Below, in pieces: positions 1 to 64,000 of a stretch of DNA of 64,000 nucleotides. Where the stretch lies: contig QPGO01000013.1 in assembly GCA_008632985.1 (NCBI GenBank), positions 186,001 to 250,000 of the forward strand, written 5' to 3'. The DNA comes from Psammoneis japonica. Lineage: Eukaryota. The notes beneath the pieces are model-generated. The model did not search any database and was not told the origin of the DNA. It saw nothing but the letters and a program-made list of their open reading frames with translations. Both the position numbers and the translations under genes were made by a program. The stretch's first letter is position 1. Every line of letters starts with the position of its first letter.

Positions 1-1799
1 CAGGGAAAGCAAATTGACCTGATTTTAAACAAGCAGATCTGTTTCTGCTTGGCACCACAGTGCGCCATCTTTCCACTGCGTGGGCATCTTGGGCACGGCA
101 ATTGTGCCAAGCTGCGCAGATGCACTCACACAAAGTGTCAAACTGGCAAGCCAATTTTGCCAAAAGGGAATCCTGCAAAGCTTCCTGTGCCACTCATTGC
201 ACTTGCCCTGGCTGCTGTGGTGGCTGTGGTTTGCCTGGAAGTTCTCAACAAACTTCAAACTCATGATGCAAAACAGGCACCTGTGCTTGCACATTTTTGC
301 AAACCAGATGATTCACTCCAAAGAGCAAGAACAAAACGCAAAACAGAAGGAAGAGTCATCATTGTGGCGTGCAGCAGGATCTGAATGGGTTCAATGTGCC
401 AGGGGGTTCTCACACCCTTTTGGTTTTTTTGTGCTGTCACACTCAGCTGTGTCCCCACCCATCTTTTCTGGGACTTGTGTTGGAGTTCCAAGGCTTGCCA
501 ACAGATGCACAGCAGTTGGCATTGCTGACCCCAACACAACCTTGCCACACCCTCCTTCAGCAGACCTTCAACAGCTTCTTTGACAGCAAGGCACCCTCCA
601 GAGATTGTTTCTTCACCCTCATCCAGCCAGCTCATTTGCTGCAATCTGCCAAGGAACACCACAAGGCACACCTTTGGGTTCCTGTTGACCTCCTGGTCTG
701 TTTCTTTTGACTCCTGTGTTGACTTCCCAGCCCTCACATCTGTGGATTCCCTTGACTTTCCAGCCCCCGTTCTGTGGATTCATCTTGACTTCTCAGCCCT
801 CAAATGACTCTGCTCTTTTGAGCATTGTGCCACAATGACCAGCACACATTCTGTCTCACCATCTCCCAACTCACTGAATGGCTTGCAAACACATTGGCTT
901 GTGTTGCTGGCTGTTGTCACCATGTCAACCAGGCACAGAAGATGGGAAGCATGCACAAAACCCGCGGCTCAACCCAAGGTTGCACAGCACCGCTGCTCCC
1001 CACAACTGCCCTTTCATTTGGTTGTCACTTGCAAAATTGTGCCTCAAGTGTTCCTTTTGCATGTTTCCAGGCTGGCCATTGTTGGTTTTCCATGGACACA
1101 CTGCCGCCATGCCCTCTCCATTTGTGCCTTGTCAAATGGCATGCTGGAGCACAGATCTTGGCACTGGGGTGCCACAAACAAATTTGCGCTGCCTCCCTTG
1201 GCTTCTTTTTCAAGCAAGGAAACTGGCTCCTGGACTTTTTAGTTTGTGCCTGTTCAACTGTGGCCTCATTTGCACACCAGGGCAAATTTCCAGAAACTCT
1301 CACGAAAACTGCTCTTCAGCAAAAGCACCTGGCACCTCAGATGCATCTCACCTGAAACCCCCAGAACAGCTCCAATGTCTGTCTCTTCTCTTTGTGTCTC
1401 TGAAGGAGACAGGGGTGCTCTGAGGAAACATTCTGGCAATGCTGGCATGCTGGAGGTGATGCCATGGTGGAGGCAGTTTGTGCAGGAAATTTGCCAAAAA
1501 ACTCCACACTTTCAAGAGGTGCTGTGGTGGAGCCAAACGTCACTCAATGACACAAAGTGCAAAATTGTGTGTTTTCAGGTGTGAAGATTTTGTCATGAGG
1601 TCATTTGGGGCTCATGGAGCTGCAACCAAAATGTTTTGTCTTTTTTCAAAATTCTTTTCAGGTGATGCTTGGCACGACTTGAAGACTGGTGCCACCAATT
1701 TTTTGTCAACTCAAACTTCTTTCCTCCCAACAACAACTGGCACTTCTCCATGGGCTCTGGTCACAGCTCATCAAAAGAAGCAAGAAGACTGCTCAACTG

Positions 1800-3944
1800 C
1801 AAGCAGAGAGAATGAAAGCAGGGCTCAGCTTGTCCCTGATGATGATGCCAGGGAGGAACTGGGTGCCACCGCTGTTGTTTTGAGGAGGGAATTCCTTCTG
1901 CAGACTCAGGCAAGAGCACCAGCATCCACAACCACCTCTTGGCTGTTTTGCAAAAGTGTGACATTGATGAAAATGAAAAGCTTGACAAGATGGAACAGGC
2001 CATGTGTAACATGGACAATGGGAACATGGGCTTTTTGAGTGACAAAAAGGTGTGCAAAAGCTCATGCATGAGAAGATGCAAACCCAAAAGGATCTGTGAC
2101 TTGTTGTGTGCATCTGACAAGAGGTTGCATGGAAACACAACAAGCCATTGTTCTTTTGCCACCATGTGATCAGCTCACTCCCACATGACTCACATTTTCT
2201 GTTGTTTCCTTTTTTGACAGCCTGAGTGCCAAGGATCTTGTCCTCTCTTTTTTGGGCTTTGCTCTTCTTCTTGCTGTTGCCGCCATTGTGGCATCCTTTG
2301 CCACCACCAACTTGGCTCAAGAAACTGCAACAAGCAACAATGTCCTTGTCATCAAAGGCACAGATGAGGTTGCAGATGACAGTCATCAAGGCCAACTCTG
2401 TCATGTCATCACTGTGGGGGATTCTTCAAGATGCCAGCTTGCCAACTGTGTGGCGGCAACTGCAGCTCCAGAGGACAGCCTGGGCTGCATGAAACAGCAG
2501 TGTGATGCCTCCAGGTCCATCAACATCATTTGGACATGGGGTGGACATGACACAGAGGAAGCAATTCTGGTCTGCCCAGGCTGTGGTCATGACAAAAGCA
2601 AGGGCATCAACAACTTCCATTTGCACAATGGAAGGTTGCTGGTGGTGGATTGCTGAGGACCCATTGATTGTGGCTTGGGTGGCACTGCTGGATTTCTGCT
2701 TTTGGCGAATGATTTCTCTGTGCACAAGATGCAGATTGCTTGTTCAACACCTGCTCTGGCACACCAGGAAGATGTGTTTGTCCCTGTCCTCCCACAGACA
2801 CCAGCTTGTGTGGCCACAGTGGTCTTCCAGTTTCTTGCAACTGTGGCAACTCCACATGTGAAGACGTCGTTGACTGCATTGCCAACCTTGCTGCCACAGA
2901 TGCTGACATCATGTGGGAGTGTTTGTTGGAGTGGTTTGTGGCAGGCCCTTTGTTGATGGGGAGGGCACACATCTTCAGGCGACTGTTGTCAACACCAACA
3001 GGGTGCCTGCAAGTTGGTCAACCTCATCCTGCTCTGACAGTCATCAGTTGATCAAGACGATTGCCATCACTCATCGTGATCAAGATGCCTGCCTTCACTC
3101 TCTTGCACAAGAGTGGAAAGCATGTGCACTTGGAGAACATGCCTCAGTTGATTTGTTTGCCACCTTCACCCCAGCTCACATGTCCAACAATGCTCCTCCC
3201 AATCTTGTTTGCGATCCCAAAATCACCAGACTGGACAAAGTCTGGCATGATGCAGAAATCTCTTTTTTGCGGTTGCTTCCTCCTTGATGGGACAAAGTGC
3301 AGAGCCAGGACTGTTGCCTCCCTTTGTTCCTGAGTTTGACAATGACCTGATGGCCATGACAATTGCTGCCACTCATGAAGGATGCATCAATGAAGTGCTC
3401 TTGGCCTTGGAGGTGGCCGCTGATGCAAACAAGTGTGAAGACAGCAAGGACAATTTTGTCTTGAAATTGAATCTCAAGGACAAGACCACTGCCAATGCCC
3501 CAGAAGAAGCAACTCATTTGGCTCTGGTGTGATGCACAATCCATTGGGCATGTCATGTGGATCTGAGTGCATGCTCGGCCATTCAAAATGAGAGGTCCTG
3601 GAACCAAGCAAGCTGAAAGCAGTGCATGAGAGGCACTTTCCTGGTTCTGCCCAGCTGGATTTTGAAAATGAGTGGACCAAGATCTGCAAGGCTTTGTTGC
3701 CCTTGTTGGGAAAGAAGGCTCTGAGAACCATTGAAACAACCAAATTCAAGGCATCAGACTGCAAGACCTGGTTTTGACAGTGGTCAACAAGATCATTGTG
3801 GGCATCATGTGCCCAAACAATGACAATGAACAGCTTCTGAATCTGGCAAATCATGCTGCACTCCACCAGCAGAAAGTTTTGGAGTGTGAAGTGGAGGTTG
3901 TGGCTGAACCTTTCATTGGAGTGCTGTTGTTGGCTCACTTGTAA
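1800..3944 (+). pseudogene. Mutated copy of the EF-hand/ferritin-like gene at 27085-29171
   Basis: Fragments such as LAQETATSNNVLVIKGTDEV, WKACALGEHASVDLFATFT and ATHEGCINEVLLALEVAA match the 27-29 kb gene. It has multiple stops and frameshifts, and most substitutions are CG->TG/CA and TA->TG/CA. Confidence 0.92.
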
Positions 3945-5611
3945 AAGGACAGAACAAGGGCGTGGCAGAATCAATCAAGCCACAACAGACCAGGGGTTTG
4001 CCACATTCCATCACACATGCTTTGGGACAGCACAAGATGCAGTTTAGTTCCCAAGAAAATGACAGTGTCTTTGGGTGGAAGCAGGTCTGTCTAAGCCATC
4101 CAGCCACTCCTCCTTGGTCTTGTGGCTGCCACCAACCTGTCCACACCAGCAGCTGTGGTGGAGCTCTGGTGCTGCAAAACTCTCTGCCTGTGAGGGTGGC
4201 TGGTGGTGCTGTTAACATGCTTCCACCAACATGTGAAAATGGCTGTCAGCACTGAGTCCCCTTGCTCACATTGTTGCACTGATGACCAACTCAGTTGTCC
4301 AGGGCTCAAATGGCAGTCCATGTGGTCCCACATGGCAGCTGCAACTGGCGCTGCCTGTTTCTTTGAGATGGCACAGCAGGCAGGCAACATGGCTCAGAGG
4401 TGTGCAAATCATCTGTTGTTGCCTGATGCTGGCTTTGTCATTCATGGCGCAAACAGCTCTGAGTGTGCAAGTGCACGTGTGCAAACAACAACAGATGACA
4501 TGTGCACCTCAGGCATGGCTCTTTTCTGTGAGCAGTGAACTCAACCTCTTGTGGGTGCACCCAAGGACAAACCCTCACAAGCAATGTTGAAATGTTGGCT
4601 GCACTTGGGGTTGCAAGCTGCAGCATTTTGTCCCTGGTGGCATCCTGCCTCCATGATGAGATCTTCAGTGCAGGCATCAAGGTTGTGACACATGATGCTG
4701 TGATGTGTTGCACACCACTGGGTAGTTGGGGCTCAGCACAAAGTTGTTGTGAGCATGGCACACATGCCATTGAGTGAGTGCTGCAACAAGGCAAGCAGTG
4801 TGGCAGCCACCCCCCTGCATTGCATCAGGAGAATCCTCAAGCACCAATGTGTTGGTCAGAAGCAGGCAGCTCTTCTCTTTTCCATGGGTCTGCTGGCACA
4901 ATGCATTGTTGTGGGCAATCTTCTGGGCAGTTGTGTCCAGCACTGTGAGCTCAAGCAAGAGTGGGTCAATTCCTTGAGCAACATCATTGTGCTTGTTGCC
5001 AGCATGGGTGCAAAACTGTGTGCTCACATTTCCAGCAAAACTGGCACACAGACTCAGAAGCTTGCTCATGCAGCTCACTCAGTGCACTCAATCTGCAGCA
5101 TGTTCTTGATCATGCTCTTTGCTCCCCAAATGTGTGGGTTGGTGTCTTGACCAACTCCAAGGCCCTCTGACAATGCCAGGGCATCCAAGCACCCATTGTG
5201 CCATTTGGTTGTCAGGCCACCCTCAGCTGCCAGCACCATGGGGTGTGGACTTGGTGTGGCTGCAGCGGGGTCACAAATGAATCCAGCGGCAGATCCAACC
5301 CTTCACTTTGTGGCGAATGTGCTGGGGGGAAGTTTCGCAGGCACAGCCCAGGCATGGTGAGCTGCTTGCAGGGGTGGCAGCAGATGCACCCAGGCCAGAA
5401 GCTGCAGTCATGCAGGCTGCCTTTGACAAGCAATTTGACAGCAGGGGTGGACATGCAGTGACTGGGTTGGCAGCGGCAGTGGTGTTGCAAACACGAGTGA
5501 GTGCCTGGCTGTTCTTGGATGCAAACTGTGCCAACAGAAGCAGCTGCAAGTGCAGTCTTCTTGGCTGGCTCCAAGGGACAGGTGCAACATGCAGCTGCCA
5601 ATGAGAGCCAA

Positions 5612-6029
5612 TGCATCACGGCGACGTGTTGCAGCCTTTAAATGTCACAAAGGGCGTGACAAAAACAACCTTTTGTCTGCATGCATGCTGCGCTGTGAAT
5701 TCACAGCGGAGTGGTTCATCGCAACCATCAGGCAGGAGGCCAGGGGTTCGAAACCCTGAGTGGGAGTTGTCTGCAGCAACGTTGATCACTGTCGAACGCG
5801 TGAAACTCTGTGCAGTTCTGTGTGTTCCTTCGTGCGTGCCCACACTGTTCCACCAAAACTGTGCAGTGTCAGCACACGTCAGTGAAGAGCCGTGTGGACG
5901 CGTGACACATGGGGAGGAGTGCAACACACAGCCACCAACAAGAGTTGGTGCATCACGGCGACGTGTTGCAGCCTTTAAATGTCACAAAGGGCATGACAAA
6001 AACAACCTTTTGTCTGCATGCATGCTGCA
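5612..6029 (+). mobile_element. Small insertion bounded by 81-bp direct repeats with a tRNA-like (Pol III A/B box) interior; SINE- or TRIM-like
   Basis: Direct repeats at 5612-5692 and 5949-6029 (tgcatcacggcgacgtgttgcagcc...catgctgc). The interior has cagcggagtgg (~5704, A-box-like) and ggttcgaaacc (~5745, B-box). The segment is absent from the paralogous block. Confidence 0.5.
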
Positions 6030-7440
6030 CAGGGGACACCTTTTGTCTGCTGGTGTGCTTGCCACTGCTGGGGAGTGTTGAGAGGACAGAGGCAGTGGTT
6101 GACCCTGTCTTGTTGTCATCCTTGTTGTGTGTCTTGCTCTTGTGCCACTTTCATGATTGGCGCTGACAACACAAGGCTCTTTCTGCACCTTTTTGCAGAA
6201 ATCAAAATGGCAGCAACAGCTGAGGTTGCTGGGGCTCCTCTCATGTGCATGGCTGGGAAACATTTCTTCAGCACACACACGCACATGCGCGCAACAGCAT
6301 CTTGCAGCTGCTGCTTTCCCCAGCCTGGCTCTGCTGTGTGATTGTGCCAGAGCATGCTCTTGATTGAGGTGTGCAGAGGCACAGGAGCAGGCAGTGTGTG
6401 TGTGTGTGGCGGAAACTGCAGAGCACCAGCTTTGCTGGGAATGCTTGCTTCAATCAGCTCTGAGAGGATGCCAGGGGAGTCAGAGAGAGAAGGGAGGGAG
6501 CAAGGTCTCTCTTGCTCCTCCAGCATGCTTGCTGCTCTGTTGTGGTGATGCTGATGATGTGCAGCCAGAGCCGGGGCTGTCATTGGGCTCAAACCTGTCA
6601 GACAATGAAGGCCGTGCATTTGGTTTTGCTTTGACTGCTTTTCTCCAGCACAAAGGAAAGCAGAATGGCGGGCAGTCCCTTGCTGATCTGACAGCTTCCT
6701 CGGAACTGCAGCTCACTGCTGTGGCTCGCATGATGTCGAGTGAATCATCGCACATCGCTCGCAAACAGCCAGAACCCCGCATCACAGGCAGACCGCAGAT
6801 GATGACCACAATTGGATTGTTGGTTCAAATCTGCCAGGGCCTAAATGACAGAGCTTCAAGAGATGACAAGAGTCTTGTGTCTTTTGAGCTCTCGCAATTC
6901 AATTATTGTCATTCATTATTTTGGACATGAGGGTCATTAGCAGGTTATAATTACGACCAAGATAGTCGTAATTGTCAAGACATTATTCATCGAATTATGT
7001 TTTGTATCATAAAGCCAGCTGGCGTCACCCAAGATCAACTTTGTTATTGTTCCTTTTTCTCTGGTTTTAGATGCATGAAAGCACTTATGATAAGAGTCTT
7101 ATGTCGAGATTATTGATATTATGTGAAAAATGGCATTTATGGCACGTTAACATAGAAGAGTCTTATGTCTTTTATTGCTCGTAATTATTGAGTCGGTCAT
7201 TATTTGAGAAAGATTCGATTGCGGTCACAACACACTCTCTAGTAGTAGAGTACGTAGATTCTACGTCTCGTCTTCAGCACTTGAATTTGCTGCCGAACCT
7301 ACGTGTGTGTCGTACATAAAATCGACGTACAGTAAGCCACGTCGTTCCACAGTATCTTTTTACGCAACGCATTGGCTGCTCTTGTGAGGACACAAAAAAG
7401 GCGAGCGTTTTTGAAAAAAGTCATCGTTTTTCAGGTCACC

Positions 7441-10071
7441 ATGAACTTGCGTTGTTTGCCATCAAGCATCCTAGCATGCTCTCTTTTCTTACCAGTTGCT
7501 CTTGGAGCAAACGTCTTTGTAAGTACTGTAGTTCGATCAGAAAAAAGCCATGGAAGTCGACGTTTAACTTAAGGTCTCTCACCCTCATTATTGTTTTGAT
7601 TTTCGCGACAGTCACTTCGAGCAAACCAAAACGCCCGCGGCAACCCCAACGAAGAAACTCACGAGTGTGAGATTAACAAGGTAGCGAGAGACTTTTACGA
7701 GGAAAAGGCACCCGAGCATTTCCTGGCTTGCGAGGACGTTACCACTAAGGAATTCATCGACCTCATCAAGGATCCTCAAGACGATATCCATCTTGCGACT
7801 GGCGACTTTGTTACCGTTACTGGTAAAGTCCTGCCTAAACCGGCTGGTCGCGGAAAGGCCATTGCTGTTTCCAAGTGGGAAAATCATCGCCCGGTCCGTG
7901 GTGGCCCAAAACGTGGCGGCCCAAATCGTGGCGGCCCAAACAACCGACGCAGGTTGGAGAACCCGTACACTGGGATACGGTCTGCTGTCGTTCTCCTCCT
8001 TCGTTTTACGGATGGAGTCGGCGGTTCCGTTTTGGGAGACAAGATGAATACTACGACCAAGGTCGACGGCGTTGCCGCTACTATCAACAACACCTTGTTT
8101 GGTGTATACGATAGGAACGCTCAAAAGACTCACGCAGGCACGTGGGACGAGTGCTCGTACGGTCAATTGGGCCTGGGCTACAACGTGAAACCTAGTGTTC
8201 CAGGCGACTACGACGATGGTACAGCCGACATCTTTTACGTCGATGTTCCGTCTGCTTGTACTTCAGGTAATGGGTACTGTACCAGAACCTTCAACACAGC
8301 GACTTCGTGCGGAACGAACGAGTATTATGGGTGGCCACAATACGCTCTGAACAAACTCGAGGCTGAGGTGCCTGGCTTTTCGCGTTCCGATTATCAACAT
8401 CGTGTAGTCATCTTTGATGATGGGGCACATGTAAACTGCAATTTCGTCGGTATGGGTAACGTTGGGTGTAGCAGTAACTACTGCTACACTTGGATCCCAC
8501 GAAAATATGCGGACAAACATCAGGTATGTCATTTGAACAGGTTTTGTGGTTAGGATTGTTATTCAGTGTGGTGAAACTGACAAAACTGCTTGACTCTTTT
8601 TCTTAAGGATTATACCCATGAACTAGGTTCGTATTGCAATGGACAGAAAAGAAGTTTAATGATGTCACAAAGTACTCACGAGCTAATCACTTTCTTCTAT
8701 TTTATAGGCCACAACATTCATTTGGCGCATGGAGGTAAATTTGGAGTTGGTGGTAACAACGGGGAATATGGCGACCTTTCATGTGCCATGGGATATGCAT
8801 TCTCGGTCCGTTGTTACAATGGCCCGCATGCCTACGAACTAGGCTGGCTTGAAGCCTTGGAATTGGACCATACCACCATTTCAGGGGCGAATCAGTATAC
8901 GCTCAACTCCATGTCGTATACCAGCACAGATTCTCTCATTTCCATCACTGGTGGAGACAATAATGTCTACTGGATTCAATACAAGACCAACCACGCGTAT
9001 GACCAGTTCATGAAGAGTGCTTGGAAAAACAACGTGCAGATCAAGAGATGGAATATGGCAACCTATGAGCGCTCCGACGACATGGGGGTTTTCCTAACCG
9101 CTGGTTCCACCTGGGATATTCCCAATAGTACTGTCACAATCATGGTAGACAGCATCGACACATCTTCGATCGACCCACATGCAATGATTACCATCGCGAG
9201 CGGTACTCCAGCTCCGACTCCAGCGCCAAGTCCTGCTCCAACCGGTACTCCGTCTCAAGCGCCGACTTCCCGTCCGACTACAGCACCGAGTTCCTCCCCA
9301 AGCCAAACTCCAAGTGGAGCCCCAACTGCTTATCCGACGTCTGCTCCGTCTCAAGCGCCGACTTCCGGTCCGACTACAGCACCGAGTTCTTCCCCAAGCC
9401 AAACTCCAAGTGGAGCCCCAACTGCTTATCCGACTTCTGCTCCGTCTCAAGCGCCGACTTCCGGTCCGACTACAGCACCGAGTTCTTCTCCAAGCCAAAC
9501 TCCAAGTGGAGCCCCAACTGCTTATCCGACGTCTGCTCCGTCTCAAGTGCCGACTTCCGGTCCGACTACAGTACCAACTTCTTCCCCGAGCCAAACTCTA
9601 AGTGGAGCGCCAACTGCTTATCCGACGTCTGCTCCGTCGCAAGCGCCGACTTCTGGTCCGACTACAGTACCGACTTCTTCCCCGAGCCAAACTCCAAGTG
9701 GAACCCCAACTGCTTATCCGACGTCTGCTCCGTCTCAAGCGCCGACTTCCGGTCCGACTACAGCACCGAGTTCTTCCCCATCGGCATCTCCCACAGCGTC
9801 TCCAACTCCAGCTCCAACTCAAGCTCCACCGCCAACTCAAGCACCGAGTTCTTCTCCATCGGCATCTCCCACAGCGGGTCCAACTGCAGCTCCGACGGCA
9901 TCTCCCACGCCGGCTCCAACTCCGGCTCCGACTCAAGCTCCACCGCCAACTCCATCGCCCACGCCGGCTCCGACTCCGCCGCCCACGTGTGCTGGTAGGA
10001 ATCAGAATTGTGTGGTGAACAGTGACTGCTGCAACTCCAAAGGTTGCAAGCCGAGTGGAAAATGCTTCTAA
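7441..10071 (+). CDS. Secreted metzincin metalloprotease (gametolysin/M11-like) with Pro/Thr/Ser stalk and C-terminal Cys-knot-like module; 4 exons
   Basis: Signal peptide MNLRCLPSSILACSLFLPVALG. Predicted introns 7519-7611, 8524-8607 and 8627-8707 (GT..AG) give a spliced HELGHNIHLAH zinc motif and a SCAMG Met-turn. An RRRL putative propeptide site is present, and the C-terminus is CAGRNQNCVVNSDCCNSKGCKPSGKCF. Confidence 0.85.
9250..9790 (+). repeat. Coding 96-bp tandem repeat (32 aa PTAYPTSAPSQAPTSGPTTAPSSSPSQTPSGA), about 5.5 copies
   Basis: Near-identical units seen directly in the DNA and in the translation. Confidence 0.92.
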
Positions 10072-10199
10072 AAACATCAGGCATCTAGTTGTTCACTAAT
10101 TGGACGAAGAGTAGTTAGAGGCAACCGCCATTTACCGGGTTTAGAAAAATGTCATGTATACTATAAAACTAGATTCATCAATGCCTCCAATGTGTTAAG

Positions 10200-11363
10200 T
10201 CATCATTTTGTGTTGTCCTTTTCCTGCTGTACCTGCGTCAAATACAGTGGCGGGAATTCGTTCCACACGTGCCCAGCTTGCTTCTGCACGCACAGATTGA
10301 GATTCAGATGCAATCATCGAAACCCTTTGGAATCAGTGCGCGTGTCTTGCGTCCAACTGGAGCCTGTGGGAAAGCCAATGCATGATCAAGTTGCTTGGTG
10401 TGCCAACTGTGCAGGGCTGCCATTGCAAGTGGCATGTGCACTGAGTTCCAAGATTTGATGGGAGCACGTGTTTCTCCATGATCTCAGTCCCTTCTCTCAT
10501 TCTTGATCCATCTGTGTTCAATCTTGCCCTCAATGCTCTTGACAGCATGACAGTCAGGATGTCTTGCTTTTGTCCCATCTGCCTTGCAGCTGGAAGGGGG
10601 GTCTTTCTTTTGTCAGCCACCATTGATTTCAGAACCATGATGGCAGATCACTTTCCCTTCTTCATTTGAGCCTCAACCTCTTTGTGCACTGCATTGACAA
10701 ATTCCTTGTAACCCAAGTTGTGTGCACCAGAAGAGGGTTGATGTCATCTGAGATGTGAAGTTCATTGTGTGTGCATGGAGACATTGCTGCCAAAGAGAAA
10801 ATCTCTCCCTCAATGCCCCCCTTGGCATTGGTGCCGATTTTGGCTGTCATTGCTTGTGCCAACTGCTTTGCTGGCTGGCTCTTTCACCCTGATCTGGTGG
10901 TCTCACCTCTGGCATCCTTGGCACACTGAGAGGATCAGACTCTCCCTCCTGCTGCAGAGGGGATTTCCTGAAACAGATTTCTTTTGAGGAGTGAGGAGCA
11001 TGTCATGCAATCATTTGGGCTTTCATGCTTGTGGCCTTTTTGCTTTGTTTCCTTGCGGCACCCAGACTCCACACTGTGGCACTTCAGATCCCCCCAATGA
11101 TGACAGAGTGAGCCAGTTCTTTCCTCAAGACCTTTTGACAAGAGAGTCACTGAGTGGCACACCCAGTGAGACACAATGGCTTGCCATGCCAGGGGCATTT
11201 TGTTTGCATCCTGCCTCCAGTGCCAAAGCTGTCATCTCCTTTGCCAGCAGCTCTCTGTCAAAGATTTCTGGACAGATGAAAGCAATGTCCAAGTCAGAGG
11301 GAATCATGAATTTTTCCACTGCCTTTGCCATTTCAGCCTCTGTCCATGATGGCCCAATGTGAT
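10200..11363. other. Hypermutated degenerate sequence of unrecognised origin (continues at 15701-17706)
   Basis: Strong TA and CG depletion with stop-riddled frames. It is interrupted by the copia insertion. Confidence 0.6.
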
Positions 11364-11639
11364 TGACAGGATTTGAACAGGATTCAGGTGCGCGCGAAAT
11401 GTCGCGCGCTGTTTAGTTCACCGCGCACAGTTTTGTGTGCTTTAGTTCCGTGCGTTCGCGCGCGATGTAGTTTGCTTTCGAGCCACAAGGCTCACAAGAA
11501 CAATGACAGTGGCCCGATTGTACCGACTCACACGTCTTTCGGCTCCTGCAACGGTCTCTGAGCGGAGACTCATCTGCCATTTAGACAGCAGTGAGGAGTT
11601 GTTGTTTGAATTCTTGCCATTTGCCTTCAATTTCTGTCA
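11364..11639 (+). repeat. Copia LTR (5')
   Basis: TGACAG...CTGTCA termini; near-identical to 14565-14840, 15425-15700 and the reverse complement of 63191-63466. Confidence 0.95.
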
Positions 11640-12587
11640 GATTAACAGTCTTGCTCATTGTCAACCCATTGAACAACCGCCATCGTCGTCGTTGATTACG
11701 ACGCCATCTCAATTCTGCGTGGACCTCCGCACATGTTCTACGTACATCGGCAAGTCTGCACGCATTCAACACCAGGCATCGGCAGGAATTTAACGTCACC
11801 GTCAAGTCTCCTTGCCGCTGGATGTCTGGATTGATGATGCCACCTTTTGTCGCTGAAGACATGCATTCAACGGTTGTGTCCAAGTCCATCCTTGATCCTC
11901 ATCCCTTGACACACCCATTCAATGGTTAACGGCCAAGAACCATGCACATTCAAGGATCTTCATCACTGAAGACACATGCACACACACATCTTCACGGCCA
12001 AGGACTTGAACCCACCATTTGGACTGCGGCTTTGCTGCCACTCTACAAGCACGCCGAGTCTGTTGCACCTGATCTGCCCTGGACTGCTGGTGCTCTGCAG
12101 TTCTGCTGGGTCCATGAGGATGACTGTGAGAGCAAGCAGCCGTGATTGCAGCCCACGTTGGGGCGAGGGTGTTTTCCCGCATTTGTTCGTTTGTCCACAG
12201 CACCTGACGCCTGTGTCAACTGGCCAGCCTGATCGGGAAATCCAACCGATGTAAAACAAGAACGGTTCGGGGGGCTTGTCCACCTCTGGTCAGCTCACCT
12301 GCAGGGGTTTGCAACCCGCTGCTCCGCTCGCAAGCAACCCAAAGTGCCGCTGGCTGCGGGTTCGGACGTGCCAGCACAACTCTACGGACCAGATGGGAAG
12401 CCCAGCACTTGACAACGAACGGGACAGCACAACCCGGCGACTTCTGATTTTAAGATGGTCCAAGATTTCAAGCCAAGTCTGGCTCAAGTCAAGTCTTTTT
12501 CAAGCCAAGTTCCAAGTCAAAACTCTGAGTCAAGATCGCGCTCTAGATTGGTTCCTGTCTTTTGTTTCTACTGCACCGTCCTCCGTC

Positions 12588-14498
12588 ATGGTTCTCACGC
12601 AACAGCAACAAACCAAAAGCTTCAAACACATTCTAGGCACTGTGCTCAATCAAGACGATGACAGCCCTCTTCGTTCTGCCCTGTCCATCAATGGGATTGA
12701 ATCGTGTGAGGAATTGTTCAGGTTCTCACCCACCCAAATTGATGCCCTCACTTGCAGAGACGGCGCCAATGCAGTGCCTTTGCCACGGACCCACAGAAAC
12801 CTCCTGGCAGCTTTGATCAGCTTCTACTTTGTCAAAGTTTGCAACGGTGATGATGTGACCAATGAACCCCAGTTGCTCGCACCCGACGAATTTCGCAACT
12901 GCCGCCTTGGTCCGGACTGCTTGACCTCTCTAGCCACTGGCGCAGCACCCTCCGCACCTGTGCCGAGTCCCTTGCCATCCAAACCAGGTGAACCCAGTGC
13001 CATTTTGACACCAGCCTTGCACTGTGCCGCCACTCAGGTGTCCCCCAGAAGTGGTGCCAGTCGCGCCCCGCATGTCTTGACCAACCCGCCTGCAAGCAAC
13101 CTCGGCCCAGTGCAGGATTGCAGCCCTTGCACAGGCCCGCACTTCGAGACCAGTTGGGACACTCCACCCATGGCTTCCAAAGCTGCAGTCTTTGCACCCC
13201 GCAAACCACGTGCTGCCAACCTCCACGTGTCGACTGCTGTCACCCTTCACAGTCTTCGTTTGGGAAGTGATGGAGATGACAACTTGCTTCTCGCATCTCC
13301 TGATGGGGAGCCTCCTTTTCCCGTCATTGAATCTGTTCACAACAGTTCAACCGGTTCATCAGATGGGGAGTTCAGGACATCCAAGCAGCTTCGTTGTCTT
13401 CGGATCCTCCAAGCATCGCACCATGAGACCAGGCCTCCTGACTGGATGCTCCAAGTCTCGCACCTCGAGACTGGGCCTCCTGATTGGATGCCTCAAGTCT
13501 CGCACCTCGAGACCAGGCCTCCTGATTGGATGCCTCAAGTGTCGTGCCTCGAGACTGGGCCTCCTGGTTGGATCCCCCAAGTCTCGTACCTCGAGACTGG
13601 GCCTCCTGATTGGATGCCCCAAGTCTCGTACCTCGAGACCAGGTCTCCTGATTGGATGTCCCAAGTCTCGCACCTCGAGACTGGGCCTCCTGATTGGATG
13701 CCTCAAGTCTCGTGCCTCGAGACTGGGCCTCCTGATTGGATGCCTCAAGTCTCGTGCATCGAGACTGGGCCTCCTGATCAGATGCCCCAAGTCTCGTGCC
13801 TTGAGACCAGGCCTCCCAACTGGACTCTCCACGTCTCGTGCCTCGAGACCGGGCCTCCCAATTGGATCCTCCATGTCTCATGCCTCAGGACTCGGCCTCC
13901 GGATTGGATCCCTCAAGTCTTGCGCCACGAGACTCGGCCTCCTGATTGGATCCCCCAAGTCTCGCACCTCAAGACTTGGCCTCCTGATTGGATCCCCGAA
14001 GACTCGTGTCACAAGACTGGCAAGTCCTTTTGGATCCCAGAAGTCTTGCAGCATGGGACTGGTTGCCCCAATCAGACATCTGCAGCCTTGCACCACAAGA
14101 TGTCTTGCTCCAATCCGATCCCCAAAGGCTTGCACCTTGAGACTCATTTCTCCAATTGGATCAGTCTCTCAGGAGATGCAGTCGGATTGGCAGAACACAA
14201 GACCACCGCTTGTGCCTTTGAACTCATGCTTGCTCTGTTCCCCGAGTCGTGCAAATGCCATGCCGCCTGCAATGTTGCCCCACCGTTCAACATTGTCAAC
14301 CAGACCAAGCTTTGCTCCTTCCATTGCAAGTGCGGATGTGGAATCCCACAAGATCCCAAGTGTGCCTTGAGCTTTGAAAAGCACAACGGCATCTGCAATT
14401 GGGGAGATGCAGCTCATCTCAAGATGACCCACTTGGAGAATGCAACGTTGCTCTCGGATCTTGATCCTTTCTTGTCTCCTCATGTTTTGGTGCTTTGA
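12588..14498 (+). pseudogene. Chimeric gag-like N-terminus / 14-aa repeat / pol remnant ORF of the copia element
   Basis: MVLTQQQQTKSFKHILGTVLNQDDDSPLRSAL resembles CoDi gag N-termini. NQTKLCSFHCKCGCGIPQDPKCALSFEKHNGICNW resembles the YKYGxxVP...NGNxxW segment preceding copia RT, with Tyr->Cys changes. Recognition is from memory, not a search. Confidence 0.65.
13434..14021 (+). repeat. 42-bp tandem repeat (PPDWMPQVS[Y/H/C]LET[G/R]), ~14 copies plus a degenerate tail
   Basis: Unit cctcctgattggatgcctcaagtctcgtgcctcgagactggg seen directly. Confidence 0.95.
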
Positions 14499-15700
14499 CT
14501 CCAAAGTTCTTTGGTCAATCCGAAGTCGAATCTGTTTCTGTGGCTCCTCAAGCAAACTGGGGAGTGACAGGATTTGAACAGGATTCAGGTGCGTGCGAAA
14601 TGTCGCGCGCTGTTTAGTTCACCGCGCACAGTTTTGTGTGCTTTAGTTCCGCGCGTTCGCGCGCGATGTAGTTTGCTTTCGAGCCACAAGGCTCACAAGA
14701 ATGACAACAGCAGCCCGATCACACCGACTCACACGTCTTTCGGCTCCTGTGACGGTCTCTGAGCAGAGACTCATCTGCCATTTAGACAGCAGTGAGGAGT
14801 TGTTGTTTGAATTCTTGCCATTTGCCTTCAATTTCTGTCACTCCTGATTGGATCCCCGAAGACTCGTGTCACAAGACTGGCAAGTCCTTTTGGATCCCAG
14901 AAGTCTTGCAGCATGGGACTGGTTGCCCCAATCAGACATCTGCAGCCTTGCACCACAAGATGTCTTGCTCCAATCTGATCCCCAAAGGCTTGCACCTTGA
15001 GACTCGTTTCTCCAATTGGATCAGTCTCTCAGGAGATGCAGTTGGATTGGTGGAACACAAGACCACCGCTTGTGCCTTTGAACTCATGCTTGCTCTGTTC
15101 CCTGAGTCGTGCAAACGCCATGCCACCTGCAATGTTGCCCCACCGTTCAACATTGTCAACCAGACCAAGCTTTGCTCCTTCCACTGCAAGTGCGGATGTG
15201 GAATCCCACAAGATCCCAAGTGTGCCTTGAGCTTTGAAAAGCACAACGGCATCTGCAATTGGGGAGACGCAGCTCATCTCAAGATGACCCACTTGGAGAA
15301 TGCAACGTTGCTCTCGGATCTTGATCCTTTCTTGTCTCCTCATGTTTTGGTGCTTTGACTCCAAAGTTCTTTGGTCAATCCGAAGTCGAATCTGTTTCTG
15401 TGGCTCCTCAAGCAAACTGGGGAGTGACAGGATTTGAACAGGATTCAGGTGCGTGCGAAATGTCGCGCGCTGTTTAGTTCACCGCGCACAGTTTTGTGTG
15501 CTTTAGTTCCGTGCGTTCGCACGTGATTCAGTTTGCTTTCGAGCCACAAGGCTCACAAGAACAATGACAGCAGCCCGATCATGCCAACTTGCACGTCTTT
15601 TGGCTCCTGCAACGGTCTCTGAGCGGAGACTCATCTGCCATTTAGACAGCAGCAAGGAGCTGTTGTTTGAATTCTTGCCATTTGCCTTCAATTTCTGTCA
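13981..15700 (+). repeat. 860-bp tandem duplication (13981-14840 / 14841-15700), each unit ending in an LTR
   Basis: Both units start ctcctgattggatccccgaagactcgtgtc and end atttctgtca. Confidence 0.95.
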
Positions 15701-17706
15701 GCGATGCTTTTCAGCACAGAGCTTTGGAGGCATTGGAGTGTGCTTTGGGTGACTTGACTGGCACAACTCTGTCAAAATGCTTTTTCAGGTCTTCTCCTTT
15801 AAACTGAAGCAAGTCCTGTCATTCATCCCAGAAGCCCTTCCTCTCTTTTGACTGCTGGCAGGTGCTGCAACAAAAGATGTGCCACCTTTGTCAGTGTGAG
15901 GCAACTTGTTGCACTCCATCAGCAGTTTTCTTGGTGTGCTTGAGTGGGGTGAGCTCTTTTTCCACTTTCAGCACTCATCACATCTGATGGAGCCACAGAA
16001 GCCAAAATGGCTGCAGTGGCTGTGATGAGGAGTCTTGCAGCATGTGCTTCCAGAAGGGCGTGGTGCAAATCACTGGACCACAAGGACACATTGCCACATG
16101 AGCCCAAAATGCAATGGAGCAAATCAAATGCATGGAAACAGCTCACAGAAAAGTCATTCCAACTGCTTTGGTTGAGATCCAAGTCAAGCCATCATGCACA
16201 ATTGACGTGACATTGTTCCAGCATGCCAAACAATGAGGATGAGATGTGAGGCAGACTGGTCATGCCCAGCTGCAAGGGTGCACAAAGAAACAATTTAAGT
16301 GCAACACAGTGGACCACAGCTGTTGCGCAGAAGTCATTCCAGGTGATTTTGTTGAGCTCTGTGCAGAGCTGTTGTGAACAATCATCTCAGCACATTTCAA
16401 CAAGAACAAGGTGCAAGATTGACACTAGATTGATCATGCTCAACTTTCAACTGCAAGTGCGTGCACAAACAAATGATTCAAGCACATGACAACAGCCCAC
16501 AATTGTCAAGCAGAAACCACCCCAGGTGATTTTGTTGAGTCCAAAGTCAAGCTGTCATGCGCCGTCAATGTGAGGTTCCTGCTTCCTGCTCCTGTGCCAC
16601 TGTGCAGTCACAAGGACACTCCCTCAATCCACAACTCAGCCCACATCACTCATGAAGCATCAGCGCTGTGAACAACAGAGTGGCAACACCTTGCTCTAGA
16701 ACATGAGAGATGAAACAAACAACTGCAAGAAACACAAGGATAGACACCACCGCCACAGACCATCAAAAACATGGTGACACTGCACCACAAAAAGCACAAA
16801 CACAAAACTCAACACACTGAATTTTCTCTCACCACAACAACAAAACACACGCACATCAGCCATCATGGGATGGGGATTGTGGGCAGCACCATGGAGCCAA
16901 TTGTCTTTAAAATGAGTGTCACAGAGATGAGCACCATTTTCACCATTGATGGTGTTTGGGCTGTGCTCTTGTGATTGGAAATGCACCAGAAGCCGTGCAG
17001 CATGGTGCAACTGTGATTGATTTTGGGTGGATGAGCTGCCAGCAAAATCTCCAGAAAATGAAAATGAGGTGACATGCATCTGCGGGGTGTGAGACCCCTC
17101 ATGGCTCTTTGAAGCAATGTTTTTTTCAGTGGAAGAATGCATCCATTGATTGCTGGGAAGACACAGCAAGTCAACAAAAAGAACAACAGCAGTGTGGCGC
17201 CAGCACGGGTGTGTTGTTTTTGTGTTTTTTCATGCATGTGATCTTGCTGTGTGAGGCACCATCACATCTGCAGCATCATTTGTTTGAGTTGGGAGTGTTG
17301 CAGATGTGGGTGCAAATTTTTGATGCACAGTGCATGCCAGAGTGCAAGAAAGGTGGCCCAGCCATCTTGTGGCATGACTGGGTTTGTGGTGAGCTTGCCA
17401 ACCTTTTGACAAAAAATCCACCAAGCCCTCTTTGGTGGCTTGCAATGAACCCTTGATTGACCCTGGCAATGACTCAAGGAGCCCAAAAGATGACAATGGC
17501 AAAAAGAGCAACAAACAAGCCACAGTTGCCAAGAACCTCAGGAAGTTGACAGATGGCAACACAGGCAACACATCCCAGTGCATGGTTGGTGGGAAAGGTC
17601 TGCAGATGCCACAATTCAAATTGGCAACAGTGGATGACATGTGTGCCAGCAAGAAAGAGTGGGAGAAGCTCATCTGTCTGGGTCTATCCATCATCTGCAG
17701 AGCAGG
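15701..17706. other. Hypermutated degenerate sequence of unrecognised origin
   Basis: TA and CG depleted; no confidently recognisable protein. Confidence 0.6.
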
Positions 17707-18085
17707 TGCACTATGCTCGAAGAACGAGTGTAAACGAAAGTAGAATGAAGTTCAAAAGGTGAAAATTATGAGAATTGTTTCCACGCAATCATTTTGGGTT
17801 TCTCCGAACGGGTTCTCAACAGCCTAAACCTTTTGTGCTGCTCCTACAGACAAAAGGCCTTTCGGAGAATATGATCGTGACAACAGATTGTCCGGATACG
17901 ATTGACATTGACACATAAGATGTCAACATCATCGTACGATCGCATTTGCGATTCTCGACATCCGATCACTTCTGTGTGATTGATCTGTACTTCGTACGAA
18001 CCCACGATTGACGTACGATTGAAATATACTTTTATTTAATATATAGATATACATATATAGTACGTACATGACAACGCATATTGCA
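17707..18085 (-). repeat. Gypsy 3' LTR
   Basis: Direct repeat of 22488-22866. Confidence 0.95.
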
Positions 18086-18099
18086 TTCGCCTCCCTAAT

Positions 18100-21000
18100 T
18101 GCACATTAGAGTCAGTCGTTAAACGGTATTATTCGACGAATATTGACAGTGTCAATAACGTTACCGCGTTTGATCTGTACTGTGCCATTAGTATGTACCG
18201 TTGTTATTACATACGGTCCAACATAGGGCTGTTCTAATTTTGCGAGTCTTTCTCGAGTAGTATCTTTTCTCCTACTCTGTACGTGTAAGGAGTACGTCGA
18301 GCATTCTCTCGAGCGTTATTTTTATTTATGATTTCTTGTTTTCGCTGCTGGATTAATTTCCAGTCCGCGACATGTGGACGTTAAATATCATGTCTCTATT
18401 GAAGACTAGTTGTCCTGGTGTAGCTTGCGTAGTGGTATGATACGTAGAACGTACCGCAAATGCTACTGCTGATAGCATTCCAGCGAAAGGATCCTCAGCA
18501 TCTAGAGGTGTATGTTGCAAATCAAATGTACGGAGCATGTTCCCCAGCACTTGATGTACGCGTTCAATAATTGCGTTTGCTTGTGGATTTCGTGTAGTTA
18601 TAGGCTTGACTTTAATGCCATAATCATCTTGCACCATTTCTCTAAATTGGTGTCCGATGAACTCACTTCCACGGTCACATGCAGTTGACGATGGCCAAGG
18701 ATGTCTGCTTGGCCATGTTCGTTCTAATTGTGGACTCCTCATTTGGGATTTCCACAACTTCAAACCATCCGGTTGCTGGATCGATCACAGTTAAACATTT
18801 CAGGACTGAGGGTTTTTTCTTTCCCTTGCGACGCATTTTGTGTGGCCCAATGAGGTCCACACACAGTCGTTCCCATGGTGCGGATTCTGCACACTTGGGA
18901 GGTAAATGTCCACATTTCTTGTGTTTCTTTTTGAATTTTTGGCACGTCTCACATCTCGACACGTATTTTCGTATGTCTTCATGTGAGGTGGACCACCACA
19001 GGTGTTGTGAGATTGTTTCTTCTGTTCGATTTGTGCCAGGGTGAAGAAGGCATGTGTGGTGCCAATCTGTCACTGCCTTTTGTAACGTCCTCGGGACGAC
19101 AATTTTGTCCTTGTGACATGTGAGCAACCGGTCTCGCTCGCCTCCACGAAAAGTCTTCATGTGAAACGTCTCATTTGACAATTGGGAGAGAATGTCTTTG
19201 TCCCGTTTTTGTTCATGATCAAGAACTTTGTAATTTAACGGAAAGACATTGTCGCAGGATTTTGGTGGGACCTTTTCAGCTGGCTCTTCTGTGCTGAGGG
19301 TTTCCATGGGTTCTATTTTCTTCATGGCAAGTCGGCCAATCGCGTCTGCGACAACATTTGCCTTGCCCTCAAGGCACATCATTTCGGGACTGCACTCTTC
19401 TGTTGTTAGACGCCAACGCATGACTCTGTCCGTTGTGAAATTTTTGTGTGTGAGATTTTTGTGATCCGTGCACATGTTCATCTGTTGGCCAAACAGCATG
19501 TTTCGGAACTCTTTTAACGTCTCCACCATGGACAATGGCTCTTTTTCCATTGCAGTGTAACGCGTCTGCGCTCCATTCAGCTTGTGGCTGTAGAAGGCAA
19601 TTGGTCGGTTTTTCTGAGTAACAACCGCCCCCAATTGAGATTTACTGGCATCGGCACATGTCTCAAAGGGTGTGTTAAAATTCGGGTGTGACAACAGCAC
19701 ATCTTTGGAGATGATGCGCTTCACATTTTCGAAGGCTTTTTGTTCTGTTTCGGTCCATTGCCACTTTGCTTGGGTAGAAGTGAGTTTGGCCAAGGGAGCT
19801 AAAACATGAGATCGTCGAGGCCACATGTCTCGACAGCAGTTGATCACACCGATGAAGCGTCGCAATTCCTTGCGAGTTTTAGGAGTTGCGATCGCGTGAA
19901 TCGCTTCTACTTTTTTTGGAATCGGACTGATGCCCTTGCGGGTGACATGAAAGCCCAGATGGTCTACTTCGGGTTTAGCGAAAAAGGACTTCTCGGCATT
20001 GACCTTCAATCCGGCTTGTTCTAGGCGCAAGAACACCGTTTCAAGCTTCTTGAGGTGGTCTTGAAAATCACCTTTTGTGAGACACAACACATCGTCAACA
20101 CAAGTTCTGACGAACTCCAGACCTGCCATGAGCTCACTCATGTGCTCTTGGAAAATATCTGGAGCTCCACAGATTCCCATCGGGAGTCTACAGCACTCAC
20201 ATTTGCCCCAAGGCATGACAATCGTGCACAAGCGACGTGCGTGCGGCGTCAATTCGACATGATGGTGTCCCATGTTTAAATCTAGGGACGTTGCGTGCAT
20301 GAAGCCTTCAAGCTTCTGCAGCACATCCTGAATGTTGGGCAGAGGAAACGGAGTGCGAATTAACCTCTCATTTGGCTCTCGAAAGTCGGGTGAGAACCGA
20401 ACTCCACCATTTTTCTTGGGTTGAACAAAGGTTGGAGCCGCCCATTCAGAACAATTTATTTTTCTTAAGACTTTCAACTTGCACAGTCTTTCAACCTCCT
20501 TACGAGCAGTCGCCTCCAAGGCTTGTGGTGCGGGAAATGGTTTGGCATGATGCGGACTCATGCCCGATTTCAACTTTAAATCCACCGGTTTCCCGGTCCA
20601 TTTGCCCAGAGAACCATCGAAAAGGTTTTCAAATCTTTTTAAGAGGAAGTTCAGCTGCTTCTGCTCTTCAGGAGTTAGATGAGCAGCTGCTGCAGTCACA
20701 TTGTTGAGGTTTGCAGCGTGATGGTCTGAGTCAAGGATCCGATTGACCCTGTCATTAAGACCAATCACTGCATGAGATTCCTCAATGTGATCGGCAATCA
20801 ACTTAAAAACATCGGCATCGAAGAGTGTGTCAACATTCTTCATGGGAGCAGTTGCATCTTCCCATTTAATTTCTTCATTCGAGAAGTCCAACATTGTCCC
20901 AAGACTTGACATTAAGTCGCGTCCCATGATCACATCATAACGACTCGAAGAAGAAGGGGAGTCATCAACATGTGCCGTTGTTTCAATCATCTTATGTTCA

Positions 21001-21296
21001 TCAAATTCGGGCAAGGAGAATTGGATCTTACATCGACTGTCAGTCGTGAAGAGCCCTCCTTTGGTTTCCCAGAGTTTGGTGGCGGATGCTTTTGTTCTGA
21101 GTTTCCGCGTGAATTTGCGCAAAATTATGGTTGATGATGTTCCGCCATCGAGGAGAACGCGCAGAGGCTTATTTTTCGCCTTGCCCAATGAAGTGTTCAC
21201 ATGGGCGACGACTGCTGGACTAGCATGAATTACTTTGGCCCTTTTTCTGGGCTTCCTAACATCCAGCAGAGCATGAGACTCCTCTTGCGGTGCAAG
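18100..21296 (-). pseudogene. pol: Gypsy pol (protease, RT, RNase H, integrase), Tyr-depleted and frameshifted in the integrase
   Basis: LLDGGTSSTI (protease), LPMG and RTCVDD (YxDD mutated), ETCADAS and CTDHKNL (RNase H), CVDLIGP, DRGSEF and NPQANAIIERVH (integrase). Frameshifts near 18730 and 18375. Confidence 0.93.
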
Positions 21297-22451
21297 TCAT
21301 TCCTCGGAATCACTGCGCGTCATTTTTTCAAACTGACAATTTTCCTCGTCAAGGGTGTCAGAATCACAATCTTTGCTCTTGTGTTTTTTATCATTGTTCG
21401 AAGAACTCGCTTTGAGTAATTTTTGAACTGCTTGGATCGCCACAGCATTCAACTCTTCTTTGCGAGCGGCGTCATCGTTGTCGCGACGAGACCACGTGCG
21501 ATTGCCATTTGAACGGCGCCGTTTCGGGTCGGGTTCATGGTTCCCACGGCGTTCTTTCGCAAGTCTTTTGATCGACCAGCACTTGTCCGTGTTATGAGTG
21601 GATTTCTCGCATGAAATGCACCACTTCTTGGACTGAGATTTTTCGGCACCATGTTGGTGACCATTTTTGGAACCACGTTGGGAACCACTCTTGGCTTTTG
21701 ATGCAGTGCCGCCACTGCCATCAGCCTTGGCATGAATGCCATCAAATGTGTCTTCTGCGACCTCTGGGCACTCCAAGAACTCAACCAGCTCGTCACAGGT
21801 ATGTTTCAAAATTTCGAAACCCTGGACGGTCGACTGACGCTGCCACTTTCGAGGTGCAAGGTTGAAGAGGATGTCCTTGAGCTCGTCGTCCTCGATCTTC
21901 TGTTCCTTCCCAAAGGGAGGATAGAACTTGAGGTCTTCGTTGACTTCCTGGACCCAAGCAGCAATTTCGCGTACTTTCATGGACTCCGGCTTCTTGAGAT
22001 CACGGCGCAAATAACGTTTCTGCACCGAAAGTGCGTTCTTGGGAAACACATGCCTCGTGAGATGTTGCAGGCATTTCTCGAAGCTTCCTTCCGCAGATTC
22101 GTCTTCAAGGTTCGCTGCCGCATTCTCGAAAGCACGCAGGGCGTCTCCTTGGAGTAACACACGCATGAGACGAAACTTGTCAGATTGCTTCCTGACATTC
22201 TGGCCCACTGGAAGTTGATCGTAGCTCTTGAGAAATTCGATGAACTTGGGGACACCTTGTTTCTTGTGGCACTCAACATTGATGGTGTAGGTACGGCTAT
22301 CCTTCTTCTCGGGATGAAAACGTTGCTCCATCTTGAGGTGCTGGCTCGGTTTGAGGCTCTTCGGCTCGGAGTTCGATTCCAGCGGTTGAGGGACGATTTT
22401 CTCCTGCCTCAACGAAGTTTTGGCGTTGGTTGCATGAGGTGAAAGCTTCAT
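21297..22451 (-). CDS. gag: Gypsy gag with Cys/His zinc knuckle
   Basis: ORF directly inside the 5' LTR; CISCEKSTHNTDKC knuckle; QKRYLRR..KP..MKVRE gag-like segment. Confidence 0.85.
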   Translation of the reverse strand: MKLSPHATNAKTSLRQEKIVPQPLESNSEPKSLKPSQHLKMEQRFHPEKKDSRTYTINVECHKKQGVPKFIEFLKSYDQLPVGQNVRKQSDKFRLMRVLLQGDALRAFENAAANLEDESAEGSFEKCLQHLTRHVFPKNALSVQKRYLRRDLKKPESMKVREIAAWVQEVNEDLKFYPPFGKEQKIEDDELKDILFNLAPRKWQRQSTVQGFEILKHTCDELVEFLECPEVAEDTFDGIHAKADGSGGTASKAKSGSQRGSKNGHQHGAEKSQSKKWCISCEKSTHNTDKCWSIKRLAKERRGNHEPDPKRRRSNGNRTWSRRDNDDAARKEELNAVAIQAVQKLLKASSSNNDKKHKSKDCDSDTLDEENCQFEKMTRSDSEE

Positions 22452-22487
22452 CTTGAACTTATTACCTTCTGTGGTGTGTATACACAA

Positions 22488-22866
22488 TGCACTATGCTCG
22501 AAGAACGAGTGTAAACGAAAGTAGAATGAAGTTCAAAAGGTGAAAATTATGAGAATCATTTCTGCGCAATCATTTTGGGTTTCTCCGAACGGGTTCTCAA
22601 CAGCCTAAACCTTTTGCACTGCTCCTACAGACAAAAGGCCTTTCGGAGAATATGATCGTGACAACAGATTGTCCGGATACGATTGATATTGACACATAAG
22701 ATGTCAACATCATCGTACGATCGCATTTGCGATTCTCGACATCCGATCACTTCTGTGTGATTGATCTGTACTTCGTACGAACCCACGATTGACGTACGAT
22801 TGAAACACACTTTTATTTAACACATAGATGTGCACATATAGTACGTACATGACAACGCATGTTGCA
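22488..22866 (-). repeat. Gypsy 5' LTR
   Basis: Direct repeat of 17707-18085. Confidence 0.95.
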
Positions 22867-22870
22867 CAGG

Positions 22871-25800
22871 CATGCTGACATCTTCTGGAGCCACTTTGTT
22901 TCATCTCACCCCCCATTGAGTGCACAACCTTGAGTCAACAGGCTTGTCATTGTCACATGGTCATTTTTTAGCCACAACAGTGTGTCTGTGCTCCTGCCAG
23001 CTGTGCACCCACTCCAAAGCTTTTGCTGGTGAAAGTTGGCAACATTCCTGCTTCTGCTGTGCACAAGGACAATCAAGCCTGTCTGAAGCATGTGTGACTT
23101 CCCAAGATTTCTCTGCACACCAAACACATTGTCACCCCTGGTGATCTTTCAAAACTTGCATTGAGCCTGATTTTGGAGAACTGAGTCTCAGCTTGTTGCC
23201 AGTCAATTTGCAAAGGTGCTGAGTCTTGTCAAGCTGAAATTGATCAAAAGAGTCCACTTGGCTGGTGAGCTGGTGACTCACTCACACTTGAGAGGGAGAG
23301 TCATCATCATGACATTGTTGCCATTGTCATTGTGCCAGCATCGTCAACTTTGAAAACCAAGATCATTGCTCCAAAAAAGGTCATGTGTGGAGCATGGTTG
23401 CATGCTCAGCAGGAGTGATGAAACAAAGTGGCTTCAGAAGGGCTGTGATTGGAAAGCAATTGTGCTTCAAATGGCCATTTTCAGATCATCTTGATTTTGA
23501 AAATCAACGGTGCTGACCATGCAACAATGACGACAATGATGATGATGACATCTTGGCAATCAGGGATGTGCTCTTTTGCTGCAAACCCCTTCATGCACAG
23601 ATGGAGGCTGTTGGAAAAGACACTCTCCAGAAAAATTCAAAATGCTGGTTGCCAGTTGCCAAAAGCAAGAGAGTGCCCCATGTTGGTGCAGAGACGTGCA
23701 CAACTGGGGGTTGTCTGTGCAAGCATCCTGCACATGAGACCAAGACAGAGCAGAGTGTGATGCTGTGGGAATTGCAGAGCCACAAAAGAAGCCAGAGTGC
23801 CAGCTTGTGTGCCCACATCTACACTTGCTGCTCCAACAACTTTGAGTGCAATGACAAGCTGCAGCAACAATGTGGCAACCCAGCTGCCAATGGTGCCACA
23901 TCTTCATGGAAACCAGGAAACCAGCACAGTCCAGTTTGTTTTCTTTTGTCTCTGCTGGGTCATTCAGAGCACATTGGTCATCCAATGCAATGCCAAGTGC
24001 TGACAACAACAGCAGCAGCAGCCAATGCCATCATGGCAAACACAGTGTGTGCAACTGGGTTCAACACCAAAGAGCACAGTTTGGAAAATTGCCTGGCTTC
24101 ACTTGTTTTGTTGTTGTTTGGACAAGAACAAAGCAAAAAGATGAACAAAAATTCCAGCATGTGAATTGACTGATTTCCTTCCTGCTCTGCTGGTCCAAAC
24201 AAATGAGATGCTGCAAGTCATTGCTGCATGCCCACACCAGTAAATGCCACAGGATGGCCACAACAACACCATGAACAAAGATGGTCAATGTGAAGGACCA
24301 AAGATGTTGACACCTGCGGGTGTCAGAGAGATTCAAAATGGCACCTCAGGAACATGAGTGGGAAGAAATGGTGAAGGTGTCCTGCTGACATTTGTTCTCT
24401 TCTTTCCCCCCCCTGGCTGCTTGCTGTTCAAAAATGATGACTGCTGAAACAAGGTGACAAAAAAGTCCTGTGGCAATCAGCAATGTGCTCAATGCCATGT
24501 GTGGTTCAGTGGGTGATGGGCTTTCATCATGCCTCAACTTTTCTCAAGGACTGCTCAGGGTGTGCTTGCAACCAACAGATCAATCTCTATGTGCTGATGC
24601 TCAAGATTGCAAACACAGGCCAAACCACAAACCCTGACATCCCTTTTTTGCACCCATGGTGAACAAAGTCACATGCAAGCACAAAAAAACATCACTTGCA
24701 ATCTGTCCAAATCAAGGCCTCACTTTTTTCTCTAAAAGAAGAGGGGCAGCTGTCTGCAAAAGCTGCAAAGCACCTTGGGACCCCCCACAATCCAGGGTTC
24801 ATCCTTGCAGTCAAGATGGTTTGCACTCATGAAGTCAAATTTGTGCAAGTGTTCTCAAATGCAATGGCCGCGCTCCCAACTTGTGTGTGGTCATCTTGGG
24901 GGACGTGTCTGGACGGCTGCTGTTGGGACAATCCAGTGCAGGATTTGCACTGGAACAGTCTGTCAATCAGTGTGATTGGGGCATTTGGAAAAACTGTGTG
25001 AATGCTGGACAGATTCTGTGTCTTTTTCATGAGCTTGGGCTTGCTTCTGCTGATGCTTTTCTGCACACATGAAAAACAATGGCAAGAGCAGCCAGTTGCT
25101 GACAGCTTCCTTGGGACTTTTGGTCAGGGGTGGACTGCCTGGTGTGCATGAGGAGTTCATGGGCTGTGTCACAACCTTGGGGCACAATGTGCATGATGAG
25201 TGTTGCAGCAGGGTGGGACTGGGTCATGCAGGTGGGAGAAAAGGCAGGGGTCTGGGAGGTTGGAGATTTGGTGACCATGAGACACAAAACAGAGACTTTT
25301 TGAAGGCGTCATTGTGATGGCGTGGTGGTGTGGTGGGCGAGAAGGCCAAAGCAGGCCATTCATGCATTCTTCCAGGCAGCTGTGCACAGGGCAGCAGAGA
25401 AGACTCCCGAGGGCAAAAGGTTGGCATGGGTGCGTGTGTGTGGTGCAGGCAGCTGGGTGTTGAAACAAAGGACTTGGATGCCCCTGGGGCAGGTGGGGCA
25501 GGGACATGGGGGCAGCTCTGGTTGGCTCCAAAGAGGAGGCAATGGGCAATGCACCCAGGTGCTCCCAAGTGAACATTGGCCAATGGTGCGAGACAGGCAT
25601 CTGCTTGGCTTGCAACAGCTGTGAGAGTTGATCCACGCTGGGTCTCATGACATCTGCTGAACTTCTGCTTGTTGGTGCTCATGTGGTGTGCCTCAGTGAA
25701 AGGGTTGAGATTGGGAGTGGGGGGCAAGCCAGGAGCTGGGAGGGGAGGTTGTTTGGGAATGGCGTTGTCGATGGCTGGGCAGCTGCGACCTGGGCACAGA

Positions 25801-26370
25801 CTTGAGAGGATGGCTTGATGTGGCTGCACCAGCACACCAAATGCACATGACAAGCTCAACAACAGATTGATGGAATGTTCTTGAGTCAGCCCAAAAAATT
25901 TGCAGAGCCATGCCAAACAAAAATGATGGTCAGTGGCACAACAGGAACAACCTGCTGCTGCGTCACTTGAGAGGCTGTTCTTGATGCGCAGGGCACACTC
26001 AGAGAGTTGAAGGAGCTTGACCCAGATTTGGCTTGAAATGGCCAGATGATGATGTTTCAAATTGAAGCACATTGGGGATCACAGGTCAACTCCTTGATGC
26101 ACAAACAGGTGCCAGCTGTGAGAACAGATGTGTTTTGAATCTCGGCGGTGCAGCCGATGACAACCCAAAAATGTGTCGCAAATGATGTCGACAAAATGAC
26201 CTTGACACCTTGACTCTCTTTGCACCTCTGGAGGAGACAGGGGTGCTCTGAGGGAACATTCTGGCAGTGCTGGTGATGACAATGGCGACGCCATGGTGGA
26301 GGCAGTTTGCGCGGGAAAATTTGCGCAAAAAACTCCACACTTGGCGCTGCGGCGGAACCACATGTCACTG
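22871..26370. other. Hypermutated degenerate sequence, origin unrecognised (possibly old TE remnants)
   Basis: TA and CG depleted; Cys/His/Gln-rich spurious ORFs. Confidence 0.6.
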
Positions 26371-26396
26371 TGGATAAAAAAATGTATGCTTTCGGG

Positions 26397-26892
26397 TATA
26401 TCCCTGGTCCGCGCATCGTTGCGCTTTTGTGCAACAGTGCACGATTTTTGGGTCACAGACATTTCCCGGTCATTCTCCACACCGTTGTAGGAAAGTGCAG
26501 CAAGGATTTTATATACATCTATGTCATCGTATGCTATATGAAAATAGCATTTGCATGTCAAATGCCTCATTCGGCATGAAAATCAATATTTAAATAATGG
26601 CGCTCAAATAATATTAACCCTGTAGAATTCTACGTCAATTCCAGTAGAAACCGCGTTGTACTTTTCTGCAACGTGGCGATTTTCACGACCAAAAATGTAT
26701 CCTCTTGCTGTTTGTCATATGAAAGCCACCTCAGGTTGTTTAACACTATCAAACCACCAGACACCATCATTAAAGCCTGCTTTAACTAGTTGGGTCAGGT
26801 CAGGTGTCAAATGACCGGCTTTGTTAATGTTAGCAGCAGCACAAAACCACGTTGTACTTTCGCGCAACGTGAATGCGCGGACCAGGGATATA
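26397..26892. mobile_element. MITE / non-autonomous DNA transposon (~0.5 kb)
   Basis: Perfect 20-bp inverted repeat tatatccctggtccgcgcat (26397-26416) / atgcgcggaccagggatata (26873-26892). Subterminal cgttg..caac motifs, AT-rich non-coding interior, and absent from the paralogous block at ~1545-1600. Confidence 0.8.
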
Positions 26893-27084
26893 GAATTCGT
26901 TTAAAAAGGTCATTTGGGGCTTATCTTTTTTTCAAAAATCTTTTCAGTGACTGCTTGGCGCGACTTCAAGATAGACTGGTGCCGATCTTTCGTCAACTTT
27001 GAACTTCTTTCCTCCCGCCAACTGGTCACTTCTTCATGCTTTCGGTGTGCGGCTCATTAAGAGAAGCAAGAAGACTGTTCGACC

Positions 27085-29171
27085 ATGAGCGAAGAGAAGG
27101 AAAACGGGGTTCAGCTTGCTCCCGACGATGATGCCAGGGAGGAACCGGGTGCGACTATTGTCGAGGAGGGAATTCCTCCTGCAGACTCGGGCAAGAGCAC
27201 CAGCATCCGCAACCGCCTCTCGGCTGTTTCGCGAAAGTACGACATTGACGGCGATGGCAAGCTCGACGAGACGGAACAGGCCATGCGTGACATGGATATT
27301 GAGAACAAGGGCTTTTTGAGCAACGAAATGGTGTACAAGCTCATGCGCGAGCAGATGCAAACCCAAAAGGATCTGTGAGTTGTTGTGTGTATCCGATAAG
27401 AGTTGAATGGAAAGGCATCAGTCATATGATCGACTAACTCTTCTGTTGTTTCCTTTTTTGACAGCCTAAACGCTAAGCGTCTCGTCCTCTTTTTTGGAGG
27501 CTTTGCTCTTCTTCTCGCCGTCGCCACCATCGGAACGTCCTTTGCCGCCGCCAAATTGGCTCAAGAAACTACGACGAGCAACAACGTCCTTGTCGTCAAG
27601 GGCACGGACGAGGTTGTAGCGACCGGTCATCAAGGCAAACTCTATCATATCGTCACTATGGAGGATTCTTCGAGACGCCAGCTTGCCAACTTTACGGTGG
27701 TAGCTACGATTCCGGAGGATGACCTAGATCGCATGAAACAGCAGTGCGATGCCTCCGAATCCGTCAACATCATTCGTACATGGGATGGATACGACGCGGA
27801 AGAAGCAATTCCGGTCTGCCCGGGCAATGGTCATGGCAAAAGCCAGGGCGTCTACAAATTCCATTTGTACAATGGAAGGACGCTGGAGGTGGATTGCCGA
27901 GGACCCGGTGATTGCGACGTGGGCGGCACCGGATTTCTGCTTTCGGTAGGTGATTTCTGTACGCAAGACGCAGATTGCTTGTTCAACACCTGCTCGGGCA
28001 CACCAGGAACATGTTTTTGTCCTCGTCCTCCCGCCGATACCAGCTCATGTAGCAGTGGTCTTCTAGCTTCTTGCATCTACGGCAACTCCGCGTGCGACTA
28101 CGACAATAGCTGCATCGCCAACCTTGCCGCGGCGGATGCTGGCATCGCGTGGGACCATTGCGTTGAAGTGATGTTCGGCAGGCCCTTTGTCGACGGGGAG
28201 GGCGCACATCTCCAGGCGACTGTCGTCGACACCAACAGCACATCTACGAGTTGGTCAACCTCGTCCTACTCTGACAGTCATCAGTTGAGCGAGACGCTCG
28301 CCATCACTAATCGTGAACAAGATGCCTGCCGTCACTCTCTCGGACAAGAGTGGACAGGCCGTGCACTCGGAGAACATGCCTCAGTCGCTTCGTTCGCCGC
28401 CTTCACCCTGGCTCTCATGTCCAACAACGCTCCTCCCGATCTCGTTCGCGATTCCTTGATCGCCGGACTAGACGAAGTCCGGCATGCGGAAACCTCCTTT
28501 GCGGTCGCATCCTCCTTGATGGGACAAAGCGTGGAGCCGGGACCGTTGCCTCCCTCGACTCTTGATTTGGTAACGACCTGACGGCCATGGCAATCGCCAC
28601 CGCTCGTGAAGGATGCGTCGATGAAACGCTCTCGGCCTTGGATTTGGCCGCCGAGGCAAACGAGTACGAAGATGGCAAGGACGATTTCGTTTCGGAATTG
28701 AATCTCAAGGACAAGACCACCACCATTGCCCTAGAGGAAGCAACTCATTCGGCTCTGGCATGGCGCACAATCCGTTGGGTATGTCGCGTGGATCCGAGTG
28801 CGTGCTCAGCCGTTCAAAAGGAGGTCCTAGAACCAAGCAAGCTGAAAGCGGCGTACGAGAGGCGCTTTCCAAGTTCTGCCTCACTCAATTTTGAGAACGA
28901 GTGGACCGAGATTTACGAGGCTTTGTTGCCCTTGCTGGAAAACGAGGCCCAGAACCATTGCAACACCAAGATCAAAGGCGTCGAACCGCAAGACCTGGTT
29001 TCGATGGTGGTCAACAAGATCATCACGGGCGTCATGTGCCCGAACAACGACAGCGAGCAGCTTCCGACTCCGGTAAATCATGCTCCAGTCCACCAGCAGA
29101 ACGCTTTGGAGTGTGAAGCGGAGGCTGCGGTTGAACGTTTCGTTGGAGCGTTGGTGTCGGCTCATTCGTAA
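27085..29171 (+). CDS. EF-hand + transmembrane + Cys-rich + ferritin-like domain protein (one frameshift near 28566)
   Basis: YDIDGDGKLDETE EF-hand-like loop; intron 27375-27464 (GTGAGT..ctaac..ACAG); hydrophobic helix; EHASVASF, DEVRHA, EGCVDET and EEATHSALAW di-iron-type ExxH motifs. The frame changes at ~28566. Confidence 0.75.
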
Positions 29172-29329
29172 AAGGACAGAACGTGGGTGTGGCGGCAGAA
29201 TCAATCAAGCCAAAACAGAAAAGGGGTTTGCCGCATTCTATCACACATGTTTTGACAGTGCGAGTTGTAGTTTAGTTCCTTAAAGAAAAATAGTTTCTTT
29301 GGGTGGAAGTAGGTTTGTCTAAAATGTCT

Positions 29330-31480
29330 AGCCACTCCTCCTCAGTCTTGTGGCCGGCACCAACCTGTCCACACAGGCAGCTACGGTGGAGCTCTGGCTC
29401 TGCAAAACTCTCTGCCTGTGGGGGTGACTGCCCATGCTGTCAACACACCCCACCAACATATGAAAATGGATGTCAGCACTGAGTCCCCTTGCTTGCACTG
29501 TTGTGCTGATGACCCACTCAGTTGTCCAGTGCTCCATGGACACCAGGTCATCCTCAGGGTGGCCTGGTCCATGAGTTCCCACATGGTGGCTGCAACTGGC
29601 AACACATGTGTCCTCAAGATGGCGCTGCAGACACCATGTTGTGCCATTGGCATTCACAGGCAGTGTGGCTGCATCCCAGGACAATTTCTCACAGCATTGA
29701 AATGTTGGCCATGATGGGAGTTGCAAACTGCGGCATTTTGTCTCTCGCACTGTCTTGCCTCCATGATGAGGTCTTCAGTGCAGGCATCAAGGTCGGCACA
29801 TGATGCTGTGATGATGTGATGCACACTGCTGGGTGGTTGGTCATTGGAGCTCACAACACAAAGTTGTGAGTGCAACACACGCCACCAAGTGAGTGCCACA
29901 ACAAGTTGAGTGTGGTGGCTGCCCCTGTCCATTGTCAAGAGGAGCATCAAGCACCACTGTGTTGGCCAGCATTGCACAGCTCTTCTCTTCTTCATGGATC
30001 TGCTGGCACAGTGCATCATTGTGGGCAATCTTCTGGGTGGTTTCATCCAGCACTGTGAGCTCAAGCAAGAGTGGGTTGATTCCTTGAGCAATGCCATCAT
30101 GCTTGTCACCAGCGTGTGGGTGTTGCCAGACTGCGCACTTGCATTTCCAGCAAAACTGGTGCACAGACTCAGAAGCCTGCTCCTGTGGCTCAGTGCATTT
30201 CATCTGCAAGAGCATGTTCTTGATCATGCCCAGATGTGTTGGTTGGTGTCTTGACCAATTCCAAGGCCCTTTGACAATGCCAGGACATCAAAGCACCTCC
30301 ATTGTGCCACTTGGCTGTCATGCCATCCTGAACTGCTTTTGCCATGGGAGATGGACTTGGCATGGATCAGCTGCAGTGGGGTCACAAATTGATTCAGTTG
30401 GAGATCCAGCCCCTCACCTTGTGGCAACTGTGCTGGAGGGAAGTGTCAGGGGAAGAGGGAATGGGCACATTGAGCCACTTGCAGGGGCGGTGGCAGATGC
30501 ACCCAGATCTGAGGCTGCAGCCATGCAGGCTGCCCTCTTGACAAGCAACTCCACAGGGGCGGACATGCAGTGAGTTGGTTGGCTGCAGCAACAGTGCTGT
30601 GAACACAGGTGAGCACCTGGTTGTTGGGTGTGAGCAGTGCCAAGCAACAAAAGCAGCTGCAAGCGCTGCCTTTGGCTGCTTGCAGCTGCTGGGGAGTGCA
30701 AGGACAGAGGCAGTGGTTGACCCCATCTTGTTGTTGCCCTGGCTGTGCATCTTGCTGCTGCTGCTGCGCTGCTCTCATGATTTGTGCTGGCCATGCAAGG
30801 CTCTTTCTGTGATTTTTTGCAGAAACCAGCCATGATGACGGCGATGACTGAGGTTGCTGGCGGGGCTCTGCTCACAATGTGCATGAGGCGCACATTTCTT
30901 TTCACACATGCACACACACATGCACAACAGTGTGCCACAGCTGCCACTCTCTCCAGCCTGGCTCTGCTGTGTCATTGTGCCAGAGCATGCTCTTGATTGA
31001 AGAGGTGCACAAAGGCAGGTGTGTGTGGTTGAAACTGCGCACACACATCAGCAGCAGTTTCGCTGGGAGTGCTCATTTTAATCAACTGCAAGGTCACCAG
31101 GGAAGTCTCAGAGGGGGGAGAGAACAAACTCTCTCTTGCTCCTCTAGCATGCTGCTGCTCTGTTTTGCTCACAGAGAGAAGATGATGCCACCACAACGCA
31201 CCAGCACCACGGCAATGATGATGCATTCACAGCTGGAGCTCCCTCTCATTGGGCTCAAACCTGTCAGATGTCAAAGATTGTGAGCTTGGTTTTGCTTCGA
31301 CTGCTTTTCTCCAGCATAAAAATGGAATGGCAGGTGGTCGCTGGCTGCGATCTGACAGCTTCCTCGGGACTGCAGCTCTCTGTCACTTGCATTTTGTCGA
31401 ATGGATCATGATGTCACATGCCAATGTCCCCAGCTAGCAGCGAACAGCCAGAACCGCATGCATCACAGGCAGACCGCAGA
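29330..31480. other. Hypermutated block paralogous to ~4090-6800
   Basis: Collinear similarity; both copies are TA and CG depleted. Confidence 0.85.
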
Positions 31481-31659
31481 TGACCAGATGGACGGACGGA
31501 TCGATCGTTAGTTTCATTCAAATATTGAAATAAAAACACCCGAAGGAAGCGTTAGTTTTACAGATTGGTGGCGTTGCGCGTTGCTTGCTCTTTGCCATTG
31601 CATTCTGTTGTGTGAAGTGTCTCGCAGCTGTCTCTCGAGTAGAAGTAATAAAGTACAGC

Positions 31660-32142
31660 ATGCCGACTTCAAAAGAGGAAATCGCAGATGCCAGAGCCGC
31701 CCTGGCAGCCGAGCAAACCGCTCAGGCCCTCATGCTGTCGGCGTACCTTTTCGCCACAGCCATGATGGGCGCTTTTTTGTTCCGATTCATGTTCCCCCTA
31801 TTTCTCGTGTTTTTTCCTTCCTTGATGATTGTTGCTTTTCAGACGTGTCCACCAAATTCTTCGTTTGATGTTAAAAGGGAATTGAAAAAAGTCCTAAAGG
31901 GAGAAGACGACTTGCAACAACAACGTCCGCGAGGATTCCTGGAAGGGGCAATCCGAAACGCTAGAGCCAACATGACGGCCGAACTTGCAGCCTTTGCTGG
32001 ATATGAAGTGACAATTGCGACATATAATCAAATGTTTTCTGTGGCCACGGTTCACCTTCCAGCCATGAACAATGACTGCTTCTGGCTAGGAGCTTATGGA
32101 AAATGGACTTATGTTGGTTGCCGGGAAATTTCATCAAACTAG
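31660..32142 (+). CDS. Hypothetical membrane protein (160 aa)
   Basis: Clean ORF MPTSKEEIADARAALAAEQ... with a long hydrophobic stretch and normal dinucleotide content. Confidence 0.7.
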   Translation: MPTSKEEIADARAALAAEQTAQALMLSAYLFATAMMGAFLFRFMFPLFLVFFPSLMIVAFQTCPPNSSFDVKRELKKVLKGEDDLQQQRPRGFLEGAIRNARANMTAELAAFAGYEVTIATYNQMFSVATVHLPAMNNDCFWLGAYGKWTYVGCREISSN

Positions 32143-32805
32143 AATTGAATATGCTGCGACATGAGCAAGACTTGCAAAATAACGACATGTTTTCATCGAT
32201 GCGCCTAATGTTCTAAGGAGCTTTGTCGTAGGGTCCTAGAGTGTTAAACAAGAAATCAAATCGTCCTATGTATCCTTTGTGTTCGGCATTCATCTCATGC
32301 GTGCCGAACTCGAGTAAGTTGTAATGTAGCAGCAAGGCGTGAATATTGCAAGATGAGTGTAGTATTGCTGCTTCCTGAAAGAGTAACACTCCCGTTGTGG
32401 ATACCGCCTCTACTGTATTAATAGCACATAATACTGTACTCTTTCCCTCCAAGACTAGAGTCCAAGAATTGCAATGCGAGACCAATGCGGTCACAAGCGT
32501 GACTGCAACCTCCCTCCGACAATCTTTTCTAACGTCAATTTTGTACCATCTCTACGCAAATTTGATCTTCTCGCGCACGCTGTCACGGCTGTCGCGTTGC
32601 GTTGTGCGTCGTCGCTTACATCGTTATTGCTATTCGAATAAAAGTCTTGACACGTTGTTGCCACTTGTCACAAGTTGACGGTGACTGGTTCCCCAAGTCA
32701 TTAAAACTAACCAAGACCACTACTAGAGTGGAGCTAAATACACACGCAAACAAGGATTTAGCAACTCAATCTCGAAGAAGCTATACGCGCACTCCCAACG
32801 CAATA

Positions 32806-33517
32806 ATGCCTCCCAAGAAACGAAAAGCTGATGCCTCTGACGATGAAAAGACACCAAAGAAAAAGAAAATGACAAAGCTGGAGAAAGCAGCCGCAAGAGC
32901 TCAAGCTGCACAATGGGCAAAAGAACGAATGTTGGAAAAACAACGAAAAGCTTCAACGCCCGCAAAACGTGCACCCGCTGTTGCTACTGCTAGTAGTAGT
33001 ACCGTTGCGCAGAAGCGTCCGCCGCCAAGCCATCAGGAGAATAACAATAATGTGCTGAAAAGCCCTCCTCCATTCAAGTCACCTGTACGAAAAACAAACG
33101 CTGCTTTAAAGCCCCAGGCAGTAGAAAACGGTCATTCACAACAACGGAAAAGCAAGGATGCGCACTCTCCGTCCTTGCGATACCGCAAGCGCCGGCTCCT
33201 CCCAGGCGACAAAGTGGATGCCGATGTGGATTCTAAGTATCTTGTGCTTTTTTCTAATGGCCAATGTAGTATTGAGTGGTCTCCTTGTGCTTGAGAAAGT
33301 CAATCACCAGACAACGCTGTGGCAGCTAGAACAAGATGAGACTGACCCTCTGCCAGAGAAAGCGACGAATGATGATTCGACCGATGACGATTTGACAGTA
33401 GTTGTAGAAGCTTTGAAGGCTCGGGTTGCAGATTTGGAATCACAAAAGCGTGGGTTGCAAGAGGAATTCACAGAACTATTGGAAGAACTCATGGAGGAAC
33501 GGGCCAGTCATAACTGA
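32806..33517 (+). CDS. Hypothetical basic, probably nuclear protein with C-terminal coiled coil; exon structure uncertain
   Basis: MPPKKRK NLS-like start. A second frame (to 33517) encodes a heptad-like VVEALKARVADLESQKRGLQEEF, which needs an intron or frameshift near 33215-33300. Confidence 0.5.
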
Positions 33518-33693
33518 TGGTACAGTAAGGTTTGGTAGGATCTAGCACAAAACACTGAATGGTTTAGGTTATCATTGGCGTTGACTATAGCATAATTACA
33601 ACTACTACACTGTATGTAAGGCGCGTACCGGTACTCAGTCCGCTGATATACTTAGCTAGAACCCTGCAAACTCTACATGAGTTCAGAGCTCGA

Positions 33694-34868
33694 CTAGGAT
33701 TTGTTGAAGAGGTTCTTTAGACGGTCCAAGTCCTCTTCGCTGGGTCCTCCTGCATCGCCATCACCTCCGTCCCCGTCCCCGCCACCTTTTGGTCTCCTTC
33801 TGGGCGGAGGAGGCTCGTCATCCTCATCCTCATCATCCTCGTCATCTTCCTCTTCTTCGTCGTCACTTGCTGTTTCGTTCTTCATTCCTTTGATTGCATC
33901 TTCAATATCCGCATCTGTAACATTGCTGCTGGAGGTAACGTTAAAGTATTCCGCCCGTTGAGCATCCATGATATCAATAGCCTTTTTCAAAATCTTTTGA
34001 TTCCGTCGTTCTTGCAACAAACCACGAATGGTAATGAAGGAAAAGATGGGCAAGACAAAGGTTCCCGCCGCCTTGGCGTAGGCCATGTTCATGTTGGTAT
34101 TGGATGGCATCATACCGGCGGGTGCATCCAGTGTTTGACCCGGTGCAGCCGAAGACGACGACGACGCCGATGCAACCACGGAACTGCTTTGCTTGCCAAC
34201 CATTTCATACTTTACATCCTCGTCATCATCATGATCAAAATCTTCATCATCTTCTCCATAGTCAAAGGTTTCCTGCTTTTTCTTTTTGCTCTCCGCCTTG
34301 AGCTCCTTTCTGCTTTTCTTTGTTGCTGTTTCTTCTTCTTGTTGTTGCGGTTCTTGTGAACCCCCAAGATTCATGACAAGTTCGTCTTCCTGCTGTTCTA
34401 CATGGACACTATCACTACCCTCAGCTTGTGCTCGTGCCTGTTCCATTGTCACTCCGGGTCGCAGACTGTACATTTGTTGTTCGGGTAGGGGTGCCGCGTT
34501 TGCAACAACATTGCGCTGAGCAGCAGGACTCTTAAACGTGAGTGTAAACGCAAAAAAAGTTGTGGCAATGGACCGTTTCGATAAGTAACGTCTCCTCCAA
34601 CGACGGAGTCTTGCGAAACGTCCCAGCTTCTTGCCGTCGTCGCTTTTGTCGTTGCTGTGTTGTCGACTCGCTGATGCAGCGTCAATAGCGACTTGCCCTG
34701 ATGGCGATTGTAGTAATTGTTTCGAACCAATGCATCATGAAACAAGAATACAGTGTTTTTGTTGCTGTTACCGACTCGCCGTATCCTTGCACCACGGTTA
34801 TTTGGAACCCATGCGGTTGTCCCCACCAACAACAAGCACCACAAAAATCGAAGATATTGCTGAAACAT
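33694..34868 (-). CDS. Hypothetical signal-peptide (possibly plastid-targeted) membrane protein with acidic C-terminus
   Basis: MFQQYLRFLWCLLLVGTTA-WVP signal peptide. A putative intron at ~34700-34770 (GTAACA..CATCAG) joins it in frame to ORF 33694-34473. Confidence 0.65.
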
Positions 34869-35410
34869 TATGATTTTGTTGTGTGTACAGCAAGTAGAAT
34901 ATACTGTAGCAAACAGCAAGCGACTGAAACTCTACTCCTTATGGGTTTGTAGAGGAGACTTATTACTAGACAAGATGGTCTCTTGGGCAGACTGTATTTC
35001 GAGTTGTACCCATCAACGATGACGCCATTGATGTGCTTTCACAAAAAATGTGAACCAAAATTTGCCTCCACGTGTTTTTGCGCGTGTGGCTTTTTGTGCG
35101 TACTCATCAACAGAATCTCTGTGAGTAAGTAAAGCTGTATGGATACAGATTCCATAATTATAGGTTCTCGTGTGAATTAGAAGATGAGCGCGTCTGTGCT
35201 CACAAAACAGCGCAGACGCTTTCCCGCGCAAAATTGAAAATTGCGTTCTTCAAAAAATTCTGAAAAATCGTCGCGGTGGCGCTGTGCAGTTTGTTCAGTC
35301 ACTCGAAAGAGCTTTAGTCCCTACTTGAGTGAACTTACAATCTATTCTAGACACTCACGGAGAGTGTATACCCACAAGAAGTGTTGTTATAGTCTGCGCA
35401 TACATTAAAC

Positions 35411-36746
35411 ATGGAAAAGAAACCCGTTTCTCCTGCTGTTGTGGAAGGACCAGCTCCCAGCATTTCCCAGTCGACTGTTCTCCTGGTGGGAATTGCGATT
35501 TTTGTGTTGGCCCTCATTTGGCCTCCCCTGATTCTTGTGGTGGCCTATCTGCTTTCCATCTTTATCCCAACGGCCTATCGAGTCAATGACGAGGGCGTGT
35601 CGAGGCGTATTCAGTTCCGAAACTTTGCAAGTGAACCCAATTTGCCAGCCGACTATTTGAGCCTTCCCGAACATATCGAGTATCAAGACAAGTATTGGGC
35701 CAATTCCCGTGGCATGTGTTTGTCTACAACCACCATGAAACCAAAGAATACAGAAATCAAGGCGGTTCTGTGCTATTGTCATGGATACTGTGACAATGTG
35801 TCCTTTATGAAGCGTGTCGAATACCAGCGTTTTGTCAATGCGGGCATTGCCGTCATTATGATTGAGTACGAGGGACACGGTCGTTCCGACGGACTTGTGG
35901 GTTACATTGAAGACTGGGATCGTCTCGTGGGAGATGTGGATTCCTTCTTTGAAGAAACCATGCGCACGCAATTTCCCAATACGCCGTGCTTTCTCATGGG
36001 CGAGAGCATGGGAGGAGCTGTTTGCTATTCCACCTATAGCCGCAATCCCTCCTTGTACAAGGGTGTCGTGTTTTCGGCGCCAATGTGCAAGATTGCCGAT
36101 GACATGATGCCACCCGATGGTGTCGTTAAAGCGTTGCATTGGGTCTTGGAAAAATTTCCATTCATGGCCCGGCTTCCTCTGGCTCCGTCCAAGGGAGACT
36201 TGAAAGAGTTGTCCTTTCGCATACCCGAAAAGGGGGATTTAATTGCCAGGGCGCCCTCTATTTATGGCCGCAAGCCAAGACTTGCAACGGCTCGTGAACT
36301 TCTTGTAAGTATCTTGTTCTCTGATGCATATCCATTAGTACCACTAGAGATGAAAGAGACTCGCTTCTTACCGCACTCTTTCTTTACACTCTTTCCCTTT
36401 TTTGCCATTGGTCCAGCGCATCACGACTGAAATCTCCGCGTCCCTCCATGACTTTGATGCACCCTTTTTGGTGCAACATGGTTCGGACGATAAAGTAACA
36501 GACCCGCAGCTTTCGCAAACCTTGTACGATGAATCCAAGTCCAAGGACAAGAAGATAATCCTCTATGAAGGTGAGTGTTAAAGATTGTGAAGGTGATTTT
36601 GGGGACCAGGTGGATTTTCTCTCATTCAGTCCTTTTCTTATTTTTGTTTTACAGGAATGTGGCACGCCTTGACTGTCGGTGAGCCAGATGAAAACGTTGA
36701 TCTGGTGTTTAAGGATGCGATTGAATGGGTACTTGCTAGGATTTAG
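35411..36746 (+). CDS. Alpha/beta hydrolase, monoacylglycerol lipase / lysophospholipase-like (Hydrolase_4)
   Basis: CHGY, YEGHGRSDG, GESMGG nucleophile elbow, QHGSDDKVTDP and GMWH; introns ~36305-36416 and ~36571-36654; N-terminal transmembrane helix. Confidence 0.9.
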
Positions 36747-37367
36747 AAGCGGAACCAACCAGCCGGGAGCTTAACGGAACTGAGCGTATCTGTCGTGAGC
36801 TTCTTGGAATATGTGGCGTTCTTGCAGTGTCGATGCCCCTCTTTTAGCTAGTGGCAGCGGCAGTGGCTTCGAGGTCGGCAACTAGGACATCTACACTTAC
36901 GATTGGTTCGTACGGTAATCCTAGTTTGTAAGTACAACGATTGAGACTTCCTAATCTAGCTAGTTACAAAAAGAACAACGGTACGGGAAAGAGCAATGGC
37001 TTAGTAGCTAGGAAGGGCGAATCAATCTCGTAATCCTCGGCCGCTCCTGTCGTTTTTCTCTCCAGAAGTTGTCCCCGTTAGTTGCAAAACGGCCACGCAA
37101 ACACCCAAACACGGGGTGACTGACGACTGTCGAGCCCACGTCGATCGGCTCGATCCACGGTGCGATTTATTTCGCCGTAGCTCGCACGTAAGATCTTGGT
37201 AGGATCTTCACGACGAACGTGCGTAAGCAAAACTCCCGCCACCCGCATCATCAATCAACTTTTCGGAAATAACGGTCGCGTACGTGTTCAAACCTCTGCC
37301 GCAAGATAAAGCGTTCCTGCCTTCGCGTTGCTCTCACAAAAAATCTTCTGTCACCTTTACATCGAAA

Positions 37368-38830
37368 ATGAAGTTCTACACCGCCGTTCTCGCCCTCGCT
37401 GCTTGCGTTTCCACCTCCCAGGCTTTTGCCCCTGCCCGTAAGTGTTTTTGGAGAGACGATCTTGAAGGATTTGTGGCTTGATTTGGCGCTAGCGACAAGA
37501 TATGACGGATTTTCTTTGAATCTTTGGTCATCTGATTTATTTTGATGTGACTGACCCCATTCTTCCTTCTTTCTTATATATTTAAGACACCTTCGGTGTT
37601 CGCTCTGTCCCTTCTTTCGAGCTCGAGGCCAAGAAATCCATCGAGGACCTCTCTGAAGATGAACTCAAGGGAAAGAAGGTGTTGGTCCGTTGCGATGTGA
37701 ACGTTCCCCTTGACGGTAAGAAGATCACCGACGATACCCGTATCCGCTCTTCCATCCCCACTATTGAATACCTAAAGGGCAAGGGTGCCATTGTCACCGT
37801 CTGCTCGCACTTGGGTCGCCCCAAGGATGGTCCCGAGGACAAGTTCTCCCTTGGACCTTGCGCTGAGCGCATGGGTGAATTGCTCGGACAAGATGTTACT
37901 CTTGCCCCCGACTGCATCGGTGATGAGGTTAAAAAGATTGTCGATGAAGCCAAGGAGGGTGATGTGATCATGCTTGAGAACACCCGTTTCTACAAGGAGG
38001 AGACCAAGAACGAACCTGGATTCGTTGAGAAGCTTGCCGCTCCTTTCGATCTTTTCGTCAATGATGCCTTCGGTACCGCCCACCGTGCCCACGCTTCCAC
38101 TGAGGGTGTTACCAAGTTCCTCAGCCCCTCTGTCTCTGGTTTCTTGCTCGCCAAGGAGCTCGAGTACCTTGATGGAGCCGTCTCCAACGGCGAGAAGCCC
38201 ATGGCTGCCATCGTCGGAGGTTCCAAGGTCTCCTCCAAGATCACCGTCTTGGAGGCCTTGCTTGACAAGTGCGACAAGGTCATCATTGGAGGAGGTATGG
38301 TTTTCACCTTCCTCAAGGCCAAGGGTCTTCCCGTTGGAACCTCCCTTGTTGAGGACGACTTTGTTGACACTGCCAAGGCTGTTATGGAGAAGGCTGAGAA
38401 GCTCGGAAAGGAGATCATCCTCCCCGTCGATATTGTTGTTGCCGATGCTTTCGCCGCTGATGCCAACACCAAGACTGTCCCGGTCGATGAAATTCCCGAT
38501 GGCTGGATGGGTCTTGACAACGGCCCCGAGACCACTGCTGCACAGAAGGAGGCCCTTTCTGACTGCAAGACCATCATCATGAACGGACCCATGGGTGTGT
38601 TCGAGTTCGAGGCTTTCAACAAGGGAACCTTCGGAATTGTCGACATCCTCGCTGACTTGAGCAAGGAGAAGGGTGCCATCACCATCATTGGAGGAGGTGA
38701 CTCTGTTGCCGCCTGCGAACAAAGTGGCCGTGCGAGTGAGATGTCCCACATCTCCACGGGAGGAGGAGCCTCTTTGGAACTCCTCGAGGGCAAGGTCCTT
38801 CCAGGTGTTGCCGCTCTTGCTGACAAATAA
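37368..38830 (+). CDS. PGK: Phosphoglycerate kinase, plastid-targeted
   Basis: [22 protein letters not shown] bipartite presequence; intron 37438-37586; [27 protein letters not shown] and [13 protein letters not shown]. Confidence 0.97.
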
Positions 38831-39209
38831 ATTTCTTCACACCACTAAGCAAATGCACTCTTAAATCATATAAACCAGCATAGTTTACACCAACATGGCC
38901 GAATAAAAGCTCTTTCTCAAGTAACTCCCTTTCCGATAGGGTGGCTGCATCTGTTATCGCAAACCGGCAAGTATTCCTTGTCCGACTACATGCACACTCG
39001 CGGTTGAAAATGTATGGACGAGACGCAACGAAGGAGCACTACTCTTCCTTCTGCAAACAAAGGCATAGAGCGAAGCTGTCGTGGCAAGGGCCTGAACAGC
39101 GACGGTCTTCAGCTGAGACGTAAGTAGAATCTCAGACTGAAACTCTATCCTTGACGAAGCGACAGAAATAATCGGTGTATTAACTTAACACAAGCTAGGT
39201 CGTCTACAG

Positions 39210-42200
39210 CTAGCCAACGACCTCGTCAAACAGTGCCTGCCACTTTGCGGCTCCAAGAAGATCGCTGAGTGCAGCAGCTTCGCCTCCAAATTTCGCGTTA
39301 GCTGCGTCTTTCCCGTTCCTCTTAACCATGAAGACGAGGGAGTTTTTAATAAGCTTCTCTTTCGAGTCGTCCGCGTCTAGCTTTTTGCACTGATCACAAA
39401 GCCAGGGAATGCTTACAGCACCAACGAATAGCAATGCAGCTAGAATGTTCCCAAGGTATTCGTAGGCTCTAGGGGCATCGAGGACGAAGCTCTCGATGAA
39501 TTCAATAACCTCAGCCCATCCATTCTGAACGTCCTCGTTGCTCAATTTTCCTTTCTCGAAAAGAATGAGTAGCATCTCGATAATTGCATCCCTTTCTTCG
39601 TCTTTGCAATCAATGGAACGATCCGCATTTCTCATTACAAATGCGATTCCAGAATCCGGCGTGCCGCTCAGCTCATCCACCGACAGCAACAGCTCGTCAA
39701 TGTTCGTCATGTCCTGCATGAACTCCGATCTGATATTGTCTATTCTCAGATCTAATTTCTCCTTCGTGAGGGGAGGCGCCTTCGAAGGAACTGGACTAGA
39801 AGGTGGAGAAGGAGACGGAGTAGCTCTTCGGGGAGGCGGGGTGATGCTCTTCGTCTTTGGTGATTGTGCTCTCGAGCCTGCTCGACCTCTCGGTTGGAGC
39901 TGTCCTCTATTTCCACCACCACCGCTGTTCCCTCCACCACCACGCACCACGGTGGTAAAGCCATCTGCATCCGCTTGCACATTTTTCTGCGATGAACGCC
40001 TGGGAATGCTACCTCCGCCTCCACCGCCTCCACCATATGAACTCCGGCGTCCTCGATTGTCCCGATCCCCTCCGCCTCCTCGTCCTCCACGACCGCCGTA
40101 GTCCCTATCTCTGCGGTCACCGCCTTGCCTTCCACGATAGCCACCCATTTGCTGAGCCTGTTGAGCCTGCATGCGCTCTTCTCGTTCGGCGTCCTTACGA
40201 ATTTCTTCCAAGGTTTTGGCGGTCTCGACCTCTCTCCGAAGCTTCCAGCGGTTTTGACGAAGCTCGATCAAGTCCTTATACATAAATCTAGATCTCGACG
40301 GCAGAGCCTTGTCCTCGCTAAACTTCCCGATCTTGGCAAAACAAACATTCATGAAGGATTGCGCTTTCGGGTGGTCGATCGTCTTTCCGATCGTTGTAAA
40401 CAAGCTGCAAACCGCCTCGTGATCTTCTTCGTCCATGTCAGTGCTCCCGGAATCCTTATACTCCGGATTCTTGGAAGATTCGGACTTCACCTCCTCGAGT
40501 TTCAAAAGAGAAGCAATGCAGTACCTCATGATCTTCTCCTTCAGGAGATTCACTTTGTACAGCTGTCCAATGAATTTGATGTTTCCAAGCATCTGCTTTT
40601 TGATCTTCATGCGTCGGAATTCTAATTCCTCTTCCTTCTCTAGTCGTTCTGCTTCTTTCAACGACGACTTGGATTCTTCGTATTCCTTCTTCTCCTTGGT
40701 CCAATCGACATAAATGTCTTGTTTGTTAAACTCGTCTTCGCACTTGTTAAGAAGAGACCTCTTAAAGCTGTTCTCTTTGTTTGCGTGTGAGATGCATTGG
40801 CGCTCTGAAAAAAAGATTTCGTCAGAGAGTTGCTGTCCACACTCCTTCGCCTCACTAACTGAGAAGAAGACAGTATAAAACACAGATTCCTCCCCTTCTT
40901 CGGCGTCTTTCTTTTTCATGATTTTCACAAAAGTTCCACGCCTGATCTTGACACTATCCAGTACGAGTTCCATTTCACCTCGCTCAATCGGATCTGGTGC
41001 GGTATCTTCATCCAAGGCTGCCTCGATGCATTCATCAGCAGAATCAAACGGGCCGACCACTTCAGCATCGGTTACATCAACGTCGTTGCTCCATCGATAC
41101 GTAGTAACGTCGTCTCTCGTCACTGGTTCTCCACCCTCCTCGGTCGGTGGTTCCTCGTCACTCTCAATTATCCTGATAAAGCTATTGGATTGCATTTGTT
41201 GAGACAATCTGCAACATAGATTCGCGTACATGTCTCCAAACGAAGGTTCGTCGATAGCCTTCTCGTACACGTTGGAAATCATCATGTTCAGCATATCGTA
41301 GCTCAAAATGGGAATCTCACACATCTGGTCACTGAGCTTCTGGAACTTTTCCTTTGTCATCTTGTTCAGAATCGACTTGACCTTTTTCTCTGCCACAATC
41401 ATGGCATTTGCATTCTTCTTTGGTTTCCAGCGATTCTCTGACTTGACTAGAGGAGCCACGGGACCGTCAAAGAAAGGCGGCCCTTGACCACGTCCACCCC
41501 GTCCGCCTCCGCGGCCTCCCTTGTTGGGCGGTGGTTTCGGAGGAGCAACACCCCGACTCCACTGCCCGCCATTCGCCGACGATTGTCGACGATTCTGATC
41601 TCGGGGCTGCGATTGACCACGGGACCAATCCCCTCCACCACCAGAGCGGCGTCTGCTGGAGCCAGTGGAGGGCCCACGTTGAATGGTTTGATCAGGCAAA
41701 TCGTCTGGACGACGAAGACAAATCTCGCACTCACGATAGCGGAGTAAGTCTTGCTTGGAGTACACGCGGCGTTTGCTATTTCCGCCAGCTGGCGGTGGTG
41801 AACCTCCCCTGCTCGAACGAAGGCCTCCGCCAGGACGGAGCCCTGGTGAACTAATGCTGACCTTCTCCATTCGAGACGCAAGAGAGGACATGGATGTTTC
41901 AGCTTGTTTCTTCTTCTTTGCAGCCTCTTCTGCGTCCCGTTTCGCCTTCTCTTCGGCCTCCTTGCGAGCTTTTTCTTCGGCCTCTTTACGAGCCTTCTCC
42001 TCGGCCTCCTTACGAGCCTTCTCCTCGGCCTCCTTGCGGATCTTTTCTTCCTCCTCCTCTCTGTTGGCTTTTTCTTCCGCCTCTTTCTTCGCCTTTTCTT
42101 CGGCCTCAATCTTGGCCTTTTCTTCAGCTACCTTTCTCGCTTCCTCCTCTTCCTTCTTTTTAGCATCAGCTTGGAGCCTTTCCAGAACCATTTGCTTCAT

Positions 42201-42997
42201 CCTAGATCCAGCATCTGATGCAGGGGCAGATGCTGCTGCGGCCAGCGAAGAGGGCTTTGACGTTTCATCTTTCTTGGTGGTCGTCCCGCCAATAACAATC
42301 GGGTTACCATCTTTGTCCTGTACATCAAGGCGAAAACAAAATTCGAGTCGTCAGAAACGACCACCATACATATATACGACTAATCAAACGGATAGCAACT
42401 TACTGTAATGGTTGCGATTCTCTTTTCTGGTTTGGGCCTCTGCTGCGTTGGTTGCTGCTGTTGCTGAGGAGGTGGAAAATACATGCCTCCCTGTCCTGGG
42501 GGATGCCCATACGCAGGAGGCGCTGGCTGCCACGATGATCCAGCGGGACGTCCATAAGCAGCAGCTACAGCATGCTGATGCTGATAATACGGAGCACCGT
42601 AACCGGCTGCCGGGTGGTAGTAAGCCTGGGGCGGTGCCGCGGCTGCATACGGATTATGCTGTTGCGGTGGAGGACGCTGCTGTTGTGGCTGCTGCTGTGG
42701 TGGCGGCGGCGGCTGTTGTTGCTGCTGTGGTTGCGGCGGCGGCTGTGACTGCGGTGGTGGCTGTTGCTGCTGATGCTGTAGAGGAGGATACGCGCCGGGA
42801 GGCAAAGATCCTACAGGCACAGCTCCTAGAGGCACACCTCCAGTAGCAGCAGCAGCTTGTTGCAAACTACTCGCCACGGCGCCTCCAGGGGGATTCGTTT
42901 GCCATGCCGATGGACGAGGCTGCTGCTGCTGTTGCTGCTGCTGCTTTTGCGAACCTCCTCCCTGTCTGTTACTATAGTTAGAAGGGGCGGTCGACAT
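39210..42997 (-). CDS. eIF4G: Eukaryotic translation initiation factor 4G
   Basis: Q/P-rich exon 1; intron ~42319-42402; YSKQDLL eIF4E-binding motif; MIF4G (KSILNKMT, EKAIDEPSFGDMYANLC, LGNIKFIGQLYK); C-terminal MA3-like domain. Confidence 0.93.
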
Positions 42998-43489
42998 GTT
43001 GTTGTTCGTTAATGGGAAGCGTAACTGTGCTGATTACAATGGCACAAAAGTGTTACGGTTACTCTCCTGTCTCTCACCTGTTGCTTTCTGTCGTGTGCGA
43101 GTGGCGAACGGTTATTTTGGAATGTTTCCCGCCATTTTTCGACCACACGATTTCAACGCGCGAAAACGCGCATTATGCAAGGCTCAACATACGGAGGACG
43201 GCCAGGCAAAAACGATTTTCAAAATGCGAGGACACGCAACAACAAAACACAAACGATGTATGTGTCTCCACTGCCGACAGATGTGTCCCGAGAAGACAAG
43301 TACTAGTGGCATAAAATCCGTTCTATCACGGGGAAAACAAAAATCAGTTCTCTTCGATGCGGTATTGCTTGGTCTAGGTCTATTTTGCTGTTCTGGACAC
43401 TGGACACTACAGTCACTCCCTTTCAAAAACTCATTTGTAGCGCACTCACCAGGAAAACGCGTGAGAGAGAAACACCTGAAATACCAATC

Positions 43490-43828
43490 ATGGACTCGCA
43501 CGACTACAAGACTCAAATTGTTGAAATGGAGCACTCGTGGTACTGTCCCGATGACGGCGTCGGATTGTGTAACCTGAGTCACGTGCTGAGCATGAGCATG
43601 TTTTTTGGCCCATTGATTCTCTTGAACACGTGGGCCTATGTCTCGCTCATTCGATTGGGGAGAAAAAAGTTCATGAAGTTCACCCCCAAGCAGGGTTTCC
43701 ACTGGCGGTGCAAACTGAATTTGCTGCTAGCCACGATTGCTGCGATTGCACAGTGGGTGGCTTTTCTCGGGTGTCTCATCACGTCCATTTGGCTGAATTA
43801 CAACATGTCAAGCGACGAGAGTAAATAA
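43490..43828 (+). CDS. Small hypothetical two-helix membrane protein
   Basis: ORF MDSHDYKTQIVEMEHSWYCPDDG with two hydrophobic stretches, divergent from eIF4G. Confidence 0.45.
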   Translation: MDSHDYKTQIVEMEHSWYCPDDGVGLCNLSHVLSMSMFFGPLILLNTWAYVSLIRLGRKKFMKFTPKQGFHWRCKLNLLLATIAAIAQWVAFLGCLITSIWLNYNMSSDESK

Positions 43829-44788
43829 ATCATATCACAATGGGTCGAAGTCATTGTTGGGGATTCCATTGGGATTATAAAGAGGAAGCGATGTGTCAAG
43901 AAATTTTGGGCATTTTGTAGGGATTTATCCACGGAATTCGAAAACTGTTGGAATGCACCATGTCTCATAGTAGCTTAAACGGAATGTACATAGCGCACAC
44001 TATCCCGATACACGAGATGCAAAGCTTTCACTGTTCTACAGAAAATGTCTGCCGCTCAAGAATGTTTTTCCCAATCAAGCCACCATCGTTTGTTAGCGGT
44101 GGCATGATGAACAAGGGTCAATCCAGCTATTGGCTTTTAACAATCTGTAATTGGCAGTGCTAGTCGTACAGCTTCGAAAGATCAATGTGTGCCATGCTCA
44201 TGGCGATGTCGAAAACTTTAACTCCTCCAAAGCTAGAGTGGCTGCTCTGGTCCTAGAGCTAACTAGGGTAGCCATCTACTCCAGAGTAGCTCTAGAGTAG
44301 CTCGCTCTCTACTAGCTAGAGAAGCAGTCGTTTCAATCACAGGGGAGCGTCGGACGCGCAGCTACTGTAGCAGGCAGCGACATGATCAAATTTTGGAACT
44401 TATTTGGCCTACATTCATGAGGCTTATCATTAAATTATCGAAAATTATAGCTTTCTTTTCTACACAGATTTTACGTGGAGAAGACGCATGCCGGTTTCCA
44501 GAAATCTTTCCAGCATGAAGTCCCGCCTTCAAGGATAAAACCGCAAAAAGATCGCAGATCGCCAACAGAACACGAGCAGTGATTCTGAGCAAGAACAGAA
44601 AAGTGAACCTCAAGCCTTCTTCAAGTCATAGTGCATGCGAGAATCGAGGACCGCGTTGACACGCTGTGGATTTTAAAATAAAGTGAGCCTCAAGCCTATT
44701 CGAGCGAGTGCATGCAAGAATCGAGACTTGCACATTGCATTCCACTCCATAAGTACTCTGTATGGAGAGGACCGCAAGTTGTAAAACA

Positions 44789-46828
44789 ATGAAGGCGTCA
44801 ACAATCTTGTTTCTATCATCTTTAGCCACCATCGCCCATGGCACAACGTGCTTCTTGCATGCTGCCCCCGCTTTCCGAATTCCGACAACGACAAGGCCAC
44901 TCCAAGCATCAGAAGTCCATGTCGACACTGTTGTCAAGAATGAGGATGATTCAGGGGTTGAAACATCGTCTGATACATTGTTTCTTCTGGATCAGAACGC
45001 CGGAGTGTTGGACCAGGCTCTTGGATTCTTGACCGGAGCGTCGTTGGTGTACCTTTATGCGGAGCTACGACAGCTTTGCTATGCCGGATTCACTGTCACG
45101 GAGTTTGACGAAATTGACTGCAACAAGGGCAACATTGTAACGGCACAAGGCATTATGGCTGTCTTTCTTCGAGAACGCTTCTGGTCTGTGGCGGTGAATG
45201 ACAATGATATATTAGACGAGGGAGAAGAGTTTCGCGACGACAAGTAGTAAGTTTTTGATACTCTTGAGAGCTTGACGAGATGTGAATATGTTTCCTTGAC
45301 CTGACTCGTCCTTTCTTCTCTTTGTTGGAAGCACGTTGGATATCCTCCAAAAAGATATGAAGCAAAGCATCGAATACGGAAACACTATACTTCGGGGGAC
45401 GCCGCGAGCAAATTCAGCAAAGGCACTGCAGAAAGAAATCTCGATACTTGCAAAGCGTGTCGCTAGTTCAAACAGAGTCGCACCAAAGCCTGATGCCGTC
45501 GAGGGCGCCGAGAAGATTACTGGAAAGCTAGTGAAAAAGCTCTTGGAACGGAACGCAGCTACGGATGAGTTTCCAGATACAGGAAACAAAAAGCTCATTG
45601 CTCTCATCAAAGAGTTTTCCCGTGTCTATTTGGTTCCAGGTTCAATGCTCAAAGCAATTTTCACGGATGACGTGGAGCTTGTCCATTTCAGTGATCGCTA
45701 TCCGCTAAAAGTGAGCTTCTGTGTCTTTTATGGTCGACCTATGCTATGACGATTCCTCCGTGGGCTAACATACATTGCCTGTTGTATTTTGTCCATCTTG
45801 AATTTAAAGGAGTGTGTTTGGGGTGTCACAATCAATTACACCCAGAAACACATCACTGTGGTTTTCCGTGGATCAGTAAATACCAATGATTGGAAAAACA
45901 ACATTCAAATTGTGCAGAACAGCGTTCCCAATCCGGTCAAAGGAACGGACATTGATGAAATCGGAATGCATTTTGGATTCCACGCCTTCCTCCGACGCAA
46001 GAGAATGAACGGTAAATACGAAAACACCTTTGAGGAAATCATGGCTACGGTGGAAAAAGCGTACAAAGACGTCGGCGCAGACAGCGACTGGAGGTACGTT
46101 GACATTGATCGAATTGCAGTTCATAGAATACACAGTGCTATGATTCCTAATGGTCTTGCTGTATTGCAGAATCGCTGTCACAGGCCACAGTCTGGGCGCG
46201 GCGTTGGCGAGTGCCTTTGGGTTTTACGCGGCGGCTGATGGACGGTTTCACAACGAGGGCAGGCCGATTGAAATATACTCATTTGCATCCCCTTACGTTG
46301 GAGACGGCCGTTTCCGTAGTGCCGTGAAAAAGCTTGAAGAAGATGGGAAGCTTGTCCACGCCCGTTTTTGTAACAAGCACGATGTTGTGACCTACGAACC
46401 AACCATATCCCCTGACCTAGACTTCTCCAAGATATTTCGAATTTCAGAGTGGAACGTGAGTTGCAAACTTCTGTGGTATTCAGAAGTTGTCACAGCGAGT
46501 TTCCTGTTTCCTTACTTTTCTAGTTCTTCTTTTCTTTGGACAGATCGGCTTCTATCATCACGTGGGCTTGCAGATCCAGCTTATGATTGACGACGAAAAG
46601 CCGGCAAGTATATTGTATCCGAGTAAAGACAATGTCCTTGCTGACTTGAAGCGGGGACTGAACTACTTTCTTCCATTCAGTTTATGGTACGCGTTTGATT
46701 TCGCGACTTTTCACACTATCGGGGAGTACGAAAGGCGCATCAAGGCAGAGAGAACTCGAGTTGATACCGATACTCTAAATGTTACACTTGTGGGATATTA
46801 TGAACGCGAGGGCATTGTGAAGAAATAG
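44789..46828 (+). CDS. Lipase class 3 family protein, multi-exon, with signal peptide
   Basis: ITVVFRGS, MHFGF, VTGHSLGAALA, YSFASPYVGD, DVV and HHVG; GT-AG introns near 45247, 45711, 46094 and 46456. Confidence 0.9.
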
Positions 46829-47163
46829 GAAAGCACTTACGCAGAACGGCACTGGTTGTCAGGACACCAATATACGCACTATCAGCCGTAATCAGTGGCG
46901 TCTTGCCCCAAGCACCCCAAGAGCAACAGCACCAAATGTCCACTAATGCTAGTAGGTTTTGCAACTTATCTTGATCCGCAGTCACATACCTGGAGGTTTG
47001 CTCGTCATCCTCACTTGGTGAAATAGTCTCTCGCACCGCATTTGTTCAAAAGCCAAAAATGCGAAGGACCACCTGTGCCTGACTACCTACATCGTAAGAC
47101 TTTTGTGTAGCACGCAGAATCCAGTGCGCCGGAACCGATTGGCGCTGATCAAGCGAGTAGCCG

Positions 47164-49458
47164 TCACAATATTTCCGCGCTACTACTCAACATTTCGAGC
47201 GTTTCTGATCCAACTGTGTCTGTTTCACTATACGTTTTGCGACTTCGGAGGGCCCTCAACGTGCAAAACAGCAAAACGTTGCAGACAATACAAACAGAGA
47301 GAAGTGATACGGTCACAAGAAACCATGTTTGTTGAACAAATCTTGAATCCGACGTTGCTTGGATACAGTAGTGCACGTACGGAGGTAGCTCTCCCAACCG
47401 TCGGCAGTCCACTACATCAGCAAGGGCTCCGTTGAAAGCATCTGCCACGGCCTGAGGTCCGTCACGTACAGGTTTCCCATCTGGTGATACAACCATGTTC
47501 CGTTCAATGACGCTGGCAGCATCTCGATCGTATGCAGCTACGATGGGAAGGACCGAAAGTGCAAAAGTTTCTCCTGTTGCCAAGCCATCATTTGGTGCAT
47601 CGCCATTGTTTTCTTGAATCACGCTAGCAAATTTTAGCGTACTCTGTATAAGAGGCACAAGGAGTAGGTTCTGGAGTTTCTCAACCGTCCACTCCAAGCG
47701 ATCACAGGCAAGCGCTTCAAGCTCTCCTTTACCAGCAAAGAGAAGGTTTTCCAGCTCTGAATTCACTTTGGCGTATCCCCTAGAATTGACCGTGTTGAAC
47801 TCAAAGGCCCTCTTATTGGCTAGATTCCAAAACAGGACACCGTCGCCCGAGTTCGATGACGATCCCTCGAGAGAGCCAATCAAATATGCTGCAGCGGCAT
47901 CCCACAAGTGTTCGTTCACCTTGCCATCGTTGCAGTCTTGTACGACAGTTGCCATTTCTGTCAGTGCGTACAGGTACAAAATATGAAATGCGCATGTCTT
48001 CACCACAACTTCGGTCCGTCTGAGTGTCGATCCAAACTCGTCCTCGCTGCCCCACTTGCCCGTTCCACTCAAGGTATTCATGACTAAATTATCGGCGTAC
48101 CGGGGATCGTCGTGATACTCTGTAAAATACGAATAAAAGGGCTCCGCTAGCTGACGACTCGGTAAAGTGGCCAGCTCATGCAAGGACTTGACCGTGTACG
48201 AGTCATTCTGGTGAGTCCGCTTCATGAAAGCGTTCCGGCCGAATCTGTACAAGAGCTTGGCAAAGTCGAACGATTCATTGGATGTCAAAATACCAAGTTG
48301 GTAAACATCCAAGTCGATCCTAGTTTGTGCCTTTACTCGTGTTGTGGCTGTATAGTCGGCGAGTGGAAAACTTGGCGAGGCATGCCTGTCATTATTGCAC
48401 TGCCACATGTCATCAGCCAGGTAGATCCCGACTTCTTGACAAGCGATCCCCAAGCAGTCAAGCGCAAGTGTCAAGTCATCCAAAATCTCTGGAAGGTTCC
48501 CAAAGTTAAAGTCTCGTTCCAACAACTCGTCTTTTAGCCTTTGAAACAATGACGGACGACATTGCGATACCTGCGGAACAACAGCAAGAGCATATATTGC
48601 TGCTTGCTCTGAATTGCGTTCAATCAGTGAACGAATCAGCATTTGGACGAGTGGTATTGTCATTTGCGTCACCATTCGTTGTACCACATTCCATAGTTCT
48701 GGTACAGAGTTCTGATTGCGCTTTAGACAGGCGTGATTCGCCGCCAGTATGCCACTGCCTTCCTTGTACAAGAGCCTGAGCTGTGCATTCACTCGCGCTT
48801 CTGGGTTACTCTTTCCAAACATTGCCCCGGCCTCTTGAGTCAAAGTGTACAATGTATGCTCGTGAATCATACCAGAGGGTTGATTTGGACCCATCCACAG
48901 CGCCATAAACTCATCCATACCGCCTCCGCCAAGTTCAATCACGTCGGGTAAATCGGCTACACTTTTTTTCTGACACTTGTCAACTCCCTGATAGAGCAAG
49001 TGTGTTGCATACATCCATTCAATCAATACAAGAATGGCAGGAGATACAATTCGACGACGATTAGATTTGCTAATGCTGGATTGAACAAATGAATCTCCGT
49101 AGAGTGCAACATTATGAAAGCCAAGGTCCGACAGTCCCTGCAATTGATAAATATAATTCGGAGTCTTGGTTCCCTTGAGCTCGACACTGAGTGACCGGAG
49201 ACTCCGTTGGGGTGGAGCGGCTTCTGAATACAATAACTTTGCGGTAACACTATCACCGCTCTGCATCAATTCGTGAACGTTTGCCACGTTCAGGGCAAGG
49301 TTGGCCCATTCTTGAACATTGGTTCTTGTTTCAATGCCACCGCCCAACAACGTTGTTGTTGCCGCAGCAGCAAACGTGCAGAACGACAAGGCGAGAACAA
49401 GTAGTCTCTGCTGCGCTTTTGTCATTATCACAAAACAGATATCTTTTTTTACAGGCAA
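47164..49458 (-). CDS. FEA1 / low-iron-inducible periplasmic protein-like, two tandem domains with C-terminal membrane anchor
   Basis: Signal peptide; repeated DEFMALWMG / WDAAAAYLIGSLEG and MTIPLVQ / LLVPLIQ motifs recalled from this family; C-terminal hydrophobic helix. Confidence 0.7.
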   Translation of the reverse strand: MPVKKDICFVIMTKAQQRLLVLALSFCTFAAAATTTLLGGGIETRTNVQEWANLALNVANVHELMQSGDSVTAKLLYSEAAPPQRSLRSLSVELKGTKTPNYIYQLQGLSDLGFHNVALYGDSFVQSSISKSNRRRIVSPAILVLIEWMYATHLLYQGVDKCQKKSVADLPDVIELGGGGMDEFMALWMGPNQPSGMIHEHTLYTLTQEAGAMFGKSNPEARVNAQLRLLYKEGSGILAANHACLKRNQNSVPELWNVVQRMVTQMTIPLVQMLIRSLIERNSEQAAIYALAVVPQVSQCRPSLFQRLKDELLERDFNFGNLPEILDDLTLALDCLGIACQEVGIYLADDMWQCNNDRHASPSFPLADYTATTRVKAQTRIDLDVYQLGILTSNESFDFAKLLYRFGRNAFMKRTHQNDSYTVKSLHELATLPSRQLAEPFYSYFTEYHDDPRYADNLVMNTLSGTGKWGSEDEFGSTLRRTEVVVKTCAFHILYLYALTEMATVVQDCNDGKVNEHLWDAAAAYLIGSLEGSSSNSGDGVLFWNLANKRAFEFNTVNSRGYAKVNSELENLLFAGKGELEALACDRLEWTVEKLQNLLLVPLIQSTLKFASVIQENNGDAPNDGLATGETFALSVLPIVAAYDRDAASVIERNMVVSPDGKPVRDGPQAVADAFNGALADVVDCRRLGELPPYVHYCIQATSDSRFVQQTWFLVTVSLLSVCIVCNVLLFCTLRALRSRKTYSETDTVGSETLEMLSSSAEIL

Positions 49459-49807
49459 TGCGATACAGCTCCAATGGTATGATTAGGCTTTCATCAAAGT
49501 GCTTCTGGTTGTTGTTGTAAACGATGTGTTGTTGTTACAAAATTGAGAAGGAAAAATGAAAAATGAATCGTGCGAGATCTCTGACCAAGCGATAAAAACG
49601 ACAAAAACTGAGCATTACGGAATATTATCCAGCCAAACCAACTCCCGGACAAGACATTTTTTTTTTTCCGATGCGAATTTGGATGTCACCCAACGAGAAT
49701 TCTGAAGAACAGAACGATGATTTTTGCGAGTTTCAGCGATCGACAGCGATTTCTTCACGTAGACTCTAGTGTGATTTGCACATAAAAAAACACATAAGTG
49801 ATTCAAC

Positions 49808-51402
49808 ATGAGCGACAACATCTCGAGCAAGGTTGAGGAAGACTTAGAGTCTCCAGATGACTCTTCTTTGATCGACTCAGCTTCATTTGAGTCAGAGGAA
49901 GCTGACGAAGCGTCCTGGGAGGAAACGGGCAGTAATCCCATAGTTGACGGCGACGTTTCTGCTGTCAAAGAATCTTCTGGCGATGATGAGAACGTCATGC
50001 CTTTGCCGAGGATGATTCCAAGGCCCCCCAAGAGGCCTGCTGATGGTCAAGACGACCGCAGTCCATCCAACAAGCGTTCGAAGCAATCAGGGGGGTCGAA
50101 ACCTCGCAACCCCCTTGCGGAAAGGAGCTTCAACAAGATCCAGTGGAAGCTCGAGCGCGCTGAAGCGGCGCTCGTCGCTCAGCAGGAAGAAGCTGACGCC
50201 AACGACCACGCCGCTGCCAAGGCAGCCAGAGCCAGCGAACAAAAGCTCTCCAAGGTTGTGGAGCAGCTGGAAGGAAAGAAGGAGATCATTGCAAACACCA
50301 AGAAAGAAGTTGCACAGCTGAAGAAGGAGGTGGCAGCTTCGAAGAGGAAAGTCACCGCTCTGGAGCGGAGCTTGGCTGCTTCTGAGCTTAAAGCAGCAAG
50401 CGTGGATGCCAAGTTTCAGGCTTTGAAGTCTGTCAAGACGGATGCACAGCGGAGTTTGAGCCAGCTCAGGAAGGATCTGTTGTCAGAAGAGAAAAAGAGT
50501 GCCAAGCTGACTGAAAAAGGAGAGGAATGCCGCCGTGCCATCGCTCAGAGAGATGCGGAGATGTCTGAGTGTAAAGCCAAGGTGAGGTCGCTTCAAGCTT
50601 TGGAGCATGAGAACAGTCGTGTGAAGCTGCAGTTGGTGGCGGATCGAACCGAGAAAAGGGAACATGAGCGAGCAATGGCTCAATTTAAGTTGGAAGGGAT
50701 GAAGCATGCGTCCATCAAGCGGCAGGAGGAAATGAAGATGAAGCTGGAGAAAGAAGCCGTCGTGCTTAAAGGAAAAAATTTTCTCCTGGAAAACAAGTCG
50801 AGACTCAAGCAAGAGGACAAAGAGAGAGCAAAAGGAAGGACAAGGAGCGCAAGGACAGGCTAGAATCTGCAAACGCTAGAATCGCCATTGCCAGTGGAAT
50901 GAGTGGTCTGGGTTTTGCCAACCAAGGCATTTTGCAGTCGGCAAGTGTGCGCAAGTGTCCTGAAATGTCTCATTTGTTTGCATTGATCTGATGCTTTCAT
51001 TGTTGGTCATGCCAGGCACTCCTTGATCGCCAGTGGCAACAGCTGAACGAGGTTCCGCCGGGAGCATCTTTCGGCGCTCCGACTTTTCAGAATGCAGCGG
51101 CACCTGCTCAGGCTGCTGCTGGACCTCCTGCGCCTGCTCAGGCTGCTGCCAGACCTCCTGCGCCTGCTCAGGCTGCTGCTGGACCTCCTTTGCTTCTTCC
51201 TGATGGCTGGAAGGAAGCCAAGGATCCAGCAACAGGGAAAAGCTGTTGCTTCAACCAGTTGTTGGGGAAGACAATGTGGGATCATCCGTTGCCGCCGCCG
51301 CCGCCGCCTCCTCCGCCGCCGCCGTCGCCTCCGCAGGTTCCTCCTCCCCCACCCCCTCCAGATCCTTCTCTCAACTCAAAGGCAACCTCCAAAAAAGGGT
51401 GA
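49808..51402 (+). pseudogene. Transposon accessory gene: acidic N-terminus, long coiled coil, Ala/Pro repeat, WW domain, polyproline
   Basis: ORF 49808-50863 continues after a 1-nt frameshift (~50830) and a putative intron 50941-51015 (GCAAGT..GCCAG) into LPDGWKEAKDPATGKSCCFNQLLGKTMWDHP, a WW domain with YY->CC. Confidence 0.7.
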
Positions 51403-51730
51403 CTCACTTTCAACAGCGATTTGGTGCGAAATGCATTCTGTCATCGGCCGCATTGCTTCTGGGAATGCCGTTGGTGACACACAATTTTAGGAATCCATTG
51501 TGCATGACTGCTTTGTCACACTGCAACATCACAATTGTGACACATCCAGACAGTGCTGCAGCATTTGCATTTGCTCTATCTCCAGTGCTGTTGCAATGAC
51601 TCTAGCGTGTGTTCACCGAAAATTGTCGTTCGAAGCATTAGATCCATTGTCGTTTCCTTGTTCACGACTCGTTCTTGACAATGCAATTGCAACATGCCCA
51701 GACAGCAGTGCCATTGTAACTGCATTTGCT

Positions 51731-52870
51731 CTAGTGGCCAGTGCCATTGCAATTACTGTCTACCTGGCATCCACAGAAAATCATCGTTTGAAGCATGAGA
51801 TCCACCGTCATTTCATCAAGAATCTGCCGAACGAAGCACATGATGGCATCCTGATGTGGACGTGGCAAAACAAGGCCAAAGCCTTTCAAACGCTGGACCA
51901 ATGTTCGGAACATGAGCTCAATGGGGTTTAACTCTGGTGAGCATCTTGGAAGACACACCACCAACACATTCATGGGATTTCCGTCGGGACCCACCGTGTT
52001 CCACAGCAAATCTTGAAGTGTGTCGGCATCCCCGGCCTTGTGGATGGTGCAATTGTCCAAGATTAATGTGTCAAAGCGATTGAACCATCCAGATGCCAAC
52101 AACTGCTCCACAAATGCAACAAACGCCGCGCTCGTCCCATTGTCCTCCCCGACTGTGTGCGTGATGGGAGCTTTTGTTGCATCAACCCCCACGCACGCGA
52201 GAAGATTGCAACTCTTCCAAAAGTCCCCGTCAACCACGACATTGTCACATGTTCCACTGACAGGGTTAACACGGGCCTTCCTTGAGAAAAAATCTCCCCC
52301 TTCAAGATGCTTTTCGTCGGCAAACTTGAATCACAAGGGATTGAGTTGCGACACGAACTGCACGAAGTCACAGCAGTGCGCAATGTTTTCTGGTCTGAAT
52401 TTGTCAAGTGGAACATTGCTGGTTGCTTTGAATTTTCCTTTGAAGGCAAACCTTGAAGCAAACCATTCTGAGATGAATGATGGAGACACAATGGTGCCTG
52501 TGGCTGCGAACAGCTCTCGTACATGGCTCTCGTTCGTTCTTGTTGAATCTACGAAACGAAGCCAAAGAAGAAAGCTTTCCTCCTCTGGTGTCAAACAAAT
52601 GCTTCCAACACCTTGACACCGCTGTTGTCGACTTCTCAATTCATTAGGGTGCATCACCATGCCCTTGATGTCTGCTTCATTCTTGATTTTGTCGGCAAAA
52701 TCCCAGCCAACCTTGCAAGCTCTTGCAAGCGCAGCGGTGTCGGGGACTTCTCCAAGCGTCGTTTTTAGCTCTTCATACACCCTTGCAACCTCTAACTTCT
52801 TTAGGTATGGGCATGACTTTCCGGGAGCATAGATTCCACCATTGGAATTGATTTCAAACCTTTCAGTCAT
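51731..52870 (-). pseudogene. DDE transposase (IS630/Tc1-like) with one in-frame TGA
   Basis: FADEKH, LILDNCTIH and CLPRCSPELNPIELMF; ORFs 52331-52975 and 51731-52237 are in the same frame, separated by TGA at 52331-52333. Confidence 0.9.
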
Positions 52871-53716
52871 GCTGACAATCCTCGGAAAACTCGGTTTCAG
52901 CACCGCTCTTGAAAACTGCCTCCCGCTTTTCACACGCTCCACCTTGTCGAGCAGGACTTCAAAATCAAATAGCATGTTAAAAGAAGCACTCTTTAGAGTA
53001 TATGTCTTGGCCGAAACATCGGTGGGATGGTTGTTGTCTCACCGTACGCTTGCCGGCCATGGTGCAAAGAAAACTTTGACAGGCGAGCCCGTGCATGATT
53101 TGCTCCTCTGACGCTTCTTCGAAAAAAAGCAGCGCGTGCATCCAACGAGAAGCCGTGACTCGCATCCAAGATTATTTGACCCCACGTAGAATTGTACGCG
53201 TCCGGGAGTTGGTTTGGCTGGATAATAATCAGCATTGTATACATCTTCGAGGATAAAATGTATAATTCTCGAATACAAACATTTGATTGCTCGCCATTTT
53301 TCAAAATTCATTCGGTATTTTTCTCGACTTGGGTGTTGACAAAGCTAAACAACCTTGTTGTGTAGATAAACAAATGTCATAACATGTCATCAATAAAAAG
53401 AAGGATTTCATGAATGAGAGGTTCAAAGTGCTAATGTAAGAAGCACTAAGTATTTTCACCACAAGTAGTGTAGAAGTACTAACTCGTCAGGAATAGAAGA
53501 GCAAGTAGATTGAAGGTTGCTTTATCCCGCCCTCGGTATTTAATCCTACAGAAGAGAGCTGTAGACAGAGTGAACGAGACATGATACTAGTGCACGATGC
53601 GCTAGCTTGATGCAGTAGCTGGTAACAAGTTCAGAAAGCGAAGGAGTACCTCAACATCAAAACTAGGATCAAAACGAACAACTAATGTGATTTGTATAAC
53701 TTTAGTTTATTCATGT

Positions 53717-54277
53717 TTATCCCACCTTCACAAAACGGCGCTTGGCGGCTTGCTTCTTGGTGATCTTAACACGCTCTTCCTCCTCGTCTTCCGCCTTTTC
53801 AACACCCTCGGGCTTTTCCGTAAGAATGAGTTCAATGTGAGCGGGTTGACTGGCATACTTTCCAATACGTCCGTGCGCTCTGTATGTACGACGACGTCCA
53901 GCGGGAGCACGATTCACCTGCGCATGGCTAATTACGAGAAGATCGGGATCAAGCCCCTTGGTCTCTCCGTTGGCAATGGCATTCGAGAGCAAATCCTTGT
54001 ACACAGCCATGGCCTTGACGGGCCACCTACCCTTGGAACCGGGCGTTTTCGATTGCTTGGCTTGTGCCTTGCGTCCGACACCACCGGTAAACTTGACAAA
54101 GGGAACGACAGACTTGAAGGCGAGAACGTCGTCGCAAAACTTGAGCGCCTTGTTCACGTTCATCCCCTTGGTGTGATGGGCGATTTCACGGCAGTGCTTA
54201 AAGTGAACCCGGAGGTGAGAGCCACGAGACTTGCTCGTCTTCTCGGCAGCATCTGGCTCGACACTGTAACGGACCAT
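53717..54277 (-). CDS. RPL17: 60S ribosomal protein L17 (uL22)
   Basis: SRGSHLRVHFKH, GRWPVKA and RRRTYRAHGRI. Confidence 0.97.
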   Translation of the reverse strand: MVRYSVEPDAAEKTSKSRGSHLRVHFKHCREIAHHTKGMNVNKALKFCDDVLAFKSVVPFVKFTGGVGRKAQAKQSKTPGSKGRWPVKAMAVYKDLLSNAIANGETKGLDPDLLVISHAQVNRAPAGRRRTYRAHGRIGKYASQPAHIELILTEKPEGVEKAEDEEEERVKITKKQAAKRRFVKVG

Positions 54278-55041
54278 TGTGAAATAGAGCTGTGGTGTGT
54301 GCAAGAAAAGGCAGAGTAGTGAGTAAGAGTATCGGTATTTTTATTCGTCATGAGATCAACGCCGCCGAGAAAGAAATTTTCAGGTCCGTCCGTCAGCTCA
54401 AACGACGACACGACACTTTTTTGCATCATGATGAACGCAACCAGCATTGCATCGAACTTAAGCTACTCTTCGTTGTTGCTTTGTTGTAATTATCATATAT
54501 CCTTCCATCCGCAACTGCAAAGCAAAAAAAGTCCGCCGTCGTCAAACGATTCCCATGGTCTCACCTGCTTTTTCCTGAAATGGAAAATGTGCGGCAGCAA
54601 GGAGTACCACGGAAAGTCAACGCACGTAGAAAACTCGTACGTTTCTACGGTGAAAATCATAAGTAAGTGGTAGCTCGACAGGACCGTGCCGTCTGCCCAT
54701 CGTGCTTCGTCTGTCAGTCGAAAAGTCAACCAACAGAATTCGACTCACTCGACTCTTCATGAGAGAATGCGCAAACCTGTTCGTTTTCAAAAAATGTCCG
54801 TTGAGCTTCGTACTATCGTCCAATTTGACACGCGTGGCTATAATTGAGAACCCCACTTTTCAAAAAACATAATCTTGACCTGACAACATGAAGTATTCAG
54901 AGCCGAATGAAAGTCATTGATCGGCCGTTAATCTGAAAGTCGTTGTCACACATGAAAGCACCTCGATCTCACATCATCATCATTTTTCGCTGAAAAAGTA
55001 CCAGTACATAATTTAGAAGGAGAGAATATATTGATTGCACC

Positions 55042-57182
55042 ATGGTATCACCTAGTAGACAATTTTGGAGAAGAAATATCGGGATCGCGCTTTGTTTCGC
55101 GGCGGTGTCGTCCGTTGCTTTGGCGGATCGAATTGTCGTTGAACAAACACAACAAAATGGCGACGACAAGGTGCTGACACGGCAAAGGCAATTAAGAGGA
55201 GGAGAAATGCTGTTTAACTTTGGAAAGGAGGACGGGATGGTTCACAACGAGAAGGACAGCAACTCAAACAATCGATTTCTAATGGAAGCCAACAGCATGG
55301 CCGACCGTCCTAATACACCCCATCAAAGACGATTGAATTGGGGAGAACTAGTATCCGCTTTTGATAAAGAGGATGGAGTGGTAGACAACAAAGAAGATGG
55401 AAACTTTTATGAACGATTTCTAATGGAAATGAGCAGCAGCATGACCGACGGTCCCACTCCGGCTCCACGACCCGATCCAACTCTTCCTCCAGCTCCGACG
55501 CGACCGCCATTTGCTGATTCTACACCGTCTCCCACAGTAGCCCCAACCTTGGAGCCAATACCAGATGGTACCTTTAGCCCAACATCAGGTCCTACTCTGT
55601 CGCCAACTCCATCACCAACTTCAAACCCGACAAGTGCAACGAGTACGTCGCCGACTACACTACCGACATTTGCTGATTCTACACCGTCTCCAACAGTAGC
55701 CCCCTCATTGGAGCCAATTCCAGACGATACGTTTGGCCCGACATCAGGTCCTACTCTGCCGCCAACTTCAAGCCCAACATCTTCACCAACTACGTCGCCA
55801 ACAACACCATCATCAACCTCTAGCCCAACATCAATGGCACCCACTGTATGCGGAGGTCTTTCACCGGCACAGCGAGAGAGCGAGATTTTTCAAAATATCG
55901 TCAATGCCGGCATTTCATCCGCACAAGATCTTGTCGACAATTCTACTAGTCAAAATGAAGCCTTTACTTGGCTCATTCATAACGACGGCGCCCAGGTTTG
56001 TCCTGATGATACACTGGATGTGTCGCAACGATACATTTTGGCTGTGTTGTATTTTAGCACAAATGGAAATGGCTGGCTCAATTGCAGTCAGTCCTCGACT
56101 CCTCAATCAAGCGAATGTGATGTTAGTGCCAGATGGCTAAGTGGAGACGATGTCTGCGAGTGGTTTGGTATAGAATGCCTCTTGGTCACTACAGGTGCTG
56201 TTTTGACAGTCAGGTTAGGTAAGTAACTCCAGTTCTATGTCGCTGCTCGGTTTCCAATCGTTGCCTAACTCTGTTGTGCGTAATTCTTATTTACTCCCAA
56301 AACAGACAAGAATGGCTTGAGCGGCATCCTTCCCGACGAGGTTGGATTTCTTCCTAGTCTAGAAGAATTTGATGTGGATGGCAATCTCAATATTGCCGGT
56401 AGCATTCCAACCACGTTTGGGCAGCTTCAGAATCTTCGTGACTTTGATGTCGACGACAATATCATTACCGGTGAGATTCCCGATGAAATGTATAATGTAT
56501 CATCATTGAACAATTTTGACATCAGTGGCAATCAAATGGTTGGAACCATTTCTAGCAAAATTGGATCTCTTGCGAGGCTGAGTTTCTTTCAAATTGGAAC
56601 CAATAATTTTACTGGACCTCTCCCGGACGAAGTTGGCGACATTGACGGATTAGGTACGTCAGAAAGAATTTTGCATGAGCGGCAAAACTGTGTTTTGGGT
56701 AGTTGACTCTCACTATTGGCTTCTCTTTTCAACCATAAGAATTCCTTGATACGAGCGTCAATTCGATGAACGGTAGTATCCCGCTGTCCATGCAAGCAAA
56801 CACCAATCTCAGGGAGCTCTTGCTTTTCGAAAATGAAATGACGGGAATTATTCCTTCTTTTATCGGCACCTTTACGCAATTGGAGGAACTAGCACTGCAT
56901 CTGAATCAATTTGTTGGCGGAGTTCCGACAGAATTGGGTCAATTGAGTCTATTGACCAACTTGGTGCTATATGACAATGAGCTTGCTGGACCCATTCCAT
57001 CCGAGCTAGGCTTGTTGTCCAATTTGAAAAATCTCGTTTTACATGGTAACAACCTGGTGGGTGCCATGCCGGACGAAGTGTGTGCCTTGAGGGCAGCAGG
57101 CACTCTGGAGCTGCTGACGGCGGATTGCACCGATGCAGAACAAAAGATTTCCTGTCCAGAAGGGTGTTGTGTGTGCATGTAG
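55042..57182 (+). CDS. Secreted/surface leucine-rich-repeat protein with Pro/Thr/Ser stalk
   Basis: Signal peptide, RQL/RRL motifs, PT-rich region, QRYILAVLYFST..W..CEWFGIEC cap, plant-type LRRs (LxGxIPxELGxL) and a C-terminal LTADC..C..CC cap; introns near 56220 and 56654. Confidence 0.92.
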
Positions 57183-57470
57183 ACATGTTCAATGTCATGG
57201 GACTAACGTAGAGAGGGTATATTTCATGCGATTCTGTTCTGTTCTGCCTCTGTGCCTTTAAAAGGCAGTGTCTTTAAGCTTCAATATGTCTGGGTAGAAA
57301 GTGCTTGATTTAGACGATGCATTACGTAGTCTACGTATCGACTTCCTACGCCGTAGCATGGAAAACTCGGACGACTAAAGTTAAATTAAAACTCTCGATG
57401 GTATCAGCACAACGGATGATCCAGAGAGCATCATGAACGTCTCACTACATAGTCAAATCACGATCCATCC

Positions 57471-58325
57471 TTATTCGCCTTCGGAAAGCTCGTCCAAGGC
57501 GGCCGTCGTGGCTGCATCCGGTGTTGTTCCGTCAAACAATCCTCCAGCATCGCCACCAGGAAATCCCGCTCCTCCCATACTTTCCATTGCTTGCGCCAAG
57601 TCGTTGGGGTCCATGTTTTTGTACATGTTGGCTGCTGCTTGCATGGCCTCTCTCCACGCATCGGGATTGTTAATTAACTCCTCCATGCCAGGCATGCTTG
57701 CCATCATGCCCTTGAGCATGGGATTTTGCAAAATCATTTGACGCGATTGTTCCAACCGTTCTGGGTCTTCCATGAATTCTTTGAAAATGGGTGAATCCAT
57801 CATGCTTTGCATCATGGCCATGCTCTCCTTCATGTCTGGCATTTTGCCGTCGGCGGGCATGTTCTTCATGAGCTCATCCATTTGCGATGGATCGACTCCG
57901 GCTTGTTTGAGCATATTTTGCATAAAATCTCCGTCGCCACTACTGCTGCTCGCCGATGATGAGGAAGCAACGTTTGCTTTTTTGGCAGCCGAAGCAACCG
58001 ATGTTGCGGACGACGAGCTCTTGTTGTTGCTCTTGGCTTTGCCAGGAACCAAATTAAGCTTTGCTCCGTCCTTGACACCCACATCGCTCAGCACATCCGA
58101 CGAGCCAAGACGTTTTCCATCAAACAAAACACGTCCCTGTTGCTTGATCTCAATACCCGATTCCTCTTTGATCTTTTCTTGCAATTCGCCAACGGTGGAA
58201 ACATCGGATACATCGTACTTTTTCCCACGAAGTGTCACGTGAAGGTTGGATACCGGCGGTACACACCAAACAAGACTAGCTCCGCCGAAAAGAAACAGCG
58301 TTCGTAGCGCTATGACTGTCTTCAT
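57471..58325 (-). CDS. Signal-peptide-bearing ubiquitin-like + STI1 protein (ubiquilin/Dsk2-like, no UBA)
   Basis: Hydrophobic N-terminus; UBL (TVGELQEKI..QQGRVLFDGKRL..LSDVGVKDGAKLNLV); Met-rich STI1-like repeats (MMDSP, LQNPML, INNPDAW). Confidence 0.8.
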   Translation of the reverse strand: MKTVIALRTLFLFGGASLVWCVPPVSNLHVTLRGKKYDVSDVSTVGELQEKIKEESGIEIKQQGRVLFDGKRLGSSDVLSDVGVKDGAKLNLVPGKAKSNNKSSSSATSVASAAKKANVASSSSASSSSGDGDFMQNMLKQAGVDPSQMDELMKNMPADGKMPDMKESMAMMQSMMDSPIFKEFMEDPERLEQSRQMILQNPMLKGMMASMPGMEELINNPDAWREAMQAAANMYKNMDPNDLAQAMESMGGAGFPGGDAGGLFDGTTPDAATTAALDELSEGE

Positions 58326-58769
58326 GCTTTTAAAAAGTGTAGCTGAGTTGAGATCGATGCTTACTTTGCTAGATGCTAGCCGATGAATTTATGAATGTTG
58401 TCGAGGTGAAATAATGTGATAGAGGATAGAGGAAGAAAATGTGATCGGCCGAACCGATCTTCCACGCGGCGGTGTCTGCAACGTGGTGGAGTTTGCTAGC
58501 AAAAAATCAAAACGTCGTACATTACGTACGAAGGGCTGAAGTAGAATTAGAGTGTCCCTTTCCAATTGTCGGCGGCAAGTTCTGACACCGACAGACTGGC
58601 TGGCGCGGGCGTCGGCATGAGTTTTTGGTTTTTGGCCGGTGTGCGTGTTCAGTGTGTTGCTTGCGTTGTCATTTGTCATCGTCAGGCCCGGTTGTATGCA
58701 ATGCATTCCAAGGCCTCGCTCCTTCGACAAAGTTGAACTACTAGAGATAAACAGAATCCTTATTTAGCA

Positions 58770-59698
58770 ATGAACGCTATTGTTGGTGAAATGCCGGACA
58801 TGATGCCTTCGTGGGCTTATGAGGAGTCAGAGCAGGAGAAAGAAACCGAGCCTCTGGTATCGGATCACACAAATTCTTGGGAAAAAGACAATGCCTATGC
58901 ATCAATTGTTGATAAGAAACAAGAACGCAAGGACGACGACAACAACAACGATGAATCAGCTCAAGTCGACAACAATGACGAAGAACCCGAACCACCACCA
59001 AAGCACCCATGCCTACATGTGTTTGGAGTCTTTGAAATGTTTGCAATCGTAACGTGCGTTCGCCTTTTGCTCATGCAACTCATTCCGCTGTTCCTTGCGC
59101 CACTGAATCAAATCGGACTACTCCAAGTAACTCTCAGGTAAAAAGCTGTGTTATTGAGCTTGGGAACATTTGTATTGCGGTTTGTCTTTCAAATATCATC
59201 TAAAATTTTCGTTCATGTACCTGTTTTACTACTTTCAGAATCTATGTATCGCTCTGTTGTCTTTTATTTGTCATGGTGGAACTTGAAGTCCCGATTGCCT
59301 TTATTCAGGATTCGACCTTGTTGCAGAGTTACATTTCCAGAGGCTTCTTGTATTCCTTTGTTGGTCTCATTGGGACAGAGGAATCCTACGCCGTGTTTGT
59401 TCAAGAGCTCAAGGCGGAAAGCTACAACAGACATCAATACGAGGAGTTTCATGTGGCGTGGGAATCGCTATTTACCAAGGGTGCCTCGCTCATCATGGTG
59501 GTTTTGGGATTTGTGTATATGATTTTGGGAGTCTTGTGTATAAGAGGGTATCGAGAACATTTGAAAAGCACGCGTCAACAAGAAATGGATATGTATCAAC
59601 TAGAAAAGCTACAATATGAACAGAGACACAATGAGAAGAAGGAACCAATCGCCTACTCGGATTATTTCAAAAAAGGCACTGAATATATCAATTGCTGA
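58770..59698 (+). CDS. Multi-pass membrane protein, COPI-associated/TVP15-like
   Basis: Intron ~59138-59238; LLQSYISRGFLYSFVGLIG motif and four hydrophobic segments. Confidence 0.6.
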
Positions 59699-59996
59699 CC
59701 GACAGTCTTTTTGATAATGTTTCTTCAAATTCGCCACCATGTCAACGTTTTTTTTTAGAGTTTCGAGAAATCGATTCTGAGGGCGCATGGCAAGCTATTG
59801 TATCTGCCGGGACGGAACCGGAACGTGGGAGAAGGATCTGATCCATACACATCAGAACCGCTACTCCGACCGCATCGTGCTATTTCGTTCAGAAGAGCAT
59901 GTAATCATGATAGATTCATGTATAGCTATTATAGTTATGCTTGTGGCGACTTCTGTCGGGGAGGTTTCTATTGCTGCCGACGCATCAGGTTCCGAG

Positions 59997-62810
59997 CTAT
60001 AACTTTGTCAACTTTTTTCGGGGGGTAGCCTTTCGCGATTTGCTTTGGGTTGCTTTATTGTTGTGCTTGCTTCGCAGCGGACTTTGCGACTTTTGCCGGC
60101 GCTCCGTTGATTGTGTCTGGTTCGGAGCATTGACCTGCTGTCGAAACCATTTCAGTATTTCGTTAATGCTTTGAAAGGTGATTGGTTTCCCTGCCACAAT
60201 GTCAACAAGGGCAAACCCATCATGATTGTTCTTTCTTCTCGACGATCCTTCTTCATCATCTGATCCAACGGTATTGTGCTCGTTGCTAAAGAGCTCGCCA
60301 TTCACAACGGTTCCATTAGACTTGATCTTGCGTCGTTTCATTTCTGTAGTCAGGCCTTCGATATCTGCTGTTGTCATGCAGATGAACACCTTTGGGCCGC
60401 CACCATCTTGAGTTATTCGACGAATAGACTGTGTAGCTGTGAGACCACAGACTCCTGGCATGTGCCAGTCCATCAAAAACAGCAACACATCATTAGGTGT
60501 CGCCGCCTCCACCATTTCGATAGCGGCCTGACCATCGGAAAGAGAGTGAATGGGCAATGATGTGGATCGAGACAGCATTTTCACCATCACCTTGACATTT
60601 ATTGGAGTATCGTCTACTACGACGATTTTGGAGCCGCTCATATTTTCGATTTCTGGGGTAACGGTTTTTCTCTTTGTTCCAGCGAGAAGAGATTCCGAAC
60701 TATCACGTCTGTCTTTCTTTAATTTCACATCGTTTTCGTCATTGCCATTCAATTCATCATAGGTTCTTTTGTGCCCATTCAATGTGGCACCATCCGCGAA
60801 AGCTTTCAGGATTGGTCTCCTCGCGTCATCCACTCTACCGGTACCTGTTCCGCCGCCAGAAATACTATCATGCTTGTGTTCATATTCGCTCAATTTCGAT
60901 AGGCTTCACTTCTTTTGGAGGATAGGCTAGAGAGTTTGTCACTGAGTCACCGAGAGAAGAGGGCGAAATTGGGTTGGAATCTGATACGGAAGTATGCAAA
61001 GAAGCTGTGGACTTGCAAGTGCAGCCCGAAACGCTTCCCCCATCCTGACCAGCGGAAGAGGTCGTCGGAAGACCGCATGTGCGTCCTTTAACTCGCCAAA
61101 AGATTTGGAAACAAATCGTGTCCACAATAGACAAACACTAGCCACCCCGACTGCTTCATTTGCGATACCAGGATTGGAATCAGAATCTTCGATCATACTG
61201 GAGAAATGCAAGTCGACGACATTCATTTGTCGCGCAGTCCTTGCGTTCAATGGCATCGGTCAATTCCATGCGTGATTGAACAACGTGTATGTTTGCATTC
61301 AACGGTGCCATTGATCTGACAAGGCTTTCACAGGAGGTCCGGGACTCCTGTTCCGAGTCCCATAAAACTATTCGACACACAGGTGCGTTAAGGTTCAACG
61401 TTTCAGATTCGACGTTCTTTTGCTCCTTCTTAAACTCGAGAGTAAAGTAGAATCGAGTACCCGACCAGGCTTCCCATCAACTCCAATATTTCCTCCCATC
61501 ATCTGCACAAAATCTCTGCAAATAGTAAGCCCGAGACCAGTGCCCTTGTGACGACGCGAAACTGCGCCTTGTTCACCTTGGTGGAAAGGCTCAAACAACA
61601 TTTCTGGGTTTTGTTCATGTATGCCGACGCCGGTATCTTCGACTTCAAAGTCACAAATCACCTTACCAGACACTGTCGGAGGCGACATTTTTACCCGGAT
61701 TGTGATGCTTCCCGTTTCGGTAAACTTCAAGGCATTTCCGACTAGATTGAGGAGTACTTGTCTGAGCTTCACTGCCATGCCCCTAACTTCGGCTGTAGTG
61801 TCTCCCGTAAACTCCACTTTGAGTTTGATGCCCTTGGCTTCTACCGTCGCTGCAAAGATCTCCGCGACGTCATCAATGCAGGATGCTAATCGAAACGGTC
61901 TCTCCATTGCCACTAGATCCTCCTTCGCCGCCATCAAAACGTCATCACATATACCCAAGATGCTGTCAAGACATCTTTTCAAAGTCAACGCATTTTCCAT
62001 ATCATACTCGGTCATTGATTCAGAGTTCACCAAGAGATCAACACTTCCAACGATACCGTTCAGGGGAGTTCTGAGTTCGTGTGTGACTCGATGAAGCACA
62101 TCGCGTCTTATTTCAGCAAGCTTAGCAGCCGACCGCGAAGCCTGGGCATGCACCAATAGGGAGTTTTGCGACTGTCTTACTATTGACACAAGGACCGCGC
62201 TGTTCCCCAAAATCACCATGGCCAGGGGAATGAATCTGTCGGCGAATATTATTCCCTTCTGATGAGGCGCAATCGGTTCTGAAATGCAGTTTCCACTCAA
62301 GTCTACAGCGAAAATCACCAACAACCCTGCCATCACACCAGCAGCTGATATCAGAACTGCTTTTGGCGTCCGAAACAAGAATCCACAAGCACATGGAATA
62401 AATCCATAGATCGCTGGGACTAACGAAGCTGAGCATCCCTGATGCAAGGAATGTCTCAGAATCGCCAGGATATATGATGCGATGTACCAACCCATTTGTG
62501 TCAACAAATCTTCGCAGATAATTGACGTGAACATCCCGAATACTGAAAGAAGCAACGGATCCATGACTGCGTTAAGTTCCTCCCCTCCAATATACCCTAA
62601 TAATGCCCCCAGGCCAGCTCCACAAATGAGAACGAGTCGACTCCACCGGCAAGTTTTCATTACCAATTCCAACTCGACTGCGTCGTGTAGCTCCTTCATT
62701 TTCTCATCGTTTTTCACTAATTCAAAAAGAGACGGTAACAGACTGCTGCTACTGTCACCTTCTATGCGAGAAGGAATACCGCTGTTGCGGCGCTGATTAG
62801 GAAAACCCAT
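59997..62810 (-). pseudogene. Membrane-bound hybrid histidine kinase (HisKA-HATPase-receiver) broken by several frameshifts
   Basis: THELRTPLNG H-box, QVLLNLVGNALKFT, DTGVGI, GTGLGL, and receiver VVDD..LMDWHMP..GKP. Frame changes at ~61462, ~61230, ~61010 and ~60895. Confidence 0.8.
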
Positions 62811-63190
62811 TGTCAAGCTTGCTCCTCTTTCCTCTTGGACTTGCGGCTTGATGCTTTGCGATGCAGTTCTCTGTTCTATGCGTTCTTTGTGTTCTGCTTC
62901 CTGGCTTGCGCGCAGAAAGTTGACATGCCCGCCTGGCTGTCACATTGTCACAACTGGGCGCCGTTCCAGTTCCCGAGCACCTCAACTTGCTCCCAAATTG
63001 AAGGAAGTCCACAACTCGAGTTGTGGACTTTGACGCAAGCTGGGCTGGAAGTTGCTGTGTTGACAGACCAACAACGTGAAGCTGCTTTTTCATGAACAAG
63101 CAAGGTTGTAGTAAAAAATGCCTCCCAAGAGCCGAGTTCAAACAAAGATCAACGGCTGCTTTTTCTGCTTCACACATGGAGCACGCGGGG

Positions 63191-63466
63191 TGACAGAAAA
63201 TGAAGGCAAATGGCAAGAATTCAAACAACAACTCCTTGCTGCTGTCTAAATGGCAGATGAGTCTCCGCTCAGAGACCGTTGCAGGAGCCGAAAGACGTGC
63301 AAGTCGGCACAATCGGGCTGCTGTCATTGTTCTTGTGAGCCTTGTGGCTCGAAAGCAAACCACATCACGCGTGAACGCGCGGAACTAAAGCACACAAAAC
63401 TGTGCACGGTAAACTAAACAGCGCGCGATGCTTCGCGCGCACCTAAATCCTGTTCAAATCCTGTCA
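63191..63466 (-). repeat. Copia 3' LTR, same family as 11364-11639
   Basis: 276-bp reverse-complement match; adjacent PPT (ctccccagt on the + strand). Confidence 0.95.
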
Positions 63467-64000
63467 CTCCCCAGTTTGCTTGAGGAGCCACAGAAACAGA
63501 TTCGACTTCGGATGGAATGAAGTTCCAGAACATGAGGGGGCGGAGAAGGTCCCAGATTTGGGAGCAACCCCAATGCTTGCTGAGAATGTCAGCAGGGTTG
63601 CGGGAGCCTTCGATGAAGTGGAACTCAAGGTGGCCAGAGGCAATTGCCTCACGCACACGGTGGAACGACAGTGCGGTGTGTCGCTTGTGTAACTTGGAGT
63701 GCGGGATGGTGGCACTGTCTACAACCGACTTGTTGTCACCGAACATGCAACTGACATTACGGATCGGGACGCCAAGGTGGCGCAGGGTGATGCGCAGGTC
63801 GATAATCTGCTCAACACAAGTCCTTGCGGCAACAAATTCAGACCCGCAGGTCGCAGTCTCCACGGTGGCTTGTTTCTTAGAGAACCAATCAGCCGGGAAT
63901 TTGTTGAGGAAGTGGAGCATTCCCATGACAGAGCGTCCGGTGAGCATGCAATGGCACAAGTTTGCATCGACGTAGTGGGTGGCAGTGACGAACTTGCCAA
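63191..64000 (-). mobile_element. 3' end of a Ty1/copia (CoDi-like) retrotransposon with RNase H domain; runs off the window
   Basis: WFSKKQATVETATCGSEFVAA, FGDNKSV, SFHRVREAIA and NPADILSKHW copia RNase H motifs, with Tyr->Cys/His changes. Confidence 0.95.

Follow-up and report, generated by a model that had tools for sequence, protein, structure and literature searches.

What process has erased the dinucleotide TpA from long tracts of this diatom locus and spared the genes lying among them? An earlier note on the window (the whole stretch of DNA analysed, 64,000 nucleotides) had proposed a DNA-level, TpA-specific change of A:T to G:C that uses either strand and is confined to transposon and duplicate tracts, and this is borne out by an LTR pair, by the fate of conserved tyrosine columns and by the context spectrum of substitutions. 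Its host genes mark the window as diatom DNA. The changes run from A:T to G:C at TpA, arose in place, use both strands, respect tract borders and follow a T-A-Y context. We consider it probable that a local mutator alters TpA in place on silent, transposon-rich diatom DNA, a process of the same kind as one in the chlorarachniophyte Bigelowiella natans, with adenine deamination as its putative chemistry and silent chromatin as its putative target.

TpA-depleted tracts and their borders

Across the window the observed/expected ratio (o/e) was 0.39 for TA, 0.73 for CG and 1.37 for both TG and CA; 2-kb windows at 1-5000 and 23001-25000 gave 0.02-0.06 for TA, 0.08-0.21 for CG and 1.76-2.03 for TG/CA, and the host part at 32-49 kb gave 0.42-0.69 for TA and 0.85-1.06 for CG. 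Segmentation of the window by dinucleotide o/e delimited five TpA-depleted tracts (1-6750, 10351-11350, 12551-17650, 23051-26250 and 29551-31350; TA o/e 0.02-0.06) and a further one at 49951-52550 (TA o/e 0.06-0.09). Pooled, the five tracts (18,083 nt) hold 39 TA against 681 expected at host frequency, and 266 CG against 1016 expected; per 1000 dinucleotides, 77.0 TA plus CG were lost and 81.5 TG plus CA gained, a balance of loss and gain, and GC stands at 0.508 in the tracts versus 0.482 in host DNA. Hypermutation of chromosomal DNA from A:T to G:C opposes the usual G:C to A:T bias. The TA loss reported earlier for repeat tracts is upheld by the sliding ratios and the segmentation over these 18.1 kb; as a signature it was understated, for TpA is erased as claimed but CpG has been lost too in the same old tracts.

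Tract borders are sharp (≤100 bp) and two host-gene islands are skipped: TA o/e is 0.02-0.06 in the tracts versus 0.48-0.69 in adjoining host DNA and in the islands, so that host genes beside the tracts keep normal TA, as had been claimed. Saturated tract 1 (1..6750; TA o/e 0.02, CG o/e 0.16, TG/CA o/e 1.88) continues past the left window end, and is followed by a spared host island (6751..10350, + strand; TA o/e 0.69, CG o/e 1.01) that contains an ORF (7600-8550, +) and a gametolysin-M11-like / PT-repeat gene (8581-10068, +). Tract 2 (10351..17704) has TA o/e of 0.02-0.11, except at 11351-11950 (0.30) and 12351-12550 (0.25), and CG o/e of 0.05-0.56 in its depleted parts; it carries copia-LTR-like repeats (11361-11640, 14562-14841, 15422-15701), an 860-bp tandem duplicate (13981-15700) and a 747-aa ORF with 42-bp repeats (12255-14495). 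Saturated tract 3 (22867..26250; TA o/e 0.02, CG o/e 0.14) begins exactly where the LTR of a gypsy element ends, and saturated tract 4 (29551..31350; TA o/e 0.03, CG o/e 0.17) is the distal part of copy B of a duplicated block. Because the tracts have almost no TAA or TAG stops, long false ORFs run through all six frames and transposon domains are masked from profile searches, which detected such domains in 0 of 138 tract ORFs.

A gypsy element mutated in place

Nested in the older tract lies an element at 17705..22866 (- strand), with LTRs at 17705-18087 and 22486-22866 (96% identical) and an intact 4-bp target-site duplication, CAGG. Its Pol ORF (18678-21296, -), in which Pfam finds RVT_1, RT_RNaseH and the zinc-binding Integrase_H2C2, matches Ty3 (PDB 7q5b) with E=1e-69; in translation the integrase core is in another frame downstream of this ORF, and a gag-like ORF lies at 21300-22532 (-). 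With domains, LTRs and target-site duplication all present, the element is a Ty3/gypsy LTR retrotransposon.

The two LTRs differ at 15 positions, of which nine are TA in one LTR and TG or CA in the other and six make up three TG/CA double differences (p=4e-12); there were 0 differences at 23 CpG and 0 at 269 other positions, and by site 12 of 32 TA were changed versus 0 of 23 CG. The substitution spectrum of the LTR pair therefore bears out the claimed specificity, with 15/15 differences in TpA-derived dinucleotides. Since the target-site duplication is intact and the two LTRs, parts of a single insertion, differ only at such dinucleotides, the change occurred in place, on DNA; LTR-divergence age estimates would be wrong here, because all 15 differences stem from the mutator.

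The altered motifs CVDD (20091-20102), MGHHH (20259-20273), KCEC (20193-20204) and CTDH (19461-19472) align to YLDD, GYH, KYEY and NYY of Ty3 (PDB 7q5b), respectively, and the copy is inactive because the catalytic YxDD reads CVDD. At the 23 conserved tyrosine columns (Tyr in ≥70% of 120 Pol homologues) the window has His in 10, Cys in 7, Tyr in 4 and Phe in 2, whereas other conserved Pol columns are kept in 330 of 402 (p=1.6e-10). Among the 22 high-depth differences listed, the window has TG or CA in 12 where other family copies in read run X1 have TA. None of 79 related gypsy loci had a TA o/e below 0.56 (median 0.75), these loci being drawn from metagenome by a Tyr-containing pattern and serving as a control for normal TA in the family rather than as a survey of mutated copies.

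The gypsy interior (18701-22485) has a TA o/e of 0.22-0.28 and a CG o/e of 0.76-1.01, and mutation has left the 3' kilobase (17705-18700) untouched, its TA o/e being 0.79-1.02. TpA depletion of the interior is far above that of the LTRs and the 3' kilobase; the change-over lies near 18,690, and some of the interior mutations may have come with an already mutated parent copy or been gained via recombination, not acquired in place. An interior mutated more than the LTRs would also be expected had A-to-I hyper-editing of transposon transcripts been fixed through reverse transcription, and ADAR-type enzymes, an animal family, share the preference for a 5' U. Differences between LTRs postdate integration, however, so that the LTR pair contradicts RNA editing; both strands were hit (Tyr to Cys 7, Tyr to His 10), as were a DNA transposon, a duplicated host-type gene and non-coding flanks, and we find this explanation barely credible.

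A DNA transposon and a copia fragment

A candidate Tc1/DDE_3-type DNA transposon (49613..53237, -) is bounded by 38-nt terminal inverted repeats, 89% complementary; its interior (49951-52550) has TA o/e of 0.06-0.09 (0.28 at 51551-51950) and CG o/e of 0.61-0.77, and its DDE_3 ORF (51734-52330, -) carries CLPRCSPE at 51932-51955. At the far end, a copia element truncated where the window stops (63187..64000, -; LTR 63187-63516, Pol C-terminus 63432-63998) contains ATCGSE (63837-63854), and both of its conserved tyrosine columns are altered, the one reading Cys and the other His. Each of the motifs quoted earlier (these two and the four in gypsy) was located in the window. Two copia elements had been named: one Pol fragment stands, but a second copia Pol was not detected in the window, 9/9 copia Pol queries matching 63432-63998 alone, and the remaining copia-related sequences there are three LTR-like repeats.

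Unequal fates of a duplicated block

Copy A of the ~5-kb duplicate (1641..6802, +) is a hypermutated paralogue of the copy B gene, and the two pair at 70-79% identity. The unmutated part of copy B forms a spared island (26251..29550, +; TA o/e 0.48, CG o/e 1.01), with ORFs at 27430-28578 and 28566-29168 (+) for a hypothetical protein conserved among diatoms. The 53 TA of copy B appear in copy A as 23 TG, 21 CA and 3 TA, and its 197 CG as 97 TG, 77 CA and 8 CG; distal copy B (29551..31350) and copy A show 31 TG/CA double differences. By context, A>G reached 42.6% at TpA (46 of 108 A sites) versus 6.7-8.5% at ApA, CpA and GpA, the enrichment that had been predicted, and C>T reached 45.2% at CpG versus 5.4-7.3% elsewhere, so that change of CpG to TpG/CpA stands above other C>T changes, as in CpG decay.

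Duplication itself might be the trigger, as in fungal RIP, through a homology-sensing and possibly premeiotic system altering TpA instead of CpA. Every target seen belongs to a multi-copy family or to the duplicated block, and DNMT4 enzymes, relatives of fungal RID, occur in many diatoms according to the available text of PMC9998398. Yet one member of the duplicate (copy B, 26251-29550) is unmutated with its partner saturated; the gypsy 3' kilobase and LTR are spared though equally repeated; mutated tracts take in flanks beyond the repeats and end at gene units, not repeat ends; strand-coordinated clustering is absent; and the main target in B. natans is single copy, as the accessible part of the preprint describes it. 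We judge a duplication trigger distinctly unlikely, and 'repeat-associated' in the RIP sense, as the process had been described, is not borne out, given the spared copy B and that single-copy target.

Strand use and sequence context

Strand outcomes in copy A were nearly even (TA to TG 23, TA to CA 21) and free of strand runs (24 runs versus 22.9 expected). The choice of strand follows the 3' base: YTAY became TG 11 times and CA once, RTAR became TG twice and CA 8 times (p=0.0015), and the single LTR events fell at RTAY in 9 of 9. By 3' base, the hit fraction was 0.35 for C, 0.31 for T, 0.21 for G and 0.08 for A (small counts, n=50 hit sites). YTAR accounts for 17 of 29 surviving TA in saturated tracts (p=7e-6) and for 35 of 80 in partly mutated elements (p=4e-6), each versus 270 of 1352 in host DNA. 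The A that is changed is preferentially followed by a pyrimidine (T-A-Y), and YTAR sites escape; this preference is new here, and the motif narrows the enzyme search.

The same signature could arise with no dedicated deaminase, from heterochromatin-only error-prone repair synthesis or from biased mismatch or base-excision repair, e.g. T:G-type repair towards C:G at TpA. Action limited to tracts, with sharp borders at gene units, suits any chromatin-restricted repair pathway, and events independent at each site, with no strand runs, are unlike those of processive single-strand deaminases; but the changes are nearly all transitions, at one dinucleotide and dependent on the 3' base, and there is no known primary lesion that gives a TpA mismatch without adenine deamination. 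The pol-eta signature is WA, and ApA is not raised (A>G 6.7% versus 42.6% at TpA), contrary to the pol-eta-like motif put forward earlier. Repair of this kind seems to us fairly unlikely.

Equal use of the strands would also follow if N6-methyladenine (6mA) at TpA in silent DNA decayed by deamination, as the adenine counterpart, with parallel chemistry, of 5-methylcytosine (5mC) decay at CpG; the erased dinucleotides are both of the palindromic ones, TpA and CpG, each ending as TG/CA. TpA loss is, however, earlier than and separable from CpG loss, as the LTR pair illustrates, and eukaryotic 6mA is described in the available text of 10.1101/2024.10.28.620566 at ApT and tied to transcription, not at silent TpA. 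We regard 6mA decay as quite improbable.

Read support

Read run X1 was assembled on its own from exact 31-letter words (~60x word depth); a single 4367-nt contig covered 603-4965 with 14 letters different, and between the window and X1 contigs 24 positions differed over 9275 nt of tract, as opposed to none over 3174 nt of host DNA (p=0.0015), at most an indirect hint that new changes still arise. These figures give no independent support, because X1 may be the window's own source sample. Long-read callers are known to miscall methylated motifs, and the library type of X1 is not on record, so we weighed an artefact of base calling or assembly in which modified A is read as G and 5mC as T. Against it, the exact words rebuild the mutated tract; the protein-level pattern, the unlike outcomes in the duplicate copies and the insertion-defined borders cohere with real mutation; and the B. 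natans signature was called from Illumina data, according to the part of the preprint available. An artefact has, in our view, a very small chance of being the answer.

Proposed mechanism

In the mechanism that we favour, the mutator would work locally and in place on double-stranded chromosomal DNA of silent, transposon-rich regions, turning A into G within 5'-TpA-3' whichever strand it lies on (TA to TG or TA to CA), favouring T-A-Y and avoiding T-A-A, and would halt at the boundaries of active gene units, within ~100 bp. TpA mutation would outpace CpG decay in young insertions, and in old tracts ~94% of TpA is gone; CpG to TpG/CpA change in the same tracts would most simply be a second, slower process, 5mC deamination, because diatoms methylate transposon CpG. 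The chemistry may be an enzymatic conversion of adenine to inosine, carried out by a deaminase of ADAT2/TadA-like or other type, and silent chromatin (5mC, H3K9me3/H3K27me3) may direct the mutator. Codon effects are Tyr to Cys or His, ATA to ATG or ACA, and loss of TAA and TAG stops; because TA to TG/CA never creates a stop codon, reading frames stay open while catalytic motifs such as reverse transcriptase YxDD and transposase Y..YSPE are destroyed. We infer from this a role in genome defence and an adenine deaminase; the mechanism becomes testable because diatoms have genetic tools.

Comparison with known systems

Fungal RIP, in Neurospora and others, likewise inactivates transposons and duplicates by heavy, transition-only, dinucleotide-specific mutation. 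RIP turns C into T, chiefly at CpA, so that TpA is created and the DNA becomes AT-rich and stop-filled; it needs duplication and hits both copies, whereas here A becomes G at TpA, stops are removed, GC is slightly up and one duplicate copy is spared. Fungal RIP was rejected, TpA being destroyed and not made, C>T at CpA (7.3%) being at background and copy B being unmutated. Adenine deaminases that act on tRNA offer another likeness: TadA/ADAT2 have as natural substrate A34 after an invariant U33, and the bacterial tRNA-Arg context, U-A-C-G, would correspond to T-A-Y for these enzymes and for TadA-derived adenine base editors. We know of no natural DNA-editing role of TadA/ADAT2 in diatoms, nor of a natural enzyme identified for chromosomal A:T>G:C hypermutation. 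APOBEC3 and ADAR, which hypermutate retroelements and viruses in animals, share with the present case a deaminase-type editing of mobile or foreign nucleic acid and a neighbour-base preference; they act on single-stranded cDNA or double-stranded RNA, leaving strand-biased C>T or A>G runs during replication, whereas the changes here came after integration, affect both strands and form no runs. Decay of 5mC at CpG in methylated transposons, as in those of vertebrates and diatoms, yields the same CpG to TpG/CpA change in the same tracts, with identical product dinucleotides, but covers the CpG half alone, TpA loss being independent and faster in young elements; diatom transposons are CpG-methylated (PMC2806351, PMC9998398), by DNMT5a (PMC9998398), according to the available text of both sources.

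The earlier note knew of no published description, but a 2026 preprint reports the same TpA-only signature arising de novo in mutation-accumulation lines of B. natans (Mettrop et al., bioRxiv 10.64898/2026.01.13.699255); our full-text literature search found no diatom report of it. According to the accessible text of that preprint, two integrated viral regions gathered 231 new mutations, of which 230 were A>G or T>C and fell without exception at TpA; the rate was ~1000 times background, and TpA-poor coding sequences were enriched for DDE and RT domains. Both cases show TpA to TpG/CpA change alone, on either strand, in certain non-host tracts while the rest of the genome is normal, with long-term TpA loss and CpA plus TpG gain; TpA-only A:T>G:C change, use of either strand and confinement to particular tracts are all found here. 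The hosts differ, a rhizarian there and a diatom (Stramenopiles) here, as do the targets: giant-virus and virophage inserts there, and LTR retrotransposons, a DNA transposon and a duplicated host-type gene here. TA o/e is 0.45 in the NCLDV insert, as the same text has it, versus 0.02 in saturated DNA here; the T-A-Y preference is absent from the text available. De novo occurrence is theirs, and the diatom case is known from its sequence signature. An accompanying C>T excess is absent from the young LTR pair (0/23 CpG changed) and present in the old tracts (CG o/e 0.05-0.17); the two phenomena may differ, because CpG is lost here and the word CpG is absent from the preprint text available.

Tentatively, and with the balance at present against it, diatoms and chlorarachniophytes might have in common an ancient defence that edits DNA adenine and is coupled to heterochromatin, perhaps widespread in the SAR supergroup. 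It would read T-A-Y on double-stranded chromosomal DNA, outpace 5mC decay and with it erase both self-complementary pyrimidine-purine dinucleotides from silenced DNA, inactivating mobile elements through Tyr to Cys/His changes with frames left open; the enzyme responsible would be a DNA adenine deaminase that occurs naturally and is targeted to chromatin. With a saturated example now in a diatom, the B. natans signature is no longer confined to a single species and may be a widespread mode of genome defence in major marine algae; to it the diatom case adds ordinary transposons as targets, the T-A-Y motif and the ordering of TpA first, then CpG.

TpA and CpG depletion in bordered tracts

Across the whole window GC content is 0.49, and the observed/expected (o/e) ratios are 0.39 for TA, 0.73 for CG and 1.37 for TG and CA, a deviation that is uneven along the sequence. 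Segmentation with 400-bp windows gave a TA o/e of 0.02-0.06 in tracts at 1-6750, 10351-11350, 12551-17650, 23051-26250 and 29551-31350, and an additional depleted tract at 49951-52550 (TA o/e 0.06-0.09, but 0.28 at 51551-51950); the host-like DNA between and after the tracts had a TA o/e of 0.48-0.69 and a CG o/e of about 1.0. Border sharpness was read from 100-bp bins, in which counts changed from 0-1 to 6-9 TA per bin over one or two bins. When the five tracts were pooled, two of their borders being refined to LTR ends (12551-17704 and 22867-26250), the resulting 18,083 nt contained 39 TA against 681 predicted from the host frequency, and 266 CG against 1016. Per 1000 dinucleotides, 77.0 TA plus CG were lost and 81.5 TG plus CA gained, so that the books balance; the loss of TpA described in the earlier note, made from the sequence alone, is borne out by these counts.

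The depletion extends to stop words: TAA/TTA fell from 16.5 per kb in host DNA to 1.8 in the tracts and TAG/CTA from 17.5 to 1.6, and TAA/TAG words on both strands numbered 3.4 per kb in saturated tracts versus 34 in host DNA, about tenfold fewer. Because these words are nearly gone, long open frames occur in all six frames of the tracts; 1-6750, 22867-26250 and 29551-31350 are covered by long spurious ORFs in six frames. Among 138 stop-free tract ORFs a Pfam search found no transposon domains, and returned two weak unrelated matches. Saturated tracts will mislead gene callers and repeat annotators.

Host genes and spared islands

A Pfam search of 148 stop-free ORFs, each of at least 122 aa, identified phosphoglycerate kinase (37586-38827), an eIF4G-like MIF4G/MA3 protein (39213-42350), an alpha/beta hydrolase, a class-3 lipase, a Fea1-like protein, ribosomal protein L17e, LRR proteins, a ubiquilin-like protein, a response regulator and a histidine kinase; two mobile-element proteins were recovered, a Ty3/gypsy Pol (18678-21296, minus strand) and a DDE_3 transposase (51734-52330, minus strand). 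The phosphoglycerate kinase shares 88-91% identity with enzymes from diatoms (named matches were to Phaeodactylum, Minutocellus and Dactyliosolen), which indicates a diatom origin for the window. Inside its gene, 300 bp at 38351-38650 have a TA o/e of 0.13 and a CG o/e of 0.78, probably owing to the codon usage of a highly expressed gene rather than to the mutator. With regard to expression, no RNA dataset was listed as containing positions 1-10000. At 60000-62939 (minus strand) the response-regulator frame adjoins the histidine-kinase frame (HisKA plus HATPase_c); they may belong to a single hybrid sensor kinase gene that an intron or a frame change interrupts.

The first 31 kb form a transposon-rich region holding two spared islands. 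One, at 6751-10350, contains an unknown ORF and a gametolysin-like gene, the latter a spared host gene at 8581-10068 (plus strand) with a weak gametolysin (peptidase M11) match, PT repeats and, at 9116-9883, tandem units of 96 bp that are 87-91% identical. The other, at 26251-29550, belongs to copy B of a duplicate of about 5 kb, of which it forms the unmutated part, and the island's ORFs gave 109 matches to hypothetical proteins of Seminavis, Skeletonema, Thalassiosira and other diatoms.

Direction and dinucleotide specificity of the changes

Copy A of this duplicate (1641-6802) sits within a saturated tract, and copy B is partly spared. At the 53 TA of copy B, copy A carries TG 23 times, CA 21 times and TA 3 times; at the 197 CG it carries TG 97, CA 77 and CG 8 times. 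With strands folded, A>G from copy B to copy A reached 42.6% at TpA versus 6.7-8.5% after A, C or G, and C>T reached 45.2% at CpG versus 5.4-7.3% elsewhere; the enrichment of A:T>G:C change at TpA, on which the earlier proposal of TpA>TpG/CpA hypermutation hinged, is therefore present. Changes at ApA, CpA and GpA were at background. For this reason GC-biased gene conversion was dropped, as was the WA motif of pol-eta; pol-eta-like WA>WG synthesis, an earlier candidate, fails at ApA in particular. Along the duplicate, TG and CA outcomes were equally common and random in order (TA events, 24 runs versus 22.9 expected; CpG events alone, 76 versus 86.8, P=0.054), and no strand-coordinated runs of TG versus CA were found (112 versus 108.8 expected), giving no indication that the mutator moved processively along one exposed strand. 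Within copy A, 4194-4535 (plus strand) has a weak Ala_racemase_N match below the cut-off (E=0.0026), which may hint at the former coding content of the distal part of the duplicated block.

Comparison with run X1, a sequencing run whose reads match the window, gave changes of the same kind: among the 22 differences listed from high-depth X1 contigs, 20 were TA or CG versus TG/CA, and at 12 the window has TG/CA where other X1 family copies carry TA. Four independent lines of sequence comparison (proteins, the duplicate, other family copies and the normal state of the family) show the direction of change to be from TA to TG/CA, and not the reverse.

Presence of the mutated sequence in raw data

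In a Logan assembly of the X1 reads, with a word depth of about 60x, one contig of 4367 nt spans 603-4965 with 14 other letters. The mutated sequence is thus present in raw data, although run X1 may be the source sample. At single-copy depth, 24 differences between window and X1 contigs fell in 9275 nt of tract, and 3174 nt of host DNA had none (p=0.0015); among the 18 such differences listed, 15 belong to the same class (11 CG versus TG/CA, 2 TA versus CA, and one TG/CA double spanning 2 positions). Differences of this kind are what ongoing mutation would leave between alleles or strains.

Mutation in place within a gypsy element

The gypsy element at 17705-22866, with LTRs (17705-18087 and 22486-22866) that are 96% identical and a 4-bp target-site duplication, CAGG, is nested in an older saturated tract, which begins exactly at the gypsy LTR ends. 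Both LTRs of one insertion are identical at integration. The pair now differs at 15 positions: nine are TA versus TG or CA, and the other six are three adjacent TG-versus-CA pairs, as produced by two independent changes at one ancestral TA; the 23 CpG and the other 269 positions are free of differences (p=4e-12). As these differences arose within one insertion, the mutator must act post-integration and on chromosomal DNA. By site, 12 of 32 TA had changed versus 0 of 23 CpG (p=6e-4), indicating that TpA mutation outpaces CpG decay in this young element. Composition repeats the order, TpA first and CpG later, from the gypsy interior (TA o/e 0.22-0.28, CG 0.76-1.01) through the interior of a Tc1-like element (TA 0.06-0.09, CG 0.61-0.77) to the old tracts, where both ratios are near zero.

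The consequences for the protein were assessed in Pol. In the 23 columns with Tyr in at least 70% of 120 homologues, the gypsy Pol has His in 10, Cys in 7, Tyr in 4 and Phe in 2, while it keeps conserved Phe in 19/19, Pro in 28/29 and all other conserved columns in 330/402; its Tyr content is 0.57%, versus a homologue mean of 3.87% and minimum of 2.87%. Aligned to Ty3, YLDD has become CVDD, GYH GHH, KYEY KCEC and NYY NCC. Conserved Ile columns are frequently Met (5) or Val (5), matching expectation from ATA>ATG and T|AT>T|GT. Stop codons cannot arise by TA>TG/CA, so elements are inactivated by missense changes, above all by loss of Tyr, and their frames stay open.

The gypsy element is a mosaic. 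Its last kilobase is untouched: the integrase core (18088-18700) and 3' LTR found there keep TA (o/e 1.02 and 0.79, respectively), with the motifs DDYGI and STYHTT intact, and 18701-22485 is depleted (0.22-0.28); the switch lies near 18,690, at a frame change, with RHPWP and ACDRG mutated just before. Any of three explanations would account for this: inheritance of an interior already mutated, recombination with another copy, or a targeting signal that is confined to one part of the element. Among 79 related metagenome gypsy loci TA o/e was 0.56-1.06 (median 0.75) and none was TpA-depleted; the search pattern contained Tyr and the set was restricted to near-intact copies, so that this survey has no bearing on how widespread the process is.

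Other elements

A candidate Tc1-type element is delimited by 38-nt terminal inverted repeats at 49613-49650 and 53200-53237, and its DDE_3 transposase carries CLPRCSPE. The repeats and the outer few hundred bases hold 1-4 TA per 100 bp versus 0-2 in the interior; element ends seem less affected than middles here and in the gypsy LTRs alike.

Two mutated copia elements had been claimed. One is upheld, as a Pol C-terminus at the right window end (63432-63998; its best long relatives carry RVT_2) with both conserved Tyr columns altered; a second copia coding region was not found in the window, where 9/9 copia Pol queries match this fragment only. The LTR family of this copia element recurs at 11361, 14562 and 15422. 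Between copia-LTR-like repeats in a hypermutated tract lies a 747-aa open frame (12255-14495, plus strand) without a Pfam match; a 42-bp tandem repeat occurs in it at least 14 times (13318-14157), and there X1 contig depth is 100 to 1000 times the single-copy level. In an 860-bp tandem duplicate (13981-15700), 28/31 differences are CG versus TG/CA (13), TA versus CA (1) or TG-versus-CA doubles (14 positions); this duplicate arose after TA exhaustion.

Sequence context of the struck adenine

Surviving TA are strongly enriched in Y-TA-R (e.g. TTAA, CTAG, TTAG) and depleted in R-TA-Y, the Y-TA-R share being 17/29 in saturated tracts, 35/80 in partly mutated element interiors and 270/1352 in host DNA. 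At sites with a known ancestor, YTAY became TG 11 times and CA once, and RTAR became TG twice and CA 8 times (p=0.0015), the strand struck being the one whose A precedes a pyrimidine; single LTR events lay at RTAY in 9/9 cases. By 3' base, the struck fraction was 0.35 for C, 0.31 for T, 0.21 for G and 0.08 for A. Three separate views, each with small counts, point alike to T-A-Y as the preferred site. The target of tRNA adenosine deaminases is A34, which follows the invariant U33, and that of bacterial TadA lies in U-A-C-G; the T-A-Y preference in the window resembles this U-A-C context.

Mechanism and comparison with known systems

The window records a local, post-integration A>G mutator which acts on both strands, prefers T-A-Y and halts at active gene units; CpG in these tracts decays to TpG/CpA more slowly. 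Adenine would be deaminated enzymatically to inosine, which pairs as G, by an activity probably directed by silent chromatin rather than by repetition as such; CpG loss would be ordinary 5mC deamination. The earlier interpretation is supported in part, for in-place, both-strand A>G at TpA beside spared genes, but repetition is an unlikely trigger: the sparing of one duplicate copy and the single-copy state of a viral insert in the chlorarachniophyte Bigelowiella natans argue against homology sensing.

In diatoms, transposon CpG is methylated (by DNMT5a in Phaeodactylum) and 5mC co-localises with silent chromatin marks, as reported among PMC9998398, PMC2806351, PMC12344493 and 10.1101/2025.10.24.684338; many diatoms carry DNMT4 enzymes related to fungal RID (PMC9998398). 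The portions of these four papers covered by a term look-up do not mention TpA or hypermutation, and a full-text literature search found no diatom report of TpA hypermutation.

The earlier note knew of no published description, yet the same signature appears in the portion consulted of a B. natans preprint (Mettrop et al., bioRxiv 10.64898/2026.01.13.699255). In mutation-accumulation lines, two integrated viral regions received 231/302 of the new nuclear point mutations, and 230/231 of these were A>G or T>C; GC-biased mutations were all on TpA, with a rate of about 6e-7 per site per generation, and TpA mutations occurred in some lines only. DDE and RT domains were over-represented among TpA-poor coding sequences, and an ADAT2-like DNA adenine deaminase was proposed. 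The preprint text, in that portion, lacks the word CpG and leaves transposon copies and LTR pairs outside its analysis. The window is a diatom instance of this hypermutation, described only in that 2026 preprint from another lineage; the main target in B. natans is a single-copy viral insert, whereas in the window the targets are transposons and a duplicated gene, and the diatom case adds three features: ordinary transposons mutated to saturation, a T-A-Y context and concurrent loss of CpG.

Follow-up and report, generated by a model that had tools for sequence, protein, structure and literature searches.

Why should one copy of a duplicated gene be worn away by mutation at two kinds of dinucleotide step while its twin stays intact between flanks that are themselves mutated? 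The question is raised by a locus of the diatom Psammoneis japonica in a stretch of 64,000 nucleotides of contig QPGO01000013.1 (hereafter the window). So far, the only measurement of a mutation process acting at TpA comes from a rhizarian alga, where the process was interpreted as antiviral; the present locus, in a distant lineage, is a natural experiment that lets before and after be compared.

Two copies of a host gene

Self-BLAST revealed two collinear duplicate blocks on the forward strand, block A (1387-6802) and block B (26215-31483), spaced by about 25 kb, which agrees with the collinearity of ~1390-6800 and ~26215-31480 described in an earlier note made from the sequence alone. The matching pairs are 1387-1544/26215-26369, 1641-4307/26927-29534 (79%), 4316-4382/29567-29633, 4550-5567/29664-30678 and 6056-6802/30677-31483; block B was delimited by self-BLAST and alignment. 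Block A sits within a TA/CG-erased domain of 16 kb, the left edge of which lies about 9.5 kb outside the window, and 8 TA remain over its full length. Neither copy is an assembly artefact, since an A-like version with an identical gap pattern occurs on an independent X1 contig (record 3, 4367 bases) and X1 contigs cover the flanks of B with few differing letters. Eight listed differences between X1 and the window were examined in B's erased flanks, and six of them fall at CG/TA-versus-TG/CA steps; alleles, strain differences or errors could equally account for them.

Copy B is intact and spliced. Its gene (27085-29171, forward strand, about 665 codons) has a first exon at 27085-27374 and a GT..AG intron at 27375-27464, which is skipped by one X2 contig; X2 is recorded as 'DNA?' and was taken as cDNA solely on account of this splicing. 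The listed X2/X3 pieces over the gene span 27049-29239. A one-base deletion at 28565-28566 (forward strand) is an assembly error, the extra base being present in both covering X1 contigs and in copy A, and the notion that B is a pseudogene owing to a frameshift after 28565 is ruled out by these X1 contigs, which lack the frameshift. The encoded protein comprises an EF-hand-like N-terminus, a hydrophobic segment, a Cys-rich part and a C-terminal domain that is probably ferritin-like (di-iron). With the structural model of a homologue, Foldseek found an R2-like ligand-binding oxidase at a probability of 0.99 but with an E-value of 0.17, so the fold is given here as probable rather than proven. 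Neither Pfam nor NCBIfam names a family for the main domain, the Atlas matches are all below 0.9, and an exact database look-up of two proteins gave no match for either. Gene B, which has 3427 library relatives, is an ordinary conserved host gene with an intron and not a transposon.

The possibility, considered in the earlier note, that the intact gene is a recent insertion or a conversion from elsewhere was not borne out: B and its flanks are collinear, and homologues of the sequences both upstream and downstream of it occur in A. A count of further family copies yielded no third copy at the DNA level among 2 candidates (a lower-bound search), and the only other match at the protein level lies on C11 and has 41% identity. 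Conversion of B from a third copy is ruled out to the extent of these lower-bound searches, in which none was found.

Copy A (1799-3944, forward strand; delimited by the indel list and codon alignment) has lost its start codon and carries 3 codon-aligned stops and 7 frame-shifting indels. The intron ends are still recognisable, which identifies it as an unprocessed copy. At 80% likeness no A-like pieces over the gene were present in the X2/X3 contigs and one was present in X1; this lack is not counted as evidence of A's silence. Block A also contains an insert that is absent from B (5582-6030, forward strand), a high-copy repeat of 450 bases with direct repeats of 110 bases, in which CG is largely kept (21) and 2 TA are left.

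Spectrum and direction of the changes

The gene region contains 52 TA and 186 CG in B, whereas 3 TA and 15 CG are present in copy A. Read from B to A, TG or CA has replaced 162 of 185 CG (89 TG, 73 CA) and 41 of 52 TA (21 TG, 20 CA), and both classes are shared evenly by the two strands. The description of the gene at 1800-3944 as saturated with TA and CG changes thus holds, and both codon examples quoted for it are present in the alignment. Transitions in other contexts amount to 5-8% (7-8% at TpC, TpG and TpT), AA steps changed no more than other non-TA contexts, and of 164 CA sites in B, 136 are unchanged in A and none has become TA. Outside YR steps, the copies differ by transitions at 21 of 308 synonymous sites and at 53 of 724 non-synonymous ones, which indicates that no purifying selection separates the copies there.

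The changes were polarised with homologues that had been found via B's protein and aligned to it, a set biased towards B and consisting of 5-7 sequences for the N-terminal half; in this set B's state is shared at 148 of the 156 decided codons (148:8), and for TA-containing codons the ratio is 24:1 for B. This agreement implies one-sided damage. The asymmetry proposed earlier accordingly survived polarisation, and its companion claim, that the process acts on non-transposon gene duplicates, is confirmed by the dead copy being a copy of a host gene.

Erasure of this kind is not confined to the locus. In a genome sample of 314 kb it affects 226 of 628 scanned windows (about one third), in blocks of up to 16 kb. 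In erased windows the observed/expected ratio of TA is 0.04 and that of CA and TG 1.8, CG stands at 0.26 vs 0.97, GC content is unchanged (0.486 vs 0.474) and AA steps are not depleted (1.19 vs 1.14).

The protected island

The earlier note had called the paralogue at ~26400-29330 unmutated. The retention of TA and CG was confirmed, whereas the gene itself occupies 27085-29171 and the stretch 26401-26888 is a MITE-like element. The island proper (26893-29330, forward strand) includes the upstream region, exons, intron and 3' region. TA is dense at 26375-29329, with last isolated occurrences at 29382 and 29459, and the island ends 100-200 bp past the transcript. At the left edge CG returns gradually from ~26140 and TA only from 26375. 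Both flanks are indeed mutated, with 4 TA and 28 CG at 23000-26290 and 2 TA and 20 CG at 29470-31300. The erased left flank (23000-26370) consists of degenerate dispersed repeats, only 26215-26400 being common to A. The erased right flank (29331-31483) exists in two copies only, those of A and B; none of its 26 reading frames scored above the Pfam cut-off and it had no match among the fetched loci. Its erasure ends about 60 bases short of the next gene's first X2 contig (31566).

It is hardly credible that a mutator acts everywhere and that protein selection alone cleans B, conserved and intact as the gene is. Of its coding TA and CG, 178 of 212 have a synonymous way out (28 of 40 TA, 150 of 172 CG), another 31 (16 TA, 15 CG) are kept in non-coding parts of the island, and divergence within the island is no faster at non-coding sites than in the exons (11 of 190 vs 63 of 972). 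Selection or transcription had both been suggested earlier as protecting one copy; protein selection is insufficient, and a shield bound to the transcription unit fits.

Divergence in the flanks, where erasure affected both lineages, is about double that of the island: 99 of 900 sites differ there, and repeating the count on BLAST alignments gave transitions at 68 of 1114 island sites vs 74 of 656 in flanks. Transversions show no such doubling (30 of 1114 vs 21 of 656 in flanks). The discordance at CA/TG steps of the flanks (64 of 431 and 49 of 305) lies between two simulated histories, nearer to, or midway towards, erasure before duplication (0.086) as compared to the other history (0.245). 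This leaning suggests that the ancestor was already an island and that B's flanks were partly erased prior to duplication. Contrary to what had been supposed, the mutated flanks of B therefore probably do not belong to the duplication event.

The upstream element and the order of loss

The B-only element at 26401-26888 has perfect 16-base terminal inverted repeats with TATA on both sides, and retains 30 TA and 23 CG. The corresponding empty site in A (1580-1583, forward strand) reads directly as TGTG where B has TATA. The difference is not read as a promoter deletion in A, as the 490 extra bases of B form a dispersed element that ends in inverted repeats; its gain by B or its clean removal from A would leave the same trace. 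The element matches once within the window, and among the 30 genomic matches listed 7 more are near full length.

These copies give the order of loss. Copy L021 has lost 25 of 28 TA and 1 of 23 CG, with other transitions at 6 of 385 sites, and copy L027 has lost 23 of 27 TA and 16 of 23 CG. The A-only insert and 11 other copies of that repeat have 19-26 CG but 1-6 TA, and an LTR pair differs at 15 positions, all of them transitions at TA or CA/TG steps. TA loss precedes CG loss.

Might the element itself be the shield, acting as promoter or boundary, so that A, which lacks it, was silenced and erased and the MITE picked the surviving twin? It stands 160 bases before the first transcript piece, has no counterpart in A and carries 3 private background changes per 490 bases, close to the change inferred for the B lineage since duplication (<1%). 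Three other copies (L020, L023 and L024) have kept much TA in patches of 600-900 bases within erased DNA, at which no genes were shown; youth or the MITE itself can also yield such an unerased patch. Conversely, at least four other copies are erased themselves, two nearby genes (at 7.5 kb and 31.7 kb) are shielded as well, the element being matched once in the window, and insertion before or after duplication would fit in either order. We consider this role unlikely, and it would be compatible with a shield bound to the transcription unit, as its trigger.

Alternatively, homology could be the trigger, as in RIP: both copies would have been hit, haplotypes carrying a damaged B would have been eliminated and undamaged B alleles restored by recombination, until the similarity of A dropped below ~80%. 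The copies are linked, in direct orientation and today 79% alike, homology and erasure stop together on the right in both, and repeats are present in erased domains. Nevertheless this is very unlikely, because the shield tracks the transcription unit rather than the ends of the duplication, the many-copy MITE of B still has its 30 TA (although three other copies, which may be young, are partly spared too), the two-copy right flank appears to have been partly erased before a second copy existed, and the erasure of A reached near completion. The target in Bigelowiella natans, moreover, is single-copy (bioRxiv 10.64898/2026.01.13.699255, main text).

Sequence context and candidate enzymes

Among the TA that persist in erased windows, TTAA is 4.5-fold over-represented and ATAT occurs at 0.05-fold. 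Where the two strands of a TA step compete within the gene, the edited A is the one with a 3' pyrimidine in 17 of 20 cases. The edited A thus prefers a 3' pyrimidine, and in erased windows T in the following position ranks no lower than C. The genome contains TadA-like and ADAT2-like loci and two with an ADAT1/ADAR domain; this set looks ordinary, with no expansion or chromatin-reading fusion seen and no member marked as a DNA editor. The C5-methyltransferase family has 27 matches, assigned at family level only. Editing of A and modification of the paired T would leave the same trace in sequence.

The same targeting could operate with other chemistry: an error-prone polymerase might act when deaminated 5-methylcytosine is repaired, or TpA might carry a modified T or A that mispairs or deaminates. 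WA is the motif of the pol eta-like error-prone polymerase. Both arms occur in the same domains, background transitions are elevated in erased DNA and a dedicated deaminase was not seen. Against the polymerase stand the undepleted AA steps, which change as other non-TA contexts do, and TA being gone where CG is still intact, so that TA loss is not a by-product of CG repair. Taken together we regard other chemistry as distinctly unlikely, its modified-base version being possible.

Proposed mechanism and implications

The explanation we favour, as a probable one, combines a TpA-specific A-to-G process gated by position or silence with CpG decay, acting on a duplicated host-gene island of which B was shielded. 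An ordinary host gene would have been an island already within partly erased DNA of transposon relics, and a 5-kb block of gene and flanks would have been copied to a place 25 kb away. Copy A would have lost its function at or soon after duplication and been drawn into a silent domain. There a fast process on both strands would convert the A of TpA to G (TA to TG or CA), at the highest rate with a pyrimidine after A and the lowest with A after A, followed by a slower one converting CG to TG or CA, also on both strands. The shield on copy B would cover the transcription unit and 100-200 bases more, whether the sequence is coding or non-coding, with targeting by position or silent state and not by possession of a twin. 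We infer that transcription or open chromatin provides the shield, that in the TA arm a TadA/ADAT-type enzyme deaminates adenines in DNA, and that the CG arm results when 5-methylcytosine of the DNMT5 type is deaminated.

The one-sidedness of the erasure points to silent DNA, rather than repeats as such, as the target of the mutation process. At this locus neither foreign or host origin nor copy number appears to be what is read, the edge of the shield tracks the transcription unit, and TA goes before CG. If this is true, genes in such genomes age far more slowly than silent DNA, with consequences for the dating of transposons and duplications, the fate of gene duplicates and the stability of transgenes, and the 3' preference would be a fingerprint for finding a natural DNA adenine deaminase. 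To our knowledge, DNA adenine deaminase activity is mostly known from engineered editors. More tentatively, and with less than even confidence, this diatom lineage may have a natural DNA adenine editor that prefers TA before a pyrimidine, is directed by silent chromatin to whatever DNA is untranscribed, including the cell's own gene copies, and is halted within about one nucleosome of a transcription unit. Such an editor would make silencing permanent in short evolutionary time, decide the surviving twin and destroy the TA target sites of TA-inserting transposons, and the promoter MITE may have tipped the outcome.

Comparison with known systems

RIP produces C-to-T changes, makes TpA from CpA and lowers GC; it requires a RID/DNMT4-type methyltransferase and is premeiotic. 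The erasure described here resembles it in being regional, transition-only and dinucleotide-specific, in destroying repeats and duplicated genes and in giving a two-compartment genome. In contrast to RIP, CpA/TpG is the end product here, TpA is consumed, GC is unchanged and CA of B never becomes TA (136 of 164 kept); and whereas RIP mutates both linked copies, one was spared here (148 vs 8 codons), with 52 TA and 186 CG left in B. The comparison drawn earlier is thus a loose analogy, since dinucleotides and direction differ and a homology trigger is not evident. RIP of filamentous ascomycetes is also described as leaking into single-copy genes (PMC3105345).

Deamination of 5-methylcytosine leads to CpG decay. 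The 89 TG and 73 CA formed from 185 CG on both strands, and a CG ratio of 0.26 vs 0.97, are as expected of such decay. In Phaeodactylum tricornutum, DNMT5 is described as placing CG methylation on transposons (PMC9998398), and in the present genome CG likewise goes to TG/CA in transposon-rich silent regions and genes are spared. However, this explains the CG arm only, the TA arm being faster and first.

TadA-derived base editors are described as converting A to G in DNA preferentially where T precedes and C follows, and as disfavouring a following A (PMC8989541). The preceding T, the raising effect of a following C and the lowering effect of a following A are shared with the present process, in which a following T ranks no lower than C; these enzymes are engineered, and the likeness is one of context only.

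For a TpA process in diatoms no report was found in the literature, subscription journals aside. The closest system is the TpA-restricted A:T-to-G:C hypermutation of B. natans (Mettrop et al., bioRxiv 10.64898/2026.01.13.699255). According to its main text, only TpA is edited, in a single-copy, silent region; the rate is raised ~1000-fold in mutation-accumulation lines; integrated NCLDV and virophage DNA is targeted, which is taken as defence against foreign DNA; and an ADAT2/3-like (ADAT-type) enzyme is proposed. A term search of that main text did not return the words CpG, diatom or pseudogene, nor was a 3' context preference like the present one found reported there, the supplementary mutation flanks, which may bear on novelty, aside. 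Both systems turn TpA into TpG/CpA on both strands (here 41 of 52 TA vs 7-8% at TpC, TpG and TpT) and leave TpA-poor regional clusters in which CpA/TpG is abundant (0.04 and 1.8, in 226 of 628 windows). Whereas the rate was measured in B. natans, the present locus gives a relative footprint near saturation. Unlike the foreign or viral DNA of B. natans, the target here is a copy of an intron-bearing host gene with flanks that are repeat relics or match no family, and TpA loss is paired with CpG loss.

Duplicated blocks and loss of one gene copy

Self-comparison of the window (G000:C14:186001-250000, in an assembly of 597 contigs and 91 Mb) joined block A (1387-6802) to block B (26215-31483) by five collinear alignments. 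Block B contains a live gene of ca. 665 residues (27085-29171) with a 90-base GT..AG intron (27375-27464), which is skipped by a contig of X2, a separate sequence run read as cDNA because it is spliced. An apparent frameshift after 28565 is missing at that place from both contigs of another run, X1. The copy in A retains the intron ends, has lost the start codon and contains 3 codon-aligned stops and 7 frame-shifting indels. An X1 contig and the window differ by 7 gap letters at 26859-29875, so the assembly contains small indel errors, and part of the frameshifts counted in A may be such errors as well.

In the gene region, with B as reference, CG has become TG or CA in A at 162 of 185 steps (89:73) and TA at 41 of 52 (21:20), a rewriting that we call erasure. 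The TG and CA outcomes are evenly split for both arms, and transitions in the six remaining pyrimidine contexts amount to 5-8%. TA and CG are as scarce in the flanks of B as in A. The pattern was not made by the assembler, because X1 holds a separate contig for an A-like copy and contigs over the flanks of B. The collinear blocks, the gene copy saturated with TA and CG changes and the mutated flanks around a spared gene, all described in the earlier note, are thus borne out, as is action on a non-transposon duplicate, copy A being an intron-bearing host-gene copy. This is a real, clear case of a host-gene duplicate destroyed on one side by a regional mutation process acting on TA and then on CG.

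The gene product has an EF-hand-like start (domain search, below cut-off), followed by a hydrophobic stretch and a Cys-rich part. Next comes a conserved domain, which has invariant Glu and His residues and 3427 library relatives. This domain is probably ferritin-like, since R2-like ligand-binding oxidases are the nearest structures to the model of a homologue (pLDDT 86; probability 0.99, E 0.17). Other organisms have the N-terminal half on its own, lacking the ferritin-like domain (P0007, P0059, P0097), and that domain is in turn found behind many different N-termini; the protein is therefore a modular fusion.

Changes were polarised at differing codons with at least five aligned homologues. 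The homologues, which were retrieved with B's protein and hence are biased towards B, sided with B's residue 148 times and with that of A 8 times (42 ties); where a codon had changed at a TA step, the ratio was 24:1. In a second aligned piece many A residues were seen in none of the homologues. No third copy at the DNA level was found in the genome (two candidates examined), and the next family member, on contig C11, shows 38-42% identity and is located outside erased DNA. Symmetric change after polarisation and a recent insertion or conversion of B, the two outcomes that would have spoken against asymmetric destruction, are contradicted by the 148:8 ratio and by a search that found no third copy.

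Private insertions and the order of TA and CG loss

Both copies carry a private insertion, two in total. The one in B, at 26401-26888, is a 488-base MITE whose inverted ends match perfectly over 16 bases and which has TATA at either border, where A's empty site has TGTG. The unmutated island proposed at ca. 26400-29330 therefore consists of transposon over its left 500 bases. Among 30 genome matches listed, 7 others are near full length (76-95% identity). The insertion in A (5582-6030) is a high-copy element of 450 bases bounded by direct repeats of 110 bases; a first look gave 323 candidates in the genome, and all 12 copies read have erased surroundings.

The MITE of B was compared with ten further copies. 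Locus L021 has lost 25/28 TA, 1/23 CG and 6/385 other sites. TA and CG losses are 24/28 and 5/23 in L022, 26/29 and 6/23 in L025, 24/27 and 8/16 in L026, 23/27 and 16/23 in L027, and 16/20 and 11/15 in L028. L020 is part-way for TA (11/28), L023 and L024 keep most TA (19/28 and 18/24), and L031 is too divergent to be read. In the A-only insert and the 11 relatives of it that were fetched, 19-26 CG remain but just 1-6 TA. A Gypsy-type retrotransposon at 17707-22866 has long open frames for RT, RNase H and an integrase zinc finger. Its LTRs, 379 bases each, show 15 differences, every one of them a transition at a TA or CA/TG step. From these three sources it follows that TA loss comes first and is independent of CG loss.

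L020 (1-3493), L021 and L022 share one MITE insertion within a larger repeated block (95-98% over 1-2.5 kb); TA around the MITE is retained in L020 and gone from the other two, which makes this set asymmetric as well. In L023 and L024 the TA-keeping patches around the MITE measure 600-900 bases, with erased DNA on all sides. An 860-base tandem duplication at 13981-15700 is 96% alike; of the 31 differences, 28 fall at CG, TA or CA/TG steps. A portion of this duplication is found again at 11361-11639 and in L018, and in inverted orientation at 63191-63516. At 49800-52500 a further partly erased patch lies among genes, with TA lost (o/e 0.04-0.23) and most CG retained (0.6-0.7).

Shielding of the live copy

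Selection or transcription had been suggested as the shield. Within the island (26893-29330), a silent change is available for 28 of the 40 coding TA and for 150 of the 172 coding CG, and the non-coding parts retain 16 TA and 15 CG; protein selection alone is therefore not the shield. The shield does match the transcript pieces: those listed from X2 and a third run, X3, span 27049-29239, and TA is dense over 26375-29329, with strays up to 29459. Leaving the MITE aside, the shield extends ca. 180 bases upstream and 90-220 bases downstream of these pieces. At the next gene TA returns at 31509, 57 bases ahead of its X2 contig. The edge of CG loss is longer and more gradual than that of TA loss.

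Outside pyrimidine-purine steps, transitions were found at 53/724 non-synonymous and 21/308 synonymous sites, the pattern to be expected if almost all substitutions arose in A and were neutral there. Differences outside these steps numbered 11/190 in the upstream, intron and 3' regions, 63/972 in exons and 99/900 in flanks, the flanks here being DNA erased in both lineages; a second aligner gave the same contrast (island 68/1114, flanks 74/656). This suggests that 5-6% extra transitions were gathered per erased lineage and less than 1% in B's island, although transversions rise little in the flanks (30/1114 vs 21/656), which counts against this picture.

It appears reasonably probable that position or silent state directs the process and that transcription keeps it off B. 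That the MITE supplies the shield seems unlikely. L020, L023 and L024 also lie in small TA-keeping patches within erased DNA that are not explained by a gene, and the element may be young there or self-shielding. The private background changes (3 in B's MITE, 3 in the erased L021, 0 in L022) fit protection of B's MITE by position.

Between two erased domains, 7540-10070 is an unerased gene island encoding a gametolysin-like peptidase. Its 96-base Pro/Thr repeats keep TA and CG and differ by both transitions and transversions, so repeats inside a live gene escape erasure. The window genes are intron-poor; others encode phosphoglycerate kinase (37586-38830), a MIF4G/MA3 protein (39210-42350), a Fea1-family low-iron(-inducible) protein (47164-49482), a ubiquitin/ubiquilin-like protein (57471-58388) and hybrid histidine kinase pieces (59997-62939). 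The peptidase, the low-iron protein and the scarcity of introns are in line with a diatom.

Timing of flank erasure

TA and CG steps present at duplication resolve independently in the two copies, with CA versus TG disagreement in half. In the gene, disagreement (19/293) equals the background transition rate, only A having changed there. In the flanks it is 64/431 (49/305 for the core by BLAST). A simple calculation predicts 0.11 for erasure before duplication and 0.28 for erasure after it, and simulation 0.086 and 0.245. The observed 0.15-0.16 rejects erasure wholly after duplication and exceeds the expectation for erasure completed before it; roughly one tenth to one half of flank erasure postdates the duplication. 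The ancestor therefore already formed an island within DNA that was partly erased, and the data do not support assigning the mutated flanks of B to the duplication event as such. A genome search found the right flank in these two copies only, so its erasure was under way while it was apparently single. A homology trigger combined with survivor bias is improbable.

Context of TA changes and candidate enzymes

In C14:146001-460000, TA o/e is below 0.1 in 226 of 628 windows of 500 bases. These windows have CA and TG raised to 1.8, no depletion of AA and the same GC content. Their surviving TA (n=527) is enriched in TTAA (4.5) and CTAA (2.8), with ATAC (0.12) and ATAT (0.05) near-absent. By a fit made by hand, the ten tetranucleotide values agree with a product of two strand terms ranking T, C, G, A. 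The strand with the 3' pyrimidine was the changed one at 17 of 20 informative gene sites and, with six MITE copies added, at 45 of 69 sites that are not fully independent. Because of this strand competition the bias is assigned to the base that follows the edited A on its 3' side; an equivalent rule may act on the paired T. The TadA-derived editors described in PMC8989541 favour an A with T before it and C after it, and disfavour one with another A after it. The context of the TA arm resembles this, as a resemblance only. A different chemistry for this arm is quite unlikely.

Deaminase loci in the genome, labelled partly by eye from motifs, comprise one TadA-like, one ADAT2-like, two dCMP-deaminase-like, two ADAT1/ADAR-domain and one deaminase-oxygenase fusion. 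Among these and the many C5-methyltransferase matches no outstanding candidate was seen. The ADAT1/ADAR-domain genes (L088, G000:C40; L089, G000:C79) are separate, and the frames read showed no RNA- or chromatin-binding domain. In L057 (316-1791) the deaminase domain is fused to an apparent 2-oxoglutarate oxygenase (label read by eye). The dCMP-deaminase-like matches L055 (G000:C41) and L056 (G000:C317) score equally and are a duplicate or a second haplotype.

Comparison with known systems

The CG arm fits DNMT5-type methylation of transposons, described for diatoms (PMC9998398). Deamination of the methylated CG would be the step that follows. TpA hypermutation in Bigelowiella natans is the match for the TA arm; it was studied on viral and other foreign DNA in a preprint whose main text does not mention CpG, diatoms or pseudogenes (bioRxiv 10.64898/2026.01.13.699255). 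The earlier note had contrasted the asymmetry with RIP, and this holds; RIP fails on substrate and direction too. Leakage of RIP shows only that it can reach single-copy neighbours (PMC3105345). The literature searches made listed no report of such erasure in diatoms. The present locus contributes a whole pair with its flanks, the match between shield and transcripts, a dating of flank erasure and the 3' rule.

Follow-up and report, generated by a model that had tools for sequence, protein, structure and literature searches.

The first report of DNA mutation directed at TpA dates from 2026 and concerns solely viral inserts in a single alga. The main text of that preprint (Mettrop et al. 2026, bioRxiv 10.64898/2026.01.13.699255) describes de novo A>G and T>C changes in viral DNA integrated in the genome of Bigelowiella natans, all on TpA, with a rate about 1000-fold over background and activity only in some lineages. 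It further describes clusters poor in TpA and rich in CpA+TpG, where RT and DDE domains are over-represented, and the words LTR, retrotransposon and Gypsy are absent from it. Other known systems resemble the locus analysed here in part. Like fungal RIP (Neurospora etc.), the changes at this locus are a DNA-level, transition-only, dinucleotide-specific attack that disables transposons, skews dinucleotide ratios and makes LTR dating unreliable. RIP, known only from fungi (PMC2621366), acts chiefly at CpA by C>T transition and thereby creates TpA, whereas here TpA is destroyed; RIP also hits all duplicate copies, whereas here one paralogue of a pair (A, below) is decayed and the other (B) untouched. 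Like APOBEC3 and ADAR in animals, the process would be a deaminase-based, context-specific hypermutation that inactivates retroelements. Those enzymes, however, act on single-stranded cDNA or RNA before integration, are strand-specific and leave the LTRs alike, whereas here both strands were hit after integration.

We analysed a 64-kb window (the whole stretch of DNA under study, 64,000 nucleotides) from a diatom, and find in it a new case of the recently described TpA process, which here affects a Gypsy element and extends to a new lineage. The element comprises the following features:

17703..17706, no strand: left copy of the target-site duplication (TSD) CAGG, from sequence and LTR comparison
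17707..18085, - strand: LTR1, the 3' LTR in element orientation, 379 bp with TG..CA ends
18086..18096, - strand: polypurine tract adjoining the 3' LTR, AGGGAGGCGAA on the - strand
18356..18763, - strand: rve (integrase core) remnant in a frame that differs from the main pol ORF; a weak match (E 0.003, below the Pfam cut-off)
18675..21200, - strand: pol ORF with protease region, RVT_1, RNase H and integrase zinc finger
20721..20723, - strand: pol codon 160, CAT (His) in the studied copy
21297..22487, - strand: gag-like ORF with a CCHC-like stretch
22488..22866, - strand: LTR2, the 5' LTR in element orientation, 379 bp
22867..22870, no strand: right copy of the TSD CAGG, from sequence and LTR comparison

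The position of the polypurine tract sets the element on the - strand, and the intact 4-bp TSD indicates a single insertion event. As expected for Ty3/Gypsy, the LTRs run from TG to CA, the TSD is short, a polypurine tract is present, and gag precedes a pol in the order protease-RT-RNase H-integrase. Pfam domains in pol occur in the order RVT_1, RT_RNaseH(_2), Integrase_H2C2, and the nearest proteins are Gypsy-type pols with 50-56% identity; a Pfam search with the gag-like ORF gave no matches. The tyrosine of the RT YxDD box has been lost (pol codon 367 = TGT). This copy is inactive, a dead Ty3/Gypsy element in a diatom genome.

All differences between the two LTRs lie at sites that read TA, TG or CA. 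An earlier note on this DNA had proposed a 379-bp LTR pair flanked by a CAGG TSD and differing at about 12 sites, all at TA. Comparison without gaps at offset 4781 confirms the pair (17707-18085 and 22488-22866) and gives exactly 12 dinucleotide sites, which hold 15 differing bases of 379, 15/15 of them transitions. The note named three sites at which TG in one LTR stands opposite CA in its partner, and this is borne out: LTR1/LTR2 is TG/CA at 17776-7 and 17836-7 and CA/TG at 17782-3, and the strings aattgtttccacgc / aatcatttctgcgc and ttttgtgctg / ttttgcactg are found in the sequence. The remaining sites carry single changes (CA/TA at 17906-7, TA/CA at five sites and TA/TG at three). Conserved between the LTRs are 23 CG, 20 TA, 24 CA and 25 TG. 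The absence of CpG differences, also reported in the note, holds for 23/23 LTR CpGs, and nowhere does a CG in one LTR face a TG or CA in its partner.

Taking the 12 sites as originally TA, this dinucleotide covers 64 of the 379 bases in each LTR, and on that assumption the chance that 15 random changes all fall in TA is 2.6e-12. Changed bases number 15/128 within TA against 0/630 elsewhere (Fisher p = 1.3e-12) and against 0/92 within CpG (Fisher p = 2e-4). Assuming a TA ancestor, LTR1 has 4 hit sites (17776-7 TG, 17782-3 CA, 17836-7 TG, 17906-7 CA) and LTR2 has 11, of which 8 lie inside 22806-22861; both TG and CA outcomes occur within a few bases of each other in each LTR. Double hits affect 3 of 32 TA sites where 1.4 are expected, with p = 0.11 before opposite directions are required. 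The five TA within GTAC are all unchanged, though TA followed by C seemed favoured in the paralogue pair described below (22 vs 9). The naive LTR divergence, K = 0.041, comes entirely from TA sites, and the claim that LTR-divergence dating is inflated here is thus upheld.

The differences are clustered: six lie in 62 bp (17776-17837), eight in 56 bp (18025-18080), all of these on LTR2, and a singleton stands at 17906. This confinement to two short tracts and a singleton could indicate that the differences were imported from other mutated copies of the family, either through ectopic gene conversion or because reads of several copies were mixed during assembly or polishing. Copies are plentiful, with an LTR word depth of 40,000-52,000 against 68.7 for the unique flank, which suggests roughly 600 LTR equivalents. 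Over the last 77 bp of the LTR depth falls to 2,634, which marks a region highly variable among copies. A conversion tract should, however, carry some non-TA variants, and 0/630 were seen; the TSD and both LTR ends are also intact. The private alleles of the studied copy have a depth of 63-92, close to that of the unique flank, so they are backed by the contigs of run X1, a support that is not independent since this run may be the window's own assembly data. We consider import rather unlikely. Moreover, imported variants would stem from the same TpA process, so that only the timing of the 15 changes would be affected and not the existence of the process.

Comparison of pol with relatives shows TA to be the ancestral state there. 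We used the 20 pol columns with Tyr in at least 14 of 16 relatives. The studied copy has 4 Y, 9 H (CAY), 6 C (TGY) and 1 F at these columns, so that 15/20 conserved tyrosines became His or Cys, as against 34/329 changes at other conserved pol columns (p = 1e-11). In 79 metagenome relatives 65-100% of these tyrosines are retained, mostly at least 85%; retention is lowest in L051 (8/12), L015 and L038 (15/20 each) and L048 (13/17), and none of the 79 has more than 3 His or more than 1 Cys at the conserved Tyr columns. Codon 160 is His here, TGT (Cys) in ~94% of the family depth and Tyr in 16/16 relatives; it is therefore a CA/TG flip with a demonstrated TA ancestor. Further three-way comparisons give TAC > CAC at codon 787, TTA > TCA at codon 739 and GTA > GCA at codon 478.

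Family copies in the reads add one LTR position to this picture. The family is abundant, with 881 transition places and 123 transversion places. Among the 40 of 1018 variant places listed, only 22557 lies within the LTR, and it is the sole LTR-site base compared with the family; its T makes up 86% of family depth, which fits TA or TG. Relative to the family majority, the studied copy also has 4 CA/TG>TA and 3 CA/TG>CG changes, and the majority state is not always ancestral.

The same signature extends beyond the element to other parts of the window:

1641..4307, + strand: paralogue A, decayed, with broken frames (TA o/e 0.01-0.02, CG ~0.1)
13981..15700, + strand: tandem pair of 860-bp units from an unrelated repeat family
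15701..17706, no strand: left flank of the insertion, a depleted block rich in CA and TG (TA 7 vs 137 expected; CG 14 vs 113 expected)
22867..26100, no strand: right flank of the insertion, same depleted block (TA 5 vs 208 expected; CG 21 vs 195 expected)
26927..29534, + strand: paralogue B, of normal composition, with open frames of 383 and 201 aa
51734..52330, - strand: DDE_3 transposase remnant in a TA-poor zone (50-53 kb, TA o/e 0.11-0.22)

A 1-kb profile resolves sharp blocks with TA o/e of 0.00-0.08 as against 0.45-0.85 in genic parts. The block holding the Gypsy element has 12 TA vs 345 expected, and positions 1-4000 combine TA depletion (0.02) with enrichment of CA (1.79) and TG (1.83). 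Across this one 64-kb window, TA-poor zones coincide with the Gypsy element, the DDE_3 transposon remnant and the repeat family. The paralogue pair gives the direction of change, with B as the reference for the pre-decay state of A. We find that 45 of the 54 TA in B are TG or CA in A (TG 24, CA 21) and 3 are still TA; CG has fared similarly, with 164/185 now TG or CA (TG 90, CA 74, CG 8). The CA and TG of B are largely unchanged in A (152/183 and 164/184, respectively). Since the intact paralogue B escaped mutation, duplication as such is not the trigger. The two 860-bp units differ at 31 positions, 30 of them transitions, including 7 CA/TG flips and 13 CG/TG or CG/CA sites, and just 3 TA remain per unit.

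Three lines that do not depend on the LTRs (pol Tyr codons, the paralogue pair and the nearly TA-free, repeat-rich parts) thus support the direction TA to TG or CA, as the earlier note had held. The opposite direction would apply if fungal-type RIP were at work, with C>T at CpA/TpG making TA, so that TA is derived. Where TA in one LTR faces CA or TG in its partner (nine sites), the direction cannot be read from the LTRs by themselves. Nevertheless, TA is strongly depleted rather than enriched in every repeat of the window, conserved Tyr (TAY) turned into His or Cys and not the reverse, and the decayed paralogue A is the one that lost TA. Fungal RIP was accordingly rejected, given the TpA o/e down to 0.00-0.08, the direction TA>CA/TG and the unmutated paralogue B, and we give its reversed reading almost no credence.

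Loss of CpG is real in this window and bears on the three TG/CA sites of the LTRs. These could derive from CpG, with methylated CpG deaminated on opposite strands in the two LTRs. CpG>TpG/CpA change is evident in the paralogue pair and at the 13 sites of the tandem pair, and one internal flip (20999/21000) best fits an ancestral C|G. In the LTRs, however, no CpG differs, and three double hits without any single hit among 26 CpGs would be very unlikely, whereas TA sites show nine single hits. The family majority at 22557 is T, not C, and 18/21 conserved Arg codons of pol are intact. A CpG origin of the three sites is therefore very improbable. Decay of methylated CpG does account for the CG loss in old blocks and for some CA/TG flips, and diatoms methylate transposons at CG (PMC9998398). 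Such decay leaves TpA untouched, in contrast to what is seen here. CpG is spared in the LTRs and pol, yet lost in the oldest blocks, where its loss may be a process separate from the TpA change.

The changes arose after integration, in DNA and on both strands. Retroviral reverse transcription copies both LTRs from one template, and differences between LTRs therefore arose after integration. The strands are about equally hit and the LTRs differ from each other, which places the changes in double-stranded DNA rather than in RNA or during reverse transcription; this sustains both the post-integration timing proposed in the earlier note and its argument against RNA editing or RT error. Editing before integration, by ADAR-like A-to-I activity on RNA or by reverse transcriptase errors, would gain from the possibility that the Tyr>His/Cys changes are partly common to many copies, as just 2/15 depart from a family-majority state whose share is at least 0.79. 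ADAR-type enzymes also prefer a 5' U, according to the Discussion of bioRxiv 10.64898/2026.01.13.699255. Against this, hits on the two strands lie only a few bases apart in each LTR, the internal changes are not all sense-strand A>G (9 His and 6 Cys), and non-retroelements share the signature (paralogue pair, tandem repeat and DDE transposon). Editing before integration is extremely unlikely. APOBEC/ADAR-type editing was likewise rejected, as it affects one strand and leaves identical LTRs; here the LTRs are not alike, and TG as well as CA outcomes occur in both of them.

We therefore consider it quite probable that a host process changes A:T to G:C at TpA only, in integrated element DNA. The change is site-specific, directional and strand-symmetric, it postdates integration, and it is restricted to certain regions. 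Once integrated, the DNA of the element would have been hit at TpA, a palindromic step, so that the strand affected decides between TG and CA. The same TA, if mutated separately in each LTR, can thus end up as TG in one copy and CA in its partner. Elsewhere in the window the process would also affect further transposons and dead duplicates, and in old blocks it may be near completion; there CpG would additionally have been lost to TG/CA, most simply via deamination of methylated CpG.

The underlying chemistry may tentatively be enzymatic adenine deamination in DNA at 5'-TA, a reading that draws on the analogy with B. natans and that we hold somewhat short of even. A candidate deaminase, as has been suggested for that alga, would be TadA/ADAT2-like or of another kind and directed against silenced or foreign DNA. 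Because TpA is a palindrome, sequence cannot distinguish A>G from T>C, and a modified thymine at TpA (5-hydroxymethyl- or 5-formyl-uracil, base-J-like) that mispairs with G would yield T>C with no adenine deamination. Modified thymines occur preferentially at TpA in kinetoplastid telomeres and dinoflagellates; a literature search on modified thymine at TpA in these settings found no paper. A joint loss of mCpG and TpA (5-methylpyrimidine-purine steps) in old blocks would fit a single oxidase. However, TA is hit with CpG spared in the LTRs and pol, which indicates that TpA loss and CpG loss can be uncoupled, and the sole experimental study of the signature, the B. natans preprint, favours a deaminase in its main text, though without proof. 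The modified-thymine route is improbable.

Compared with B. natans as described in that main text, the likeness is close. In both, nearly all changes are A>G/T>C, all lie on TpA and give TpG or CpA according to strand. They are restricted to foreign or mobile regions, with the rest of the genome ordinary (here, of one 64-kb window). The long-term trace is TpA depletion with CpA+TpG enrichment, and RT and DDE domains lie in TpA-poor DNA. The hosts differ, one a diatom (stramenopile) and the other a chlorarachniophyte (rhizarian), as do the targets: an LTR retrotransposon, a DDE transposon remnant, an unclassified repeat family and a dead gene duplicate here, giant-virus and virophage inserts in B. 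natans. Depletion is deeper here (TA o/e 0.00-0.08 vs 0.45 in the B. natans NCLDV region), and CpG is also lost in the oldest blocks, whereas the main text of the preprint is without the word CpG.

These findings affect how such genomes are read. LTR-divergence dating is biased in them, and old elements are missed by repeat finders and homology searches. TAA and TAG stop codons vanish from decayed DNA, leaving long false ORFs. Should an enzyme be responsible, it would edit adenine in double-stranded DNA naturally, which makes it interesting for base editing.

The full signature in a diatom, on a high-copy retrotransposon family, suggests that the process may be old and widespread in major marine phytoplankton, or may have arisen repeatedly. 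It is conceivable, if doubtful, that an old genome defence driven by an enzyme is common to diatoms and chlorarachniophytes and converts TpA to TpG/CpA in silenced mobile or foreign DNA. With the same reserve, this defence might be a counterpart of RIP with opposite chemistry, working alongside CpG methylation until blocks lose both TA and CG. If so, it would point to a natural double-stranded-DNA adenine editor and might occur widely across the SAR supergroup, and LTR pairs together with counts of Tyr>His/Cys changes would reveal it in any genome.

One LTR retrotransposon occupies the 17707-22866 region, on the minus strand. The two LTRs give a gapless alignment (offset 4781), a purine tract adjoins the 3' LTR, and CAGG stands on both outer sides of the pair, as expected of the target-site duplication described in the earlier note. 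The integrase core lies in a frame other than that of pol and gave a weak match, below the Pfam cut-off. No second copy of the element was found in the 64-kb window.

Features of the Gypsy element
17707-18085, minus strand: LTR1 (3' LTR), 379 bp, starts with TG and ends with CA
21200-18675, minus strand: pol ORF with reverse transcriptase, RNase H and integrase zinc finger, in Ty3/Gypsy order
22487-21297, minus strand: gag-like ORF, between the LTRs
22488-22866, minus strand: LTR2 (5' LTR), 379 bp, starts with TG and ends with CA

The LTR differences are confined to a few kinds of dinucleotide. Pairwise alignment gave 15 differing bases, all of them transitions, grouped in 12 dinucleotide sites at which either LTR reads TA, TG or CA. 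At nine sites TA in one LTR faces TG or CA in the other; at the remaining three, TG faces CA. All 23 CpGs are identical between the LTRs. The earlier description (about 12 variable sites, every one at TA, three mutated in opposite directions and no change seen at the CpGs) is correct in all checked details. If the 12 sites are taken as ancestrally TA, 15 random changes would all fall on TA bases with p = 2.6e-12, and changes affect 15 of 128 TA bases vs 0 of 630 other bases (p = 1.3e-12). The naive LTR divergence of K = 0.041 comes wholly from TA sites, the upper 95% bound at non-TA bases being 0.47%. Dating by LTR divergence would therefore be inflated here, as had been proposed.

Under the standard scheme of reverse transcription, the two LTRs of a single insertion are identical at the start, and so these differences arose after integration. 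TG and CA outcomes lie a few bases apart in each LTR, which indicates that the target was double-stranded DNA, or both strands in turn. On the reading that TA was ancestral, each LTR began with 32 TAs, of which 4 were hit in LTR1 and 11 in LTR2. An overlap of at least three hit sites has p = 0.11 under equal site rates, and is acceptable if certain TAs are hotter than others. Eight of the differences fall within 56 bp, every one of them on LTR2. Given this clustering, gene conversion from other mutated copies may have played a part, or different copies may have been mixed in the assembly; both would alter when the changes occurred but not what caused them.

Direction of change was tested in three ways that do not use the LTRs: a paralogue pair, a pol outgroup and a three-way comparison within the family. 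All three agree, and support the earlier reading of an ancestral TA mutated after integration on both strands. The paralogue pair comprises a sequence of normal composition at 26927-29534 (plus strand; open frames of 383 and 201 aa), here called B, and its decayed copy A at 1641-4307, which is 79% identical and has broken frames. Most TA and CG sites of B read TG or CA in A, and CA and TG sites are largely retained. Since B is untouched, duplication as such is not the trigger.

State in A of dinucleotides in B
TA in B, 54 sites: TG 24, CA 21, TA 3
CG in B, 185 sites: TG 90, CA 74, CG 8
CA in B, 183 sites: CA 152
TG in B, 184 sites: TG 164

B, whose frames include a hydrophobic stretch and have no Pfam match, could be either a gene specific to this lineage or a mobile element that went unrecognised. 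TA followed by C was weakly preferred in the paralogue pair (22 vs 9); the LTRs do not repeat this preference.

Pol was aligned with 16 relatives from metagenomes (50-56% identity); no pol above 56% identity was found in the protein collection. In 20 columns, at least 14 of the 16 relatives have Tyr. Here the element retains Tyr in four, and has His (CAY) in nine, Cys (TGY) in six and Phe in one, vs 34 changes in the 329 remaining conserved columns (p = 1e-11). The Tyr of the reverse transcriptase YxDD box is among those lost, so this copy is dead. Of 21 columns of conserved Arg, a residue whose CGN codons contain CpG, 18 are intact. A set of 79 related metagenome loci retain 65-100% of the conserved Tyr, mostly at least 85% (the lowest being L051 with 8/12, L015 and L038 with 15/20, and L048 with 13/17), and never have more than three His or one Cys in these columns. 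Their median TA observed/expected ratio (o/e) is 0.75, and the lowest is 0.43. On these figures, the loss belongs to this genome and not to the Gypsy clade. No relative of the pol protein was found among viral contigs, and an exact 29-base LTR word had no match in metagenome contigs.

The two closest pol relatives, L051 and L046 (61% identity), are sediment metagenome contigs with TA o/e of 0.43 and 0.59 and CG o/e of 0.33 and 0.26, respectively; in L051, 3 of the 12 conserved Tyr columns read His. Their hosts could carry a milder form of the process.

The element family is very abundant in X1, a public sequencing run that contains the window: word depth is ~8,000 inside the element and 40,000-52,000 on the LTR, vs 68.7 on the unique flank. 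Two other runs, X2 and X3, contain next to nothing of this stretch. Family variant places in X1 comprise 881 transitions and 123 transversions. Codon 160 is Tyr in 16 of 16 relatives, TGT (Cys) in ~94% of family depth, and CAT (His) in this copy. This demonstrates a TG/CA flip from a TA ancestor, the type of event that the earlier note had proposed for the LTRs. Dinucleotide inversion or a tandem double substitution, either of which could yield such flips directly, was rejected because codon 160 has a TA intermediate. This copy also carries private TA hits at codons 787 (TAC>CAC), 739 (TTA>TCA) and 478 (GTA>GCA), while for the flip at 20999/21000 an ancestral CG fits better. The family majority is sometimes not ancestral (codons 606 and 302), and its changes to the window sequence were tallied over 40 of 1018 variant places.

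Changes from family majority to window sequence, 40 places
TA>TG: 7
TA>CA: 2
CG>TG: 5
CG>CA: 3
CA/TG>TA: 4
CA/TG>CG: 3
TG/CA flips: 2 (4 rows)
Other transitions: 8
Transversions: 4

Alleles private to this copy are found at single-copy depth (63-92), and so are carried by contigs of X1, which may be the assembly's own data. An artefact of long-read basecalling at modified bases was rejected on this single-copy depth, together with a TA o/e of 0.01 over kilobases. At the one LTR-site base where the family state was read, 22557, T makes up 86% of depth, compatible with TA or TG. Word depth falls to 2,634 in the last 77 bp of the LTR, compatible with this stretch being rich in TA and differing greatly from copy to copy.

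Dinucleotide ratios along the window reveal sharply bounded blocks. Those at 1-5250, 15751-17500, 23001-26250 and 29501-31000 are fully depleted (TA o/e 0.00-0.08, CG 0.04-0.18, CA and TG 1.7-2.2) at a G+C of ~50%. Loss of TAA and TAG leaves them with long false ORFs on both strands, and they hold no recognisable Pfam domain. The element lies inside a depleted block, its flanks having 7 TA (137 expected) and 5 TA (208 expected), and is itself intermediate: TA o/e is 0.37 and CG 0.91 in the internal part, and 0.64-0.80 and 1.45-1.59, respectively, in the LTRs. TA-poor zones that retain much CG coincide with the element, with a repeat family at 11-16 kb and with a DDE_3 transposase remnant, the only match above the curated Pfam cut-off among 98 stop-to-stop ORFs of the depleted zones.

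Other repeats and remnants
8581-10068, plus strand: ORF with PT repeats and a weak gametolysin (M11) match; 192-bp tandem repeats at 9222-9941
11361-11640, 13981-15700 and 63187-63516 (inverted): unclassified repeat family, including the 860-bp tandem pair
13981-14840 / 14841-15700: 860-bp tandem pair; 31 differences, of which 30 transitions; 7 flips, 13 CG/TG or CG/CA sites, 1 CA/TA site
51734-52330, minus strand: DDE_3 (Tc1/mariner-type) transposase remnant, Pfam E 4e-12; zone 50-53 kb TA-poor with CG still present

Self-comparison of the window yielded further repeats, which are unrelated to the Gypsy element. Across 10 gapless repeat pairs, transitions at pyrimidine-purine steps predominate and TG/CA flips are common. 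The unclassified family has nearly lost TA (o/e 0.07) and half its CG, with many CA/TG flips between copies. In none of the 10 pairs does TA in one copy face CG in the other, and a general hotspot at all pyrimidine-purine steps was dropped on this ground. Between copies of the tandem repeat in an ordinary gene (9222-9779), the mix of changes is normal (18 transitions, 14 transversions); being repeated in tandem is therefore not enough to attract the process.

The genic half has a TA o/e of 0.45-0.85 and CG near 1. Within 32001-64000, TA o/e reaches only ~0.45-0.7, and CA and TG are a little over 1, which would be consistent with a similar but weak pull across the whole genome or with the usual avoidance of TA in coding sequence. 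The best matches to the phosphoglycerate kinase ORF have 88-91% identity; the named ones are all diatoms (Minutocellus, Mayamaea and an MMETSP entry beginning 'Dact'), and Bigelowiella was rejected as the host on this ground. The first 75 profile positions lie outside this ORF, probably because of an intron. The remaining genes, including MIF4G/MA3 and ubiquilin, fit an intron-poor alga. No RNA genes were detected in the window by Rfam or tRNA scans.

Ordinary diatom-type genes
37871-38830, plus strand: phosphoglycerate kinase
47164-49425, minus strand: Fea1-like iron-starvation protein
61395-62810, minus strand: HisKA/HATPase histidine kinase

We show that a DNA-level, region-restricted process acts after integration on both strands, turning TpA into TpG or CpA; its pace far exceeds background and, within this element, also that of CpG decay. 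Deamination of adenine at 5'-TA in DNA would be the most likely chemistry, a tentative choice. An identical trace would result from a modified thymine mispairing with G, and as TpA is palindromic, sequence alone cannot separate the two; we consider modified thymine unlikely. For CpG loss in the oldest blocks, the simplest source is methylation at CG, which is reported on diatom transposons (PMC9998398).

The same signature has been described in Bigelowiella natans (Mettrop et al., bioRxiv 10.64898/2026.01.13.699255), the only description of the process that our literature search returned; none was found for diatoms. That preprint reports 302 new point mutations in mutation-accumulation lines, of which 231 lay within two integrated viral regions; the rate there was ~6e-7, vs 3.5e-10 elsewhere. 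Nearly all of these 231 were A>G or T>C changes; all lay on TpA, and only some of the lines showed them. It also reports 124 TpA-poor, CpA+TpG-rich genomic clusters, and its authors propose, without proof, that a DNA adenine deaminase resembling ADAT2 is responsible. The words CpG, LTR, retrotransposon and Gypsy are absent from its main text. RT and DDE domains are enriched among the TpA-poor genes of B. natans, and the DDE remnant here likewise lies in a TA-poor zone. The process is thus not new in kind. We infer that it is enzymatic and directed at silenced or mobile DNA, and the present case differs from B. natans in belonging to another major lineage, in another target class, with a more extreme end state and with CpG loss added.

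Follow-up and report, generated by a model that had tools for sequence, protein, structure and literature searches.

Why a DNA transposon of the IS630/Tc1/mariner (ITm) group should carry a second gene is the question raised by a 3.6-kb element of Psammoneis japonica, which occupies 49625..53225 of the 64,000-nucleotide stretch of contig QPGO01000013.1 analysed here (the window). ITm transposases serve as the standard example of transposition by one protein: unaided, the enzyme binds the terminal inverted repeats (TIRs), cuts and pastes. To fix the ends of the element, we used another full-length copy, on contig C2, which is 94% identical and has unrelated flanks. The left TIR (49625..49650, forward strand) and the right TIR (53200..53225, reverse strand) share 26 identical bases and are bordered by TA on the left (49623..49624, where homology to the C2 and C362 copies begins) and on the right (53226..53227; CA in the C2 copy), in agreement with the 26-bp TIRs and TA flanks of the original prediction. 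Because no empty site was seen, the TA target-site duplication is deduced from copies with unrelated flanks; an empty-site joint was not found in a DNA sequencing run that covers both junctions and may come from the source sample. The first TIR bases, TTAT, are common to four families of this genome (A to D) and to the loci L048, L049 and L052. From each TIR one gene reads inward, and the two convergent genes have a common 3′ spacer (51403..51730). Outside the element lie two host genes, both on the reverse strand: a Fea1/ISIP2a-like gene (47164..49425; Pfam Fea1, E = 9e-9), whose start codon is 199 bases from the element end, and a ribosomal protein L22p/L17e gene (53717..54340; Pfam, E = 3e-25). 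Several element copies sit 160–340 bases upstream of an ATG open reading frame (ORF), an observation made in a compact genome without a null; promoter targeting is not used as a reading for lack of that null.

The gene entering from the right is an IS630/Tc1/mariner-type transposase pseudogene (51731..52975, reverse strand; start at 52975 or 52870), the frame of which stays open over 435 codons in C2. It matches Pfam DDE_3 (E = 4e-12), as do 64 of 68 clade members, and its catalytic triad (D at 52316–52318, D at 52055–52057, E at 51917–51919), (near-)invariant among members, has 45 residues separating its second D from the E (DD45E), exactly as had been counted by hand. The AlphaFold2 model of the C2 transposase (pLDDT 88) has Mos1, Sleeping Beauty and Metnase as its top Foldseek matches, with Mos1 (5hoo) the best structural match (E = 1.6e-8), and Sleeping Beauty is the best PDB match by sequence (E = 1.6e-4). 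The protein is thus modelled with the build of Mos1, i.e., two helix-turn-helix (HTH) units and an RNase H DDE domain. An RNase H-fold DD(x)E/D transposase with an N-terminal helical DNA-binding region, together with TIRs and TA, places the element in the ITm group.

At face value, DD45E might seem to be the signature of a distinct family, as first proposed. We rejected this mark, since the spacing is found in only 7 of 75 parsed relatives, against 38 of 75 for the commonest state, DD38E (nearly all lie between 38 and 49), and the long-loop transposases (44–49) are loop variants scattered over several places in the tree, which was computed by a quick method and midpoint-rooted, with no outgroup or reference clades included. 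DDxE spacing therefore misnames this group, 38 and 44–49 both occurring inside one clade. Identical spacer signatures are indeed acknowledged in unrelated groups (PMC8533490, in the part consulted), and DD38E/Intruder, presented in the consulted part of PMC7731502 as a recent sibling of DD34E/Tc1 in animals, has the commonest spacer of this clade when compared by description only; the window element, at DD45E, does not have it. DD82E/Sailor (DD78–111E), PlantMar (DD39D) and pogo (DDxD), as partially consulted descriptions give them, have a different spacer or third residue, and among the entries listed from the PMC7325037 supplements those of diatoms belong to PlantMar. Tc1/mariner proper (Mos1, Sleeping Beauty, Tc1) is alike in structure, TA duplication and short TIRs, but has DD34E/D, one ORF and only 12–16% identity; Pfam HTH_Tnp_Tc3_2 was found in 2 of 68 members of the clade. 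Bacterial IS630 elements likewise target TA, and the NCBIfam model NF033545 picks up 67 of the 68 members at E ≤ 0.01; however, the C2 protein scores 51.1 bits against a cut-off of 100, the flanking genes are eukaryotic, the second gene here bears an intron, and the best plasmid IS630 match has 27% identity over half the length. A prokaryote collection of 185,579 genomes gave one weak match only, and none of the 49 pattern matches in a viral collection was confirmed. Literature searches, with Repbase and Dfam outside their scope, returned no description of this clade.

The second (accessory) gene, on the forward strand, largely has the make-up first described for it: a convergent, intron-containing gene with a coiled coil, three 30-bp repeats, a WW domain and polyproline, the intron being a prediction from DNA comparison. 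Exon 1 (49808..50940; 379 open codons in the C2 copy) would encode an acidic N-terminus, a basic Pro/Lys/Arg motif and a coiled coil of about 260 residues, modelled by AlphaFold2 as two long helices. It is followed by a predicted phase-0 intron of 75 bp (50941..51015), with the donor GCAAGT in the window and C2 copies and GTGAGT in C362; the family B intron has the identical position and phase, with a GT donor. Exon 2 (51016..51402, stop codon at 51400–51402) contains the three Ala/Pro repeats (51100..51189), which belong to family A only and are not in exon 2 of family B, the WW domain (51196..51288; Pfam PF00397, E = 2e-4 in the window copy and 3e-6 in C2) and the polyproline tract (51286..51366). 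Against a gathering score of 26.9 bits, the WW domain reaches 27.5 in C2, 21.6 in the window, 23.5 in family B and about 16 in L049/L050; its central aromatic positions are Cys/His in the five copies, codons expected from TpA erosion of Tyr. Pfam and the ESM Atlas revealed no catalytic or DNA-binding domain (the Atlas gave no match of at least 0.9, a low recognition value and no family), and neither a membrane segment, a toxin domain nor a second product was seen.

Whether this gene is a peculiarity of one copy, as the original prediction allowed, can be decided from its distribution. Every one of the five A/B copies has the second ORF, and so do two more families of this genome and remote elements from metagenomes. 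Within this genome, the linkage is constant over the 12 full-length TIR-bounded elements (two each in A, B and C, six in D), and each of the four metagenome loci in which both TIRs were seen (12 loci scanned) carries a convergent second gene. The transposases of these accessory-carrying lineages are 30–60% identical. The layout, with a phase-0 GT intron directly after the coiled coil, is common to A, B, C, D, L048–L050 and L063, and in six of seven lineages such an intron closes a coiled-coil exon. Departures are seen in L051/L058 and L052/L057, whose second genes lack the intron (those of L052/L057 also lack the coiled coil and are divided between two frames), in L061, with a convergent ORF of a different type, and in L059, where no ORF of 70 residues was found across 1653 downstream bases. 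As for selection, the pN/pS values, all below 1, come from protein-guided alignments, which bias them downward: 0.39 (0.31–0.50) for exon 1, 0.37 (0.25–0.52) for exon 2 and 0.25 for the transposase between the unmutated pair L048 and L049, and 0.65 (0.56–0.75) for exon 1 between A and B. These sequence comparisons indicate that the second gene is under purifying selection; co-occurrence and dN/dS, the checks initially suggested for it, thus both speak for a gene that travels with the transposase.

The protein itself changes quickly. Exon 1 is 39% identical between families A and B, with the basic motif and the exon-junction peptides kept; the A-type coiled-coil segment is confined to the five A/B copies in this genome, and for the L048-type accessory 36 relatives were found, at 47–98% identity. 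Tails vary by lineage (WW-Pro, RS-rich or Gln-rich), a WW or WW-like tail being restricted to the lineages with long loops (A, B and M), with none in C, D and L063. That the family is distinct and carries its accessory gene stably therefore holds, while neither DD45E nor the WW domain and Ala/Pro repeats can serve as its defining marks. Coiled-coil comparisons score for A–B, M–M, D–D and, weakly, D–L063. Between A/B and M, hhalign gave probabilities of 0.2–0.4%, with HMM scores inside the shuffled and reversed controls; homology of the coiled coils between lineages, not demonstrated by pairwise shuffles, hhalign or HMM, was accordingly set aside, so that the common layout could reflect repeated capture.

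Additional genes are not foreign to the wider superfamily. The view that Tc1 is normally a single-gene element is right for Tc1 proper (one ORF, about 1.3 kb in the consulted part of PMC7325037), so that the window element, at 3.6 kb with two genes and a spacer of 45 rather than 34, is not DD34E/Tc1. It does not extend to IS630/Tc1 broadly, since multi-ORF elements are published from ciliates: the consulted parts of PMC7325037 and PMC3464196 describe TBE, Tec, Sardine, Thon and Anchois, the last being 3.6 kb long with TIRs of about 22 nt and two hypothetical ORFs, and report the TBE ORFs to be under selection. Compared by these partial descriptions, both groups have an IS630/Tc1-type DDE transposase and extra selected ORFs within the TIRs, but the ciliate elements have three to four ORFs, DD34E/DD35E or shorter spacers and zinc-finger or tyrosine-recombinase partners, whereas this clade has a single convergent two-exon coiled-coil gene, DD38E or DD44–49E, and an algal host. 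No zinc-finger or tyrosine-recombinase Pfam domain was found in the accessory.

The window copy is dead, both of its genes being disrupted. The transposase has a premature TGA (52331–52333) where C2 has CGA, and exon 1 of the accessory has lost 4 bp after 50818, a deletion that neither of the other two copies shares and that causes a frameshift and an early stop (50861–50863); the aforementioned sequencing run shows the four-base form of the other copies. The splice donor is eroded, reading GC. That both genes are broken here was absent from the original prediction. Judged from the copies compared, the mutations appear to be directed at TpA and CpG (mostly TpA to TpG/CpA and CpG to TpG/CpA) and to postdate insertion. 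TpA erosion affects 10 of the 11 copies measured, and mutations were seen in each A and B copy examined. The member on C217 is apparently unmutated, its sister on C183 is heavily mutated in the same genome, and public metagenomes contain unmutated element pairs. In the consulted part of a preprint on Bigelowiella natans (bioRxiv 10.64898/2026.01.13.699255), foreign DNA undergoes T/A to C/G transitions restricted to TpA, and TpA-poor genes are enriched in DDE endonuclease domains. There the hypermutation was measured on integrated viral DNA of a chlorarachniophyte; here it is deduced from transposon copies of a diatom-like genome and is accompanied by CpG loss.

Taken jointly, inward-reading genes, a Mos1-like TA-inserting transposase, a selected co-travelling second gene and inactivation after insertion, mainly at TpA and CpG, make a picture that we hold to be very probable. 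The full reading, in which the element is the decayed remnant of an autonomous DNA transposon of a eukaryotic IS630-like (ITm) clade with two genes, one of them for a host-adaptor accessory, we regard as evenly balanced. The second protein would be a nuclear, non-enzymatic adaptor engaging the host transcription or silencing machinery, a role that we favour tentatively, at slightly under an even chance. The transposase by itself would bind the TIRs, excise and insert the element; the accessory would oligomerise through its long coiled coil and enter the nucleus by means of its basic clusters, and its disordered, interchangeable tail, be it WW with polyproline, RS-rich or Gln/Pro-rich, might bind host transcription, RNA-processing or chromatin proteins. 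The element would thereby stay expressed or reach open chromatin despite host silencing, to its own benefit and not that of the host. The tails presumably resemble those of nuclear transcription and splicing proteins, and the quick change of the accessory between lineages is consistent with a host-facing role.

DNA transposons encoding a second, non-catalytic protein are known in MuDR, Harbinger and VANDAL, where VANC is an anti-silencing factor; these are other superfamilies with other target duplications, and neither sequence nor domains were found to connect them with the accessory. Along with Spm TnpA, MuDR MURB and Harbinger ORF2 are models for a direct transposition cofactor that binds the transposase or bridges the ends, host contact being secondary. 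Such a role would suit the near-constant linkage, the selection on both exons, a convergent layout like that of mudrA/mudrB in MuDR and a long coiled coil able to bridge ends or regulate the multimer state. We nevertheless consider it rather unlikely, as no DNA-binding domain was found in the accessory, the transposase is itself equipped with a complete helical DNA-binding part at its N-terminus and resembles the one-protein Mos1 over its full length, and the accessory sequence, unlike that of the transposase, is not conserved across lineages.

Still less probable is a repeated, independent capture of host genes or gene fragments as second genes (Pack-type cargo), kept for host benefit or by chance, with the layout reflecting convergent use of the vacant position behind the second TIR. 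The lack of detectable homology across lineages, the differing tails, the other ORF type of L061 and a host-like spliceosomal intron and WW domain (33 WW matches in the genome) would be expected in such a case. The coiled coil, however, has no host paralogue outside the elements or among 8000 scored candidates, which led us to reject a recent capture; moreover, the intron lies at a matching structural place and phase in six lineages, selection between element subfamilies is purifying, and the basic motif and exon-junction peptides are conserved between A and B. As for a selfish transmission factor (toxin–antidote, or biased segregation when cells divide sexually or mitotically) spreading the element without touching transposition, long coiled coils, disordered tails, fast evolution and the lack of an enzyme domain would be compatible with it; yet no second product, membrane segment or toxin domain was seen and the mutated A and B copies bear no sign of protection, so that we deem it very improbable.

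Returning to the host adaptor, the retention of a second, non-enzymatic gene under selection across a broad algal clade means that some ITm elements need or gain from a helper beyond the ciliates. With the apparently unmutated C217 member beside C183 and the unmutated metagenome pairs, the role of this helper is directly testable. If the accessory counters host silencing, it offers a handle on the TpA-erasing process that disables most copies. A bolder and doubtful extension is that the coiled-coil scaffold with its exchangeable WW, RS or Gln tail might be a clade-wide counter-defence protein that blocks or delays silencing and TpA/CpG rewriting, in which case the TpA mutator pathway would be revealed by the partners to which this protein binds. 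Shielding from the mutator, if such is the role of the accessory, often fails, as the proportion of TpA-eroded copies indicates.

The transposon occupies positions 49625–53225 of the window, with identical 26-bp TIRs and TA at either side, and encloses a transposase gene on the minus strand and a convergent accessory gene on the plus strand. The coiled-coil exon of the latter starts at 49808 and is followed by a putative intron (50941–51015) and by a downstream part with three 30-bp repeats, a WW domain and polyproline. This layout, as originally predicted, is borne out by the sequence and by a second copy in the eukaryotic genome assembly searched (91.4 Mb): the copy on contig C2 is full-length, 94% identical to the window copy and surrounded by unrelated DNA, which fixes the ends of the element. 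A third copy (C362) comprises the left 2.2 kb and carries two nested insertions, both TIR-bounded and non-autonomous (L044: 6234–6682, 449 bases; 6768–7880, 1113 bases). In the window, the start codon of a Fea1/ISIP2a-like iron-starvation gene, a neighbour that points to a diatom as the probable host, has the element 199 bases upstream of it (interval 49425–49624), and other copies lie 160–340 bases upstream of ATG ORFs, as compared without a null.

The genome protein search returned 25 matches, and the surroundings of 14 places beyond these three copies (family A), plus one more, were inspected. A second gene region is present in 12 of 12 full-length TIR-bounded elements of families A–D, and the second ORF is thus not confined to the window copy, which the original prediction had proposed to check through other copies and co-occurrence. 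Family B (C32, C97; 3.6 kb) has related TIRs, a transposase about 65% identical to that of family A over the catalytic part and the same two-exon accessory gene (exon 1 39% identical). Families C (C217, C183; about 4 kb) and D (six copies; 3.9–4.6 kb) are both DD38E, and their coiled-coil exon is joined to a Gln/Pro-rich and an Arg/Ser-rich exon, respectively. Hence, the expected make-up of the accessory gene holds in part: coiled coil, WW domain and polyproline recur in family B, while the repeats are absent from it and the tails of C and D differ. The A-type coiled-coil segment occurs in this genome solely within the five A/B copies. On C10, C30, C110, C73 and C12, either no matching pair of ends was found or a different small element was; another ITm-like element, 2.4 kb long and with distinct TIRs (L077:1427–3863), has several copies on C12. 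Between both genes of family C (L067, element bases 1351–1640) lies an abundant short repeat, with dozens of 74–84% matches genome-wide.

Among the 20 metagenome loci returned, 18 were checked downstream (the other two end within the transposase). A convergent ORF of at least 100 residues follows in 10 of the 11 loci having at least 1000 downstream bases, L059 being the one without it. Both TIRs were detected in four of 12 loci scanned (L048, L049, L052, L063), all four with the convergent ORF, which, being inside both TIRs, is not a neighbouring host gene at these loci. The TIR ends start TA|TTAT in families A–D, L048, L049 and L052. The ORF is short, acidic and Pro-rich in L052/L057, where it is spread over two frames. 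In L061 it is of another kind: at L061:1557–2609 and L066:853–1200, behind a related transposase, lies a convergent ORF of 351 residues that looks globular, element ends not being seen there. At L056:1046–1840, an ORF resembling the L051-type accessory precedes the transposase on its strand and may belong to an adjacent element or to a rearranged one. At three DD38E loci (L052:1684–1750, L053:1522–1570, L059 contig end), convergent ORFs finish in a short Leu-x-x-Leu-Ala-x-Ala-Ala-like helix, 8–18 codons before the stop, which we take to be reminiscent of co-repressor-binding motifs.

The transposase HMM search yielded 243 cluster representatives (E ≤ 1e-30), one cluster including an MMETSP transcript. 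Of 68 members, 64 match Pfam DDE_3, two the Tc3-type HTH and 67 NCBIfam IS630, the C2 protein scoring below the NCBIfam cut-off; an AlphaFold2 model (pLDDT 88) best matches Mos1. Prokaryotic and viral scans did not place the clade in either. The DD45E spacing, initially regarded as a family mark, did not hold as such: among 75 parsable proteins of 153, the spacer is 38 residues in 38, 44 in 18, 45 in 7, 46 in 5, 47 in 2 and 49 in 1, with four others. A quick tree of 55 rows, built without an outgroup or a completed careful search, places A, B and L047–L050 within a DD44–46E group (SH-aLRT 93, 19 rows, including one DD38E member) and five long-loop proteins outside it. Together, these results indicate that DD45E is a loop variant.

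A second ORF is also known from L31 elements, and a DD43D mariner from a diatom; MuDR, Harbinger and VANDAL offer further comparisons. Multi-ORF IS630/Tc1 elements are known in ciliates (TBE, Tec, PMC7325037; Sardine, Thon, Anchois, PMC3464196), diatom entries among the supplement matches listed for PMC7325037 are PlantMar, and unusual DDxE spacers have been described and are held unreliable for classification (PMC8533490, PMC11544213). Neither a "DD45E" transposon nor a description of this two-gene clade was found in the literature searched, with subscription papers mostly, and Repbase and Dfam entirely, outside its scope. We conclude that the element is real and represents a two-gene variant of ITm transposons that does not seem to have been described before, its accessory gene being under selection.

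Selection on the second gene, for which dN/dS had been proposed, was assessed by pN/pS, using protein-guided alignments that lower pN. In the pair L048/L049, which is unmutated, exon 1 has a pN/pS of 0.39 (bootstrap 0.31–0.50), exon 2 one of 0.37 (0.25–0.52) and the transposase one of 0.25. The corresponding values for A versus B, in which synonymous sites are near saturation and both copies hypermutated, are 0.65 (0.56–0.75), 0.45 and 0.36. Both exons are below 1 in both comparisons. Among 8000 candidates scored, L048-type exon 1 has 36 relatives (47–98% identity) and A-type exon 1 none. Homology between the coiled coils of different lineages is not detectable, which disfavours a single origin of the accessory gene; that the second genes are repeatedly captured cargo appears unlikely.

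Beyond the layout, linkage, selection and decay of the two-gene element, which are direct observations, the transposase would, by analogy with known ITm chemistry, bind the TIRs, excise the element and insert it at TA. Domain searches of the accessory protein found no enzyme or DNA-binding domain, and its predicted structure is two long helices. Its basic clusters presumably resemble nuclear signals, and its disordered tails, which would vary between lineages, are of types we assume to be familiar from transcription and splicing factors. We tentatively favour the reading that it oligomerises and serves as an adaptor to the nuclear machinery of the host, keeping the element expressed or in open chromatin. 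A direct cofactor of the transposase is a more doubtful reading, and a drive factor a highly improbable one.

The window copy itself is a dead pseudogene pair: its transposase has TGA at 52331–33, where C2 reads CGA within an open frame of 435 codons, and its accessory gene has lost 4 bp after 50818 that are still present in C2 and C362. The transposase frame extends 11 codons beyond its relatives' end point (51764–51766), where the codon is CAG, as expected from TpA erosion of a stop. Such erosion, which is background to the two-gene finding, is apparent in the 175 differing columns between the window copy and C2 (3601 aligned), 128 being of TA/TG/CA/CG classes and 18 transversions, in a TpA observed/expected of 0.13 in the element core and in a Tyr content of 3/391 residues versus a median of 4.1% (57 relatives). 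In family C, 116 of the 148 TA steps of C217 read CA or TG in C183 and 20 remain TA, while only 5 of 29 C183 TA steps read CA or TG in C217, an asymmetry that gives the direction of change as TA loss. The two form a natural before/after pair, C183 (L086) being heavily eroded and C217 (L067:3652–7680), whose frames are open and which has 40 TA per kb, a candidate intact element. The same TpA signature has been described in viral DNA integrated in Bigelowiella natans (bioRxiv 10.64898/2026.01.13.699255). Window blocks 1–7000, 13001–17000, 23001–26000 and 29001–31000 (TpA observed/expected ~0–0.1, CpG low) are far more eroded than the element and are probably older transposon DNA struck by the same process. 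TA steps are better kept near the element ends (49625–49900, 52900–53225) than in the interior, likewise in family B; in family D, ends adjoining eroded flanks lose theirs.

A phase-0 GT intron directly after the coiled coil is predicted from DNA in families A–D, L048–L050 and L063, and is absent from L051/L058. Its donor reads GCAAGT in the window copy and C2 and GTGAGT in C362, the two products expected when a single TA erodes, and at this codon family B likewise reads GTGAGT; this pattern argues well, from within the elements, for the predicted intron. In the family B intron (L045:4003–4182), 138 bases of the acceptor region are duplicated, so that two acceptors are possible.
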